DNA of 64,000 bases, taken from Botryllus schlosseri (Eukaryota). Positions 1 through 64,000 of the stretch are shown here, one piece after another (the stretch's first letter is position 1; each line of letters opens with the position of its first letter). A model generated the notes under the pieces. The model was not told where the DNA came from. It ran no database searches and saw only the letters and a program-made list of their open reading frames with translations. Location of the stretch: contig CM119371.1 in NCBI GenBank assembly GCA_051294905.1, forward strand, positions 41,108,001-41,172,000, in the 5' to 3' direction. Position numbers and translations under genes: made by a program.

Positions 1-1439
1 TTTTTAGGGTATAAATATCTTCTGACAAAGAGCCAATCTGACCAAACTAATGTGATATTCGTAATCAGCAACCTCCAACACCCCAGAAACGGCTCTTATT
101 TTCATTTTGTTGACCAGTGTAATTATTACGGGGGCATGAAATTTTTCACTACCATCAAGGGTCTGAAAAGTTTGAGAACCACCAATTTTAAATGGTTGGT
201 TGGCTTAGCAAGTGTGTGGTGTCTTGACTATGGAAGATATGCTAAATTCAATGTATGATTCAGGAATGTTCCCCAACTGCATCGAACACATCTGTCGAAA
301 TGACTTTAGAATTAGTTTGGGAAATATACATCTGCCTATTTGAAAGTTACCTTTGTTTATATTGGATACTTGAAGTATTATCGCATGGTATTCCTTGTTT
401 TAGACCTCTCTAGCTCCCCTAACTTACATAACATTCTTTAATTGAAATAATCAAATCTGACTTACTCCAGGCCTAATTCTGCGTCTATGGATCTTGACGC
501 AACCCACTTAACGTTTGGGCTGTACCTAGCCCTTGGTCACCATAAAGTGGCATGGTGTAAAATACACAATTTGTTGACAGTCATTTCTGTTCATGCGTTT
601 GTTTCCATGAATAAAGCTGCCGCATAATCTTGAATAAACATTGAATTTGGCAGATATTTGTATTGACGCTCATTTCCTAAATACAGAAATACATGTAGAA
701 AGTTACTTTTTGTGTAGCCTAGGTCTATATATGCTGTATGGACGACACTTTTGAATATGCATATATTGCATATGTGCTTTTATTTATTTAATTTTTAAAG
801 TTCTTTAATGATGTGTTTAATGTCTCAAATGAAGGTGTGAAACGCTTTTCACTTTGTAATAAATTCCGACAGCCTCATATACTTCAAGTAGCTCATGTCC
901 ATTTTATCGAAGTTTGAGATTCCTTTTTCAAATGGATAGAAAAATAGGATTTTGGTTACATTTTCGTGCCTTTTCTGCCATATCAATGTTTTTCAAACTA
1001 TTTCAACGGCAACCATGACGAAGATATGGCTGAAAGAAAATGAAATCTTGACATAAAGTTAATTTTCTCAAAATAAATAAAATTGACGTATGGTAGGCTA
1101 CTGTGATTCAACAGCGACAATTTGTTCTGGCGATTTAATTTGATATACTGTTTGAATCAGTGGTTCCCAAACTGTGTAGTAGGTACCACCAGTGGCACGC
1201 AGGAGCATCTCAAGTGGTAGGTGAATAAGTTCAGCTAACCAACAAATTTCTAAATTGAAAAATATGTAGGGCGAGATTTCTAATTTGTATTTTATCCAAG
1301 TACTGTTAGGCCTACCAAAACTGCATTTGTATGACTGAGGCAGGGAAGCTTCATGCCCGTGGTTACTTAAAATTGTCATTGTATGGTATTTACGGTGGCC
1401 AATTATTTAGATATTTATTGTTGGTGTGACCACCGTAAA

Positions 1440-1745
1440 TACTATTTTATTCAAAACCAAATTTTTCGACGGCAATAACTCCGCTTCCACTGGTTGGAAT
1501 TGAGCCAAATTTGGTGAACATCGTTTCAATGGTAGAAAACCTAACAACTTCATGGGTGAACAGAAAATTATGAATATTTTGATTATTTTTCTATTGTGAA
1601 TAAAAAACTTTATTCTCCTGTAGCAATGCGGCTACTGGTTGGAATTGGACCAAATTTGGTGTGTAGCCTTTAATTATGTAACCTAACAAATTTATCATGT
1701 AGCCAGTACAATTTAAGAAGAAAAGTCATTTTTGAACACCCGTAA
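1440..1745. mobile_element. Degenerate copy of the TAGGGCTGTT foldback MITE family
   Basis: Contains ATAACTCCGCTTCCACTGGTTGGAATTGAGCCAAATTTGG and ends TTTTTGAACACCCGTA, similar to the arms of 14806-15425 and 45000-45614; boundaries approximate. Confidence 0.55.
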
Positions 1746-2637
1746 TGTAGCCCACGCCCGTGGTTGAAACTATAATCAGGCGTGCAGCGATGAATGCCAT
1801 TGTGAAATCCCTGGGCAAGTCAGGAGAGAATCATACTCCCCCAAAAGCTGCAAAGCTTCTTTTAAAACAGGCTCTGTAATAACTTCTCTGAACAAATATA
1901 TCTATTCCCTGAAAAATGACTTGCGGTTTGCACGATATGCTGTGTTACGGACTGTTAAAGCAATCTTTGCCGCAATTGCAAAATATTCCATACCAGAAGA
2001 GTGTACCAAATCTTGCCTTCGCAGCAAACCATTCGTGCCAAACTACTCTACTCATATGTGCCCATTGGGAACACTCATCAAGACAACGGACATGGTGAAC
2101 ATTGTTGTCATGTGGTCATGAGGAACACTTCTCGAACTCCAAAACTATAATATTATTATGGTATTAGGGAAGTGGCACTCAAAATCAACCCAAAAGCCGA
2201 AATTGACATGGGGTCACCTGACTGATTACCCCTCGGTTGGTCAGCTATAATCTTGCTTTTATAGATATACGATATCTTTATTTTTTATACTTGACCGTTA
2301 TTCATTTTGTTGCTCTATTCATGCGATTTGGCAATGGCAATACACAGTGATGTATATTACAGTAGCTAAACCCTCTGTAATTACACAGTGTAAGAATTAT
2401 TTCAGCTGTGCAACAATTACACAGCAGCAGATTCACAGCAAGGAAAAGCAAGCAACTGATGAGATTACTTTTTTTAAATTTTCTTACTATTCATTGGTGT
2501 TACGCAATGGCATCCGTCACTGTTCTCTCTGGAGACAGTAATCTGCATAGCCGTTATTCTGAATGCATTCCCATGTTGCTCTTATCGTTTCTCCATGCGT
2601 ACGACCTAAATATTTATAATTAACCATCCATCATATT

Positions 2638-3202
2638 GCGCGTAGTAGCCGGAAAATAGGAGGGTTTGAAATAGAAAGGAGGCCAGGAGGGGTTTTTGAT
2701 TTTTTCATTAGCCTTGAGTGCATGCGAAAGGGACGATTATACTGTCTCCTCACGTTCACGAACTGATGCCGTAACGCGTATAATAAGCTTGCCAGCGAGT
2801 CCGGAAGTGCTGTCAATTAGCGCGTCCCTGATCTCTCGTGAACAATTAAATACGCGCGCTTATCAACCCGTATTTCGTGGTCTCAGTGTCGATTCGAGTA
2901 AGTTGAAATGTCCGAGTTGTTCTGGAATCTGTTCTGAAATGACACAGAATTCAGGCGGTTGAATTTCAAACCTTTCGATCGCGTCGTGTTACATTGTGCT
3001 GTGCACAGACAATCTCGCTAATTGGCAACACGCTTCTCGCTAATTGGCCACGTTTAACACTGATAATACGAATTCTTGAATCGCAACCAAGTATTAGCGT
3101 TAGAACGGTCATTTCAAAAGGATAGGGTTTCGCGTTTAAGGAAGGAGTTTCGCGCTTCAAAAGCCGGGGTTTCGACTCGCCACTCCCCTGGCTACGCGCC
3201 TA
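2638..3202 (-). mobile_element. Non-autonomous hAT-like element, short reverse-oriented relative of 21818-23342
   Basis: Right end CTGGCTACGCGCCTA is the reverse complement of the 21818 terminus; internal blocks match both subterminal regions of that element; left TIR degenerate. Confidence 0.7.
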
Positions 3203-3251
3203 GCCCCCAAATTCAGTCATCAATAACTGAATAGTATATTCATATTAAAAT

Positions 3252-3298
3252 GAACCCGAATATTTTCGGCTGACACTCGTCAGGGGTAATCGTCAGCA
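3252..3298 (-). ncRNA. Minimal type I hammerhead ribozyme in the 3' pLTR
   Basis: Minus strand reads GCTGACGATT-ACCC-CTGACGA-GTGTCAGCC-GAAA-ATATTC-GGGT: intact CUGANGA/GAAA/UH core, ACCC:GGGT stem I, palindromic AATATT stem III. Confidence 0.88.
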
Positions 3299-3388
3299 AC
3301 TAGTAGAGAATTCGAAAGAACAGCGTATATCAACAATCGTAACACAAAATATGACGTCACCAGCACGAAATGTCGAATACGAGAGCGT

Positions 3389-5017
3389 TCAATGTACTAT
3401 TTTTAGATGATACACGAACTCTTTTTGTTGACACAGCCTTGGCTGGTGTATTTTGATAAAAGTCGACTCCAAGGCGCACAAATGAAAGTGTGAGCGACCC
3501 TTTCCGAGTATGCGAAATCTGTCGTCTCGATAATTTTTCGCGCAGGCGGGATTATCCAACAAGTGTTTGCCAATTGCAGAATTTATGGCCTTTGATTGTT
3601 CCGCATCAATCTTGAGCGGGTGAGTTAAGGGTGAGCTTTTCATCGAGCGTGTTCTAATGAATCTAGGGACATGCTGATTTATGCGTTCCTGCAATCGCTT
3701 TGACGTTCTTCCCACGTAGCCACAATCACAGTGACACTTAAATTCGTAAACTACATTGCTTTGCTGAAGTGCGGGTAGCACGTCTTTACGTGTTGCGGGG
3801 AGCAGTTGCGCTGTCGTGAAAATCACGTTGGTCTTCACTGTGTCGTAACACTTATTGACCGCTGAAATCAATTGCTTTTCAAAGCGGGTGGAAATAGGCC
3901 CTATCCAAGGTAGATGGATGTAAACATCTTTGGTTGTTCGTTCGGTAGGCTCTGTTGACTTTTCTGCATTGAAATGCGTTACTTTCCTCTCTATGCCACG
4001 GTTGATGACATGTTCAGGGTAACCGTTATCAAGTAAGATTTTCCGGATATTGTCAAGTTCTGAGTTCAGTTTATTACCCGAACATATCATCAACGCTCTA
4101 TGCACGAGGGTGCCTATGAGGTTGATTTTTCCGCGTCTAGGACTAAATGAGTTCCAACGAAGGTATTGGCCAGTGAATGTCGGTTTCCGGAAGATTGACG
4201 TTTCAAATTTATTGGTATCATGTTTTTCGACTAAAACGTCCAAAAATGACAATGAGTTATTTCGTTCTTTTTCAATTGTGAATAACAGAGCCGGGTGAAG
4301 CGAGTTTAAGTGAATGAGAAATTGATCACAGTCTATCTCATTTCTGAAAATGACAAAAGTGTCGTCTACATAACGTCGGTACAACACCGGTTTGGCGGAC
4401 ACACGCTGGGTGAGAAGCTCGACCTCATAAAATCCTACGAAAATGTTAGCCAAAATAGGTCCCAAGGGAGATCCCATCGATATGCCGTCTATTTGTTTAT
4501 AGATAACATCGTTAAAGCTAAATTCAACAGAACATGTAGCTGCCTGTAAAAGTTCAACAAAAACTTTACGCGGCATTGATGGTGGTGCTAGCTTACCGCC
4601 GTAAAGCGCGTTCGCACAAATATCGATAGTCTCTTGCAGCGGAACGTTTGTAAAGAGACTAGAGATATCAAATGAGCTCAAGAACACTTCTGAATCCGGC
4701 AGGTTCAGGTTTCGCATTTCACTGGCGAAAGTGAACGAATCACGAACACATTCGGTGCCGTACAGTTCGCGAACAGGTTCCAAGATGCCGATAAGCCATT
4801 TTGCCAGTTGATGTTGAGCAGACCCGATCATAGACAGTATCGGTCTCATGGGAACGTTTTCTTTGTGAGTTTTTGGTAGTCCATACATGCGTGGTCTTTG
4901 CGATCCCGTTGGTCTGATTGAGCTATATATTTCCGCAGTCAAAATAGTACATAGTACATAGTACAAAATAGTACATTGAACGCTCTCGTATTCGACATTT
5001 CGTGCTGGTGACGTCAT
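3389..5017 (-). CDS. Penelope-type reverse transcriptase / GIY-YIG endonuclease (first ~26 aa come from the inverted pLTR and junction)
   Basis: YGLPKTHK..PMRPI, SFDISSLFTNV, QIDGISMGSPLG, RYVDDTF, FLDV; endonuclease NVVYEFKCHCDCGYVGRT...RINQH...AIGKHL; uninterrupted frame. Confidence 0.93.
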   Translation of the reverse strand: MTSPARNVEYESVQCTILYYVLCTILTAEIYSSIRPTGSQRPRMYGLPKTHKENVPMRPILSMIGSAQHQLAKWLIGILEPVRELYGTECVRDSFTFASEMRNLNLPDSEVFLSSFDISSLFTNVPLQETIDICANALYGGKLAPPSMPRKVFVELLQAATCSVEFSFNDVIYKQIDGISMGSPLGPILANIFVGFYEVELLTQRVSAKPVLYRRYVDDTFVIFRNEIDCDQFLIHLNSLHPALLFTIEKERNNSLSFLDVLVEKHDTNKFETSIFRKPTFTGQYLRWNSFSPRRGKINLIGTLVHRALMICSGNKLNSELDNIRKILLDNGYPEHVINRGIERKVTHFNAEKSTEPTERTTKDVYIHLPWIGPISTRFEKQLISAVNKCYDTVKTNVIFTTAQLLPATRKDVLPALQQSNVVYEFKCHCDCGYVGRTSKRLQERINQHVPRFIRTRSMKSSPLTHPLKIDAEQSKAINSAIGKHLLDNPACAKNYRDDRFRILGKGRSHFHLCALESTFIKIHQPRLCQQKEFVYHLKIVH

Positions 5018-5069
5018 ATTTTGTGTTACGATTGTTGATATACGCTGTTCTTTCGAATTCTCTACTAGT

Positions 5070-5116
5070 TTCTGACGATTACCCCTGACGAGTGTCAGCC
5101 GAAAATATTCGGGTTC
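5070..5116 (+). ncRNA. Minimal type I hammerhead ribozyme in the inverted pLTR
   Basis: ACCC-CTGACGA(5085-5091)-GTGTCAGCC-GAAA-ATATTC-GGGT; predicted cleavage after C5110. Confidence 0.88.
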
Positions 5117-7575
5117 ATTTTAATATGAATATACTATTCAATTGTATATTGAAGTTCTGTACCTCAAAGAAGCTGTTCATCAATAACTGTGATTCATTCC
5201 TGCATTTGGAGTTGTTCATTATTCACATATCTGTATAGAATTGAGTAAAATCTCTAAATCTATACTCTTATATAGAGAAGTTAACATGAGCAGGATTATC
5301 TGATCCTTGTTGCATTGGCATTTGTACATAGATTTAACCCGATTAACCTATTATAATTTAGAACATTGTCTGATTTCAAGATATACCTCCTCTCCCCCTT
5401 TTGTTTAACCTCCCCGCCTTTCTTTCGGCTTGCTATGCGCCTGGTGTTACAGCATATCAATAATGCTAATAGCTGATAAATACTCGTGCATGTTAGTAAA
5501 AATAGTCATCCAGGACCTTAATGGTTCTATGCAGTGTTATGGAAAATATAAGTTGGTGGTATGCGAACTGAAAAGGGCTGAGAAACCCTGTCCCAGAAGT
5601 TAACGCGTCAGAACGTCATTTTTAATTAATGGATATGTACTGTACAATGAGCTCGCGAAAAATCCTAGTCTTGACGTAAAATCTAGCACTGGCAGCAACC
5701 AAGCTAATTCGCATGCACTGGATGGCCTTTGCTAATCCCTTGTTTGTGAAAATCAGTGGTATCGAGATCTCATGTACAATGTGTTTATCGCAGTAGTACA
5801 CAGTAACGGTACAGTAGTTAGTTAGGTGCCATGTTCATTATAAACCTAAAACTGGAGCATTCCTTAATCGAAGTTAATACTTGGCAGCGAGCCAGCTTGT
5901 TCTACGACTTAAGCCCAGGCCATGACAACCCGATATTTTAGTACTGGTATAGTATAGATTATGTGTTCACGCAAACGTGAATGGCCATGCTTAAACTGTT
6001 GCATAATGATGCAGTGTTAAATTTTTAGCGACTATGTGGCTCGTTTAGCCTACTTCCACTTCGCTTCAACCTAACAGTTTTCAAGGCAAAACTACTTATT
6101 TCGTTCACTTATAATTTGGTAAAATAGAAAATAGTATCAAGGCATTTTTGCATCACCTTCATTAGTGAACTGTGTGTGATTAGTGAACAAATGAGCTAAA
6201 TAGCGCCTGTATCGCGGTAACTGAAATTACGTTTCAAAATTGCGCCTGTTTACAGTTTGCATTTGGCGTTAAGTCGCTTAGATGCACTTGGCAATTTCAG
6301 AAGTAGAAACTCTCATAAATAAAAAATATGAATTGTGGTTGGGAGCACGGGAACTAACTGTAGTTTTATGTAAAATTTCGAGAAAGTACAGGGGGAAATG
6401 AAATAATGTCATTATTGCATAGAATTCATGTATTACCATGAGGAATATTTTTGTACATGGACCGGCAAAGCCCTTGCGTTAGATAACAATCCTAAGAGAA
6501 TTGATTAGGACAGTCTCACTGGTTCACCAGAGGTGAAGACTAGTATTATGTATGATGACATGATGATCTTCTTGGCCATCATTGGCTACAAGAAATCTGT
6601 CCAATCTGTAGTCGAAGAGTGACAATTGTGGTGGTACGTCTTGAACAGTGGCGTATGCAGCGAAGTTAGTGTTTGAAAGCAAACCCCGTACTTCTAAAAT
6701 GCTGATTCCATCTCCAAATTTATTAGCTCATTGGCAATTGAGGAATTGGTATCACGCTGTTTTGTTTCCGCAGAACGATATGATGACACTTTGCAAGGTG
6801 AAGCCTCGCATTTCTGAACTGGTATCTCCAACGGAACAGCAGAACTCATACTCGTTTTCAGTCAGTCGTATATTTTTATTCATTCAATGAGAAAATATTC
6901 GCAATAATATTTGTTAATTATGTTGTATTGGTTCTGTTCTGTTAACACTCTGTTGTTGCACAGTTCATTTTGCACACCAAAAATCTATCGTAGTGTATTA
7001 GATGCTCAACACAAGTGTTTGCCAGGTCAATAATGTCCAAGAACCACCGAGATAAGAGTGAATCAGCATACTCGAATAGATAACGTAACGTAAGCTTAGG
7101 TATACTCTGAACATTGTTTCGACAAGTCATGCCGATTTTAAGTGCTTCAGCATTGAATGCCTTGGGAGAGTGCAAACTTTTTAACAATTTTGTGTTTTCG
7201 TCATTCTGATAATGATTTTGATCATACTTCTGTCGCCCTTAATCTATTGTCAAGAACAGCCACCGTTTGCTGTCTGGACTGTCCCCAAAATCTAATAACC
7301 ATTAATAGAAATGTTGATATGTATCATGGGAAACAGTGGTCGTGTTGTTGCACTTTTCTATATGGTGCGTGTGTCTATTGTATCATAGAAGCGCTGACTT
7401 ATTTATATTTTAAAAAGTAGCCAGCTCCACCGCTTAAAGTATCTTAATATGCGAATATTTCTTGTTCAGCCTCATATCGATTGCGATAGACAATTATTTA
7501 GTACGGAGCATAACAAAATCAAGTTCAGTAATAGCTGCAATAAAACATTCGCAGCAGTTCCTTTCAAACTTTCGA

Positions 7576-8616
7576 ATGGGGAGTCACAGGCAGTCTGCGG
7601 GATGTGGATGTGAGATTTGCGGCAAAGTGTTTGCCGCCAAGCGGAAATTGAAAAAGCATATGAATATTCACACTGGGTCCAAAAATTTTGAATGCGATAT
7701 TTGTGGCAAAAAGTTTCTTTCCAGTGGAAAGCTTTTGTCCCATATCGCAATACACACAGAAGCTTACACTGGCAGTTGCGAGATTTGCGGCAAAGTGTTT
7801 CACACGAGGCAGTACTTAAAAAGTCATATGGCAATTCACATAATTACCAAACACTATCAATGTGATATTTGTGGCAAAAAATTTCTTTACAGTGGACACT
7901 TTTGGGCCCATGTCAAAATACACACGAAAGAGTACATGAGCAGCTGCGAGATTTGTGGCAGGGAATGCTATTCCAAGATAGGTGTCAAGGTTCATATGAA
8001 GGTGCACCTTCCAAAGGAAACCCTCCCATGTGAGGTCTGCGGAAAGTTGTTCCTGTCGATGCCACATCTGAAAAATCACATGGCGGGACATGAAGTTAGT
8101 ATTCCTGGCTCTGAAGATGCCCAGGGCCAAAGCTTGGACGAACACTTTAAAAACAACGCCAACCTCAAAAAGTATGAATGCAAAGTGTGCGGAAAATCAT
8201 TTCCCCGAAGGATCAGTCTCATTAGACATCTCAAACATCATGCCCGGGACAGGACCCGAGACCATCCCTGTGAGGTCTGTGGCAAAATGTATTTGACAAA
8301 CCAACATTTAAAGAGACATATGATTGCTCATCTCGTGACTGCAAAAAATTTTGTATGTTCAATCTGCGGAAAGGGATTCATTACTTTCGATCAAATGAGA
8401 CTCCATATGACGTCGCATATCGTGAAGAACTATCCTTGTGAAATTTGTGGTCAGATATTACACAGCAAGCTGGGATTCATGTTGCATATGAATATGCATG
8501 CAGGGTTAACCACTCATCATTGCGAGATGTGTGGGAAGTCATTTGTCCACATCGCTAGATTAAAGCACCATCGACGCATTCACATTACCCCTAAAAATAC
8601 TGCAGCTGAGGGGTGA
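7576..8616 (+). CDS. C2H2 zinc-finger protein, 11 fingers (6+5 with a spacer)
   Basis: 11 CxxC-x12-HxxxH motifs; first ATG at 7576 (the ORF track opens at TTG 7462); no effector domain visible. Confidence 0.88.
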   Translation: MGSHRQSAGCGCEICGKVFAAKRKLKKHMNIHTGSKNFECDICGKKFLSSGKLLSHIAIHTEAYTGSCEICGKVFHTRQYLKSHMAIHIITKHYQCDICGKKFLYSGHFWAHVKIHTKEYMSSCEICGRECYSKIGVKVHMKVHLPKETLPCEVCGKLFLSMPHLKNHMAGHEVSIPGSEDAQGQSLDEHFKNNANLKKYECKVCGKSFPRRISLIRHLKHHARDRTRDHPCEVCGKMYLTNQHLKRHMIAHLVTAKNFVCSICGKGFITFDQMRLHMTSHIVKNYPCEICGQILHSKLGFMLHMNMHAGLTTHHCEMCGKSFVHIARLKHHRRIHITPKNTAAEG

Positions 8617-9679
8617 TTGCGTGAAATCATTTATGATAACAAAAGTTGTATAGTGATATTGGGAATGCGGTTTGTATTTACGTCGGTGTGACACTGCTGT
8701 ATTTGAAGTGGAGAAAAGGTTACTATAAAATGCCTTTCGGATTTTGGCCTGTTTTGATGTTTTCTCACTGCGCATCGTCACAACAAATTTTTGATTTTGA
8801 CAGCAACAGTGACAACTGCTACACAGCGTCCTTGTAATTTTGCTTAAGTACTTTCATTTTCATCGTACTCTCATGCCTTTCTGTGTTCAAAATTCATGAT
8901 TTCTCGAATTTCGCTACTGAATGTGTGTGAAACTGTGTATTGCCTTGCTATATAAACTTACTGCAACCACATCCTATCATTAGTCGCACTGTGCAAGCTG
9001 ACAGAACAAAGTTGGCACAACTTTTTTCCCTTCAGAAGGAAGTAATTTTTTATTGCCCTGTGTCTTATGTCTTCCAGTATTTTATACTTCAGGTTGCAAA
9101 TAATGATCATCGATACAGATCGTACTCGAAAAACCATAATTTTATGGAGATGTGGCTTGCTTTTCTCTCCGGCCAACCATGAGGGACGACTTTTCCTTCA
9201 ACATTAAAATTTCAATTTCAACACTGTTTTATAATTCTTAATTTTTCATAACTGCGAACTGTCCTAGTTACGTGTGCTGCTGAAATAGCCTTCATCTTAG
9301 CAGTAGGTAAATGAAATTCGCGGATACTCGTAGGACTCCTGATTCGTGGAGGCTGCGTCAAACTTGTACTGATATTGGCGCGCGACTAGCAATACAAGCA
9401 GCGATATGTGTTTGACGTCCTGTGATCATAATTGTTTGAATCGCATGTAAGGCAGATTTTTTTCTGTCCGGCATGTACTGACTGTATTTGATATTGTGAC
9501 AGCTACTTGATACTGGATGTTGTTTATATTACAATGTAATTTTGTCTTTACAGATAACAAGTGTTACAGTCTAGTTTATTCAACTTGCATTAGACCAGTT
9601 AAATTCAACTTGTAGACACTGAAACTCCAAGAAGAGACGCAGGTCGAAAATCAGTTACGTTCTCTGGGGATTTGCGGAT

Positions 9680-10380
9680 ATGGAATGTCCAATGTGCGGC
9701 AAGAACTACAAATAAAATTACATAAAGATCCACATGCGCAACCACTACAGAATCAAGCCACACGCTTGCTCCATCTGCAGCGAAGGCTTTTCCACCTAGG
9801 CAAGTCTGTAACATCACATCCTTTGAAAATGCCCCTCCATAACATTTGTCCAGACGTTTAGCAGGGACTTGCTATTGGAAAACCACACCAGTACGCAAGA
9901 CAATCGCCTATAACTGCAGCATAAAACGTATTGTGAACTGATACCGGTTACCCTCAAAATTTAGCGAAAGCGTTATTTCACGTCATACTGGTCGTTCTGG
10001 ATGAGTTTATGACGCTGTCATTGGTCATTGGTCACGCAATATAATTTTCGATACATACATTCCAGAGCAGTTAACTGGTAATGGTAATCCCGCATGTGTC
10101 TCCGCAAATATGTAGACTATAATGTTAAACAAATGCGTCTATTTCCCACCAGAAACCATTGAATTACCCTCCGGTTGGGAACCACTGTTCTAAAGGGAAG
10201 ACGTACCATTGTGAGCATTGCAACAAATCATTTCGCACCATGCGGCATGAAATTTGTTACCAAATCGTATCTGGTTAAACATATCGACATTCGCAATCCT
10301 GTTCCTAGTTATCAGTGTAAGATCTGCAGAAAGAGCTACAATACAAAATGAATCTTAAAGAGCCATATCAAAAATCCTTA
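9680..10380 (+). pseudogene. Decayed C2H2 zinc-finger gene
   Basis: MECPMCGKNYK*NYIKIHMRNHYRIKPHACSICSEGF; later YHCEHCNKSFRT and YQCKICRKSYNTK*; stops, frameshifts and inserted DNA. Confidence 0.75.
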
Positions 10381-11921
10381 GTAGGCTATTAGGCAGAAAT
10401 ATGACAGCTGTAAGGGCCAGTATGCAATCGGTGTCCTTGGCAATCGTAATCACTCGATGAAGTAGCGTTTACTGACTGAACAACTAACATAAAATGGCTG
10501 TTAGACTTTACAAATGCTATTAATTGATTCTGTATCAAGATCGTTGTCAACGGAACTGCTAATATTTTCACCAGATATTCGTTGAATTTGTGATTTAAAA
10601 TACCGGTCTCTAAAGCGAAGCGAAATCATTTCAGTAAAAGCGTCTGAGAACTTCAACAATGTCCTGCTACAATCGTATGCAACAAAATCTGTTTAGTTAC
10701 TAGAGCCCGACCAGCCAACCACTATCAATATATTCAGCCAATATTGAAAAGATATGACATGTAGCTTGAGGCGAACTTCCAAAACTTCAGAGCTTTTACT
10801 TGAACAGTTTCACAACCATCTCTTGGACATAAAATGAACTAGCAAGGCTGCACCTGTAAGCTATAAGAAATAGGGTCCGTGAATATATCTGCATGTGACA
10901 TAATATCGTATGGCACCTCAGCATGCAACAATTGGGCATGCCAAACTTGAGAATGTGGGAAAAATTTGGGATTAGGATCGGGTATGGTGCGGATTGGGTT
11001 AGGTTTAGATGTAGGTTTGGGGTTACGATATATTTTATTATTTTTGAACAGCCCTCATGCTCATATGCCAAGCGTCCAAAAATAGATCAACATTCCTAGC
11101 CTATCAGTGTTTTTCATTCTATCGCATGCTCATATGTCAAGCACCCAAAAATAGCCGTCTAGCAGTTGTAGATTATAGTTCTACTACCGTGTTGTGACTT
11201 CTGTGAATATTTTCTGTACCGATATTTCTTTGAAAGTCTGATATCAACTTGGTATTATCAGAGAACTGACAATTGGGTAGGTACAAGCCAAATACAAGGC
11301 TCTGTCCACTGATAATCATGAGCATTACTTGATGTTTCATAGCGGTGTGTTTTCATATTGACAGGTTTATATTATGAATCTTGCAATTACTTGAAATCAG
11401 AAGTTATCAGTTATGAAATAATTCTACTTTATATGACTACTCGAGTAGGTTTTGTTGAGTAGGGCTACTTACCATTACCACAACAGCCTGGTGAGTGGTG
11501 ATATAAGCCCCTGTAACCTTTGATCTTTCTATATGAGTTGTGAAGATGTATATTGTGACTTTTGAAGTGCTTGTCACAAAGTTTTCTTGATTAGATGCGA
11601 ACTAGTTTCCATCTTGTTTTGGTATGTTCTGAAAATGCTACTTCTTCTGCGACGTATATTTTAGAAGATGTTTGCTGCAATATTTGTTTTCTTTGTGGTG
11701 CTACCATTAAATGGTGTTAATGTAGTTTCTTTACTCTGATTTGATTATTTATTGTCGAAACTATTATCCTGTACCTTTGTTTGGTTCATTGAAATTGAAA
11801 TGATTACCTTCCGGGCAGGGTATGTATCGAAGTATCGCTATGGTATTGTAGTGGATAGTGTGATTTATTGGCTGCGACGAGGAGGCTTCAACTACGACAA
11901 TTGTTTTAAAAAACCTGAAGC

Positions 11922-12286
11922 ATGAGTCACCTTCATCGTAGCATGCAGCCCTCGGAATGCCCGATATGTGGGAAGAATATATCTACAAAAAAAACTTGGA
12001 ACGGCATGTGCTTGGACACTACGGAGTAAAAAAGTACAATTGCTCTATTTGTGGTCGTACGTTTACGGCAAAAACAGGTTTGGATTATCATATGAATGGT
12101 CACAAAAAAGTTTCGGATAGAAAGACATACGAATGTGAGGTATGCGGAAAATCTCTTCGTTCGAAGCGCGGCATACAGATACACATGAAGGTTCACTTAG
12201 GTATAAAAGACTACAAATGTGATATATGTGGTAATGAGTTCGTTGTCAAGACTGATTTGCATAAACACATGGACACGCACAGCTGA
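11922..12286 (+). pseudogene. 4-finger C2H2 gene with a 1-nt deletion in finger 1 (A8 run)
   Basis: ATG 11922 MSHLHRSMQPSECPICGKNISTK, then a frame change at A8 11987-11994; intact paralog at 27529. Confidence 0.8.
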
Positions 12287-13041
12287 TAACACTCGTGAAT
12301 GATCGGAATCTGGAAGTGGTTTCGATCTCGCAACGGGATGTGTTGAAATTAATCTGTAGCGGAATATGCAACTAGGATTGTAAAATATTGCTGCGTCTGC
12401 TTTCTTTCTGACATTGAATCCAAGATTCTCTTTGTTTACCATTGTGTTTTTGTTTCACTGACATAAAACGGTAAACCTGTGCCTTTTAGAATCATATCCT
12501 AACCTGAAAGTCGCGTTGACGATGTGTGTGCTCGTTTTTGCTTTTTAGTTGATTTTCAATGCTTATTCCAAGCGAGCGGCAAGTGAGTATAGGTCATTTT
12601 AAACCGACTCTTCTTGATTTGTGTCTCTTTTTTGTGAAACGAACTGGTTTCTGTACACTGTTTCTGTTATTGGTCTTATTATCTGCCGACATCAGTAATA
12701 CAAATCTCTTCTCTATATAAAACGAAGACTGCCTTCAAACATGACCCTCTCAGCTCCGACAATGTCCGAATTGTTTTCATTGCGGGAATACTAATTCTTG
12801 TATCCTCCGAGCTACACGCCAACGCGTGCCATTAAATGATGTTAATGTAGTTTCTTTACTTAGATTTGATTATTTATTGTCGAAACTATTATATTGTACC
12901 TGTGTTGGATTCATTGAAATGACCACTTTCTTGGCAGGTTACGTATCGAATTTATCGTTACGGTATTGTAGTGGATAGTGGGATTTATTGGCTGCCAGGC
13001 GGAGGCTTCATCTACGACAAATAGTCTCCGGAGCACCGAAC

Positions 13042-13425
13042 ATGAGTCACCTTCATCGTAGCCTACAGCCTGTGGATTGTCCGATATGTGGCAAGATTAT
13101 CTCCCATAAAACAAACTTGAAAAAGCATGTGCTCGGACACTACGGAGTAAAAAAGTACAATTGCTCTATTTGTGGTCGCACGTTCACCACAAAAATGGGT
13201 TTGGATTATCACATGAATGGCCACAGAAAACTTTCGGATAGAAATACGTATGAATGTGAGGTATGCGGAAAATGTCTACAGTCGAAAACCGGCATGAGGA
13301 TACACATGAAGGATCACTTGGGTATACGAGAGTACAAGTGTGATATATGTGATAAGGAGTTCATTGTCAGGGCTGATTTGTATAACCATATGAAGAAACA
13401 CACGTCTAATAACAGTCATGGATGA
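13042..13425 (+). CDS. 4-finger C2H2 zinc-finger protein
   Basis: MSHLHRSLQPVDCPICGK...; four complete fingers; first ATG at 13042. Confidence 0.82.
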   Translation: MSHLHRSLQPVDCPICGKIISHKTNLKKHVLGHYGVKKYNCSICGRTFTTKMGLDYHMNGHRKLSDRNTYECEVCGKCLQSKTGMRIHMKDHLGIREYKCDICDKEFIVRADLYNHMKKHTSNNSHG

Positions 13426-14449
13426 TCAGGATCAGCAACTGGATTAGGACATACTCGGACATAATGGGATGCGTTGAAGTCTACAACGGCATATGCAACT
13501 CGGACTGGAAAATGGTACTGCGTCGGTTCGCGGACTTCTTTCTAATATTGAACACAAGCTTTGTCTTGTAGCCATTGTGCCTGTCGAATGATATCCCAAA
13601 ATGAAAGCCTAACTGATGAAGAGTGTTCTCTCTTTTTCGTTTTTCTGGATTTTCAGTCCTTATCCCAAGCAAGAAAATTGCGCATGAGTCAGAGCTGCAA
13701 CTTTTGAAGGGTGCACCACTCTTAAAAAGGCTGAAGAACACTGGTCTGACCTACCACTAAAAATATCATATAAAATGACTGATTGGCACAACTTTTTTCC
13801 CTTCAGAAGGAAGTAATTTTTTATTGCCCTGTGTCTTATGTCTTCCAGTATTTTATACTTCAGGTTGCAAATAATGATCATCGATACAGATCGTACTCGA
13901 AAAACCATAATTTTATGGAGATGTGGCTTGCTTTTCTCTCCGGCCAACCATGAGGGACGACTTTTCCTTCAACACTAAAATTTCAATTTCAACACTGTTT
14001 TATAATTCTTAATTTTTCATAACTGCGAACTGTCCTAGTTACGTGTGCTGCTGAAATAGCCTTCATCTTAGCAGCAGGTAAATGAAGTTCGCGGATACTC
14101 GTAGGACTCCTGATGCGTTTAGGCTCCCTCAAACTTGTACTGATATTGGCGCGCGACTTGCAATACAAGCAGCGTATGTGTTTGACATCCTGTGATCATA
14201 ATTGTTTGCATCGCATGTAAGACAGATTTTTTTCTGTCCGGCATGTACTGTCTGTATGTGATATTGTGACAGCTACTTGATACTGGATGTTGTTTATATT
14301 ACAATGTAATTTTGTCTTCACAGATAACAAGTGTTACAGTCTAGTTTATTCAACTTGCATTAGACCACTTAAATTCAACTTGTAGACACTGAAACTCCAA
14401 GAAGAGACGCAGGTCGAAAATCAGTTACGTTCTCTGGGGATTTGCGGAT

Positions 14450-15778
14450 ATGGAATGTCCAATGTGCGGCAAGAACTACAAATAAAATTACATAAAGATC
14501 CACATGCGCAACCACTACAGAATCAAGCCACACGCTTGCTCCATCTGCAGCGAAGGCTTTTCCACCTAGGCAAGTCTGTAACATCACATCCTTTGAAAAT
14601 GCCCCTCCATAACATTTGTCCAGACGTTTAGCAGGGACTTGCTATTGGAAAACCACACCAGTACGCAAGACAATCGCCTATAACTGCAGCATAAAACGTA
14701 TTGTGAACTGATACCGGTAACCCTCAAAATTTAGCGAAAGCGTTATTTCACGTCATACTGGTCGTTCTGGATGAGTTTATGACGCTGTCATTGGTCATTG
14801 GTCACTAGGGCTGTTGAAAAATAACCTTTTTCCATGAATCTTGCTCATTACTTGATTAAATGGTTAGGTTGCCTTAAAAAACGACGCACACCAAATATGA
14901 ATTCATTCCAACCAATATTCGCGGATTTCGTAGAGTTTGAAAATTTTGAATTTGCCTAAAAATGCAAAACAATTTTTTTTTCAAATTTTCCTTCCAACCT
15001 TATGAAATTGTTGCGCTGTCTTCAAAAACGATGGAAAACAAATTTGACTCAATTCCAAGCTGCAGAAGCGGAGTTATTCAAGTTTTTAGATGATAATTCT
15101 GGGATGATCCACCAATCAAGGATAATCCCAGTATTATCAAAGAAAAACTGATATAACTCCACTTCTACGGCTTCGAATTGAGTCAAATTTGTTTTGCATC
15201 GTTTTTGAAGACAGCGCAACAATGTAATGGGGTTGGCAGAAAAATTTGACAAAAATTTTTTTTTGGCATTTTTAGGCAAATTCAAAATTTTCAAACTCTA
15301 CGAAATCCGCGAATATTGGTTGGAATGAATTCATATTTGGTGTGCGTCGTTTTTTAAAGCAACCTAACGATTTAATCAAGTAATCAGCAAGATTCATGGA
15401 AAAAGGTTATTTTTCAACAGCCCTATTGGTCACGCAATATAATTTTCGATACATACATTCCAGAGCAGTTAACTGGCAATGGTAATCCCGCATGTGTCTC
15501 CGCAAATATGTAGACTATAATGTTAAACAAATGCGTCTATTTCCCACCAGAAACCATTGAATTACCCTCCGGTTGGGAACCACTGTTCTAAAGGGAAGAC
15601 GTACCATTGTGAGCATTGCAACAAATCATTTCGCACCATGCGGCATGAAATTTGTTACCAAATCGTATCTGGTTAAACATATCGACATTCGCAATCCTGT
15701 TCCTAGTTATCAGTGTAAGATCTGCAGAAAGAGCTACAATACAAAATGAATCTTAAAGAGCCATATCAAAAATCCTTA
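14450..15778 (+). pseudogene. Duplicate of the decayed zinc-finger gene, with a MITE insertion
   Basis: Same lesions as 9680-10380, plus the 14806-15425 insertion. Confidence 0.75.
14806..15425. mobile_element. 620-bp foldback MITE (hAT-type)
   Basis: TAGGGCTGTTGAAAAATAACC...GGTTATTTTTCAACAGCCCTA, palindromic along almost its whole length; 8-bp TSD TTGGTCAC (14798-14805 / 15426-15433); empty site at 10028-10035. Confidence 0.96.
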
Positions 15779-17329
15779 GTAGGCTATTAGGCAGAAATAT
15801 GACAGCTGTAAGGGCCGGTATGCAATCGGTGTCCTTGGCAATCGTAATCACTCGATGAAGTAGCGTTTACTGACTGAACAACTAACATAAAATGGCTGTT
15901 AGACTTTACAAATGCTATTAATTGATTCTGTATCAAGATCGTTGTCAACGGAACTGCTAATATTTTCACCAGATATTCGTTGAATTTGTGATTTAAAATA
16001 CCGGTCTCTAAAGCGAAGCGAAATCATTTCAGTAAAAGCGTCTGAGAACTTCAACAATGTCCTGCTACAATCGTATGCAACAAAATCTGTTTAGTTACTA
16101 GAGCCCGACCAGCCAACCACTATCAATATATTCAGCCAATATTGAAAAGATATGACATGTAGCTTGAGGCGAACTCCCAAAACTTCAGAGCTTTTACTTG
16201 AACAGTTTCACAACCATCTCTTGGACATAAAATGAACTAGCAAGGCTGCACCTGTAAGCTATAAGAAATAGGGTCCGTGAATATATCTGCATGTGACATA
16301 ATATCGTATGGCACCTCAGCAAGCAACAATTGGGCATGCCAAACTTGAGAATGTGGGAAAAATTTGGGATTAGGATCGGGTATGGTGCGGATTGGGTTAG
16401 GTTTAGATGTAGGTTTGTGGTTACGATATATTTTATTATTTTTGAACAGCCCTCATGCTCATATGCCAAGCGTCCAAAAATAGATCAATATTCCTAGCCT
16501 ATCAGTGTTTTTCATTCTATCGCATGCTCATATGTCAAGCACCCAAAAATAGCCGTCTAGCAGTTGTAGATTATAGTTCTCCTACTACCGTGTTGTGACT
16601 TCTGTGAATATTTTCTATACCGATATTTCTTTGAAAGTCTGATATCAACTTGGTATTATCAGAGAACTGACAATTGGGTAGGTCCTAGTTACAAGCCAAA
16701 TACAAGGCTCTGTCCTCTGATAATCATGAGCATTACTTGATGTTTCATAGCGGTGTGTTTTCATATTGACAGGTTTATATTATGAATCTTGCAATTACTT
16801 GAAATCAGAAGTTATCAGTTATGAAATAATTCTACTTTATATGACTACTCGAGTAGGTTTTGTTGAGTAGGGCTACTTACCATTACCGCAACATCCTGGT
16901 GAGTGGTGATATAAGCCCCTGTAACATTCGATCTTTCTATATAAGTTGTGAAGATGTATATTGTGACTTTTGAAGTGCTTGTCACAAAGTTTTCTTGCTT
17001 AGATGCGAACTAGTTTCCATCTTGTTTTGGTCTGTTCTGAAAATGCTACTTCTTCTGCGACGTATATTTTAGAAGATGTTTGCTGCAATATTTGTTTTCT
17101 TTGTGGTGCTACCATTAAATGGTGTTAATGTAGTTTCTTTACTCTGATTTGATTATTTATTGTCGAAACTATTATCCTGTACCTTTGTTTGGTTCATTGA
17201 AATTGAAATGATTACCTTCCGGGCAGGGTATGTATCGAAGTATCGCTATGGTATTGTAGTGGATAGTGTGATTTATTGGCTGCGACGAGGAGGCTTCAAC
17301 TACGACAATTGTTTTAAAAAACCTGAAGC

Positions 17330-17694
17330 ATGAGTCACCTTCATCGTAGCATGCAGCCCTCGGAATGCCCGATATGTGGGAAGAATATATCTACAAAAAA
17401 AACTTGGAACGGCATGTGCTTGGACACTACGGAGTAAAAAAGTACAATTGCTCTATTTGTGGTCGTACGTTTACGGCAAAAACAGGTTTGGATTATCATA
17501 TGAATGGTCACAAAAAACTTTCGGATAGAAAGACATACGAATGTGAGGTATGCGGAAAATCTCTTCGTTCGAAGCGCGGCATACAGATACACATGAAGGT
17601 TCACTTAGGTATAAAAGACTACAAATGTGATATATGTGGTAATGAGTTCGTTGTCAAGACTGATTTGCATAAACACATGGACACGCACAGCTGA
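17330..17694 (+). pseudogene. Duplicate 4-finger gene with the same A8 frameshift
   Basis: ATG 17330; A8 at 17395-17402; otherwise near-identical to 11922-12286. Confidence 0.8.
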
Positions 17695-18449
17695 TAACAC
17701 TCGTGAATGATCGGAATCTGGAAGTGGTTTCGATCTCGCAACGGGATGTGTTGAAATTAATCTGTAGCGGAATATGCAACTAGGATTGTAAAATATTGCT
17801 GCGTCTGCTTTCTTTCTGACATTGAATCCAAGATTCTCTTTGTTTACCATTGTGTTTTTGTTTCACTGACATAAAACGGTAAACCTGTGCCTTTTAGAAT
17901 CATATCCTAACCTGAAAGTCGCGTTGACGATGTGTGTGCTCGTTTTTGCTTTTTAGTTGATTTTCAATGCTTATTCCAAGCGAGCGGCAAGTGAGTATAG
18001 GTCATTTTAAACCGACTCTTCTTGATTTGTGTCTCTTTTTTGTGAAACGAACTGGTTTCTGTACACTGTTTCTGTTATTGGTCTTATTATCTGCCGACAT
18101 CAGTAATACAAATCTCTTCTCTATATAAAACGAAGACTGCCTTCAAACATGACCCTCTCAGCTCCGACAATGTCCGAATTGTTTTCATTGCGGGAATACT
18201 AATTCTTGTATCCTCCGAGCTACACGCCAACGCGTGCCATTAAATGATGTTAATGTAGTTTCTTTACTTAGATTTGATTATTTATTGTCGAAACTATTAT
18301 ATTGTACCTGTGTTGGATTCATTGAAATGACCACTTTCTTGGCAGGTTACGTATCGAATTTATCGTTACGGTATTGTAGTGGATAGTGGGATTTATTGGC
18401 TGCCAGGCGGAGGCTTCATCTACGACAAATAGTCTCAGGAGCACCGAAC

Positions 18450-18833
18450 ATGAGTCACCTTCATCGTAGCCTGCAGCCTGTGGATTGTCCGATATGTGGC
18501 AAAATTATCTCCCATAAAACAAACTTAAAGAAGCATGTGCTCGGACACTACGGAGTAAAAAAGTACAATTGTTCTATTTGTGGTTGCACGTTCACCGCAA
18601 AAATGGGTTTGGATTATCACATGAATGGCCACAGAAAACTTTCGGATAGACATACGTATGAATGTGAGGTATGCGGAAAATGTCTACAGTCGAAAAACGG
18701 CATGAAGACACACATGAAGGTTCACTTGGGTATAAAAGAGTACAAATGTGACGTGTGTGGCAAGCAGTTCGCCAGAAGTAATAATTTGCATAGACACATG
18801 GAGACACACAGAGCTGATAGGAGTCATGAATGA
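18450..18833 (+). CDS. 4-finger C2H2 zinc-finger protein with a replaced finger 4
   Basis: Paralog of 13042-13425; finger 4 reads CDVCGKQFARSNNLHRHMETH. Confidence 0.82.
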   Translation: MSHLHRSLQPVDCPICGKIISHKTNLKKHVLGHYGVKKYNCSICGCTFTAKMGLDYHMNGHRKLSDRHTYECEVCGKCLQSKNGMKTHMKVHLGIKEYKCDVCGKQFARSNNLHRHMETHRADRSHE

Positions 18834-19352
18834 TCAAGAAACACGTGTCTAATAACAGTCATGGAGGATCAGGATCTGCAACTGGATTGAAACATACTCG
18901 GATATGATGGGATGCGTTGAAGTCTACTACGGAATTTGTAGCTCGGTTTTATAAATGGTACTGCGTCGGCTCGCGGCCTTCTTTCTAATATTGAACACAA
19001 GCTTTGTCTTGTAGCCATTGTGCCTGTCGAATGATATCCCAAAATGAAAGCCTAACTGATGAAGAGTGTTCTCTCTTTTTCGTTTTTCTGGATTTTCAGT
19101 CCTTATCCCAGGCAAGAAAATTGCGCATGAGTCAGAGCTGCAACTTTTGAAGGGTGCACCAGTGCACCACTCTTAAAAAGGCTGAAGAACACTGGTCTGA
19201 CCTACCACTAAAAATATCATATAAAATGACTGTTTCTAGGTTCAACCCATATCTATTCCGATAGACGCTTGATTTTCTGCTTACCAGAATAGAATCAAGT
19301 TTAGCGGCAGCTGCGATAAACCATTTTTAAGCAGATGAATTCAAACTTTCGC

Positions 19353-19515
19353 ATGGGGATTCACGTTCGATCCGCAGAATGTGGATGTGAAATTGTTGTA
19401 AAGTATATGCGGTTGCAAGTTTACCACAAAAACTGGTTTGGGTCGCCATATGATTGATCACAGAGATCCTTTGGATAAAAATAAGTACCATTGTAAGTGT
19501 GCGGAAAATGTCTTG
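19353..19515 (+). pseudogene. Internally deleted relic of the 7576-type zinc-finger gene
   Basis: TCAAACTTTCGCATGGGGATTCAC...GAATGTGGATGTGAAATT matches the 7576 start (MGIHVRSAECGCEI); following sequence resembles 8700-8830. Confidence 0.65.
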
Positions 19516-19906
19516 GTATGATCCTATTGTGTTGCAACTGGAAAGCGGAGAAAAGGTTACTATGAAGTCGCTTTCGAATTTTTAGACTCTGTTATGGTCA
19601 TATGTCGTCACTAGGCATTGTCACAACAACCTCTATTTGATTTTGACCACATTTGTGGCAACTTCTACAGGTATTATGTTTCCGAAAGTGACCATGTACT
19701 CGGTAATGCTATCTGTGTATCTGTTATACTCTACTATATTGAAGCAAAATAAATATTCTTAACATAATGTTTGTGCAACTGTGCATTGACCCCTTGGATC
19801 AACTTACAGCAACTTTATCCCATCACCGGTAGGGCTGGGCCCAATCGATTGTGAATCAAGTGAGCTCGATCACGACTTCACAGATATCTCATTTACACTA
19901 AAGTGT

Positions 19907-20440
19907 CAGGGTTGTTCAAAAATAACTTCCAGTGATTCACTTGCTGAATTGTCAGGTTACCTTGAAAAACCCGGCCCACCAAATTTGGTTCAATTCCAGC
20001 TAGTAGAAACCCCTGCAAAGCCAATTAAATTTTTGAAATTTATCAGGAAAAATTTGAAATATTTTCTGTCAATCGCATGAAAGTGTTGAGTTACCAAAAA
20101 AAAAACATGTATAAATTTTTTTTGTCACTTCCAATTGGCTGAAAGGAATTTATTGCAGCTGAAAGTTATGGATTTGCAAAGATAGCATTGATGGTGGGTA
20201 ATCCCAGAATTAATAATGAAAAATTCAAACAATTCCGCTTCTACGGGTTGGAATTGAGTCCAATTTGTATTGCATCGTTTATGAAGATAACTTGACAATT
20301 TCACGGGTTTGACACAAAAACTTGAAATTCTCTTTTAATTTTTCATAATGAATTAAAATTTGAAATTTGCTCTGCTGCGGCTTATACTGGTCAGAATTGA
20401 ACCAAATTTGGCGTGCAGCATTTTCCAGGGCAACCTGACA
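19907..20440. mobile_element. Degenerate foldback MITE (TAGGGCTGTT family)
   Basis: CAGGGTTGTTCAAAAATAACT start; inverted arm CAGAATTGAACCAAATTTGG...GCAACCTGACAA; right terminus lost. Confidence 0.7.
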
Positions 20441-20499
20441 ATATAATAAGGTAACGGTACTCATCGTGCTCAGGCCTGATCATCGATCACACTGGTGTA

Positions 20500-21197
20500 C
20501 ACTGTGCAGACTGACATAACAAGTTGGCACAAAATCTTTACTTTTCATAATGAAGTCTTATGTTTTCTGTTACGGCATCTATAATGAAGTTTAAATGCAA
20601 ATAATGATCTTCGGTAAAGATCATACCCGTGAAACAATGATTTTATTGAGATATACCTTACTTTGCTCTCAGACCACCCTTGCATGAATATGTTTTCGAT
20701 ACTGTTTTCAAATTTTTAATTTCAATCAACGGAAGATCATTCTTGTGTGTGCTGCTGAACTAGCCTTCATCTTAGCATTGGGTAAATTAAATTCTCAGAG
20801 TTTTGGTGCTAGTTGGCTGCATCAAATTTGTAGGGTATTAAGATTAACACACGAATAGTAGGACTAATAGCAATAAATCTTGGATGTCCTGTGATTATTA
20901 TTATAATTGTTTGCATGTAATACAGTTTTTCTGTCTGAAATGTACTGTATATGTAGCTGGAAGCTGTTTATATTGCAATGTTGTATTGTATTTACAGAGA
21001 ACAAGTGTTATAGTCATAGTCAAATTTATTCAACTTGCATTAGACTGGTTATAGTCAACTTGTAGACACTCCAAGAAAAAAACTCGAGTCGAATGAGTTG
21101 CATCCTCAGGGGATTTGCGAATATCGGATGTCCAATATGTGGTAAGAAAGAGCTACAAAGAACATTACTTGAAACACCACATGCGCAACCACTGTGG
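20500..21197 (+). repeat. Older third copy of the 8990-9745 segment, including a zinc-finger relic
   Basis: Colinear diverged matches (ACTGTGCAGACTGAC..AAGTTGGCACAA, TAGCCTTCATCTTAGCA, TTTATTCAACTTGCATTAGAC, GCPICGKK..CACATGCGCAACCAC). Confidence 0.75.
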
Positions 21198-21199
21198 GA

Positions 21200-21510
21200 T
21201 GGGGGTTGTTCAAAAAAAGATTTTTTTTCAAATCTCACTCGCTTAGTGACTAAATCGTCAGGTTGTCTAAGAAAACGATGCACACCGAATTTGACTCAGT
21301 GCCAACCAGTAAAGGGCATGCAATCTTGAATTGAAATTTTTAATTTGATAATAAAAATTAAAAAAGAAAATTCTCAAATTTTTCCGTCAACCCCATGAAA
21401 TTGTTGAGCTGTTATCAAAGACGATTCAAAACAAATTGGATTCAATTCCGTCTTGTAGAAGCGGAATTATGTGAGTTTTTCGTTGATAATCCCCGGATCA
21501 AGGATAGCCT
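21200..21510. mobile_element. Single arm of the foldback MITE family
   Basis: GGGGGTTGTTCAAAAAAAG...GTAGAAGCGGAATTATGTGAGTTTTTCGTTGATAAT matches the left arm of 45000-45614. Confidence 0.7.
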
Positions 21511-21817
21511 TCACATCGCTTGCGGGCCGGACCAGTCAAAGTATTTCAAATTGTCACCTACAAAAATCCGTGCCGGTGTTTTCATATGAATGCTTTATTA
21601 TCAAGCCTGTGGACGTGATAGTAGATTACATCATAGTAGGCCCACGGATCACGGGGTTCGATTTTTGTAACACCTTCATTCGCAAACAATCAATTTAGCA
21701 AAAGTACGGTGATTGATCGGTTGAATATAGTTATGAAACGGTAAAACAGTGGCTATAACGACAATATAAGCTGGCATATTTCTATGCTCCCTTGGTTTTA
21801 ATCGTAACTCTGATATA

Positions 21818-23342
21818 CAGGCGCGTAGCCAGAGGGGGGTTTCGGGGGTCGGTACCCCTCCTTTAGAAGCGTGACACCCCCTTCTTAAATTCTAAACCCC
21901 TTTCTTTTGAAATGATCGTTCTGACGCTAATGGTCGGTTGCAATTCAATAAGTCGTATTATCAGTGTTGAGTGCGGCCAATTAGCGAAAGGCGTGTAGCC
22001 AATTAGCGTCCGTGCGCGATGCACTGCACAATGTAACGCGACACGATCATCCGCTGAGATGATTGCGAAATTAGGTCATTCATTGCCGCGTGCTCGGCAA
22101 TAGTTGCTAGCCTGATTTGTCGCGTCTCCAACAAGCCTAGTTCCGCTGGCTTGAATAATCTCATCTGCTATAGGCCCGGTGTGCACGATATCATCGCTGA
22201 CCTACACTACCGCATCTGCAAGCGGCCTAGTATACGAAAGATATCGCTAGCCTAACTACCGCGTCTCGGGCCTACCATGCTTTGGCTCATATTTCCCGAT
22301 GGCTCGGATAAAATGGTCGTTAAGTATATGCTGATTAGCGATTGTGATTAAAGAGTGACATCTCGAAACTGAATTACATCGAATGTGCGCAAACATATGC
22401 GACGCGTGCGTACGTACATGCGTAATTGATTTCCGTTAATACTTGAACATAACCATCAAAAGCTGTGTGTCAAGGCTAAAAAGAGGTATGGTTTAAACCA
22501 CCAGAAATCGGCGTCATTATAGCCCGTCTTCCATAAAAACTCATACATTTTGAATTGCGCAAATCGTCGCAGAGGCTATGTAAGACGTAGACGCATTGCT
22601 AAGCGCGCGTATTTAGTTGTTCGAGGCATTGATAAGCGCACGATATCATTGGTTGGCCTACACAATCGCATCTGCAATAGGCCTAATACGAAAGATATAT
22701 CAATAGATCATCATAGCCTAACTCCATCGCTGGCGTAACTATCGCGTCTCGGGCCTAGCATGGTTTGGCTCCTATCAGTCGATGGCTTGGAGACCATGCC
22801 GTTGATTGTATGCTGATTAGCGATTGTGATTAAAGAGTGACATCGCGAAACCGAAAGACATCGAATGTCCGTAAACATGTGCGACGCGTGCGTAATATAT
22901 CTCCGCTAATACTTAAACATAACCATTAGAATATGTGTATCGACTTGAGTTATAAAATAGGACAGGTTTGAAGCACCTGAAATCGGCGTCATTATGGCAC
23001 ATATTCCCAAAAATCTCTGACATTTCGACTTGCGCAAATAGTCGACGAGGCTGCGTTGATGAGCGCGCGTATTTAATTGTTCGACGATTTGATAAGTGCA
23101 GGTATTTAATTGTTGACGACAGATCAGAGAGTCGCTAATTAACAGTACTTCCGGACTCGTCGACAAGCTTATCAAACGCGTATAATCGCGAACACGAGGA
23201 GATTGTATAATGTATAATCGTCATTTACGCATGTACTTAAACCTAATGAATTGACGCTATATTAAGTAAATTCGCAAAACATCGAAACCCCGCCCTTCTA
23301 TTGTAAATCCCCTTCCTTATTTTTCGGCTGGCTACGCCCCTG
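21818..23342 (+). mobile_element. Non-autonomous hAT-like element with an internal ~470-bp tandem duplication
   Basis: TIR CAGGCGCGTAGCCAG / CTGGCTACGCCCCTG; perfect 8-bp TSD CTGATATA (21810-21817 / 23343-23350); no transposase ORF. Confidence 0.92.
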
Positions 23343-24075
23343 CTGATATATGCGCACATTGGAGTTTGGTCATCAACATTAATTCGTGATTCGAGTTTTA
23401 TGGTGGGACCCTTTGAGTCAAAACTGATACAGAGGTGCGACACCATATATTTGAATCTTAATTAAGTGACTATCTTACTCTCAATGGAGCATGATATATG
23501 GGTTTCGCATTAGCCTTTTCGCTTTTGAGAAGAACTTGGGAATTGGGTGTCAATGTCAGTGACTTGGTTGCTAATGGTGACTGGAGTGAAACCAATTAAC
23601 GCTGTCGGATGATTATATTGCGGCCTATAAACATAATTTAACATTTGTTGCCTCAAAGGATAATAGGCCTATAAGTATTTCCCAATTCACTAAAAACTGC
23701 TTTGTGAAATCGTGTTGCAGGCGGTCTGTTTGACACCCCTGCTCTAAAAGTTCCGTTGTATAACCAGCCTGACACGAATTCGTTGTCAAATTTTAACCTC
23801 TCTCTTTACAAATCCCGCACTGAGTAGCGTATTTGTATAAATATACCAGAGTGGTAATTTCGCTATTCGCAAACTAATGGGGTACTTTATTTAGATCCAT
23901 TCCATACTTTCATACATAAGGCACAAACTTGACTCGAACTCGGATGTTTTCTGTATCACCGCCAAAACGTTCCCAGGACCTCTACCGACCATTCTGAAGA
24001 AAAGAGAGAGGCATAGAATAACATAGAACAATTTTTTATCTCTACTCGAGATAGTCAATACAATATTCCCTTAAT

Positions 24076-25455
24076 ATGGATGTGCGTGCTGACACCCCAA
24101 ATCATAAATGTGATATATGCGAGAAACTATTTGCTCGTAAGGATAGCCTCAAGCGTCATATGGATATACATGCTGGCATCAAGAACTATAAATGTTATAC
24201 ATGCGGGAAAGAAAGTACTTCAAAGAATGGCCACAAGCGTCATATGAATGTGCATGCTGGCGTCAAAAAACACAATTGTGATATTTGTGGTAGAAAATTC
24301 AGCCAGAAAGGTACCCTCAAACTTCATATGGATATGCATGCTGGCGTTCAAAGGCTTGAATGCGAAATTTGTGGGAAGGGATTTCGTCGAAGAAGTAATT
24401 TCCGTCTTCACATGGATATGCATGCTGGCATCAAAAACCATGAATGTGAAATTTGTGGAAGAAGATATTGTAGAAAAGTTGACTTGACCCACCATATGGA
24501 TATGCATTTAGGCGTTAAAAATCATAAATGTGATATATGTGGGAAAGCATTCACCTGGAAACATGAACTCAAGCTTCATCTGGATATGCACGCTGGTGGT
24601 AAAAACTATAAATGCGATATATGTGATAAAGAATTCAGGCACAAAAGTACACTGAAGATTCACATAGATATCCATGGTGGCATCGAAAACTATAAATGTA
24701 TTATATGTGAGAAAGTATTTACTGGAAAGAGCAGCCTCAAGCAGCATATGGATATGCATGCTGGAATCAGAAACTATGAATGTGATATTTGTGGGAAGGA
24801 ATATATTCAAAAAAGTAAACTCACGGTTCATATGAATATACATGCTGGCGTCAAAAATCACGAATGTAATATTTGTGGCATGACATTTACTTCAAAGGGG
24901 TGTCTCAAGAATCACATGACTATACATAATGTCTTCAAAAACTATGAATGTGAAATTTGTGGGAAGGAATTAAGTTACAAATCAACACTTAAGCTTCATA
25001 TGGATAGACATGCGGGCACAAAAAATTGTAAATGTGATGTTTGTGGAAAAGAATTTATTTACAAATGTAAACTCAAGTGTCATATGGATATGCATGCCGG
25101 CATCAAAAATCATAAATGTGAGTTATGTGGTAAAGCATTTACCTTGAAAAGCAACCTCTGGGTTCATATTGATACTCATAAAGACGTCAAAAACCACGAA
25201 TGTGATATTTGTGGGAAAGAATTTGTTCAAAAGACAGCACTAAAGCTTCACATGAATATTCATCTGAGCTTGAAAAACCATAAATGTGATGTTTGTGGGA
25301 AGGAATTTATTCAAAAAAGCAAACTTGAGTGTCATATTGATATGCATGCTGGCATCAAAAATTATAAATGTGAGTTATGTGGGAAAGGATTGCTGACTAA
25401 GCGTAATCTCGAGCGTCATATAAATGCATGCTGGGATAAAAAATCACGAATGTGA
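24076..25455 (+). CDS. Poly-C2H2 zinc-finger protein, 15 complete fingers plus a frameshift-terminated 16th
   Basis: 28-aa tandem repeats with HAGIKN(H/Y) linkers; an out-of-frame MHAGIKNHECDLC continues past the end. Confidence 0.9.
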   Translation: MDVRADTPNHKCDICEKLFARKDSLKRHMDIHAGIKNYKCYTCGKESTSKNGHKRHMNVHAGVKKHNCDICGRKFSQKGTLKLHMDMHAGVQRLECEICGKGFRRRSNFRLHMDMHAGIKNHECEICGRRYCRKVDLTHHMDMHLGVKNHKCDICGKAFTWKHELKLHLDMHAGGKNYKCDICDKEFRHKSTLKIHIDIHGGIENYKCIICEKVFTGKSSLKQHMDMHAGIRNYECDICGKEYIQKSKLTVHMNIHAGVKNHECNICGMTFTSKGCLKNHMTIHNVFKNYECEICGKELSYKSTLKLHMDRHAGTKNCKCDVCGKEFIYKCKLKCHMDMHAGIKNHKCELCGKAFTLKSNLWVHIDTHKDVKNHECDICGKEFVQKTALKLHMNIHLSLKNHKCDVCGKEFIQKSKLECHIDMHAGIKNYKCELCGKGLLTKRNLERHINACWDKKSRM

Positions 25456-27528
25456 TCTTTGTGCGATTTTGTACTTTCAACACACGTCCATTACCCCTTA
25501 CGTTAGAAATCATGCACTCTTCTGGCTGTGCGGAAAGGCATGGTAAGCACCGGTAAATTATGTGTATTCCTTGCTACCGCCTGTCGTAGTTCTATTGTTC
25601 TGCTCCAAGTTTTTGGCGAAACGGATATTCTCAACCTATCAATCCAGTTGTATTTCTAATACTATAGTAATATAGTGAGGGATAGAACAAAATGATTTCT
25701 CTAGCTGCCATTGACGTAAACACGGATGTAGAATCAGAAAACCCTCTACTTCTTCTTCAAACTGTACTCTGCCCCCTTTTACAAAACCCTATTGTTTTCT
25801 GGAAGAGAATAATCTGCTTATCCCTTATTCTGAATGCATTCGCATATGGCCCCATTGATGTTGCACAATGTACACTGTCTTGACGACCTAATCTTTAAAA
25901 TCAACAATAATCATACTAGAATATGCCTACACAATCAGTAATGAACAGTGTATCGAAAGTTGTTTGTGATTCGCTTCCCTGCTTTGTGAGTAAGTCATTA
26001 TTGACATATCTGTACTGAATTGAAAAAGTCCATTTGAATCCATATTTTAATATGCCGTAATTGGCATATGTTGATGCGTATCGAGATCGTTAAAACAAGA
26101 TAATCTGATCCCTAATTTGGCATTTGTACATAGATTTTACCCAATTAATCTACTAGAATTCAGAACATTTTCTGTTTTTAGAATATCACTCCTCTCCACC
26201 CTTGTGGTTTATCTCTTGGCCGGCTACATCTAAATTTGAATAATTCGAGTCCAAAGCTTGCAGTTTGCACATTGTGCAATCACAAGTAAGCCTGCATACC
26301 ATGAATTGCATATTCTCGAACTGTGATTATGAGCCAGGTTTCTATTGCAACATTCATTTTCTTGTTAGGTATTGAAGTCGTGTAAATAAACTTACCGTAC
26401 TCTGGTACATATGTAAATTTGACGGCTTTGTCTTTGAGAAATCGCTTCGAAGTTCACAAGCCTGCTGTCTATCGACTGCCCAATATAATACATAACTCAC
26501 TGATGTGAACTTACGCGGACACGACTAGATTAAAACTACACAGCTGACCAATTTGAGATAGATTCAGTTGTGATCTAAATCCCATGAAAGCCCACAGTAA
26601 AACGTTCCACGACTGTTGGTTTTTGCGGTATATGTATATTTTAAAAATTTCTTTCGGGATGAAATGATACTTGCGACATGTTTTGCAAAGAGCCCGTGAG
26701 CATTGAGCAACACCGATTGGATTGAACATTTCAAGACACATACCGATAACGACAGTGAAATAATCATGTGATCTATTCACACATAGTGCCGAATAGTTTA
26801 AGTATAAAGTTAGTTGCATGAACAATCGAAAAAAACTTGGTAATAATTACATGATAAATCTAAAAAGTGTCAAAAGGTTCCATGAAAATATGGAGAAAGT
26901 TTGCAATATCAGCTTAAAACACCATACTGCATAACTTCTGAGTACTTAGGAAGCTGTAAAAACAGTTGTAAAAGTTACAAAAATTTGCCCTAGTTATGAA
27001 GCAAGCCTACTTTATATGACCACTCGAGTAGGTTTGCTACTTAGCATTAGCCGGTAATATGAAATCGTCATAACGGCCTGGTAGTGTAAGCTCCTGTATG
27101 TACCATTGATCATTCTATATGAGTCATGAAGATACATGTAGTGATTTTGTAGTGCTTGTCCCTACATTTTTTGAGATAAATGCTGAGGTATTCCCCTCCT
27201 GTTTTGTTTTGTCAAGAAGTTTTGGTATGTTCTGGAAATGCTAGTCCTACTGCGACGTTTATATTTTCATCATGTCTGCAGCAACATATATTTCGTTTTA
27301 TGATGTTGTTATTATTATTATAGGGGGTTAATATAGTGTCTGACCTTTATGTTGATTATTTAATGTCGAAACTATATTCCTGTACCTGTGATAGATTCAT
27401 TGAAATGTTCACTTTGTTTGCAGGCTACGTAATCAATTACTGTAATCTTGTTGTAGATGAGAGTGATTGAATATTGGCTACTGGTCACAGGCTTCATCTA
27501 CGACAATTGTTTTAAAAAAACGTGAAGC

Positions 27529-27894
27529 ATGAGTCACCTTCATCGTAGCATGCAGCCGACGGAATGCCCGATATGTGGGAAGAGTATATCTACAAAAGCA
27601 AACTTGAAACGGCATGTGCTCGGACATTACGGAGCGAAAAAGTACGATTGCTCTATTTGTGGTCGTACGTTTACCGCAAAAACAAGTTTGGATTATCACA
27701 TGAATGGTCACAGAAGACTTTCGGATAGACAGACGTACGAATGTGAGGTGTGCGGAAAATCTCTGCGCTCGAAGCGCGGCATACACTTACATATGAAGGT
27801 TCACTTGGGTATGAAAGACTACAAATGTGATATATGTGGTAATGAGTTCATTGTCAAGACTGATTTGCATAAACACATGGACACGCACAGCTGA
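27529..27894 (+). CDS. 4-finger C2H2 zinc-finger protein (intact paralog of 11922/17330)
   Basis: Four complete fingers; flanks ~27000-28430 are homologous to ~11420-12830. Confidence 0.85.
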   Translation: MSHLHRSMQPTECPICGKSISTKANLKRHVLGHYGAKKYDCSICGRTFTAKTSLDYHMNGHRRLSDRQTYECEVCGKSLRSKRGIHLHMKVHLGMKDYKCDICGNEFIVKTDLHKHMDTHS

Positions 27895-28686
27895 TAACAC
27901 TCGTGAATGATCAGGATCTGGAATTGGTTTAGATCTCGTAACGGGACGTGTTGAAATTAATCTCTAGCGGAATATGCAACTCCGATTGTAAAATGGTGCT
28001 ACGGCTGCTTTCTTTCTGACATTGAATACAGGATTTTCCTTGCTGACAATCGTGTTTTTGTTTCACTGACACAAAACGGTAAACCCGTGCCTTTTAGAAT
28101 CATATCCTAATCTGAAAGTCACGCCGACGATGTGTGTACTCGTTTTTGCTTTTTGTGTTGATTTTCAGTGCTAATCCCACGCGAGCGGCAATGTATGATG
28201 AGTATAGGTCATTTTAAACCGTCTCTTCTTGATTTGTGCATCTTTTCTGTCGAACGAACTGGTTTCTGTTATTGATCTTATTTTCTGCCGACATTAGTAA
28301 TATAAATATATTTTCTGTATAAAACGAAGGCTGCCTTCGATCATGACCCTCTCAGCTCCAACAATGTCTGAAGTGTTTTCATTGCGGGAATGGTGATTCT
28401 TGCATCCTCTGAGCTGCACGCCGACGCGGCGCAGGAGAGAGGGGGCCCAGATTAAGAATTTCAGGATAACGTAAAGTATAAATAAAACATCGTAAAAGAA
28501 CTGTGGCATCGGGCAACTATGTCGAGGTGGCTTCCAGTTCATTACATCGCATTGCAGATTGTGTGCGTCTTGTTCTGATGAAACGATTATTGAGATGAAA
28601 GCTGCATAGACTTAGCGGGCGATATATGAAGTGCGCTGAAGACAAGGGGTATAACAGTTCTAGTATGTCTAAAGCAGAACAATAAT

Positions 28687-28860
28687 CAGGGGAGTAGTGG
28701 TTACAAACGCTGCTAGCCAGTAGCCACGCTCGAGTTCAAATCACGCCGGTAGCCGAAGCGTCGGAGGTTCATCTGATCTCCAATTACCCTATGTCGTCGC
28801 TCTTATGTCTCGCTGTTGGGGGTTTCTTTTGGCTCCTCTAGACCGCATCGCAGCTGCTGC
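28687..28860 (+). mobile_element. Possible tRNA-derived SINE relic
   Basis: A-box-like GGAGTAGTGGTT and B-box-like GAGTTCAAATC at tRNA-like spacing; no cloverleaf or TSD seen. Confidence 0.3.
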
Positions 28861-31800
28861 GGCTACAGAAAAGCACAGAGAAAAACCAGATCAACAACGC
28901 ACTCAAAAATAAAGCTAGTAGACAGAGCAAGGAAGAGCGTGTAAAATGTACCGCCGAATTAAGATTAACATCGAAAAACTGATATCGCTCGGGCACTAGA
29001 TCGAGATGGATGCCAGATTAAGAGGCCGTAACTGGTCTTTTTAGCAACCTCGTATCTGTTCATTACACCGTGACAGATGCCAGATTAAACACCGCAGCTG
29101 GTCCATCATCCATCAACCATTTTTTTTCTATATATCACTGAGTTCTTGTTTCAAATTTACTCTTAACAAAATTAATGAAACCTCTTAACGTTTTATCGCG
29201 TTTCCCTAAATACACCGGCGATGTGCATTATTTTCCCTCATATGGAGTAGTCATCGGGCGCGATGCAGGCGCAATATATTTCTAATATAGTCATTAAGCC
29301 AAGTCGAAATTCGGAAAGACCGACCAGTCCTGGACTTCTACCCCATCTTCTACGTACACCAGCATAATTGCGGGGCCAGACCATAAAAAGTCGCCGGAAG
29401 AATAAAAAGCCGAAAACCACTGTTGTACAGGTTGGGTCAGTAGGTTAGTGGTTACCTGTAATTTGATATATCACTCATGGGCGTGGTAGTGGTGTGTCCG
29501 CACCGGCTCGCTGCCCCGCGGCACTTGCAAAGTCACTCCTTAACTGCGCGCCACGTGCCGTGACTAGCGATAGCACTAGCAGCGAAACTCATGTGAGAGT
29601 ATGTTCGGAAATTGTCAGTCAGTACAAGTCAGGATCATCAATGCAGTTCCGTAGTATATGGTATATGTTTTGCGTTCGAATAACAGTAGAGTCCTGCAGG
29701 ATTCGAGCGATCACTATAATTACTGACTCTCGTTTATATGAGAAGAGAATAGTGCAGCAACGGGGCCCCGATTTACGTTAGATGCAACCTGTGATATATC
29801 TACGTGAATATCTACGATATTCTACGAGATAGAATAATCAACATTATCATATAGATTGGCTATCTATAGCAATAGCCCAGTACTTTCGAAGTATAATATA
29901 CGATTCAATCTTTTGACAGACAGAATGTATCGTTGGGTCTGGTCTACAATCTGCTCTGCATGCCACAGTGACCCACTAACGCTGAAAAGCGGAAATGACC
30001 CCTAGTAAGCGGGAAATGCATATTTCTTGAGTGCAGAATAAACGGAAAGCAGAATAGTTAATCGTTGACTTTCTAGAACCCCTGGGTCTGTTCCGCATTC
30101 TTATTCACAACAACATTACCATCACAAATCACCTCTCCCCGTGGACATGTTATAGAACGCTTGTCGTGTCCAATAGCCTGTGAGTGTGTGGGTATAAAGC
30201 GAGTCCGTTGTTTACGGATGGCGACTTACAAAAATACTCAACTGCGGCCGTATAGCTGATACGAACGTCCTAACGAATGAGTTATTGACTAGCAGTTCAA
30301 CAGACGACCTTTGGCATTTTCCAGATATAGGCTACTGTACGGATAAATCAACAGTAGGTATTGTGTTATAAGTCTGATATCCGAAAGAAATCCAATGTAC
30401 GATATGCACTTGGTTTTATACCAACGACGAATACAAGTCACGGGATGTAGTAATATTCCATAACGGATAAGAGAGGGAAAGTATGGCGCTGCAATGTCAA
30501 AGTGTATGGCGTTTGTAATTGGTTTAAAAAGCAGGGGGGCAGCCTGCGGCCGTCATACCGTCGTAGATAAAAATTTGGGCGGCCGTGACACGGAAATGCA
30601 CAGCAGGAGAAAATGATGCGCCCCATATAGAAATACCAACTTGGAATCGTCTGCTTCTCAAAAAAAATAGATTTGATTCTGGTACGTGACTGATAATAAT
30701 TGGTCGCACCCTAAGATGCATGATCATGCATAACTTGCCCTAAATTTCCGAACACACTACCTCCATCAACTTCGCCAGTGAATCTGTAACATGGGCTGAT
30801 GAACGATAAATACTTGATTGTAATATGGCACTAATAATAATGACAAAATTCATTTGTGAATCTGAAAAAAATTTCGCGCTTTACGCGATAAATATACGTA
30901 GACCAGTCATTTTAAAAACATGGCCACTCGCGATTGCGGTGCGTATCTAGTAACCGATTTGGGAAAGTAGATTAGTCCGGAGTTCACCGGAAATGGACAT
31001 GGCAGTTTAACATGGGTATTTGGCGCCAAGTTAGTTCATTACGGCTTATGCAGTGGAATTGTCCGCCTCTGGTTTAGAGTTAGTATATCGTAGGAACAGT
31101 CATTACCGCTAACCTCGAATCCTATGATACCTAAACCAATTGCAATCTTAATAAATTGTGACGTGTTCGTGGGCAAGCCGGATTGGTTATGGTTATCTGT
31201 TTGGATGAGAAAATTGACTAGCTTTTAGTTGAAAACGGGGAAACGGTGGAAGAGTTAAAAACGATCATTCATAAATGAGTGCTTGCTTTGCGGGGCAAAC
31301 GTACCATGTGGAGCGCAGCATATGAGCATGACCTGGACTTGGACAACTAAATAATTCTAGTTGTTTCATCAGACTAATTCGAATAGATGTCGCTAGTCTA
31401 ATCTAATTATAATCTGATCTGTGAAATATGTCCCTGCTCTAGTTCTAATTTTAATCTAAGTTCCGAATTTCCTGACCAGGCTACAGGAGATCTGTACATT
31501 ACGAATGCGAAATGAACCAAGCTTTATGGACTTAGACATAGGCTATCCTCGTGTTTACGACAATGAACTCTGATTTGATAAGTGCAGAACTTGAATTATG
31601 CTGTGTTTCTTTTTAATTCATAATGTGATCCGATTCCAAGCTATTACGAATTCTAATTCCAATGTAAACTCCACCGGCTTGTTGCCCTGCGGCACTTGCA
31701 AATCACTCTAGTCTACAATGCGTGACATGAGTTGTGACTCGTTATCGCATTAACACCGAGACTGGTGTGAGAGTATTATGAGAAATTGTCAGTCAGTACA

Positions 31801-32456
31801 AGCCAGGCAAGCAGAGTAATTAATCTGGGAAGACGTGGAGATTCTCAGATTGACTTCCAATATTCGCAAACCATAATAATCGGAAGAGGGGGTCTTTATG
31901 TTTTCATCCAACCAAAATACATAACAAGCAGACGACAATTAAGGTGGTACAGAAAATATGCATGCACAATTGCGCATGCACAGTATTCAGTATCAGATAG
32001 GAATAATTCGATACGACATTGAACAGGGATGGCCAACCTTTTTGTCATTCACGGCCGCATTTCGACTACTTGGTAGCCTACGGTCGCATTCCAGGACATA
32101 GTCGTAATGAACTAGCTGGACGCCAAATGCCCGTGTTAGAGTGTCCATTTCTGGTGAACCCTAGATCAATATATTTAATCATCTAGGCTTGCTATACGCA
32201 CCCAAATCGCGAGAGTTCACTGATCATGTAATGCAGTGGTTCCCAACCTGTGGTACGCGTACCACTAGTGGTACGCAAGGGTCTTCCAGGTGGTACGCGA
32301 GTCAATTCTGTTTTTTTTTTCGATTAAAGGAAGTTATTAGTTCAGTTGGATTGATTTTGAATTTTTCGAATTTTATTGTTTAGTGGTGAAAAAACAATTC
32401 CATGCATCTCATCAACCCGGGCTGATAATGCCTAGTTTAATAGAATTTGTAATTAC

Positions 32457-33588
32457 TAGGGCGATTTTGCTTTATAAAATTGAGCGTTAAGTAGGCTTAC
32501 CATATTTTGAAAATGCAAAAAGAGGACACTTTTTCAGAAATTTGCAAGATACAAAACCGGAGTAGAATTCTCAAAAACCGGTGAATTTTTCCCACTTTGC
32601 GGTCGGTTGACTAAAAAAAAAAAAAAAAAAGGTCATCTTTTCGCTCAGAGCTAAATTCACCGTTTTTCACTCCGAGATATCCGCCGGACCGTCACTTCTG
32701 TGCTAATTTGCGGCATGTCAGACCTAAATTTTCAAAAAAGAGGACAAAATCTCAAAAAAGAGGACAAAAGGGCGTCCTCCGAGGACACTTTCAAAAAAGT
32801 CAAAAAAGAGGACAAATCCTCTTAAAAGAGGACGTATGGTAAGCCTAGCGTTAAGTCATAAAATTGTCAAAATTGTTTTTAAAGTCAAAATTTTTTGGAC
32901 CCCGCCATTTCGTTTGTATCATAGATTTGATATTTTCCAGCTTGTAGCACACTTTATAGGCCTACCGTTGTAGGCGGCCCATTGTCTGCTCCTCGTGGAT
33001 CATAAACTGTTAAACGAAACAAATAGGTTGACAATTGATATGGTGTTATGCTCAACGTACCGCAATATCCTAACTGAAGCAAGAATGCTTGACATTGTAT
33101 GGTTATTTTATCAAGAAGCGCATGATGAAAAATTGTGATGCATGATGACATTTACAGTGTGAAGCAACATGTTGTGTCACCAGCGGTGTACTCACAGCTT
33201 CAGTGTTGCCAGCCAACAACTACTGCTGTTAAACGGTATTTCTCCATTCTTGGCAAGCTACTTAGTAAGGACAAACACCCCGAGAATGTAGGAAAGTATC
33301 TTTCGTTGTACTACAACAAATTTTAATTAACTCTACCATAATACGTGGTGTAACTACTGGGCCAGATATAGATAAGATAAAAAAAATTCATGTCAAAATT
33401 TGTCAGTTTTTGGATCAAAAACGCTTTTTCGTAAGGACAGACAGTCCCTACCAGAAATAAATATAAGTAGTACAATTTTAACATTATGTGCGAAAACATC
33501 TAATTTGCGTACATGAAGTCAACATTTGGTCAAAATAAAGTTGTTTTAGGTCAAAATCCTTCGATTTTTAGGTCAAAGAATCGCCCTA
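32457..33588 (+). mobile_element. hAT deletion derivative with a transposase C-terminal relic, level 3 of stack 1
   Basis: TIR TAGGGCGATT / AATCGCCCTA; TSD GTAATTAC / GTTATTAC; 33135-33326 encodes LQCCQPTTTAVKRYFSILGKLL, resembling the hAT dimerization motif. Confidence 0.85.
32492..32847. mobile_element. 356-bp MITE with AAAAGAGGAC subterminal repeats, level 4 of stack 1
   Basis: TIR TAGGCTTACCATA / TATGGTAAGCCTA; perfect TSD GCGTTAAG; degenerate relatives near 36325-36714 and 51125-51508. Confidence 0.93.
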
Positions 33589-34994
33589 GTTATTACACCT
33601 CACATAGCTCAAATACGTGAGTATGACGTCATAAACGGTGAAAACATTTTGACCGCCTACGCCTACGGCGTGCGTAAATTATGTAGGTGGTACGCGAGCA
33701 CTGCATAAAACCTCGAAGTGGTACGTGGATGGAAAAAGGTTGGGAACCACTGATGTAATGGAACTGCTCATGATTTACTAATGAATTTCGTCATTAATAT
33801 TATTATTTTTACATATTACCATAAAACATTTCAGCCCATGTGATCAGATTCACCGGTAGAGTTGATGGAGGCGGTGTTTTCTAAAATTAAGAGCAAGTTA
33901 TGAATTATGATATATATATATATCGGCTTTCAATTAAATAAAAGGGCAAAAGAAAACAGGAAACAAAGGAACATCAAGATATCAGTTTTGGGCCCTTATC
34001 AATGAATTATGATGCATATTCGGGTCGGCCAATTGTTATTAGTCACTTTGTTGCATGCTGTTATTTCTCGACCTCCCGTCATGATTGTCGGTGTAGTGAG
34101 GAGTACACTATTCCGAGTGGGTATTTCTATATAGGGGACGCATCATTTTCCTCTACCTTTCGAATCTGTAATGTGGGGCTCTGATTGCAAAGGGCCTTAC
34201 TATAATCAAATCAAATCGAAAAATGAAGTCACATTGAATCGCGCACTGCGCGAAGAAAATTTCAAGATTAATAAAAATCTCTCAAGAAATCAGGAGTCAT
34301 TCGTAAATTCCACCTGCATTTCGGCGGCCGCCAACACATACCAATTGAATTACGTTTCCACGGCCGCACAAATTCCCTTTTACGGCCACACGTTGGCCAC
34401 CCCTGACCTTGACGGTCAACTAGTCTGATCATACCCGCATCAACCAGGTACACTTATCTCTATACAGTCTGACAGTAAGAAATGTTAGTTAAAGAGGAAA
34501 GGAAGGAAGATATATAAAATATACGGTGATAGCAAATGATCAATGAACCATGTCTGGGCAATGTTGGGCAACAGTGTCAATATGACGACAAGAGGTAGTT
34601 AAGTAGGCATATACACTTAAACCTTCATTCTCCGGTTTTGACATTTGTCAGCATTGACGCTCATGTAGAATTTCCACTGAACTACAAATAAAGATAGGTA
34701 GAGATTTCGTGACACGCCGAAAGTACTAGAGGTGTAGGGGTAATAAATGAATAGTCCAAAAAGTATTCGATTAAATTTGAAAAGTGGGCCTGTTCGAGGT
34801 GTCGCATACTTTAGTAGCAAAGCAGAGACAATTACTTTAAAAATCGCAAGTTGTTTCTTTGCCACAAGACAAAATGATCGATGACTCCGTAAACCGGTAG
34901 TCCTCGAGTCAAGTTGCAGTTTGCACAAATTAGTATTGCATTTTTTAAATGTAGGAAATGTCTTCATGAAAAGTATAAGTAGGTAAATAATTAA

Positions 34995-35080
34995 ATAGTG
35001 TATTCATGTAGAAATGAACCCGAATGTTTTCGGCTGACAGTCGTCAGGGGTAATCATCCGCAACTATAGTAGAGAGAGAA
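34995..35080 (-). mobile_element. Penelope pLTR relic with a hammerhead-like core
   Basis: Minus strand ACCC-CTGACGA-CTGTCAGCC-GAAA-ACATTC-GGGT; the stem II closing G is changed to C. Confidence 0.8.
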
Positions 35081-35513
35081 TTACACAAGGTACACAAGGC
35101 CAATAAAATAAAGATATGAATAAAAGACGGAGCGGACAGATGTATGGAATGAGTAAATTATAACAAGAAACCTAACAGTATAGCCCTGTGTAGGGTAGGG
35201 TTCTGGTTTAAATCAAGGTTTTCCCGTTGATTTTTTATTTCAATTTTACTATTTTGATTTTATTGATTTTTTTGTGTTTTTTTCTTCAAATTTTCGGACA
35301 AGATGCGTGAATGTGGTTTATTATCGGACAATCATGTGAATTTTATATAAGCGGGAGGTAGCATCTTGCCACTGGTACCGGTATAATTCATTTATTTGTC
35401 AGACAAACGGGAAAAGGGCAAAGAGCTATAGTCAATCAATATGTTAGCGTTGTGCTGTGGATACTAGTTAGCTGTCTGCGACATGCTGCTACTATTTCCG
35501 AGGCACTTGTGGG

Positions 35514-35685
35514 CAATGTTCCCTCTAAGTTGCGTACGTTCGCAAATGCGCAGTGCTGACAAGGTCTCTGCGCACAGAAAATCCAAGTTGCGCACAAAAA
35601 AATCCGAAGTGATGACCTTTTTTTATTCGTTACGCACTGTTGTCCAAGGGTCTATGCAGTGAGTTGGTGAGTCTGGGCAGATGCT
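35514..35685. mobile_element. Partial CAATGTTCCCTCTAAG-family MITE
   Basis: Reverse-complement match to 43320-43504. Confidence 0.75.
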
Positions 35686-38041
35686 GGAGCATTGCTTGTG
35701 GGATACCGCAAACGAAGCGCAATACGCAGTCTCTATCGAATTCAAAAGATTCCCTCATCTTTGATCCAATTTGCTGGCAGAAACCTCTCCATCGATCAAC
35801 CTTTTCCTCGCTACTAGAACAGATCAGTAATGATTCGGGCGACCCATCATTAACGCATGTGTTAAACATTTTCAGCCATCATTAACACATGGATTGAACA
35901 TTTTCAGCTATCTGTATGATGATTCACAGCCCCACATTATTAAAGTTTAGGCGTTATCCTTCATCGACATGATTGACATGGTTGTCATTCATCCCATTTT
36001 CTTTTGTTGGTGTTATTGTTATTATGAGTAAAAAAAAATAAATAAAAAAAACAAAAAAAAATCATAATTTGAATTATTTAAATGATTAAAATCGATTCTG
36101 TGTATTATGACGTTATAGTACATTAGTACTTATGGCGTCATTGAACTCACGTGTAGCTACGCAATCACATCATATCTATTATATTTCAATTCGACAAAGT
36201 TCAAATTCCTCCTGATTACTATACTGGTGGTAGCGCGAGTAACACCAATAACACCAACGTGAAATTGTTGAACAGCTGAAATAATTCTCACATCGTGTAT
36301 TTACTGCGATTTAAGTTACTCAATAGGGTTGCTGATTACCATATGACCTATTTTTTCAATAAATTGAGGGTGTCATCGGAAGAAGCCTCTTTTTGGGAAT
36401 TTGTCCTATTTTTATAGAAAAAGTGTTAAAATGCACTCAAAACGGGACTCATATGTACCAAACGCCAGAGTTGCGATGACAATCAACAATAACTACGGCG
36501 TGACGGGTAGTTAGGTAGTGGAATGATGACCTTTTTTAGCCAACACCTCTGAAATACGGTATATGTGGGTAATTCTGGAGTCGAGTCAAAAATATGACCT
36601 TTTTTAGTCAGCACGGTCTTATTGGTCGGAGAAGTTTTCTTTTCCGGTACTAGAGAGCTTTCAGAATTTTAGAAAAGTGTCGTGTTTTTCTACTCTCAAA
36701 ATATGATAACCCTACTACTGAAGTCTCCACGTATTACTGTTGAAAACTAACGCGACTTTTCAATACCGTAATATTAACCTTGATATAAATCTCAAAATTG
36801 TACTACTGTTATTGAAGTGTTACTGCGGCAAGAGCAATATGACTGTATGTCGCCAGTTTATCAATAGAAATACGCTTTCCTCAAAACGAATCGAATGAAA
36901 TCATAACTAGTGCAATTTAGAATCTGCTTTACTGCACAATGCGCTGAGTTGAAATTTGAGCCACACTTCGACAAGTGACATCGTGCAAGATTTCCGGAAT
37001 AAGCGTGAATCATGCGGACGAAAATGGATACGCGAAATACAAGATTTCAAACGATCATACGATCAATAATTTGTCTCGTAAATCCAGCATAGTAATATTC
37101 TGACATCATACTGAGAAGCGGCATCATAGCAATTGTTTGATGACAGAAACGGCGTTTTGGGCTGCACTTCCTGATGAACAATTGGATATTCTGATTGGAC
37201 TAACAATCATGCGTAGCAGTTTATTCAAATTTGTAGGCATATTACACAGCAACACAATGTATGATTTCACGCTCAGATTAAAAAGGCTCTCACGAAATGG
37301 CTGCTAATAGTCTGCATTCTGATTTATAGTAACAAAACATGCATTAGTTCGTTTAAACATGAGTGGAGATGGTGTTTTAGTGTGTGTGTGTCCAAATCAA
37401 CATCTGTAATGAGTTAACGATTTTATGCTCAGAGATTCTTAATCTGTTTGTTCGCGAACCCCTTCGAGTTTTGTGGGCGGTTTTCCGTACCACAAAAATT
37501 TCAGAAGATGATGACTGGGAAGTCATAACATTAAGTTAAACACTATTTAGGCTACGGTATTCCATGCCCAAAACAAGATATCTAAGGCCATTGACTAGAC
37601 AAGGTAGTCACAGTTTCACACACGATGTATTTCTCAAAAGATAATATGTTTTTCTAGTTTCTCCATGACGCATTGCCCTTTCACGGACCCCATAAAAGTA
37701 TTTAGCGGATTTAGGTTAAGAACTCCTGCTCTAATTCGTTAATTGCGCCCATAAGCATCACTCCCTTTTACGAGATGCATACTAATCATTATTTTTTGAA
37801 CCACCCAATTGTCCTTATGACCAAATTGCGGGTATGCTGCGTAGCCATAATAATTACAGGATATACCGGGCATACCTAGCATACGCATGTTCGGCACCTA
37901 TGCGCTTGAGTTTTTCGACACTGGGAATCTTATCTGGTCCGTCTTGATCGGCAAATTCCCAATTTCTCAGTTGGCTTTACATCTACTCATATAAGTATGT
38001 TCGTCAGGGCAAAGAAGCCCATCTGATCGAAATTATATCAG

Positions 38042-38816
38042 TAGGGCAATTTTTTTTACCCGAAAAACGGAAGATTTTGACCTAAAAAATCAAAATTCCG
38101 ACATTTTTTTACCTTTAAAAACCTTTTGACCAAATTTTGACCTAGCGTATGCAAATTGAGTGTTTTCCCACATAATGTTAGAATTGTACTACTCATGTTC
38201 ATTTCTAGTTCGAACTGTCTGTCCTTACAAAGTAGTTCACCCTGAAAAGACTTTTTGACTCAAAAACTGATAAATTTTGTCAAGAAATAACTTGATTTGA
38301 ACGAAATCTGTCATTACTAACTAGCTGGCCAAGAATGGAGAAAGAACGCTCAACAGCAGCAGTTGCTCGCTGACAACACTGAAGTTGTGTTGTGTTGTGT
38401 GTACACTGCTGGTGACACACCGTGTTGCTTCATTCTGACAAGGATATCTATATCATAATTTTTCATCATGCGCTTATTGACGCAAGAACCATGCATTGCC
38501 CACGCAGTCATGCTTCAGTTAGGATTTTGCGGTACGCTGAGCATAACACGAGGTCAACCTATTCCTTTATTTGAATGTTTATGATTCACAATGAGCAGAC
38601 AATCGGCCGTCTACAACGATAGGTCTATAAAGTAGGCTACGAGGTGTAAAATGTCAAATGATAAGTTCCTTGACAGTGCTAAATCTACGATATAAACGAA
38701 ATGCAGGTTGTAAAAAACATTTTGACCTTGTTTAAAATTTTAAAATTTTTTGACCTAACGCTGCAATATTGACCTAATTCTGACTTTTTTTGACATGACA
38801 AATAAATATTGCTCTA
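38042..38816 (-). mobile_element. hAT derivative with a transposase relic (same family as 32457-33588)
   Basis: TAGGGCAATT...ATATTGCTCTA ends; minus strand of 38329-38384 encodes LQCCQRATAAVERSFSILG. Confidence 0.8.
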
Positions 38817-39213
38817 TTTAACATCATAATACCCATCTATTCAATCCCACGAGACTGATACTACATCGATAAATTTAGAAAAACTTTCGAACCTTCTTTT
38901 TACGAACCTACACTCGTTTCGCGACTGAGTACATACCCAAGTGTAATGGATTGGCTATTGCACTGTCTACAATCTAATGATGCACTCTTTTCAGATCACT
39001 TTTAAGCTTTCATACGTATCAGATATTGTCATACTGTCGTTAGGTCAAGTTTTATACGTTAAATAGTGTGAACAAGACTGACATCTACACTTTCAACAGT
39101 AAAAGCGTTCTTTGGACCATTGACGACCATTTTTGTGCAAAAACGTGGGACATTGATGTGATATATGTGAGATAGTATTTGCTCAGAAAGATAGCATCAA
39201 GCTTCATATAGAT

Positions 39214-40836
39214 ATGCTTGCTGGTATAAAAAATCATCAATGTGATATATGCGGGAAAAAAACCTCCAGGAAGAGCCACCACGGGCGTCATATGGATATG
39301 CATTATGGTTTCAAAAATCATAAATGTGAAGTATGTGGGAAAAGATTTACCAGGAAGGAAGGACTCAAAAGACATATGACTATGCATACTGGCATCAAAA
39401 ATCATGAGTGTGACATATGCGGGAAAGCATTTGCTCGCAAAGGTGAACTCAACGTACATTTGGATTGGCATGCTGGCATCAAAAACCATAAGTGTGATAT
39501 TTGTGGTAAAAGATTTAGTCAAAGCAGCATATTAAGAGGTCATATAGATATGCATGCTGGTGTGAAAAACTACAAATGTCATATATGTGGAAAATCCTTT
39601 ACTCTGAAGAACGATTTGAAGCTTCATTTGGATGGGCATGCCGGCGTCAAAAACAGAGAGTGTGATATTTGTGGTAAAAGATTTGGACAACACTCTCATC
39701 TAAAGAGTCATATCGATATGCATGCAGGCCTAAAAAAACATACATGTGTTATATGTAGAAAATCCTTTACTCTGAAGAGCGAATTATACCTTCATACGCA
39801 TATTCATACTGGCATCAAAAAACACGAATGTGATATTTGTGGTAGAAAGTTCGGTCATAAAACTCCACTCAATGTTCATATGAATATGCATGCTGGTGTC
39901 AATAAGCTTAAATGTGATATTTGTGGGAAGGGATTCCGTCTAAAAAGTAAGCTCCAGCGTCACATGGATATGCATGCTGGAATCAAAAACCATGAATGCG
40001 AAATTTGTGGAAAGAGATATTTCGATAAAATTGACTTAACCCGCCACATTGATATGCATGCTGGCGTTAAAAATTTTAAATGCAATATATGTGGGAAAGC
40101 ATTTTCATTCAGGATTAGCCTCAAACTTCATATTGATACACACGCTGACAGCAAAGAACATAAATGTGATATCTGTGGTAAAGAATTCAGTCGCAAAGGT
40201 GAACTCAAGAAGCACTTCGATATGCATGTTGACATCAAAAATTATGAATGTGTTATATGTGCAAAAGCATTTACTAGAAAGAGTAGCCTCAAAAATCATA
40301 TGGGTATGCATGCTGGCATCAGAAACCATGAATGTGATATTTGTGGAAAAAAATTTATTCATAAAAGTAAACTCAATGCTCATATGGCTATACATGCGGG
40401 CGTCAAGAATCATAACTGTTACATATGTGGTAAGGCATTTATTTCAAAGTCTGGCCTCAAGAATCACATGAATACGCATGCAGCAGTCAAAAACTATCTA
40501 TGTGAAATCTGTGGGAAAGAATTAGGATATAAACATACATTCAAGAACCACATGGACATGCATGTTGGCATCAAAAACCATAAATGTGATGTTTGTGGAA
40601 AAGAATTCCTTGTAAAAAGTAAACTTGAGCTTCACATGGATATGCATGTTGGTGTCAAACGTCATAAATGTGATATATGTGCGCGAGCGTTCACTTTCAA
40701 GGATAACCTCACGGTTCATATTGGTACACATTCTGGTGTTAAAAACTACAAATGTGATATTTGTGGAAAAGAATTCCGTTTGAAGGGAACACTCAAGTTT
40801 CACATGGAATTTCATGATGGCTTAAAAAAAACATAA
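39214..40836 (+). CDS. Poly-C2H2 zinc-finger protein, 19 fingers
   Basis: 19 tandem fingers with AGIKN(H/Y)-type linkers; decayed fingers both upstream (39157-39213) and downstream (to ~41060). Confidence 0.9.
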   Translation: MLAGIKNHQCDICGKKTSRKSHHGRHMDMHYGFKNHKCEVCGKRFTRKEGLKRHMTMHTGIKNHECDICGKAFARKGELNVHLDWHAGIKNHKCDICGKRFSQSSILRGHIDMHAGVKNYKCHICGKSFTLKNDLKLHLDGHAGVKNRECDICGKRFGQHSHLKSHIDMHAGLKKHTCVICRKSFTLKSELYLHTHIHTGIKKHECDICGRKFGHKTPLNVHMNMHAGVNKLKCDICGKGFRLKSKLQRHMDMHAGIKNHECEICGKRYFDKIDLTRHIDMHAGVKNFKCNICGKAFSFRISLKLHIDTHADSKEHKCDICGKEFSRKGELKKHFDMHVDIKNYECVICAKAFTRKSSLKNHMGMHAGIRNHECDICGKKFIHKSKLNAHMAIHAGVKNHNCYICGKAFISKSGLKNHMNTHAAVKNYLCEICGKELGYKHTFKNHMDMHVGIKNHKCDVCGKEFLVKSKLELHMDMHVGVKRHKCDICARAFTFKDNLTVHIGTHSGVKNYKCDICGKEFRLKGTLKFHMEFHDGLKKT

Positions 40837-41904
40837 ATGTGGTATTTGTGCAAATGAATTTATCCGAAAAATTATTCTCAAGTGGATAGGCATTAAAATC
40901 ATCAATGTGAAGTACTACTCTATGTTGGAGAGAAATCACTTCGACGCGGGGCATCAAAATTCATATGGATGCATAATGTACATGTTACTTCAAATATCAT
41001 GTGATGTATGTGGGACTGTATTTACCCAAAATAGCGACCACAAGTGTCATATGGATAAGCGGCTGTAACGACATGATACCACGTTTTATTTCCAGTGTTT
41101 TTAAACTGTTATCTCTGAAAGCTTGCTCATTGCTGTGTAGTGGTAAATATTGCATTTTCTGAGATTCAAATTTTCTGCAGGAAGCAATCGTCAATGAATT
41201 TCCGCTCTCTATACCTTTTCGATAAAGACCCCTGATTCGAACGTGTCCCAATGGCTATTGGGATTATCCAATAGTGTTTCCCTATATTGAGTTCATGCAC
41301 ATTGTGTGTGGTCTCCTTTTGGTCCCGTCGGAGGATTTCTGCCGTAAGTGTAGGGAAGGTGTGTCAGGATCTCAGCACTGCAGGTACACCTCCGTTATTT
41401 CAAGAAATTATGCCCTATTCTGTCAGACTGGGAAGGCGTGTTGGCAACCAATGCGGGTCATGATGAACATTTTTTCGATCTGGCCTGTATATAACAAATG
41501 CGCAATGTCTTTGCCACCAAATGTTTAGTAGTTTCCCAAAAATTTAAATCGAAACTCTGCAGTTTGCAGACTCAAGTAGGCCAATACAAACCATATCTTT
41601 CATATCGCATGCTATTGTCACATTTTGGATTCAATATTCTCGAGACTGCGATCTCTTTCTTTGCATGTAAATAAGCGACTCTACTGCTGCTTGATTTTTA
41701 TACTTTTCATATTGATCATTAATATCACAATTGTGCTGGCGACGAAATTGGGGTCATCGTATCGAACATACCTGGGTTCGGCACTTACGGGTTTCAGATC
41801 ATCAACACAGGCAAGCAAATCTGGTATAGTATAATCGGCTATTGCACATATACGTAACCATGATAAATTGATGCTACTTTGGTAAATTAGATACATTTTC
41901 AGAT

Positions 41905-42209
41905 CATTGCGTTGACTGCTCAGTTTCCAGTTAAAGTCTTGGTAAACCCACCTTTTATAGCTCTGTTTGGTGATATCAAATGGTTCGCATTTATAATATA
42001 CCAATTTTCCTCACTTTTAGCAGTTTCTGGTCGCATTCTCAAGTAACAGTACCAATAGACGAAATCCCAATAGTGTGTTGACTTCGAAATTCCAATGAAA
42101 TGTCGGTCTTGGCCGTCTGAGTCTCGAGTCAATGCACAGATTGACTCGAGTCGAGTCATCAGAAAATCGTGACTCGAGTCGAGTCATGACTCGAGTCATT
42201 ACAACCCTG
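41905..42209. mobile_element. Partial GACTCGAGTC-array MITE
   Basis: Ends GACTCGAGTCATTACAACCCTG; internal core shared with the other copies. Confidence 0.8.
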
Positions 42210-42717
42210 TCACAAGCCTGCAACACCGTTAATTCCTTTTTCTCGAACTGTTATCATGAGCCAGGTTTCTATTGCAGCATTCACTTTCTTGTTTGGTATT
42301 GCAGTCGTGTAAATAAACTTACCGTACGCATGTCAATTTGACGGTTTTGTCTTTGAGAAATAGCGTCGAAGTGCGTTACCTTGATCATAAGCCTGCCGTC
42401 TGTCGACTGCCCAATATATTTCATAACACACTAATTTGAACTTATCAAGACACAAATAGATCAAAACTATCAGAGATGGGCAGATTTGTAATTTCTATGT
42501 CCTAATCCAATCCAAATCCGAAACTTCAAATCCTAATCCAAATCCAGAGCTTTTGTATATCTAGTCCATGTCCAATCCTAATCCGATTCCAATTTGAAAA
42601 TCAGAAAAAATTGCTAAATTATGCGAGGAAATTTTTCTTTCACAACCAACAATCCTCTTGTTTTAAGATAGCTTGGCATAGGGCTGCACCTCTCATGGTC
42701 TTCGGCACCGAGTATAC

Positions 42718-44293
42718 CAGGGGTTCTTAACCTTGCCTCCAGCGCCCCCTCCCCCAAAGGGGCGCTGTCGATTTTGAAGGGGGCGGAAACGCTCAGGGGG
42801 CGATGGGATCAGGGGGCGATATGGGGGGCGCTGGGATCAGGGGGCGATGTGGGGGGCGCTGGAGAAAAATGGCTTCGCAGTAGATGATGTGGTAGTAGAA
42901 CATATCCTTAATGAGTATTCAGAGCGAATTAGCACCGCAAACTTCGTTATATATAGCCTTAAAAAGACGTATAGGTTTAATTGTCCATAGGCGCCTAAAT
43001 GACTGGCACGGAATGTTCCTGTCTTGGCAATCTGAACCTCAGAAGACGAATTCCATCCGGCTGGGAAAAATTATATGCCAGTGAAGAAATACCAATTTGA
43101 AATCGTGTGCGTCTTTTATTTTAGTACGATTGGGCGACAGGGATATATAGAACTAGATATCCCTGTTGGGCGATATCCCTGTTGGGCGATTCTATATTTT
43201 TTGATATAGCAGACAGGAGGTCACGATATAACATCATGCAACGAAGTCATACCAACGGGTCCGCCCGCCCGAATATGTTTAATTATTAGTTACGGGCCCT
43301 AGTTTCCAAAGACACCTCACAATGTCCCCTCTACGTTTTGACGCGTCTGCGCACACTCACCAACTCACTGCGCAGACCCTTGGACAACAGTGCGTAACGA
43401 CTAAAAAAAGGTCATAACTTCGGATTTGTTGTGCGCAACGTAGATTTTCTGTGCGCAGAGACCGTGTCAGCACTGCGCACGTGCGCAGCTTAGAGGGAAC
43501 ATTGCACCTCACTCAGCTCTACCGGTAAATCTGGTAACGTGAGCAGAGAGGACAAAAAATTGATAGCAATATATATGCAATTCCCGATCTTATTGACCGA
43601 TAATATCATGAATTATCGAAAATTTTCGCGCTTCGCACTGGCTCGCTAAACAGTACAGCTGATTTCGTGGCAAAAGCGAACAACGTGATGGGGGGCGGTC
43701 GGTTTATCACCCTATGGGAGCACAAGACCCAAGTTTTTTCGGGGGGCCTGACGAAGTGTCGTTTCGTTCCTGCCAACGGGTTTACGCCCGAAGACGCATA
43801 ATTATTATTGAGGGGACCTACCTCTTCAATCACACATCAGTAACATCACTCAGCACTATCGGTAAATCTGTTTACGTGAGCAGAGAGAGGATAAAAATTG
43901 ATATCAATATATATGCAATTCCCGATCATATTGACCAATTCAAGCAATAATTAGTGAAATTTTTCGCGCTTCGCGCTCGTAGGCGGGAATAGCTGGCTCA
44001 GTAATTGGACACCCAATGTAGATGACCAGTATCAGCAAATAGCGGATAGCCGAGGGGGGATCTTGGGGCGAAGCCACGCTACGGGGTTCTTGGGGGCGAA
44101 GCCCTCAGAAGTTTGGTTTATCACGCTATGGGTGCGCAAGGCAATCGATTTTAGGGGGTTGACGAAGTGTTGTTACGGCCCTCCCTCTTACTCATTGTCT
44201 TAAGTATATTCCTTATAATACGAGGTTGGGGGGCGCTGGAGCACGATAATCTTTGAAAGGGGGCGCTGGAGAAAAAAAGGTTAAGAACCACTG
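42718..44293. mobile_element. hAT MITE, level 2 of stack 2
   Basis: TIR CAGGGGTTCTTAACC / GGTTAAGAACCACTG; perfect TSD GAGTATAC; GGGGGCG subterminal repeats. Confidence 0.92.
43320..43504. mobile_element. 185-bp MITE, level 3 of stack 2
   Basis: CAATGTCCCCTCTA / TAGAGGGAACATTG; flanking CACCTCA(C) duplication. Confidence 0.85.
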
Positions 44294-44999
44294 GAGTATA
44301 CCATAGTGTAGCGTACCGAAAGTACATTAATAACTGAACTGAGTAGAGTTTGTCGCCATCCATCACACCACAAATCAATCCGTCAGAAAATCGGTAAATC
44401 CAGTCCAAATCCTAATCCATTCAGAAAAATCTTCAATGCCAATCCAATCCAAATCTGACAAAATATCGCAAATCCTGTTTTTTCACATCCTAATCCACGT
44501 TAATCCCTGAAACCTACACAGCTGAGCAATTTGAGATTGATTTAGTTTGATGATCTAAATCCCATGAATGCCCGCAGTGAAAAGAACCACGACTGTTGGT
44601 TTTTGCGGTATATCTATATTCTCAACTTTCTGTTGGCATGAAATGATACTTCTGATCTGCATTGGAAGGAGCAAGGAGCACCAACGATTGGACTAAATAT
44701 ATCAAGACACATACCGATAAGAATATACCCTTGTATGAGCAAATTTATGCATCATAAAACGTTTGGTGTTATTTCAAGATGCGATGGATCACACACACAT
44801 TATATTACATAAAGGGTGTATGATACTGAATATCAAAACTGTACAGTACATTCATGCTATTGCACTATGCTCGGTAGTACGTATTAAGAGATCATTGCAG
44901 TTTTGATACTGATCGAGCGACGTCTTTCTTCAGCCAGCCGAAACACTGACGTACAAACAACATTGCGATATCAATCTGCCGGTCATAAAGTATGTACGT

Positions 45000-45614
45000 T
45001 AGGGCTGTTCAAAAATAACTTTTTTTCCTGGATTCATGCCATTCACTGAATAAATTGTCAGGTTACTCTAAAAAACGCTGCTCACCAAATTTGGTTCAAT
45101 TCTAACAAGTATAGGACTCCGCAGATCCAATTAAAATTTTTAATTTATTATGGAAAATTAAAAATTAAAATTTTTCAAATTTTTTTGCCAACCCCATGAA
45201 ATTGTTGAGCTGTCTTCAATGACGTTGCAAAACAAATTTGAGTCAATTCCGACCAGTAGAAGCGGAGTTATGTGAGTTTTTCGTTGATAATTCTCGGATT
45301 ATCCCTGATTGGTGGATAATCCGCGATTTTTCAACGAAAAACTCACATAACTCCGCTTCTAATGGTCGGAATTGACTCAAATTTGTTTTGCAACGTCTTT
45401 GAAGACAGACAATTTCATGGGGTTGGCAAAAATATTTGAAAAATTTTTATTTTTAATTTTCCATAATAAATTAAAAATTTTAATTGGATCTGCGGAGTCC
45501 TATACTTGTTAGAATTGAACCAAATTTGGTGTGCAGCGTTTTTTAGAGTAACCTGACAATTTAATCAGTGAATGGCATGAATCCGGGAAAAAAAGTTATT
45601 TTTGAACAGCCCTA
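45000..45614. mobile_element. 615-bp near-perfect foldback MITE
   Basis: TAGGGCTGTTCAAAAATAAC...GTTATTTTTGAACAGCCCTA; perfect TSD ATGTACGT (44992-44999 / 45615-45622). Confidence 0.96.
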
Positions 45615-46083
45615 ATGTACGTACGTATGTAATTCCCCACCGGTGACGTTACCGGGATAAGGAGATCAATTTATCATTAACTACAAGAGTGTCTATATGA
45701 GGCATGACTCAAAATATAGCACAGTGGAAAAGCGATGGTCCCGAATTCGAACCTAGCTTAACAGTTTTCCGAGACTCGAGAATTGGTAGTCATGGGATAT
45801 GCCATTCTCATTTTTCGTCATATCACATTCGCTTCAGTTGTAAAAATAAGATTAAAACGAGGCATTTTATTAGGCTATTGCATTACAGCTATCCGTCAAT
45901 ATCAATATAAGTCAATCAGGAGATAGGGGCTAGTGAAACTGAAATTTAAGTTATTGTATGAAGAATGAGTATCACACAACGAATTTGGATTGGTATTATC
46001 ATTTGAAACAAGAAAAAAAGACGAAATTACTGGAAAGAATTATACGAAGTATTACACAACCCGCAGCATTAGTTCAGGGCAGA

Positions 46084-46559
46084 CAGGGATGTAATGACTC
46101 GAGTCACGATTTTCTGATGACTCGACTTGACTCGAGTCATTTTCGCAAAATTCAAAAATGACTCGACTCGAGTCATTGGACTCAAGACTTGAGAATCAGA
46201 CGGCCAAGACCGACATTTTATTGCAATTTCGAAGAATAGTAAAGTTGCCACATTATTGGGATTATGTCTATTGGTACTGGCACTTGAAAAGGCGATCAGA
46301 AACTGCTAAAAGTTGGTAAAATTGGTATATTATAATTGCGAACCATTCGATATCACCAAACATTGTTACAAAAAGTGGGTTTAAAAGACTTAAACTGAAA
46401 ACTGAGCAGTAAACACAATGACTTGTACTCGAACTTGAGCACAATAATACTACGACTCAGACTCGATCCTCTGATTGCTGACTTGGTCTCGGACTTGACT
46501 CGAGTCAAAACTATGAAAGTGAGATCGACTCGGAGCCTTGTGACTTGGTTAGAACCCTG
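46084..46559. mobile_element. GACTCGAGTC-array MITE
   Basis: CAGGGATGTAA...TTAGAACCCTG ends; arrays of GACTCGAGTC / GACTTG. Confidence 0.85.
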
Positions 46560-46652
46560 GTTCAGGTCAGACTTGAAAAACTAGTTAATTCTCGTTGAAT
46601 GTGGTTAATTTAATCCAGGAAATGTTTCTATGAGCTCATTTTACCTCAACAC

Positions 46653-46903
46653 CAGTGGTTCCCAACCTTTTTTTAGACACGCCCCCCTTTATGATAGTGA
46701 AATTTTCGCACCCCCTTATTGTCGTATAACAAAATCCAACCGGAATGCTAGCAACCCCAACAGATTGTTCGATGGCATGGAAGGTTATAACTGTTGATGA
46801 AATTCGGTGTATATAGAGAAACAGTTTTAAGTTGACCGCGCGCCCCCCTTCAGAGCTTTCACGCCCTCCCAAGAGGGGCGCGCCCCCCGTTTGGGAACCA
46901 CTG
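46653..46903. mobile_element. hAT MITE (CAGTGGTTCCCAA termini)
   Basis: CAGTGGTTCCCAA / TTGGGAACCACTG; internally similar to 56996-57301; TSD not well preserved. Confidence 0.8.
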
Positions 46904-47136
46904 CTCTAATCTAATTGATGGCTTTCCTGAAAATGCGACACAACTGCGTTGTGCGAAACAAGCCAAGCGTGGTGCATAAACATTTGCCACTCTCATATTT
47001 ACGACAATCAATTGTAATTTAAAATGAACTGAAGTAGATTTTTGTTGTATGTCTTTTTGATTCGCAATTTAATTTGATTTCCAAGTTTTCAGAATTCAGT
47101 CATTCTAATCTGTTTTGGAAAAGCTAAAAATTTCAG

Positions 47137-47756
47137 CACTTCTTCGATAGCAGGCAGCCATCGAACAATGTTCACCACGATCACCAATATATGTTTCTCA
47201 TGACCACGTCACAATTTCTAAACGTCGAAATAAATACTTTTTATTCCGCGTTGGGGGAGAGCGATATTAAGGTTGGGGATATTATGGCTGGTAGAGGGAG
47301 GATATTAGTGTTGGCATTATGGTATCCCAAGATTAGGGATGGAGGGGGAGATTAGGGTTAGGGGAGTGGGATATTAGGGTTGGGGTGGGGGATATTAGGG
47401 TTGGGTGGAGGGATATTAATGTTGGGGGAGGATATTAGGGTATCACAAGATTAGGGTTGGAGGAGGGGGTAGTAGGGTTGGGGAAGTGGGATATATTAGC
47501 ATTGAAGGTGGGGGATACTAGGGTTGGGGAAGGGGGGAATATCAGATTATCAGGGCTAGGGTCAAAGTTGGGATCTCCTCCTTCAATTCTAAACCCTCTT
47601 CTTTCAACCCTAATATGGGGACACCCTAACCCCAACTTTGACACTAACCCTCTCCCAACCCAAATATTCGTCTCGACAAGGGCACGCTCATGAGAAGCAT
47701 TCATTGGTGATCATGGTGAACATTGTTCGATGTCTTCCTACTATCGAAGAAACGCC
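47137..47756. repeat. Inverted-repeat element enclosing a G-rich GGGATATTAGGGTTGGGG minisatellite
   Basis: ~70-bp imperfect IRs (TTCTTCGATAG...ATCGAACAATGTTCACCA.GATCACCAAT); G-rich array 47255-47550, then a C-rich inverted tract to ~47665. Confidence 0.8.
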
Positions 47757-47943
47757 AAAACATTATAGTTGTTTAGCTCTGGTTCGGATCACCTATGTCA
47801 TAGATATGAGCATTACCTGTCTGATTTACTCCACGATCACGTGACATATAGGTATATATTTGAATTTTTCAAGTATATCTTACCATTATGAAGACACGAT
47901 GTCAAATAATTAACCTGGACTTGGCACGACACATAATTTTGAT

Positions 47944-48234
47944 TCAAAATACAGACGTTGGCGTCCAGTCTAAATTTTCCACATCGCGAAACAGGCGTAC
48001 GTCGAGGTTTGGCGGTACTGCGTGTTCTGCTCTTAGCGACAGCTGTGCCGCTAGTACTCCCATTTTTACGCTGGTTTCTATCGACTCGTGATTCAGTAGG
48101 CCATGGATGAACGCGGCCGCCAACGAGTCTCCCGATCCGCTTACATTCTTGATGGGCAACCCCATGAATTCGAGCCTTGGGATCGATGATATCGGGTAAT
48201 GCAGCCCCATGATACCCTGCGGTCGGTTACGGTC
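47944..48234 (-). CDS. PsuG-PfkB exon 14 (last)
   Basis: ...IKNVSGSGDSLAAAFIHGLL...TPTSVF* (PfkB signature 2); the 14 exons total 2085 nt = 694 aa + stop. Confidence 0.92.
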   Translation of the reverse strand, partial: DRNRPQGIMGLHYPISSIPRLEFMGLPIKNVSGSGDSLAAAFIHGLLNHESIETSVKMGVLAAQLSLRAEHAVPPNLDVRLFRDVENLDWTPTSVF

Positions 48235-48346
48235 CTGAAAAATCGCGAAGGAATAAGAGAGAGTTCTGCGACAATTTTTTCGATTCATGAGTCATTTTGG
48301 GATAGGTTTGAATTGACTTTTAGGGTTGAAATTTTGTACAAACTAC

Positions 48347-48775
48347 CAGGGTTGTGACCAAGTCACGAGTCAATCTCGCTTTTATAGTTTCGACTAGAGT
48401 CATTTTCGATTCACCACCGAGCCAAGTAGCTCAAGTTCAAGACAGTGAGCAGAGGGTCGAATCATGATATTATGACTAGAGTCCAAGTCATTGTGATGAC
48501 TGTTCAGTTTCCTGTTGAAGTCTTGTTCAACCAACATTTTATAACTCAGTTTGGTGATATCGAATGGTTTGCATATAATATACTAATTTCCGTTACTTTT
48601 AGCAGTCTCTTGTCACATTTTTAAGTATCAGTGCCAATAGATGAAATCCCAATAGTGTGGTTACTTTACTATTCTTTGAAATTACAATGAAATGTCGGTT
48701 TTGGACGTCTGAGTCCCGAGCCATATGACTTTGTTCGGGTCATGCGCATTGACTCGAGTCAAAGTCGAGTCACTT
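48347..48775. mobile_element. GACTCGAGTC-array MITE (intron 13); a further fragment at 49275-49400
   Basis: CAGGGTTGTGACCAAGTCAC start and shared internal core. Confidence 0.78.
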
Positions 48776-49455
48776 CCATATTTTTCCATTTCCATATTTA
48801 CCAGTTAGAAAAGACAAGTCATTCTGGTGTGTGATTTTGCTACCATTGCTAGCTCAAGAGTCATTCTGGTGGGCGATTTTTTGACATGTCAAAGTCAAAA
48901 ACATTTTGCAACCAGCATTTCGTTTGTATCATACATGTTTGCACTGTCGGCAAACTTACCATTTGCCAACTTGTGACCTACCTAATAGGCCTACCGTTGT
49001 AGACGGCCAATTGACTGCTCACTCTGAATCATAAACATTAGAATGAAACAAATAGGTTGACATGGTTTTATCATAGTGTCATACAATGGTGTGGACACAT
49101 GCGAATCTCACGGCTCACTGCGATTGGTGTACGCCACAGTTTCTATTTGGCTAAAGGCAATTTTACGGTAACATTCAACTGACTTAATGAGCGTGAAATT
49201 AGATAAAGTAGGTGGCAATGGAGAGCTACCGGGGTACAGATTACGATAATATGGAACCCTGGAACCCCTCAAAACAGGGCTGTATTGACTCGAGTCATGA
49301 CTCGACTCGAGCCATGATTTTCTGATGACTCGACTTGACTCGAGTCATTTTTTTCAAAATACAAAAATGACTCAACTCGAGTCAATATGTGTATTGACTG
49401 ACTTGAACATCGGTATTACAATGCTTTCAATCGCCTAGGAGCCGATTAAACTTAC

Positions 49456-49577
49456 ACGGTTGAAGGTCATGACTCCGTTTTTCGCCAAAGTCACGATGAG
49501 GCATTCGACATGCTCCAACAGTGGATTGCAGGCCATCAGCATGGAACGTAGATCGTCACCATCCAAAAGTTTGTTTT
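49456..49577 (-). CDS. PsuG-PfkB exon 13
   Basis: ENKLLDGDDLRSMLMACNPLLEHVECLIVTLAKNGVMTFNR. Confidence 0.9.
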
Positions 49578-50491
49578 CTGAAGAAGGCAAGGGTAATAAC
49601 AATATCATAACTCGCTGAACGAAAACAATACGTTTGTCAAATTGTCACATTGAATTTTGATCTTCTGTATTAACGTTTCCAAAGAATGACAATTTAAATA
49701 TGAACTATGCCACACATCTTAATACTCTCGTATAAGATACTGGTGCAGGAAATAAACTGTGCATCAACATAGTGATTTAAGTACAAAACCTCTAAAACCT
49801 GATCTTCACTTGAAATAACAAGATTATGATAAATATTCACTGTAACTCAGAGTGATTTCTGCTGCTCCCTTTCAGATACAAATTCAAAAATGAGTGGCTT
49901 CATCTTAAAAAGTGTCACCGTATTTTTGGTCGTAATATAACAGCATGTTATTGCTCATGAGTAGCATGATTTTTTGACCTTAGAACGGGAAATTTTGACA
50001 TTTTTAACTTCAAAAACATTGACTTAGTTTGGACTGCAAGAACTTGTCACATCACGCATTATGGTAGAAATAATTCAAAATTTCTTGTAGTACAACGAAA
50101 GATACTTTCCTACATTCTCGGGTAGAAAGTGTCTGTCTACAACGGTAGGCCTATAAAGTAGGCTACAAGCTGTAAAATGTCAAATAGTAAGTTCACCGAC
50201 ACTGCAAACATCTACGATACAAACAAATGCAGGTTGCAAAAAACTTTTGACTTTGTAAACAATTTTGACAAGTTTTTTGACCTAACGCTACAATTTTGAC
50301 TTATTATGATACGTAAAAAAACACCCTACTGAGCATATACATATCGGAGGCAAAATTGGAACCCCAACCTCCCCGGTGTACGCCACTGCAGCGCACACGA
50401 CGTATCGAAAATATGCATGAGTATAGGCATGGGGTTCCTGGGAACACCGATCAAGAACCACTATTCTAGTTCAAAAGCAGTTATCAATTAC

Positions 50492-50655
50492 CATCAAAAT
50501 TAAAACGTGGACTTTTTCCCGTTACAGTGGCCACGATCACTTGGAACTCCTCCAGATTCGGGCTCAGATAGTCGATGGCTTTCCACGCGTTCCCGTAAAA
50601 CGGCCGGTCCGCTTTTAATGACCCAGTCGGTTCGTAAAAGAGCTTCGTTTCGCAG
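50492..50655 (-). CDS. PsuG-PfkB exon 12
   Basis: CETKLFYEPTGSLKADRPFYGNAWKAIDYLSPNLEEFQVI... Confidence 0.9.
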
Positions 50656-51511
50656 CTGAATTTGACGAGCAACCGATATTCAATCACAAATTACACTGAT
50701 CGTGTGTTTGTATATCATGAGTCTGTGTTTATGCCACAAAAACATCAAGGACAAACATATACAAATACAACGTACCAACAGTTGGATGGGTTGTGTTTTC
50801 TGTCCGTTGTTAGTTAGTAGGGTAGAGTGAAATTGACTCTTTTTTTAAATCAAAAAAGGGGTTCTCAAATCCCGACATGTGACATGAAACTTCAATAAAA
50901 ATTGAATTTTCCAGTCAGCAACACCCCAATTTCAGTGCGCCAGGGGCTAAAATTGCGTATCTTGGCAACCGCTGGTCGTAAAGTCACAAAACTAGTTATA
51001 GCCGAAAAAACAAACAGTAAAATACAGGTAAATGGCAGGAGTAACTACATACTCAGATGTGTTGGGGCTGCGGGAAGCTCATCCTTGTGACGTGAGGAAT
51101 CAGTAGTTTTAACCGAGGTGAATACAAGGTTGCAATTAGGATTTTTGAAAGTGTCCTCCGAGGACTCCAAAATCTCTGTTTTGAGGATTTGTCCTCTTTT
51201 TTGAAAATTTTGGTGGTTAAATGTATGTTGAAATTAAACTGAGATATTGGAAATCAGGACTCAAGTAACGGTCTGGCAGGCCTTTCCGAAGTCGAGGCAG
51301 AAAGTTGACCTTTTTTTAATCAACCATCGGAAAATTCAATAAAAGCGTGTATATCTAGAATCGAGTCCGAAAATTGACCTTTTTTAGTCAAACAAATACA
51401 AATTCGCAATAAATTTACCAATTTTTACGGATTTTACCACGGTATTTTGAGTTTCGGAATTTTCAAGAAGTGTCCTCTTTGCAGATTCCCAAAATATGGT
51501 AAACCTAACAT

Positions 51512-52070
51512 TAGGACTGTTTTAAAATAACTTTTCATTTCTTCGAATTTGACTGGCTACTCGACAAAATTGTTAGGTAGAGGCGAAGTTATTGCAGTTC
51601 AAAATTTAAGATTTCATAGATCTAATAATAAATATTTAATGAACTTGCCACCATAAATACTATCTTTTACAAATCCCTAAATTTTTTACTCATTAACTTC
51701 GCTTCTACTGGTTGGAATCGAACCAAATTTGTTGTGGATCCTTTTTTCATGTGACCTAACAATTCCACGAGGTAGCCAGTAACATTTGAAAAAAATTTGA
51801 TACATTATATGTTAAATGAATCCATAATTTTCTACTTCAATAATTTTGCTTCTAAGGGTTAGAATTGAGCCTACTTTTTAGAGAACCTAACAATTTCATG
51901 GAGCGCCCAGTGAAACTTGAAAAAATTATATAGGATATTGATTTTTATTACATAAATCCAAAATTTTCCACTACAAGAACCTTGCTTCCACTGGTTGGAA
52001 TCGAGCGAAAAAAAAAACGGAACAATTTTATCAAGTAGCCGGTATTTTTTTATATTTTTGAACAGCACTA
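51512..52070. mobile_element. Degenerate TAGGGCTGTT-family MITE
   Basis: TAGGACTGTTTTAAAATAAC...TTTTTGAACAGCACTA. Confidence 0.7.
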
Positions 52071-52254
52071 ATGTATATGCAAGCCATTGTATTTTGCAAT
52101 ATGATTGCAGTACATATTGGGTCGCTATTCATTCTGAATTGAGTCAGGAATATAGAGTTGATGATGCATGCGAAACATAAATGTAGATAACTCTGTATAT
52201 TGTCAGTCTATAATTATAAAATAAAATAAAGCATGGTACACAAAGCTCACCCAC

Positions 52255-52371
52255 CTTTTGCATAAATCACAGATATAACAGATTGTTTCTTTGGGCAAAT
52301 TCGCGTCGATGCATACTAGAGGCGCTCGACCGATTAAATCTTCATGTTCCCGTATCATTTCAGTAGAGAAT
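52255..52371 (-). CDS. PsuG-PfkB exon 11
   Basis: FSTEMIREHEDLIGRAPLVCIDANLPKETICYICDLCK. Confidence 0.88.
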
Positions 52372-53311
52372 CTAAGTAAAGTATGGCGAAAGCCAGATTA
52401 GTAAGTATAGTAATTGTCCTGTGGGTGATTTAATGGGACTAGCCAGTCAAAAACCTAACTCCCAGATGGCTACCCCAATCACCATGAAATTTTCACAGCC
52501 GCTAGATGTCGCTTTGCTGTATACGAAAAAACATAAAGTTTAGTACTACCCTGCAGAATGTGGATTTGAAGGAGAAAAAATGCTCCGACACGGGGAATGC
52601 AAAATCTCAATATTGTGAAGCCCTTTCTTCCAATCTAACGCCTTATTTTGGAAGTACTAGGACAGTGCTCTGTTATGCTAAAATTTGAAGGAATACGTGC
52701 AACCCCTCTATCAGAAATTCCATTTTGAAATTTTGAAATTTCAGGTCTTTTTTTCAAAAAGTTTGCTGTGAAGCTCTGTAATTCAGAGCAAGGTAGAACT
52801 AGGCCAAACGTCTCTTAGCATAACACAGGTCTCTATGTTAGCTTTTCAAAAAAAAACCTCAGCGAATACTATACGACATATATGTCATACAAATTTTTGA
52901 TTTACCGTGAAGCTGTTCCACAAAATTTTACCAAATTTTATAATGGAGAAAAACATTAATAAACAGTAAAACCAGTAATAAAAGATTCTAAACCGGTGCC
53001 GATGAAAATCGAAATTATGAAGTTATTAGTTATGTTTTGGGTAAGATAAGGCCATGAGGTAAGAGTATAGGTAATATGTCGATATTTCAAGCCAAGAAAA
53101 AAAAATTGAAAATTTTTATATTTTTTCGAAATTTTGAATTGCTATTCCCCTTAATTGTGTATCCTGTTCCACAAAATGACATGTATTTAACACAGGTCTG
53201 TGACAACTCAACGAATCATTATTCGACACGTGAATATTTGGTGACTCGCCTAGAGACAATATCTTAAAATACGGATAATGACTTGACCCGATTTGAGTCA
53301 ATTTTTTGTAA

Positions 53312-53748
53312 CAGGGTTGTAAAGACTCGAGTCGCTATTTTTCGGTGACTTGACTTGACTCGAGTCATTTTTTCAAATACGTAAAATGACTCGACTCGAT
53401 TTGTGTATTGATTCATATGACTCGAGACTAGGACAGCCAAGACCGGCCAAGACATTTCATAGCAACTTCGAAGAATAGCAAAGTCACCCCATGATTGGTA
53501 TTTCGTCTATCAGTCCTGATACTTGGAAAATAGGGCCAGAAAGTGTTGGTTCAACTGAATACTGAATGGTAAACACAATGACTTGGACTCAGAAAACACT
53601 ATATGACTTGGACTCGACCCTCTACTAGCTGGATTGGACTCGGACTTGACTCGGTGGTGAATTGAAATGACTCGACTTGACTCGAGTCAAAACTATGATT
53701 GTGAGATTGACTTGTGACACGGAACCTTGCGACTTGGTTGCTACCCTG
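53312..53748. mobile_element. GACTCGAGTC-array MITE (intron 10), followed by a partial duplicate to ~53885
   Basis: CAGGGTTGTAAAGACTCGAGTC...GGTTGCTACCCTG. Confidence 0.85.
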
Positions 53749-53954
53749 GTTGAACGTGACTCAAACTCGAGACGGAAGAGTGAACACAATGACTGGAACT
53801 CGGACTCAATCCTCCGACTTGGACTTGACTCGGGAAAGTGAGATTGACTCGTGACTCGAAACCGTGTGAATTTGTTACAGCACTGAACTAAAGAATAACT
53901 ACCAAGATGCTTTGATGCTACGGGTCATGCAAATAAAAAAAAATGTGGCTGAAC

Positions 53955-54067
53955 CTGTTGTTTATCGATAAATTTTCGCTGCCCAACTTCAAGGAGCCAG
54001 TCTTGTCCATGACTGCTACATACATTCCCGATGCATGGCCCGCGATTTTCTTTGCAAACGATGTATC
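53955..54067 (-). CDS. PsuG-PfkB exon 10
   Basis: DTSFAKKIAGHASGMYVAVMDKTGSLKLGSENLSINNR; phase-compatible, weak donor GTTCAG. Confidence 0.85.
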
Positions 54068-54334
54068 CTGGTTAAACACAAATTGGTCCGTTGTTGAAAT
54101 TAAAAATCGTGTACTCAAAATCATAAAATTCCTGAGATAATTCTCATCAAATTTGTGAAATGTATGTATGTTCTGACTTTAATTCCAATTGAATTTCAGT
54201 TTCTCCTGTAAATGCTACAGAGGAACCGTATAGGGTGAACCAAGCCGGGCTAACTGTACCGACATTTGCTGTTTTCGTGCTTATGGGAATGAACTATGGA
54301 CTGAACACGGTTCAGTGTCCAAGTTTTTGCGGCT

Positions 54335-54805
54335 GCAGTAATTCTAATTCAAATTTAATATGAAAAAAACGTTTATAGCTACAATTCTAAATTTATTTGA
54401 GTTTGGAAAAAAGAGTGATATAGCTATATTTCTAAACTTAATCTAATTTGGAAAAAAATGTGCTGCCATAATTTTGATTTAATTTGGAACGGAAATTGTG
54501 TAGCTATAATTCCAATTTAATCTGGAAAAGACCGTGTTGCCTTGATTTCAAGTCAAATATGATTTGAAAAAAAAACTGTGCTGCTATATTTCTAATTTTA
54601 ATCTAATTTGCGAAACAACTGCGTTGCTATAAATATAATTATTACTCAATTAAAAAAAACTGTGTTGCTATATTCTAATCGTCATTTAATTTGGAAAAAA
54701 CTGTGTAGCTATAGTTCTAATTTTAATATTATTTTGTAAAGAAACTGTGTTGCTATAATTCTAATCCTAATTTAATTTGGAAGAAACTGTGTAGCTATAA
54801 TTCTG
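54335..54805. repeat. Minisatellite, ~40-48-bp unit, about 10 copies
   Basis: Approximate unit AAAAAACTGTGTAGCTATAATTCTAATTTTAATCTAATTTGG. Confidence 0.85.
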
Positions 54806-55098
54806 AGAATTTGTCATCCTTTTTAGAGAAATGTCCTCCCTTTGCCAAAATCCCTCCTTTTGGACAAAGCTGTCCTCATTTTTAGCCAAAAATGCCCAAA
54901 TAGACCACGAAAGACGTTAAATTTTGGCCTAAAAGATAGACGACGGGTTATGAGGGAGTCAAATCTGAAAAATGACGTTATATTTCGTCACCACAACAAG
55001 ATTACCTGTAGTTATTGCAAAATTACCTCTGAGAATTACTACTCGCTTTTGGGCTATTCATGTCAAAATCAATACGCTTTATCACCGTTAGGTCTTAC

Positions 55099-55196
55099 CA
55101 AATATTGGCTCATTTCGTTCTCCGCCATATCTCCCAGTTTGTCACTTCCGAGCAGTGTAACAAAGGCCGGGTCGTTCCCGAGCCTTGATAAGCTTT
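55099..55196 (-). CDS. PsuG-PfkB exon 9
   Basis: ESLSRLGNDPAFVTLLGSDKLGDMAENEMSQYL. Confidence 0.9.
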
Positions 55197-55385
55197 CTGA
55201 AATGATAAATTTCAGTTATGAAAATACCAAATCCACAGGTGTAATTACTTAGGTACTTTTCAGACAATCATTTTATACTCACACTAGAATTACTTTTGAT
55301 GTCTCGGATATCATTATTTGTATTTGTGCTGAGTAGATATTTATGAAGCTATCTTAATTTTCAGTTGAATACTATCGATGACCAC

Positions 55386-56119
55386 CAGGGTTGAAACAAA
55401 GTCATAAGGTACCGAGCCACAAGTCAATCTCACTTTTATAGTTTTGACTCGAGTCGAGACAAGTCATTTTTAATTCACCACCGAGTCAAGTCCGAGTCCA
55501 AATCAGTGAGTAGAGGGTCGAGTTCGAGTCATTGCGTTTTGACTCGAGTCCATTTTGTTCACTGTTCAGGTTTTGGGTTCTACTCATTTTTTTTCAACTC
55601 TGTTCGAGTGCTAGAGAATGGCTCACATTCATATTATCGCAATTTTCCTCAGTCCTAACCGTTTTTGGCCGTATTTTTCAAGTATCAGGACCAGAGGTGG
55701 TCAGTAACGAAGTACTTCTACTTTTTGAAGTACTTGAAGTAAATTTTTCCTACTCACACAACTTTTCAAGTAGTTATGATTTCAGGCTACTTCTACGTCT
55801 ACTTGACAGTTTTCAGTTTTGTAGGCAAAAATAAGCGTAGAATACCTACTTACTTACTTACTTGTGAACCACCACTCCTACTTCTACTTGAGTAGAAATT
55901 CCGCCGTTACTTCTACTTCTACTTGAGTAGCGACGGTGACTACTTTGACCACCTCTGATTCAGGACTGATAGGCGAAATACCAATCATGTGGTGACTTCC
56001 CTATTCTTCGAAGTTACAATGAAATGTCTGTCTTGGCCAGCTTAGTCTCGAGTCATATGACTTGGTCCGAGTCATGCACAATCACTCGAGTCAAAATGAA
56101 GTCATTACATACAACCCTG
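55386..56119. mobile_element. GACTCGAGTC-array MITE (intron 8) with a nested CAGAGGTGGTCA element at 55692-55957
   Basis: CAGGGTTG...CAACCCTG; TSD ATGACCAC / GTGATCAC; inner TIR CAGAGGTGGTCA / TGACCACCTCTG with CTACTT repeats. Confidence 0.85.
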
Positions 56120-56139
56120 GTGATCACAAAATATCAAAC

Positions 56140-56263
56140 CTGCGATATTCCTCCCAACTCCACCGAGCGTGCAGCTGATATCGGCCGGATTCGAAGGTCC
56201 GTCGTACAAGATATCAGAAGATGCCTTTGAAACGATGTCAATATTAGTAGCACCGATAACCAC
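56140..56263 (-). CDS. PsuG-PfkB exon 8 (start of kinase domain)
   Basis: VVIGATNIDIVSK...TLGGVGRNIA (PfkB signature 1 region). Confidence 0.92.
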
Positions 56264-56685
56264 CTGCAAAACGAAGATAAAATCAAAAACAATAAATGCA
56301 TCATTGAGTTGTAAGTAAAACTTGGCATAATGCTTCTAGCAGGGTTGTAACCAAGTCACAAGGCTCCGAGTCGCAAGTCAATCTCACTTTTATAGTTTTG
56401 ACTCGAGTCAAGTCGAGTCATTTTCAATTCACCACCGAGTCAAGTCCGAGTCCAAGTCACCGAGCAGAGGGTCGAGTCCGAGTCATGGTATTATGACTCG
56501 AGTCGAGTTCAAGTCATTGTGTTGACTGCTCAGTTTCCAGTTAAAGGCTTGTTAAACCCACTTTTTATAACTCTGTTTGGTGATATCGAGTGGTTTTCAT
56601 TTATAATATGCTAATTTTCGTCATTTTTAGCAGTTTCTGGTCGCATTTTCAAGTATCAGTACCAATAGACGAAATCCAAATAGTG

Positions 56686-57640
56686 CAGTGGTTCCCAACC
56701 TTTTTTCACCCACGTACCATTTCGAGGTTTCATGCAGTGCTCGCGTGAGTTACGCGCGCCGAAGGCGGCCAAAAATTTTGCTGTAATTTATGACGTCATA
56801 ATCACGTATTTGACCTATGCGAAGCGTAATAGCAAATGCTATTAAACTAGGCATTATCTGCCAGGGTTGATAAGACGCATGGAATTTTTTTTCACCACCA
56901 GTCACAAGAAGAACAACATAATAATGAAATAACACCAAACTACAAACGTCAATTTATTTAATGCGATGGCTGCATTTGTTTATTTTCCACTAGCTCAGCG
57001 ATTCTTGAAAATTTTCAGACACGCCCCCTTTTATGATAGAGAAAACATCGCCCCCCCACCCCCCCCCCCCCTTATTGTCACATAACAAAATGCAACCAGA
57101 ATGCTAGCAATCTCAGCGAATAATGATGGGTTATGATAGTTGATAAGATGTTCTCAAACATGCAATTAGGACTATATAAAAAGGCAAGAAGGCAAAAACA
57201 ATTAGATGGAGGTAAATTTTTCCAGTTGGCCGCAGCTTCGCGCCACCTTCAGATGCTTTCACGCCCCCCAAGGGGAGGGAGGGTCAGTTTTAGAAACACT
57301 GCACTAGCTGATCGATGCGTGGCATATGTTTGCTCACAGCGCATCGAAAGTCATGCCTGGGCGCAACAAGTCGGTTTCGTTTCTTTGACTTGGTAGTCAT
57401 CAGAGATGAAAATCCTCGCTGGCACTCCCACGTAGAAGGGAAAATTAGCAGCTGGGGAATAGCGTGAGAAGCTACAGTCGGGTACGAGGAAGTCATGCTA
57501 AGCCTGATGTTTATTGGAGAACAATCTTTGTGTTCATCCCCACCTGAACTAATAACTCCCTTCGATCGAAAAAATACCAGAATCTACTTGCGTACCACCT
57601 GGAAGACCTTCCTTCGCGTACCACAGGTTGGGAACCATTG
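56686..57640 (-). mobile_element. hAT (Buster/Charlie-like) deletion derivative with a transposase C-terminus
   Basis: TIR CAGTGGTTCCCAACC / GGTTGGGAACCATTG; TSD AAATAGTG / CAATAGTG; minus strand LLIFPSTWECQRGFSSLMTTKSKKRNRL...PRIDQLV|ENKQMQPSH*. Confidence 0.9.
56996..57301. mobile_element. MITE inserted in the transposase relic, level 3 of stack 3
   Basis: Perfect TSD CACTAGCT (56988-56995 / 57302-57309); CAG...CTG ends. Confidence 0.85.
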
Positions 57641-58103
57641 CAATAGTGTGATTACTTCACTATTCCTCGAAATTACAATGAACGTCAGTCTTGGCCTTCT
57701 GAGTCTCGAGTCATATGACTTGGTTCGAGTCTTCCGCAATGACTCGAGTCCAAGTCGAGTCAATACACAGATTAACTCGAGTCGAGTCATTTCCGTATTT
57801 TGGGAAAATGACTCGAGAGAAATATAGCTTTGGTATGTTTCTTCCCACGTAGAAGGCTGCAGACCTTGATTGGTGCAACGAATAGGTATGGTTGAAAAAA
57901 CACTAAATTATCTTCATGTAACGTAGACCTGGCCTTATATTATTTGTGTTCGCATAGAATGTTAATATTTGAGCATATGACATCATCCACACGTGAATGC
58001 TGTCATAATAAGTGGTACTCAAATACTCGAAGCCTAATAGTTGATTCGTAATTAAATCACTCAGGTACTCGATTTTGCACAGCCCTAGTGGTAAGATACC
58101 GAC

Positions 58104-58207
58104 TGGTCTGGGAGATCCTGCGCTTTGTCCGGAATTGGTGGATATCTTGGACAGCTCGACGGCGATATCAGCTCCGACGGCTGCATTGTTTTTGATCAAC
58201 GCAACGT
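58104..58207 (-). CDS. PsuG-PfkB exon 7
   Basis: NVALIKNNAAVGADIAVELSKISTNSGQSAGSPRP; phase requires donor CCA|GTCGGT. Confidence 0.88.
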
Positions 58208-58729
58208 CTTGTACAAATTCGTAAAGGCGTATAACTTCTTTCTTATTCAATAATCACTTTAATACCGTAATTACCAGTGTATAAAACGTTTTTTTGGGTA
58301 AAATGATTCGCATACCCAGATGTGGTCAGTAATGAACTACTTGCATCCTTTATGGAGTAGTATAATGACCTGATTTCTGGTTACTAGCACTACTTCTTAA
58401 AGCGTTACGCATTTATGGTAAATACTTCAGGCTTCTACCGTTAGTTTTTTGGGCAAAACTAGTTACTTTTTACGTTTCGTATTTTAAAAATACAACCGAA
58501 TAGGTAGATTCATATTGAAATGAACCCGAATATATCCTGCTGACACTGGTCAGGGTTAATCGTCAGCAACTAGAAGAGAATCGGAAAAACATTGTATATC
58601 AACAATCGTATCACAAAATGTGACGTCATTGGCATGAAATTTCGTATAATCATAGTATAGATATTTTGTACACAGATCTATTACCGAGATGTAATTCGTT
58701 TTTATGTTACTGTTTCTTTAAAAGGATAC
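58208..58729 (-). other. U12-type (minor spliceosome) GT-AG intron
   Basis: 5' site GTATCCTTTT; branch-like GCCTTTAC followed by 13 nt ending in AAG; no polypyrimidine tract; joining restores SLKS-N-VALIKNN. Confidence 0.85.
58495..58650 (-). mobile_element. Penelope pLTR relic with a mutated hammerhead
   Basis: Colinear with 3228-3380; core reads CTGACCA...CAGGATATATTC instead of CTGACGA...CCGAAAATATTC. Confidence 0.85.
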
Positions 58730-58815
58730 TGGACTTTAAAGATTGTCCGACGGTCAGCTCATTGACACGTTTCAAAATGTAGGGGGTGACGTCCGCTCCA
58801 GTTATCGAAAGAGAC
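58730..58815 (-). CDS. PsuG-PfkB exon 6
   Basis: SLSITGADVTPYILKRVNELTVGQSLKS; donor A|GTATCCTTTT. Confidence 0.92.
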
Positions 58816-59359
58816 CTGCGAAATATATTGATTTGTATCATTTAGGCAATACATATCAAGGGCCGGGCAAAAATTGAGTATCTGAGTCATTTGATTCTGA
58901 ATCAAGCATCAGGCTTGAAGTCACATGAAGTCATAACAGTAAAAATGATGTAGACAGTTCAAATAGGTACCTTTTATGCGACCACAAAGGATATAATGTC
59001 AGTTGTACATCACATTAAAGATTATTCGGTATTTTACGACCATACCTATTTCATGGGACTACGTGACACTGCTGTGGCTTGATCACAGCTTCGCAGACAT
59101 GTCATTCCCGCTAACGTGTGTAGCTTTATGAGACAGCTTCGTTTGATTTTACATGACCAGTCAAGGTTTACATTCTTCCACAGTGAAAAATAGTATCAAA
59201 AATATAATTTTTTCGATAAATTCCCTCTTAGTGGCAATGAGCGTATATCATCTATCACTGCACGACTCAAAATATTAGTCAATTCAGGTTCGAGTGCTCA
59301 AATCGTAGTGCCCAACCCTAGCTAATAATATTATATAATAAAAATATAGTTCCACTCAC

Positions 59360-59607
59360 TCAGCTTCTGCGAGTGATTTCTGTATAGCCTTGTCAATCTC
59401 ATATCCAGACGCGGCGTGCATTTCAGGAATCGGAACTGCTATCAAACATCCGCCGTCTATGTTGAGTCTCTGCGAAGCTCTGATAAGCTTTGCAGCCTCA
59501 AGCGCAGTGACGACGCTGGTCTGTGATTTGTGCCCGCTTTTCGGTGTGAAGAACGCCGGGAAGTCATCGGTATCTCCGAACGAAGCGACGGTGACACCTT
59601 GCGTCTC
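59360..59607 (-). CDS. PsuG-PfkB exon 5
   Basis: ETQGVTVASFGDTDDFPAFFTPKSG...CLIAVPIPEMHAASGYEIDKAIQKSLAEAE. Confidence 0.93.
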
Positions 59608-59743
59608 CTGATTGATAGACGGTTAAGTGAAATATATTCAGAGTATGTATTACAACTCGAGCACACAAAGTTATTTTGAATTAACTACTAGTTACTGATG
59701 TCATATAATAATAATATAATAATTTATAGAGCGCCGAATATAC

Positions 59744-60276
59744 CAGGGTGGTAATGACTCGAGTCATGATGTAACTCGAGTTGCGATTTTCTGATGACTC
59801 GAGTCATTTTCTCAAAATACGGAAATGACTCAATCTGCGTATTGACTCAACTTACACTCGAGTCATTGTGCATGACTCGAATCAAGTCATATGACTCGAG
59901 TCTCAGATGGCTAAGTCCGACATTTCATTGTAATTTCGAAGAATACTAAAGTCATTATTGGGATTGCGTCAATTGGTACTGGTGCTTGAAAATACACCAG
60001 AAACTGCTAAAAGTGAGGAAATTAGTATATTTTGAATGCGAACCACTTGATATCACCAAACAGTGTTATAAAATGTGGTTTTAACAAGACGTAAACTCGA
60101 AACTGAGCAGACAATACAATGACTTGTTTTGGACTCGAGTCATAATACCATACCTCTGCTCACTGACTTGGACTTGGCTCGGTGGGAATTGAAAATGATT
60201 CGACTTGGCTTGAGTTAATGCTATAAAAGTGAGATGGACTTGTGGCTCGGAACCTTGCGACTTGGTTACAACCCTT
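59744..60276. mobile_element. GACTCGAGTC-array MITE (intron 4)
   Basis: CAGGGTGGTAATGACTCGAGTC...GGTTACAACCCTT. Confidence 0.85.
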
Positions 60277-60556
60277 GATTAACCCAGAGCATTGTCACAA
60301 AGCGCAATGAAATTGGTATGGTTGAAAAATACTATATTATCTTAAATGTATTGTACAAATGGTTTTAGATTCTTTGTGGTCGCATAAAATGTACATGTTG
60401 GAACTATTCACATTATCCAAACTGTGACATGACACGATGTCATTATGAGTGATACTCAAATGCTCCACTCAAAGCCTTATACTCAATCCACAACCGGTAT
60501 CACCCAAGTCCCAGGTACTTAATTTGGCGCTGGCTTACAAATTAGATGATGATTAC

Positions 60557-60725
60557 CAGATATTCGAGAGTCTTCGGTATATCCAAAATCGATTTCACTC
60601 CCGCACTGACGACAGTTACCGGGGTACGCCCCAGCTCTGTGAGATCGGAGCTGACATCCATTGTCTCCTCGGCCCCACGATGTACACCGCCTATACCCCC
60701 AGTAACGAAAATCGGAATTTTGCAC
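60557..60725 (-). CDS. PsuG-PfkB exon 4
   Basis: [56 protein letters not shown]. Confidence 0.95.
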
Positions 60726-60958
60726 CTAGCAATAATACAATAGGATATATTTTAATATACTTCATAAAAAATGCACACAAGTAGAAAACAGTGGAGGGTT
60801 TGTTGAAGTGTATCACAGTGGTTCTTGGCCGGGGTTTCACAGTTGGCCAGTAATAGAGTACTTCCCAAGTAAAGTTTTGCTTACCTACACTACTCAACTC
60901 AAGTGATAAGAATGCAATGCTACTTTTACTTCTACCAGACAGTTACATGCGATCTTAC

Positions 60959-61097
60959 CAATGTGCAATCAGCATGGTCGCAGACACAGTGGTTCCGCCC
61001 GTGTGCCCGAATGCAACACATGACGATAACCCTCTGCGAGATATTTTTCTTGTCGACTCGGAAGTGGCCAGGCTTAGCAAGTCGTCATCGGATAAAC
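60959..61097 (-). CDS. PsuG-PfkB exon 3
   Basis: LSDDDLLSLATSESTRKISRRGLSSCVAFGHTGGTTVSATMLIAHW. Confidence 0.92.
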
Positions 61098-61284
61098 CTG
61101 AATTACAAAGGTGTATGGATGGTTTTTGTAATCACAAATTAATTTTTATTGATAAAAAACCAAGATTGCCATATTGTGACAAGACAGAACCCAAAAACAG
61201 CTTAACAGTAAACGAAGGACCTCTATTGTTATTTCATGGCCATTAGCACTGCAGAGTCATTCATGGTATGTAATATGGATATTT

Positions 61285-61380
61285 CTTTTGAATTCTCACT
61301 AGCTGCTGATGGTTAATGCTGATAATTGTCAGTCGAAAACATTTGGGTTCATTTCCATATCGATTTAACACTCAATTGAA
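61285..61380 (+). mobile_element. Highly decayed Penelope pLTR / hammerhead relic
   Basis: GAATTCTCACTAGCTGCTGATGGTTAATGCTGATAATTGTCAGTCGAAAACATTTGGGTTCATTT resembles 5055-5120. Confidence 0.65.
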
Positions 61381-61522
61381 TAATAAAGACATCCATGGTA
61401 TGGTATTTTAAGTTACTCGTTGTTAAGAATCATGTCTGACGTACACTTCAAATTCAAATTTTGGTCGCTTAAATTTGGCTTTCATAACCACCGCTTTACA
61501 AACAATACCGAATTTTTCTTAC

Positions 61523-61608
61523 CTACGTGAATGATTCCATTTATTACGGCAATAGTAGCGGGCACTACATCCTTCTGTCGTACAATATCTTCCACTTCAA
61601 TCGCAGTT
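61523..61608 (-). CDS. PsuG-PfkB exon 2
   Basis: TAIEVEDIVRQKDVVPATIAVINGIIHVG; AG/GT with compatible phases. Confidence 0.92.
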
Positions 61609-62327
61609 CTAGAAAATATATTTTAAACGTCATGCGACTTCGCATTAGTTTGAAAAATTCCACTAAGACAAATGAAGACAAACAATTTGATTCAGAAAGT
61701 ACCTAGAGGTGATCAAAGTAGACAGCGTTCGTACATAAGTAGGAGTAAGGCTGTAAATTTTTATCGAAATACATAGGCCCACCTACATATCTATTCATAA
61801 AACTGCATCAAGCCGAAATAGAATTGCAAAGCACTCCAGTAGTTTCAAAAGGCAGAGGTATCGTACTTTTGGGAATTGATAGAAGATTGCCTTTAAAATT
61901 GCTGGGTGCATCTTCGTGACTATCGGAAAATGACCAACGACACTACAAATACTTGCAACATTCGAAAATATATTGAGTTGTCATGATGCAAGGTCCACTT
62001 CATAAGGTTCTTATAACAATTTCACTCACAATGCTGCATTATCCCAGAAATAATTTCGACGCTTAAAAATCCCATCTGTACAATTTACAGAACTGTGGGA
62101 GCAGTCTGAAAGATTATCCACTTGAACAGTGCAAGCAGACAAAATGTATGTGGCTATTCTGTAAAAGCGCTTCGCTACTGATCCCCTCTGAAATACCGTA
62201 ACCTATCTGTTCTACACAAGGTGCTGCCCACTTTTATGAGCACAGCAAAGATCCTGGCACAAACATCCCATTTTCTGTACAATTCCGGCTATAATTGCTT
62301 GACAGGGTCCAAACAAAATCCATTTAC

Positions 62328-62551
62328 CTGTAGTTCTCGGGATAAGGCATTCCATGAGTGATAATGGTACTCTCGAGTGCAACCACCGGTAACTTTCTCT
62401 TCACAGCATCGCTGACATCAGGATGTATTCTGATTAAATCAGACTGCACTGGTACAGAAGTTGCGCAACGAGACAAAAAGCCTAAATGTGGCTTCACACT
62501 AGCTGCTTTCAGCCTTTGTGCTGTCAACAAACACAGTCTACTGAAAATCAT
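62328..62551 (-). CDS. Bifunctional pseudouridine-5'-phosphate glycosidase (PsuG/IndA-like) - pseudouridine kinase (PfkB), coding exon 1
   Basis: MIFSRLCLL...[21 protein letters not shown] (PsuG signature); donor AG|GTAAAT. Confidence 0.92.
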
Positions 62552-62705
62552 AATGAATGTGGACTAACCATCAAGAAATCACAACCATCTGAAACACATG
62601 TAATTATTATCGTAAAAATAGGAGTATGTAGTTAAAAGTTAGGTACATACAGTAGGCTACATAATGATGAAGTGATGTCAACAGACAACATAAGTACAAC
62701 ACAAG

Positions 62706-62875
62706 TGAATAACAATATATTCATATTGTAATAAACCCTAATATTTTCGGCCAAGACTTCTCAGTGGAATGCTTCAGCAACTAGTTTACGAGAGTCAGCC
62801 GAAAATATTTGGGTTTATTTCAATACGATTGTATTATATAATACTATTTTGAAGTTCTGTGTCTCCAAAAACCTC
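62706..62875. mobile_element. Inverted pair of Penelope pLTR fragments with tail, no ORF
   Basis: ATAAACCCTAATATTTTCGGC faces GCCGAAAATATTTGGGTTTAT; followed by GAAGTTCTGT as in the 5141-5176 tail. Confidence 0.7.
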
Positions 62876-63519
62876 TTCTAACATAATTGCACTCCTAACA
62901 GCATTTTTAACAGATAGACTGCTATCGTATTTAAAACGGTGCCACAGTCGGAAAAACAAATTGCAGCAAGCAGTTTCTTCATAATTTCAAATGATACCAT
63001 GAGCCTATCGAGTTCAGAAAAATGGGTAATATTGCAATCAATGAAATATTTTTGGCATTAATCCCGGACTTATGAATACAATAAGTCTAAATCCAGTGAT
63101 GCAATATTCAAATTCACGGTACAATGTAACGGTTGATGAAGTCATACACAAGAATATACCTATGCGGTCCCAGTTAAATTCTGTAATCACCAAAATGACA
63201 ATTAGTTAAAAGATTGGTTGGAGAAATCGCGAAAGATTCATACTGCTTGTTGCAATCTCAGTTTGAAGTAAAGTACAGGAACCGTTGTGCCCAGTCATGG
63301 TCAGTTGTTTGACTAGGAGATAAAATAGTAAAGTGAACGGATAAAATGATTAGAATGCCGTCACTTCTGAGTGGAGTGGCTATAAACATAAAAAATACCT
63401 GGCGCAGTGTGACAATAATTATGCAATTAATGCGAATTTAAAGGCATACTAGTAAGGATACTAACTATCAAAATAACGAAAGTACAACTGGTCCGCTATT
63501 TATTTTGAACTTTATAACC

Positions 63520-63600
63520 CAGGGGTCACCAACACGCGACCCGCGGGCCGCATGCGGCCCGCCGAGTCCTATTTTGCGGCCCGCGACCTGATTTGAGATT
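63520..63600. mobile_element. hAT-like left terminus
   Basis: CAGGGGTCACCAAC followed by repeated GCGGCCCGC subterminal motifs; no right end in the window. Confidence 0.55.
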
Positions 63601-64000
63601 TCGGAAGAAAGCTAAGAAAACCAATTTGAAATTCTGAAATTGACTACGCGGTGTCAACATGTTGCTGTTGTTGTTTCAAAATAAGCTCTCTTCTGCCCAA
63701 TATCACGATTCGTCACTAGCTAAAACGGCTGTGGTGATGGCAACGACATTCCATCGAGGGAGAATCAGCTGATAAGAATGGGCATACTGTCTTGACTTGC
63801 AATAGCCCAAACACTGCCAAGACCGAGACGCTTTGAAAACGGCTTAAGGCAGTACGTGGTTCCTAAAACTGGGGAGCGCGTGCCCCTTGAGGGGGCGCGA
63901 AAGCATCTGACGGGGAGACGGAGTTGCGCTCAACTAAAAAATTTTTCACGCTCCTCGCAATTTACCTGTAATTCATTGTTTTTGCTCTATGTATAGTCCG

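What the first reader, a model, noticed from the sequence alone, without database searches (positions are those of the whole stretch)
7576..41060. Effector-less poly-C2H2 zinc-finger cluster in rapid birth-and-death among dense transposons
Seen: six intact ORFs (11, 4, 4, 15-16, 4 and 19 fingers), two frameshifted copies and about four relics, all on the + strand and each in one coding exon. They consist almost only of fingers, with no KRAB, SCAN, ZAD or BTB domain visible. Most use a family-specific linker such as HAGIKN(H/Y) or H(Y/L)G(V/I)K(K/D/E)Y instead of TGEKP. Established: KRAB-ZFPs (tetrapods), ZAD-ZNFs (insects) and FiNZ genes (cyprinid fish) are tandem, fast-turnover families linked to transposon control. 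Inference: this may be an independent lineage-specific, adaptively evolving DNA-binding repertoire, possibly targeting the abundant MITE subterminal arrays nearby.
Basis: partly seen in the sequence, partly recalled or inferred. Interest (0 to 1): 0.78.

Follow-up and report, generated by a model that had tools for sequence, protein, structure and literature searches.

The report
Fast-turnover zinc-finger gene cluster
This is a real cluster of small, fingers-only zinc-finger genes that keeps duplicating and decaying, a familiar kind of animal gene family; some copies may be switched on by read-through from a neighbour, and no link to transposon control was shown.

Summary
Largely confirmed. 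Six + strand ORFs carry 11, 4, 4, 16, 4 and 19 fingers, beside two frameshifted 4-finger copies and about six relic segments. None of 52 linkers is TGEKP. Pfam finds no KRAB, SCAN, ZAD or BTB domain. The two longest ORFs are clipped remnants of longer arrays.

Finger framework is under purifying selection (dN/dS 0.21). DNA-contact residues change faster (1.19, 95% interval 0.86-1.65), so adaptive evolution is not shown. One single-cell RNA run shows low, sense-strand reads. Two of the three MITE motifs lie wholly outside the cluster; targeting is untested.

Added here: the C-type genes were duplicated with a splice acceptor but without their paralogue's upstream block, and reads pile up about 170 nt before that acceptor. 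This fits a Ciona-type trans-spliced operon (about 45%; no leader-bearing read seen). The sea-squirt identity rests on unchecked notes of this scan. The scan noted other zinc-finger clusters in this genome but no sequence look-alike.

The parts
7576..8616 (+). Gene A: 346 aa, 11 C2H2 fingers (6 + 29-aa spacer + 5), mixed linkers; frame open upstream to 7438, so an upstream coding exon is not excluded
   Evidence: not covered by the read lay
9012..13784 (+). Young tandem duplicate, copy 1 (relics R1 and R2, B1, C1)
9635..10430 (+). Decayed finger relics R1 (9635-9890) and R2 (10163-10430); candidate donor 9307 and acceptor 9553
11409..11818 (+). Upstream block shared by B1, B2 and B3 (candidate promoter/outron; donor-like site at 11491), ending at the conserved AG acceptor 11818
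   Evidence: function inferred
11922..12286 (+). B1: 4-finger gene with 1-nt frameshift in an 8-A run (35-aa peptide)
12829..12937 (+). Acceptor block of C1; homology to B starts here, about 110 nt before the acceptor, without B's upstream block
13042..13425 (+). C1: intact 127-aa 4-finger gene; finger 4 is B-like (83% nt to B3 finger 4)
13783..19235 (+). Young tandem duplicate, copy 2; 37 differences in 4272 nt outside the C region
14405..14660 (+). Relic R1b (copy of R1); acceptor 14323
14806..15425 (.). 620-bp MITE with long inverted arms and an 8-bp target-site duplication (hAT-like, recalled label), absent from copy 1
15561..15825 (+). Relic R2b (copy of R2)
17330..17694 (+). B2: frameshifted copy of B1; acceptor 17226
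17695..18345 (+). Inferred 3' UTR of B running to the acceptor of C; about 116 single-cell reads in bin 17792-18458, fitted centre 18175 (reads may come from either duplicate copy)
18450..18833 (+). C2: intact 127-aa 4-finger gene; finger 4 replaced (65% nt to C1 finger 4) with a 35-nt insertion
19204..19500 (+). Relic A' (homology to A begins at 7429 / 19204)
20500..21195 (+). Relic R1c with its upstream block (acceptor 20997), cut off by a MITE
24076..25455 (+). Gene D: 459 aa, 16 fingers, HAG[IV]KN-type linkers; ends at a frameshift, decayed finger behind; candidate in-frame acceptor at 24054
   Evidence: frameshift also in a DNA-run contig (25344-25723, 0 gaps)
27529..27894 (+). B3: intact 121-aa 4-finger gene; acceptor 27423; upstream block from 26992; reads both upstream of the acceptor and in the 3' UTR
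39214..40836 (+). Gene E: 540 aa, 19 fingers; collinear with D at an offset of 5 fingers; dead finger in front, decayed fingers behind to about 41060
   Evidence: not covered by the read lay

Best explanation
A local family of small C2H2-only genes evolving by birth and death. SHOWN: it grew by nested tandem duplications (an older block from about 7429 copied at 19204; a 4.77-kb block copied recently). Individual fingers were swapped between paralogues, and many copies are decaying. The finger framework is under purifying selection while the four DNA-contact positions change about five times faster. The region is transcribed on the sense strand at a low level. INFERRED: the proteins are sequence-specific DNA binders without an effector, acting by occupancy or through partners; each new copy samples new specificities. 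INFERRED (about 45%): cassettes are opened by splice acceptors about 105 nt before the ATG that receive a trans-spliced leader. B has its own upstream block; C was copied with only the acceptor region and is expressed by read-through from B as a Ciona-type operon. A duplicate would then need no promoter to be born alive.
For: Duplications and breakpoints. dN/dS: framework 0.21 (0.15-0.30), contact 1.19 (0.86-1.65) over 15 finger pairs; contact versus framework p 5e-17. C1/C2 region differs at 55 of 500 nt against 37 of 4272 in the rest of the young duplicate. Reads: in 12 low-repeat bins of 30, about 334 second mates on + against about 3 on - (run X21; converted from mean depth). Conserved AG acceptor in 5 of 5 B/C cassettes, 103-105 nt before the ATG, with in-frame stops between. 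B/C homology starts about 110 nt before the acceptor, B/B homology about 410-430 nt before it. About 116 reads lie in the bin before C2's acceptor against about 2 in the bin holding C2's ORF; fitted centre 170 nt upstream of the acceptor. Ciona operons abut at the acceptor, are rich in single-exon genes, and outrons are U-rich with median 458 nt (PMC1488885, PMC2760879, PMC11155486, passages). T content before the B, C and R acceptors is in the 95th-100th percentile of the window.
Against: No leader-bearing read and no GT-AG joint among those displayed (24 of 1983 loose ends, 15 of 252 joints, nearly all from repeats). Library chemistry (3' end, second mate = sense) is inferred from read lengths; if it were a 5' library the reads would be antisense. 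The peak centre comes from a one-Gaussian fit to three numbers, and the 170-nt offset to the poly(A) site is recalled, not measured. Peaks in acceptor-holding bins are not significant alone (p 0.12). A-rich tracts at 14471 and 18513, and ATTAAA at 18239, offer other priming or 3'-end sites. Strong donor-like sites exist upstream of B1/B2 and C1/C2. D and E acceptors are not T-rich (17th-84th percentile). Bulk run X23 has depth 0 on B2 and 1.6 or less on D and B3. The ascidian identity is from unchecked notes; my own search with a flanking exon listed no tunicate among 47 hits. DNA binding is untested, and the lost TGEKP linker argues for caution (PMC11327367, passage).
Confidence: 0.55

Rival explanations
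1. Same birth-and-death gene family, but each gene is conventional: own promoter, non-coding first exon, cis-spliced intron, one coding exon. Reads upstream of acceptors are unspliced RNA primed on A-rich tracts or ordinary 3' ends.
For: Donor-like sites at 11491/16899 (B), 12583/17991 (C) and 9307/14078/20782 (R). Five molecules start at 27213, 210 nt before B3's acceptor, which may be a start site. ATTAAA at 18239 could end B's mRNA about 85 nt before C's acceptor.
Against: C's putative first intron holds about 116 reads while C2's ORF bin and the next bin hold about 2 and 6, the wrong ratio for intronic reads. A promoter for C would have to sit inside B's 3' UTR. C lacks B's upstream block. 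In Ciona, trans-splicing also occurs at acceptors that have an upstream donor (PMC11155486, passage).
Confidence: 0.3
2. One reading: an adaptively evolving repertoire that binds and silences transposons, in particular the local MITE arrays. Not exclusive of the best explanation.
For: Contact positions are the most variable. Finger 4 was swapped between otherwise 99% identical duplicates. Across metazoans ZNF number tracks retroelement number, independent of accessory domain, and predicted motifs are enriched in TEs in four non-mammalian species (PMC10547256, passages and section 4).
Against: Contact dN/dS is not significantly above 1; relaxed constraint fits as well. No repressor domain found. 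Two of three named motifs are absent from the cluster. 18 of 35 D/E fingers have a hydrophobic residue at +6 against 1497 of 5778 database fingers (p 0.0015; fingers are related, so p is optimistic). The words tunicate and Ciona do not occur in the main text of PMC10547256.
Confidence: 0.2
3. A and D (and relatives elsewhere) are the last exons of larger genes, with an upstream coding exon that adds an effector, as in KRAB and FiNZ genes; the effector may be absent from Pfam.
For: A's frame is open for 46 codons before the ATG with a candidate acceptor at 7469; D has a candidate acceptor at 24054 in phase 0 with no stop before the ATG. FiNZ is a 28-aa domain on its own exon with no similarity to known domains (PMC10547256 section 4), shorter than the 42-aa floor of my scan.
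Against: No effector hit in 142 frames scanned. Excluded at the conserved acceptor for 5 of 5 B/C cassettes and at both candidate acceptors of E. No shared upstream stretch between D and E was found above shuffled controls.
Confidence: 0.2
4. The arrays are mainly RNA- or protein-binding modules rather than DNA-binding factors.
For: 0 of 45 seven-residue linkers keep the proline; threonine is mostly lost. TGEKP is described as highly predictive of DNA binding (PMC11327367, passage). Hydrophobic +6 residues are frequent.
Against: Linkers keep length 7, Gly at +2 (27 of 33 D/E) and Lys at +4 (28 of 33), the residues that paper links to helix capping and backbone contact. Variation is concentrated at -1, +2, +3 and +6, the DNA-reading positions.
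Confidence: 0.1
5. The cluster is mostly dead debris, or the young 4.77-kb duplicate is an assembly artefact (two alleles placed in tandem).
For: Of 8 near-full cassettes, 2 are frameshifted early and 2 are clipped. Copies differ by under 1% outside C. In run X1 only the copy-1 form is listed at 19111 and 19154.
Against: Framework dN/dS 0.21-0.26. Sense-strand reads. Clean junction with no gap. X1 summed depth is 32-37 in 4 of 6 low-repeat bins over the duplicate (the others 19 and 62) against 11-23 in 4 single-copy bins; an X1 contig matches copy 2 over 1332 nt with 0 differences. The tool warns that summed depth is no copy number.
Confidence: 0.1

Closest known systems
Lineage-specific tandem C2H2 ZNF expansions of metazoans (Wells et al. 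2023, PMC10547256: section 4 and passages; Wolf et al. 2015, PMC4592553: passages)
   Same: Tandem same-strand cluster, local duplication, finger arrays in one exon, gain and loss of fingers, variable contact residues, many dead copies.
   Different: No known effector domain; proline-less xG[IV]KN-type linker; several members have only 4 fingers (below that paper's threshold of 5); possible expression through trans-splice acceptors.
KRAB-ZFPs (tetrapods) and FiNZ-ZNFs (cyprinid fish)
   Same: Cluster dynamics and the framework-conserved, contact-variable pattern.
   Different: Their defining N-terminal domain on an upstream coding exon is not found here; TE binding and repression are shown for them and untested here; positive selection is shown for some FiNZ clades and not here.
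SL-resolved operons of Ciona (PMC1488885, PMC2760879, PMC11155486: passages)
   Same: Same-strand neighbours, single-exon genes, U-rich stretch before an acceptor, RNA of the upstream gene apparently ending near the downstream acceptor.
   Different: Here the members are paralogues in a fast-turnover family. Leader joining and the exact poly(A) site were not observed, so membership is open.
zf-C2H2 family expansion in tunicates (PMC8122590: passages)
   Same: C2H2 number is the most variable transcription-factor class among tunicates; most members lack BTB.
   Different: The passages read give counts and chromosome maps; 'tandem' does not occur in the main text. One Styela clava protein among my hits is only 32% identical and carries TGEKP linkers.

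Membership tests
Tandem C2H2 poly-zinc-finger genes | Arrays of C-x2-C-x12-H-x3-H fingers in one ORF | tested here: met
   58 fingers in six ORFs. Three ORFs reach the 5-finger threshold of PMC10547256; the 4-finger genes do not.
Tandem C2H2 poly-zinc-finger genes | Local duplication with birth and death | tested here: met
Tandem C2H2 poly-zinc-finger genes | Canonical TGEKP linker | tested here: not met
   0 of 52; 0 of 45 with Pro at position 5
KRAB-, SCAN-, ZAD- or BTB-ZNF | N-terminal effector domain | tested here: not met
   No Pfam hit in six ORFs or 142 flanking frames of 42 aa or more; shorter frames and exons upstream of the window not scanned
FiNZ-ZNF | 28-aa acidic domain on an upstream coding exon | tested here: inconclusive
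   Excluded by in-frame stops at the conserved acceptor for B/C and E; open for A and D. No FiNZ profile was run.
TE-repressing ZNFs (works-like question) | Positive selection on contact residues | tested here: inconclusive
   dN/dS 1.19, 95% interval 0.86-1.65, 15 finger pairs, pairwise counting method
TE-repressing ZNFs (works-like question) | Binding to and repression of transposons | not testable with these tools
   No binding predictor or ChIP data; motif positions only
Ciona-type SL-resolved operon | Same-strand neighbours with the upstream 3' end at the downstream acceptor | tested here: inconclusive
   Read peak centred about 170 nt before C's acceptor; exact poly(A) site not seen
Ciona-type SL-resolved operon | Spliced leader joined at the downstream acceptor | tested here: inconclusive
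   None among 24 of 1983 loose ends shown; the list was filled by repeats
Ciona-type SL-resolved operon | Host has SL trans-splicing | not tested
   Stated in unchecked notes of this scan; not verified here

The most novel reading that the evidence does not exclude
A fast-turnover DNA-binding repertoire built on trans-splicing: zinc-finger cassettes are copied with little more than a splice acceptor, are expressed at once by read-through in leader-resolved operons, and swap single fingers between copies. A dead upstream gene (B1/B2) may persist as the transcription feed for the live downstream one (C1/C2). The proteins use a proline-less linker and no effector. This would be a route to zinc-finger family expansion that vertebrate KRAB and fish FiNZ clusters do not have.
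Probability: 0.3. Interest if true: 0.7.

Novelty: new variant of a known kind. Interest (0 to 1): 0.42.

Why it matters
Tandem zinc-finger expansions are common in animals, so the cluster alone is ordinary. Two points would matter if they hold. First, it would show trans-splicing lowering the cost of gene birth, because a duplicate needs an acceptor and no promoter; this can be tested with existing RNA reads. Second, 4-finger, 121-127 aa proteins with nothing but fingers, two of which differ mainly in finger 4, are an easy system to ask what effector-less zinc-finger families bind in an invertebrate, and whether a linker without proline still supports DNA binding.

Tried and rejected
No whole genome is held, so genome-wide copy counts and sister-species orthology could not be run. 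Homology searches with D and A gave only generic zinc-finger proteins (best local identities 45%; one search scored only the 8000 best candidates). The HMMER search with B3 was swamped by very long finger arrays (28-39% identity, best 150 of 125372) and says nothing on close relatives. A flanking exon (pseudouridine glycosidase + PfkB kinase gene) did not fix the lineage. No RNA holder was listed on record in the run index. Run X7, guessed to be RNA, has even depth like DNA and was not used as expression evidence. Unnamed database proteins with proline-less linkers share an N-terminal motif that is not in the window (best E 0.21) and has no Atlas hit; they are not the closest relatives at finger level, so rejected as a hidden effector. 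Rfam: no match. Earlier-finding look-ups by sequence, by words and near this place found nothing. Literature searches with no paper holding all terms: TGEKP + non-canonical + invertebrate; Ciona + zinc finger genes + C2H2 + cluster + operon; C2H2 + single exon + tandem clusters + octopus. Searches listed papers that I saw as listings only, apart from PMC8122590 and PMC4592553; none described a zinc-finger operon in title or abstract start. The library lacks most subscription papers, so absence from print is not established. No supplements were read. I did not predict binding sites: no predictor is on hand and a recalled code would be unreliable. No fold was run; the domain is certain.


Full report
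OBSERVATION. A six-frame pattern scan and Pfam confirm six + strand ORFs made almost only of C2H2 fingers. I label them A (7576-8616, 11 fingers), C1 (13042-13425, 4), C2 (18450-18833, 4), D (24076-25455, 16), B3 (27529-27894, 4) and E (39214-40836, 19). B1 (11922-12286) and B2 (17330-17694) are copies of B3 with a 1-nt frameshift in an 8-A run, leaving 35 residues. About six relic segments lie between them, all on +. D and E are clipped: D ends at a frameshift with a decayed finger behind it, and E has a stop before a degenerate first finger and decayed fingers after its end. D's frameshift is also in a contig of DNA run X1 (0 gaps over 25344-25723); a contig of run X7 over the same stretch has 7 gap letters at places not shown.

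LINKER AND EFFECTOR. None of 52 linkers is TGEKP. None of 45 seven-residue linkers has the proline, against 2952 of 3709 in 308 database proteins taken from my own searches, which are not a random sample. Gly at +2 and Lys at +4 are kept in 27 and 28 of 33 D/E linkers. A has mixed linkers. Pfam finds no KRAB, SCAN, ZAD or BTB domain in the ORFs or in 142 + strand frames of 42 aa or more in 1-39300; 155 frames of 30-41 aa and the second duplicate copy were left out. All five B/C cassettes have a conserved AG 103-105 nt before the ATG with in-frame stops between, so no coding exon can be added there. E is also closed at both candidate acceptors. A and D are open. A FiNZ-sized domain (28 aa, PMC10547256 section 4) would escape my scan.

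HISTORY. An older duplication copied a block starting near 7429 to 19204 (A to A', R1 to R1c, B1 to B3; 68-81% identity). A young one copied 9012-13784 to 13783-19235 with a clean junction. A 620-bp MITE with an 8-bp target-site duplication sits only in copy 2. The young copies differ at 37 of 4272 nt outside the C region but at 55 of 500 nt within it. Finger 4 of C1 is B-like (83%), while finger 4 of C2 is 65% like C1's and has no match above 71% in the window. I infer a patch copied from a paralogue elsewhere. D and E are collinear at an offset of five fingers (76% against about 65% background). Summed depth of DNA run X1 inside D is 1241 against 11-23 in single-copy bins, a hint that D has many relatives in the genome, whereas B and C look local; the tool warns that this is no copy number.

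SELECTION. Over 15 finger pairs (11 clear D-E pairs, chosen from 14 by dropping D1, D2 and D6, plus 4 B3-C1 pairs), dN/dS is 0.21 (0.15-0.30) outside the contact positions and 1.19 (0.86-1.65) at -1, +2, +3 and +6. All 14 D-E pairs give 0.26 and 1.16. These were working genes for most of their divergence, and the contact residues are free to change. Positive selection is not shown (p 0.24). The method is pairwise counting with a simple distance correction.

EXPRESSION. I laid four runs on 13790-33789; A, B1, C1 and E were not in the stretch, though B1/C1 reads can map to B2/C2. In single-cell run X21 (3% of the run read), 12 low-repeat bins of 30 hold about 334 second mates on + and about 3 on - (converted from mean depth). 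D's three bins hold about 7, 11 and 3, with none on the other strand. I infer a 3' library from read lengths, which makes these sense reads. Bulk run X23 (6% read) has depth 1.6 or less on D and B3 and 0 on B2. X7 behaves like DNA and was set aside. So 'no transcripts' is refuted for part of the cluster, at a low level and on one run.

HOW THE GENES MAY BE EXPRESSED. Notes of this scan call the genome a sea squirt with a spliced leader (unchecked; my own lineage search was uninformative). In Ciona, about a fifth of genes lie in operons rich in single-exon genes, and the upstream 3' end abuts the downstream trans-splice acceptor (PMC2760879 and PMC1488885, passages). Outrons are U-rich, median 458 nt, and trans-splicing also uses acceptors that have an upstream donor (PMC11155486, passages). 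Three things here fit. First, B copies share 410-430 nt upstream of the acceptor, but C shares only about 110 nt with B, and C has still been under purifying selection. Second, about 116 reads lie between B2's stop and C2's acceptor and about 2 in the bin of C2's ORF; a fit puts their centre 170 nt before the acceptor. Reads starting at 27213 centre 165 nt before B3's acceptor, and bins holding the R1b and R1c acceptors have about 30 and 62 reads. Third, the 150 nt before the B, C and R acceptors are in the top 5% of the window for T. Against: no leader or splice joint was among the rows shown (24 of 1983 loose ends, 15 of 252 joints). The bin pattern alone has p 0.12. The offset from peak to poly(A) site is recalled. 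ATTAAA at 18239 and A-rich tracts offer other explanations. Donor-like sites exist upstream, and D and E acceptors are not T-rich. I put the B-to-C operon at about 45%.

TRANSPOSON TARGETING. GACTCGAGTC (22) and GGGGGCG (18) have no copy inside the cluster; AAAAGAGGAC has 5 of 6 inside, within about 300 nt. Zinc-finger proteins act in trans, so position says little either way. The general case rests on PMC10547256 (section 4 and passages), whose main text does not mention tunicates and which calls for direct validation. 18 of 35 D/E fingers have a hydrophobic residue at +6 (database 26%), and TGEKP is described as predictive of DNA binding (PMC11327367, passages), so even DNA binding needs a test. 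I rate targeting at about 20%.

COMPARISON AND VERDICT. The cluster works like the lineage-specific tandem ZNF expansions known across animals. Only 30-40% of mammalian tandem ZFPs carry KRAB, and other vertebrates few or none (PMC4592553, passages). C2H2 number is the most variable factor class among tunicates (PMC8122590, passages). It is not a KRAB, SCAN, ZAD or BTB family member on the tests run. No close relative appeared in three protein searches, the last uninformative. What sets it apart is the proline-less linker, the very small 4-finger members, and the possible promoter-less, trans-spliced mode of birth, which I did not find in print; the library lacks most subscription papers and I read no supplements. 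Verdict: real, a variant of a known kind, interest 0.42; 0.7 if the operon route is confirmed.

Noticed in passing
window:3225-5143: Penelope-like retroelement (recalled label): 576-aa reverse-transcriptase frame on - (3389-5119, RVT_1 E 5e-08) between 179-nt inverted termini of 99% identity; decayed termini at 34998, 58494 and 62715.
   Followed up: no
window:47944-62540: Multi-exon gene on - for a bifunctional pseudouridine-5'-phosphate glycosidase + PfkB kinase; exons seen by translation, one exon about 60% identical to animal and fungal proteins. Its introns are full of MITE copies.
   Followed up: partly
window:9262-9511 versus 14030-14280: A second patch of raised divergence between the young duplicates (13 differences in 249 nt) around the relic's donor-like site; possibly another conversion tract.
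   Followed up: no
window:11985-11995 and 17393-17403: The B1/B2 frameshift lies in an 8-A run read as A AAA AAA in the starting frame, a slippage-prone pattern (recalled); whether slippage gives any full-length protein is unknown. B1/B2 also carry two upstream ATGs in the 5' UTR.
   Followed up: no
window:27213: Five single-cell molecules begin here (depth 19), after a T-rich stretch and 210 nt before B3's acceptor; not an AG site, so possibly a transcription start.
   Followed up: partly
proteins P0063, P0077, P0170, P0195 and cluster members: An unnamed family of proline-less poly-zinc-finger proteins from public assemblies shares a short N-terminal motif, extended to about 50 aa in two members; not in this window, no Atlas hit. 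A candidate undescribed effector domain of another lineage.
   Followed up: partly
protein P0080: One unnamed 433-aa protein has HAGIK-type linkers and a short N-terminus, 39% identical to D; origin unknown.
   Followed up: no
window:32490-32847: Very high-copy element carrying the AAAAGAGGAC array; summed DNA depth about 229,000 in its bin and the highest RNA depth in the laid stretch, mostly reads from other loci.
   Followed up: no
window:54339-54804 and 47341-47541: A 43-44 nt tandem array (11 copies) and a G-rich 21-24 nt array.
   Followed up: no

Follow-up and report, generated by a model that had tools for sequence, protein, structure and literature searches.

Results

Two tandem units each carry a pair of four-finger genes

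The window, by which we mean the whole 64-kb stretch of Botryllus schlosseri DNA analyzed here, is animal DNA without gaps (no N), and self-BLAST and alignment revealed within it a head-to-tail 4.8-kb tandem duplication whose two units are separated by a single additional A at 13782 (Table 1). Each unit contains two members of a family of small four-finger C2H2 genes, A1 and B1 in unit 1 and A2 and B2 in unit 2, and a further paralog, A3, lies beyond unit 2. The frameshift common to A1 and A2 falls at 17396 in A2 and at the matching site near 11988 in A1. The MITE is palindromic and of high copy number, as judged from public-run depth, has relatives at 44990-45624, and is an element that we take to be hAT-like. 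Unit 2 also has an 8-bp direct duplication (19154-19161) that is absent from unit 1, and apparently also from X5 and X6 among the public data, and could be a transposon excision footprint. Just to the right of unit 2, positions 19204-19670 hold the remnant of a decayed zinc-finger gene. Its resemblance to the 7438-8616 gene, in the 5' and 3' regions of the latter, is 71-74%, and its resemblance to A/B-family finger 2 is about 75%.

Elsewhere in the window, two of the three long C2H2 arrays have GIKNH-type linkers. The reverse-transcriptase ORF, presumably Penelope-type, is accompanied by a 176-bp inverted repeat of 99% identity (3228-3403 and 4965-5140). The PfkB kinase exon and a second exon, which we take to resemble a pseudouridine-5'-phosphate glycosidase, perhaps belong to one host gene with large introns.

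Table 1. Coordinates of features in the window
Feature	Position	Strand	Remarks
Reverse-transcriptase ORF	3389-5119	-	576 aa; RVT_1 match
Long finger-only C2H2 arrays	7438-8616, 24055-25455, 39157-40836	+	11, 15 and 19 motifs counted
Unit 1 of tandem duplication	9012-13781	+	4770 bp; self-BLAST, alignment
Paralog A1	11922-12286	+	Four-finger family; 1-bp frameshift in finger 1; finger 4 helix VKTDLHK
Gene B1	13042-13425	+	127-aa ORF, four C2H2 fingers; finger 4 helix VRADLYN; single tail
Unit 2 of tandem duplication	13783-19232	+	Contains MITE and small indels; self-BLAST, alignment
MITE	14806-15425	.	620 bp; terminal inverted repeats; 8-bp target-site duplication; unit 2 only
Paralog A2	17330-17694	+	1-bp frameshift in finger 1, as in A1; finger 4 helix VKTDLHK
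Divergent tract	18437-18977	+	541 bp; whole B gene and 3' flank; unit-1 counterpart 13029-13534
Gene B2	18450-18833	+	127-aa ORF, four C2H2 fingers; finger 4 helix RSNNLHR
Segment of putatively foreign ancestry	18735-18835	+	Comprises finger 4 plus tail a, which has the working stop; uncertain left edge (about 18706-18752)
Orphaned B-type tail b	18836-18870	+	32/35 identical to B1 tail; old stop changed to GGA
Paralog A3	27529-27894	+	Intact four-finger ORF; finger 4 helix VKTDLHK; outgroup in comparisons
PfkB kinase exon	47944-48291	-	Pfam match
Second exon	57903-58253	-	No Pfam match

B1 and B2 differ in their last finger and in the tail behind it

B1 and B2 each have four C-x2-C-x12-H-x3-H motifs and score far above the PF00096 cut-off of 25.2 bits (76.9 bits for B1 and 73.4 bits for B2). 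Among the Pfam families matched by the two ORFs (10 for B1 and 8 for B2) there was no KRAB, SCAN or BTB, nor did either gene have a SET match. TGEKP-type linkers are a motif of KRAB, SCAN and BTB poly-zinc-finger genes; those of B (YGVKKYN, RKLSDRHTYE, and LGIKEYK) are not of this type. A protein search with B2 gave 4 matches among 5 candidates, all at only 27-32% identity, and the 150 best protein representatives were long generic finger arrays with 27-40% identity. The PfkB exon, used as a query in turn, matched none of 329 candidates. No match to a 21-base family motif turned up in metagenome contigs, and a literature search, mostly of titles and abstract openings, found neither a paper on this four-finger family nor an ascidian terminal-finger swap. 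Finger 2 of B2 has an arginine-to-cysteine change at 18585 (CSICGC) that is seen neither in B1 nor in the A copies.

A first-pass annotation of this DNA had singled out finger 4 as the difference between otherwise near-identical duplicates, and the two fingers do differ: finger 4 of B1 (from 13339) is CDICDKEFIVRADLYNHMKKH, with V, A, D, and N at helix positions -1, 2, 3, and 6, whereas that of B2 (from 18747) is CDVCGKQFARSNNLHRHMETH, with R, N, N, and R at the same positions. A V-x-x-D-L helix is common to B1 and all three A copies, and R-S-N-N-L is the odd one. The finger of B2 also has its own stop and tail, as had been claimed; 35 extra bases (18801-18835, tail a) include a working stop codon at 18831-18833. 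Directly behind it stands tail b, which had been taken for a leftover of the unit-1 tail. A paralogous 35-mer is indeed present there, but it is not a copy, as 3 of 35 bases differ from the B1 tail, among them TGA to GGA at the old stop. Tail a is identical to tail b at 24/35 positions and to the B1 tail at 26/35.

The RSNNLHR helix is predicted from its residues to read 5'-GAG-3', so that B2 would read a different 5' triplet than B1; finger 4 is in this sense a "specificity module" by prediction from the recognition code. In the available part of one study, the engineered helix RSANLVR binds GAG (PMC3919609). The two helices agree at -1 (R), +1 (S), +3 (N), +4 (L), and +6 (R) and differ at +2 and +5, where RSNNLHR has N and H; RSNNL as a string is absent from the main text of that source. 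Unlike in the engineered system, the neighboring fingers and linkers of B2 are non-canonical, and its binding is therefore a prediction only. Such a helix is unusual in this DNA: among 63 fingers counted in the window, the +1 residue is K in 49 and S in 4. In RNA (6% of one raw run), there were two reads at 13065 (with at least 5 other differences) and three at 17475 with the A3-type letter, and depth on the B2 finger-4 bin was 0.3, too few reads to judge expression.

Divergence between the units is concentrated in a gene-sized tract

The two units differ by 91 substitutions, 57 of which lie inside 506 aligned bases (13029-13534 in unit 1 and 18437-18977 in unit 2), in addition to the 35 extra bases. 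This concentration bears out the clustering at about 18430-18980 reported at first pass. When substitutions were placed at random, the maximum in 506 bases over 5,000 trials was 24, and the 23 substitutions found within 63 bases inside the tract were reached by 0 of 20,000 shuffles. The edges of the tract are sharp and lie within near-identical flanks. On the 5' side, the units differ at 32/2613 positions (1.2%) and then at 1/1404. Within the tract, 13/298 positions (4.4%) differ from the start to finger 3, 23/66 in the linker and finger 4, and 21/142 (14.8%) in the tail and 3' flank, followed by 1/247 beyond the tract on the 3' side. The preceding kilobases had been called almost identical; one substitution lies in the 1,404 bases next to the tract and 32 in the 2,613 bases farther 5'. 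Divergence is not uniform across the unit: rates of 4.4% and 14.8% beside the finger stand against 0.8% (34/4264) outside the tract (p = 4e-18 for tail b and flank, 21/142). We considered cDNA-mediated conversion, since the tract starts 13 bases before the ATG, and set it aside; no AATAAA lies near 18977.

Finger 4 and its tail appear to descend from another branch of the family

Finger 4 differs between B1 and B2 beyond its recognition residues. Outside the helix, 8 of its 39 bases differ, and third codon positions differ at 9/21 sites compared with 5/96 in fingers 1-3 (Fisher p = 4e-5). To place this segment, we compared the four distinct sequences of the window, unrooted, and counted site patterns against A2/A3 with sites of A2-A3 disagreement or gap excluded. 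B1 and B2 agree with each other against A2/A3 at 25 of 38 variable sites in fingers 1-3, versus 7 of 34 in finger 4 and tail a (p = 1.4e-4). Of the two tails, a is the nearer to the A tail (6/33, versus 11/33 for b), and it agrees with the A tail against B1 at five sites and tail b at none. Four sites and a length feature of 2 bp nevertheless group tail a with B1 and not with A, so the donor would itself be B-like and its distinctness a matter of degree. Given the homology of tail a with both the A and the B tails, finger 4 would stem from the last finger of another member of the same family. These comparisons support a different and older branch of the four-finger family as the origin of finger 4 and tail a, and the ancestry of the segment appears to differ from that of its flanks, the pattern by which a recombination or conversion tract is recognized. 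Of the original proposal that the finger was replaced from a paralog, we retain the paralogous origin, from a different and older branch and 35 bases out of register; a recent finger-sized cassette is not supported.

We detected no donor within the window by blastn, tblastn, or an ungapped scan. Matches to B2 finger 4 reached 45-46/63 in A1, A2, and A3, 42/63 in B1, and at most 38/63 in the long finger arrays, and a best match of only 46/63 agrees with the earlier placement of the donor paralog outside the window.

The doubled tail is present in a second animal

We compared four of 24 listed public runs over positions 12700-19400. X5 is an independent animal (another sample from another study), and one of its contigs covers 18162-19161, doubled tail included, departing from the window by 48 letters and one gap. 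A feature held inside one contig of an independent sample is not the misassembly that had been named as a possible refutation. The X5 contigs listed cover most of one unit at depth 112-122, with A3-like contigs at 110-116; one of them continues unbroken from the start of the unit into 759 bases of other sequence; and, among those listed, nothing aligned on the bin of B1 finger 4 and tail. A single unit bearing a B2-type gene is therefore likely in X5, though a second unit may once have existed there and been lost. The doubled B2-type tail stands at a single-copy locus in X5, and the B1 type at single copy was not among the contigs listed. X5 may have the doubled tail without RSNNLHR, the places of the 48 differences being mostly out of view. 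Depth in X5 is zero at 19196-19400, in an alignment whose filter omits some records.

At 13 of 15 sites listed in 13846-14319, X5 has the letters of unit 1. Because X5 carries unit-1 letters there, and given a background of 56/3404 (1.6%) between X5 and the window, the 1.2% divergence of the 5' part of the units looks allelic. In X5, an additional base behind 17396 gives gene A an open frame, with otherwise 0 differences over 315 bases. Compared with the window, X5 thus differs at 0/315 positions across gene A and at 48/999 across gene B (p = 9e-8, with the background of 56/3404).

A second X5 contig, of depth 97.3, is B1-like to 13277, continues with 24 other letters that encode a third finger-3 helix, beginning T-K-G-G-M-R, and is B2-like from 18710. 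By depth arithmetic, its match ends at 18839, right behind the junction of tails a and b: a contig end at 18839 predicts a depth of 152.26 for bin 18748-18971, where 152.3 is reported, and the same arithmetic on two neighboring control bins gives 95.25 versus 95.3 and 111.80 versus 111.8. The single-tail A3 sequence likewise ceases to align at 18839. This suggests a candidate donor lineage, a paralog with a B2-like finger 4 and one tail, as read from one joint row and a depth sum that unlisted contigs could also give.

In X1, possibly the assembled animal, region 14087-14258 occurs in three versions (about 8, 15, and 8 in depth) and hence in more than two copies, and one X1 contig ends exactly at 13781, where two continuations diverge. 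Its contigs have letters other than those of unit 1 at 13029, 13065, 13352, and 13460, and none of the contigs listed crosses the junction at 13782 or the whole stretch. These data fit a real duplication, and animals likely vary in how many copies of the unit they have, with about four in X1 and one per chromosome in X5.

Discussion

A mosaic gene within a probably young duplication

B2 is a mosaic in its pattern of divergence, and B1 and B2 most likely represent a single fast-changing locus in two deeply diverged versions. We favor a history, at a probability of roughly 55%, in which an old out-of-register recombination, a young duplication, and a gene-sized exchange between haplotypes brought the diverged B versions together. 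First, an old recombination would have given one B lineage the last finger and stop tail of an older family paralog. Its junction would have rejoined 35 bases early, doubling the tail and stranding the original one behind the new stop, where it would have decayed. Second, a chromosome with a frameshifted A would have been duplicated in tandem, and both the shared frameshift and the 1.4 kb of near-identity would follow from this. Third, exchange with other haplotypes would have brought in the 1.2%-diverged 5' part and the gene-sized tract of about 540 bp, the latter by conversion or double crossover and with either unit as the recipient. The outcome would be two diverged B versions 5.4 kb apart on one chromosome. 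The swap likely predates the 4.8-kb duplication, since both sides of the finger are diverged, the orphaned stop is lost, and the doubled tail is single-copy in X5. The frameshift and the 1.4 kb of near-identity common to both A copies are our reason for dating the exchange later than the duplication.

An old duplication is the alternative that fares best, and we regard it as unlikely. Conversion would keep the flanks near-identical while selection keeps B1 and B2 apart, with a peak of divergence at the finger-4 helix. Divergence is indeed maximal at the helix (13/24 bases) and lower to either side, and a 1,404-base run with one substitution is improbable even against the unit's own background (p = 0.0005), as such conversion would produce. 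Divergence peaks under gene conversion are reportedly the subject of a review by Fawcett and Innan. The red and green opsins, in the available text of PMC3924837, follow the same pattern, with a high local divergence peak at functional residues within near-identical duplicates; unlike these, the B duplication looks young and polymorphic, and its peak holds a foreign-looking segment and a doubled tail. The doubled tail is left unexplained by this model alone, and the model is at odds with one unit instead of two in X5, which speaks against a fixed duplication unless X5 lost a unit, with a 5' part at about allelic divergence where X5 matches unit 1, and with the sharp edges of the tract.

We consider it quite unlikely that finger 4 and the tail, or the 541-bp tract, were imported into unit 2 after the duplication from an unlinked paralog by conversion or template switching. 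Further B-like sequences do occur beyond the window, as X5 contigs with depths of 97 and about 61 and as variant letters in X1 and X6, and an import would leave sharp edges inside near-identical flanks. A recent finger-sized import, however, predicts near-identity after the junction, where 21/142 positions differ, and X5, in which the locus is single-copy, already carries the doubled tail, with 48 differences.

Very unlikely, in our estimate, is an origin without any donor, in which the tail was duplicated in place long ago by slippage and finger 4 then changed fast by point mutation under selection. It would account for 18 of 21 finger-4 differences lying in codons where the residue changes, for tails a and b both being 35 bases long, and for B2-specific changes also dominating the 3' flank (13 versus 5 B1-specific, of 21 differences), which fits faster change on the B2 branch as well. 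Against it, third positions and positions outside the helix have diverged too, tail a and not tail b sides with the A tail against B1, the two tails match at only 24/35, and X5 likely has a single-tail relative with a B2-like finger.

An assembly artefact, through chimeric joining or through tandem placement of two haplotypes, could draw on the missing contig across 13782 or the whole stretch, among those listed, and on the four X1 letters that differ from unit 1, but it is highly improbable given a doubled tail in one contig of an independent sample, three versions of one region and a contig end exactly at the unit boundary in X1, a gapless window, and the fact that a haplotype switch between units, which may have occurred, would not create the finger difference.

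Comparison with known systems

In a PRDM9-type finger minisatellite, the fingers within an array are homogenized at the DNA level and accompanied by a PR/SET domain. B is unlike such an array in that its fingers 2 and 4 are identical at only 37/63 bases and that there is no SET match. On the sequence features tested, B is neither a KRAB-type gene nor a PRDM9-type array.

Conversion among zinc-finger paralogs and recombination-driven change of fingers have been described, in the available portions of two sources (PMC2604467; bioRxiv 10.1101/2022.11.29.518450), and recombination has been proposed, in the former, as a fast way to alter binding specificity in poly-C2H2 expansions. The locus resembles these expansions, as the available text of Emerson and Thomas (2009; PMC2604467) presents them, in its clustered young paralogs and short inter-paralog conversion tracts. 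B is unlike them in having four fingers only, no KRAB, SCAN, or BTB match, and non-TGEKP linkers, and also in that the number of fingers is unchanged and the breakpoint is marked by an out-of-register scar. Recombination among clustered zinc-finger paralogs is a known process, and B1/B2 is likely one unusually clear example of it.

The pair also resembles the heterogeneous duplications of mosquito insecticide resistance, as portrayed in the accessible part of Milesi et al. (2017; PMC6121789): two diverged versions stand in tandem, and single-copy chromosomes exist. A heterozygote advantage fixed by the duplication, a mark of this class, would be hypothetical for B, and, unlike in the mosquito case, the mix of B1 and B2 would likely have come from exchange after duplication.

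Implications

A further reading, tentative and on the doubtful side, is that B is a hypervariable finger-only locus in which alleles import whole fingers from paralogs and are kept by balancing selection, in an invertebrate without KRAB genes; it is equally doubtful that the young duplication has locked two such alleles on one chromosome. The contrast in X5 between genes A and B, together with the third finger-3 helix, is a hint in this direction. We keep our estimate low because it draws on one other animal, in which the places of the differences are mostly hidden.

Recombination that replaces a whole finger has been proposed as a quick way to acquire new DNA targets, and B1/B2 would be a clean natural case with a visible breakpoint. 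As the two 127-residue proteins differ mainly in the last finger, comparing them would be a direct test of a change in target. If B is truly hypervariable among animals and gene A, 1.1 kb away, is not, this would hint at an arms-race locus in an invertebrate zinc-finger family.
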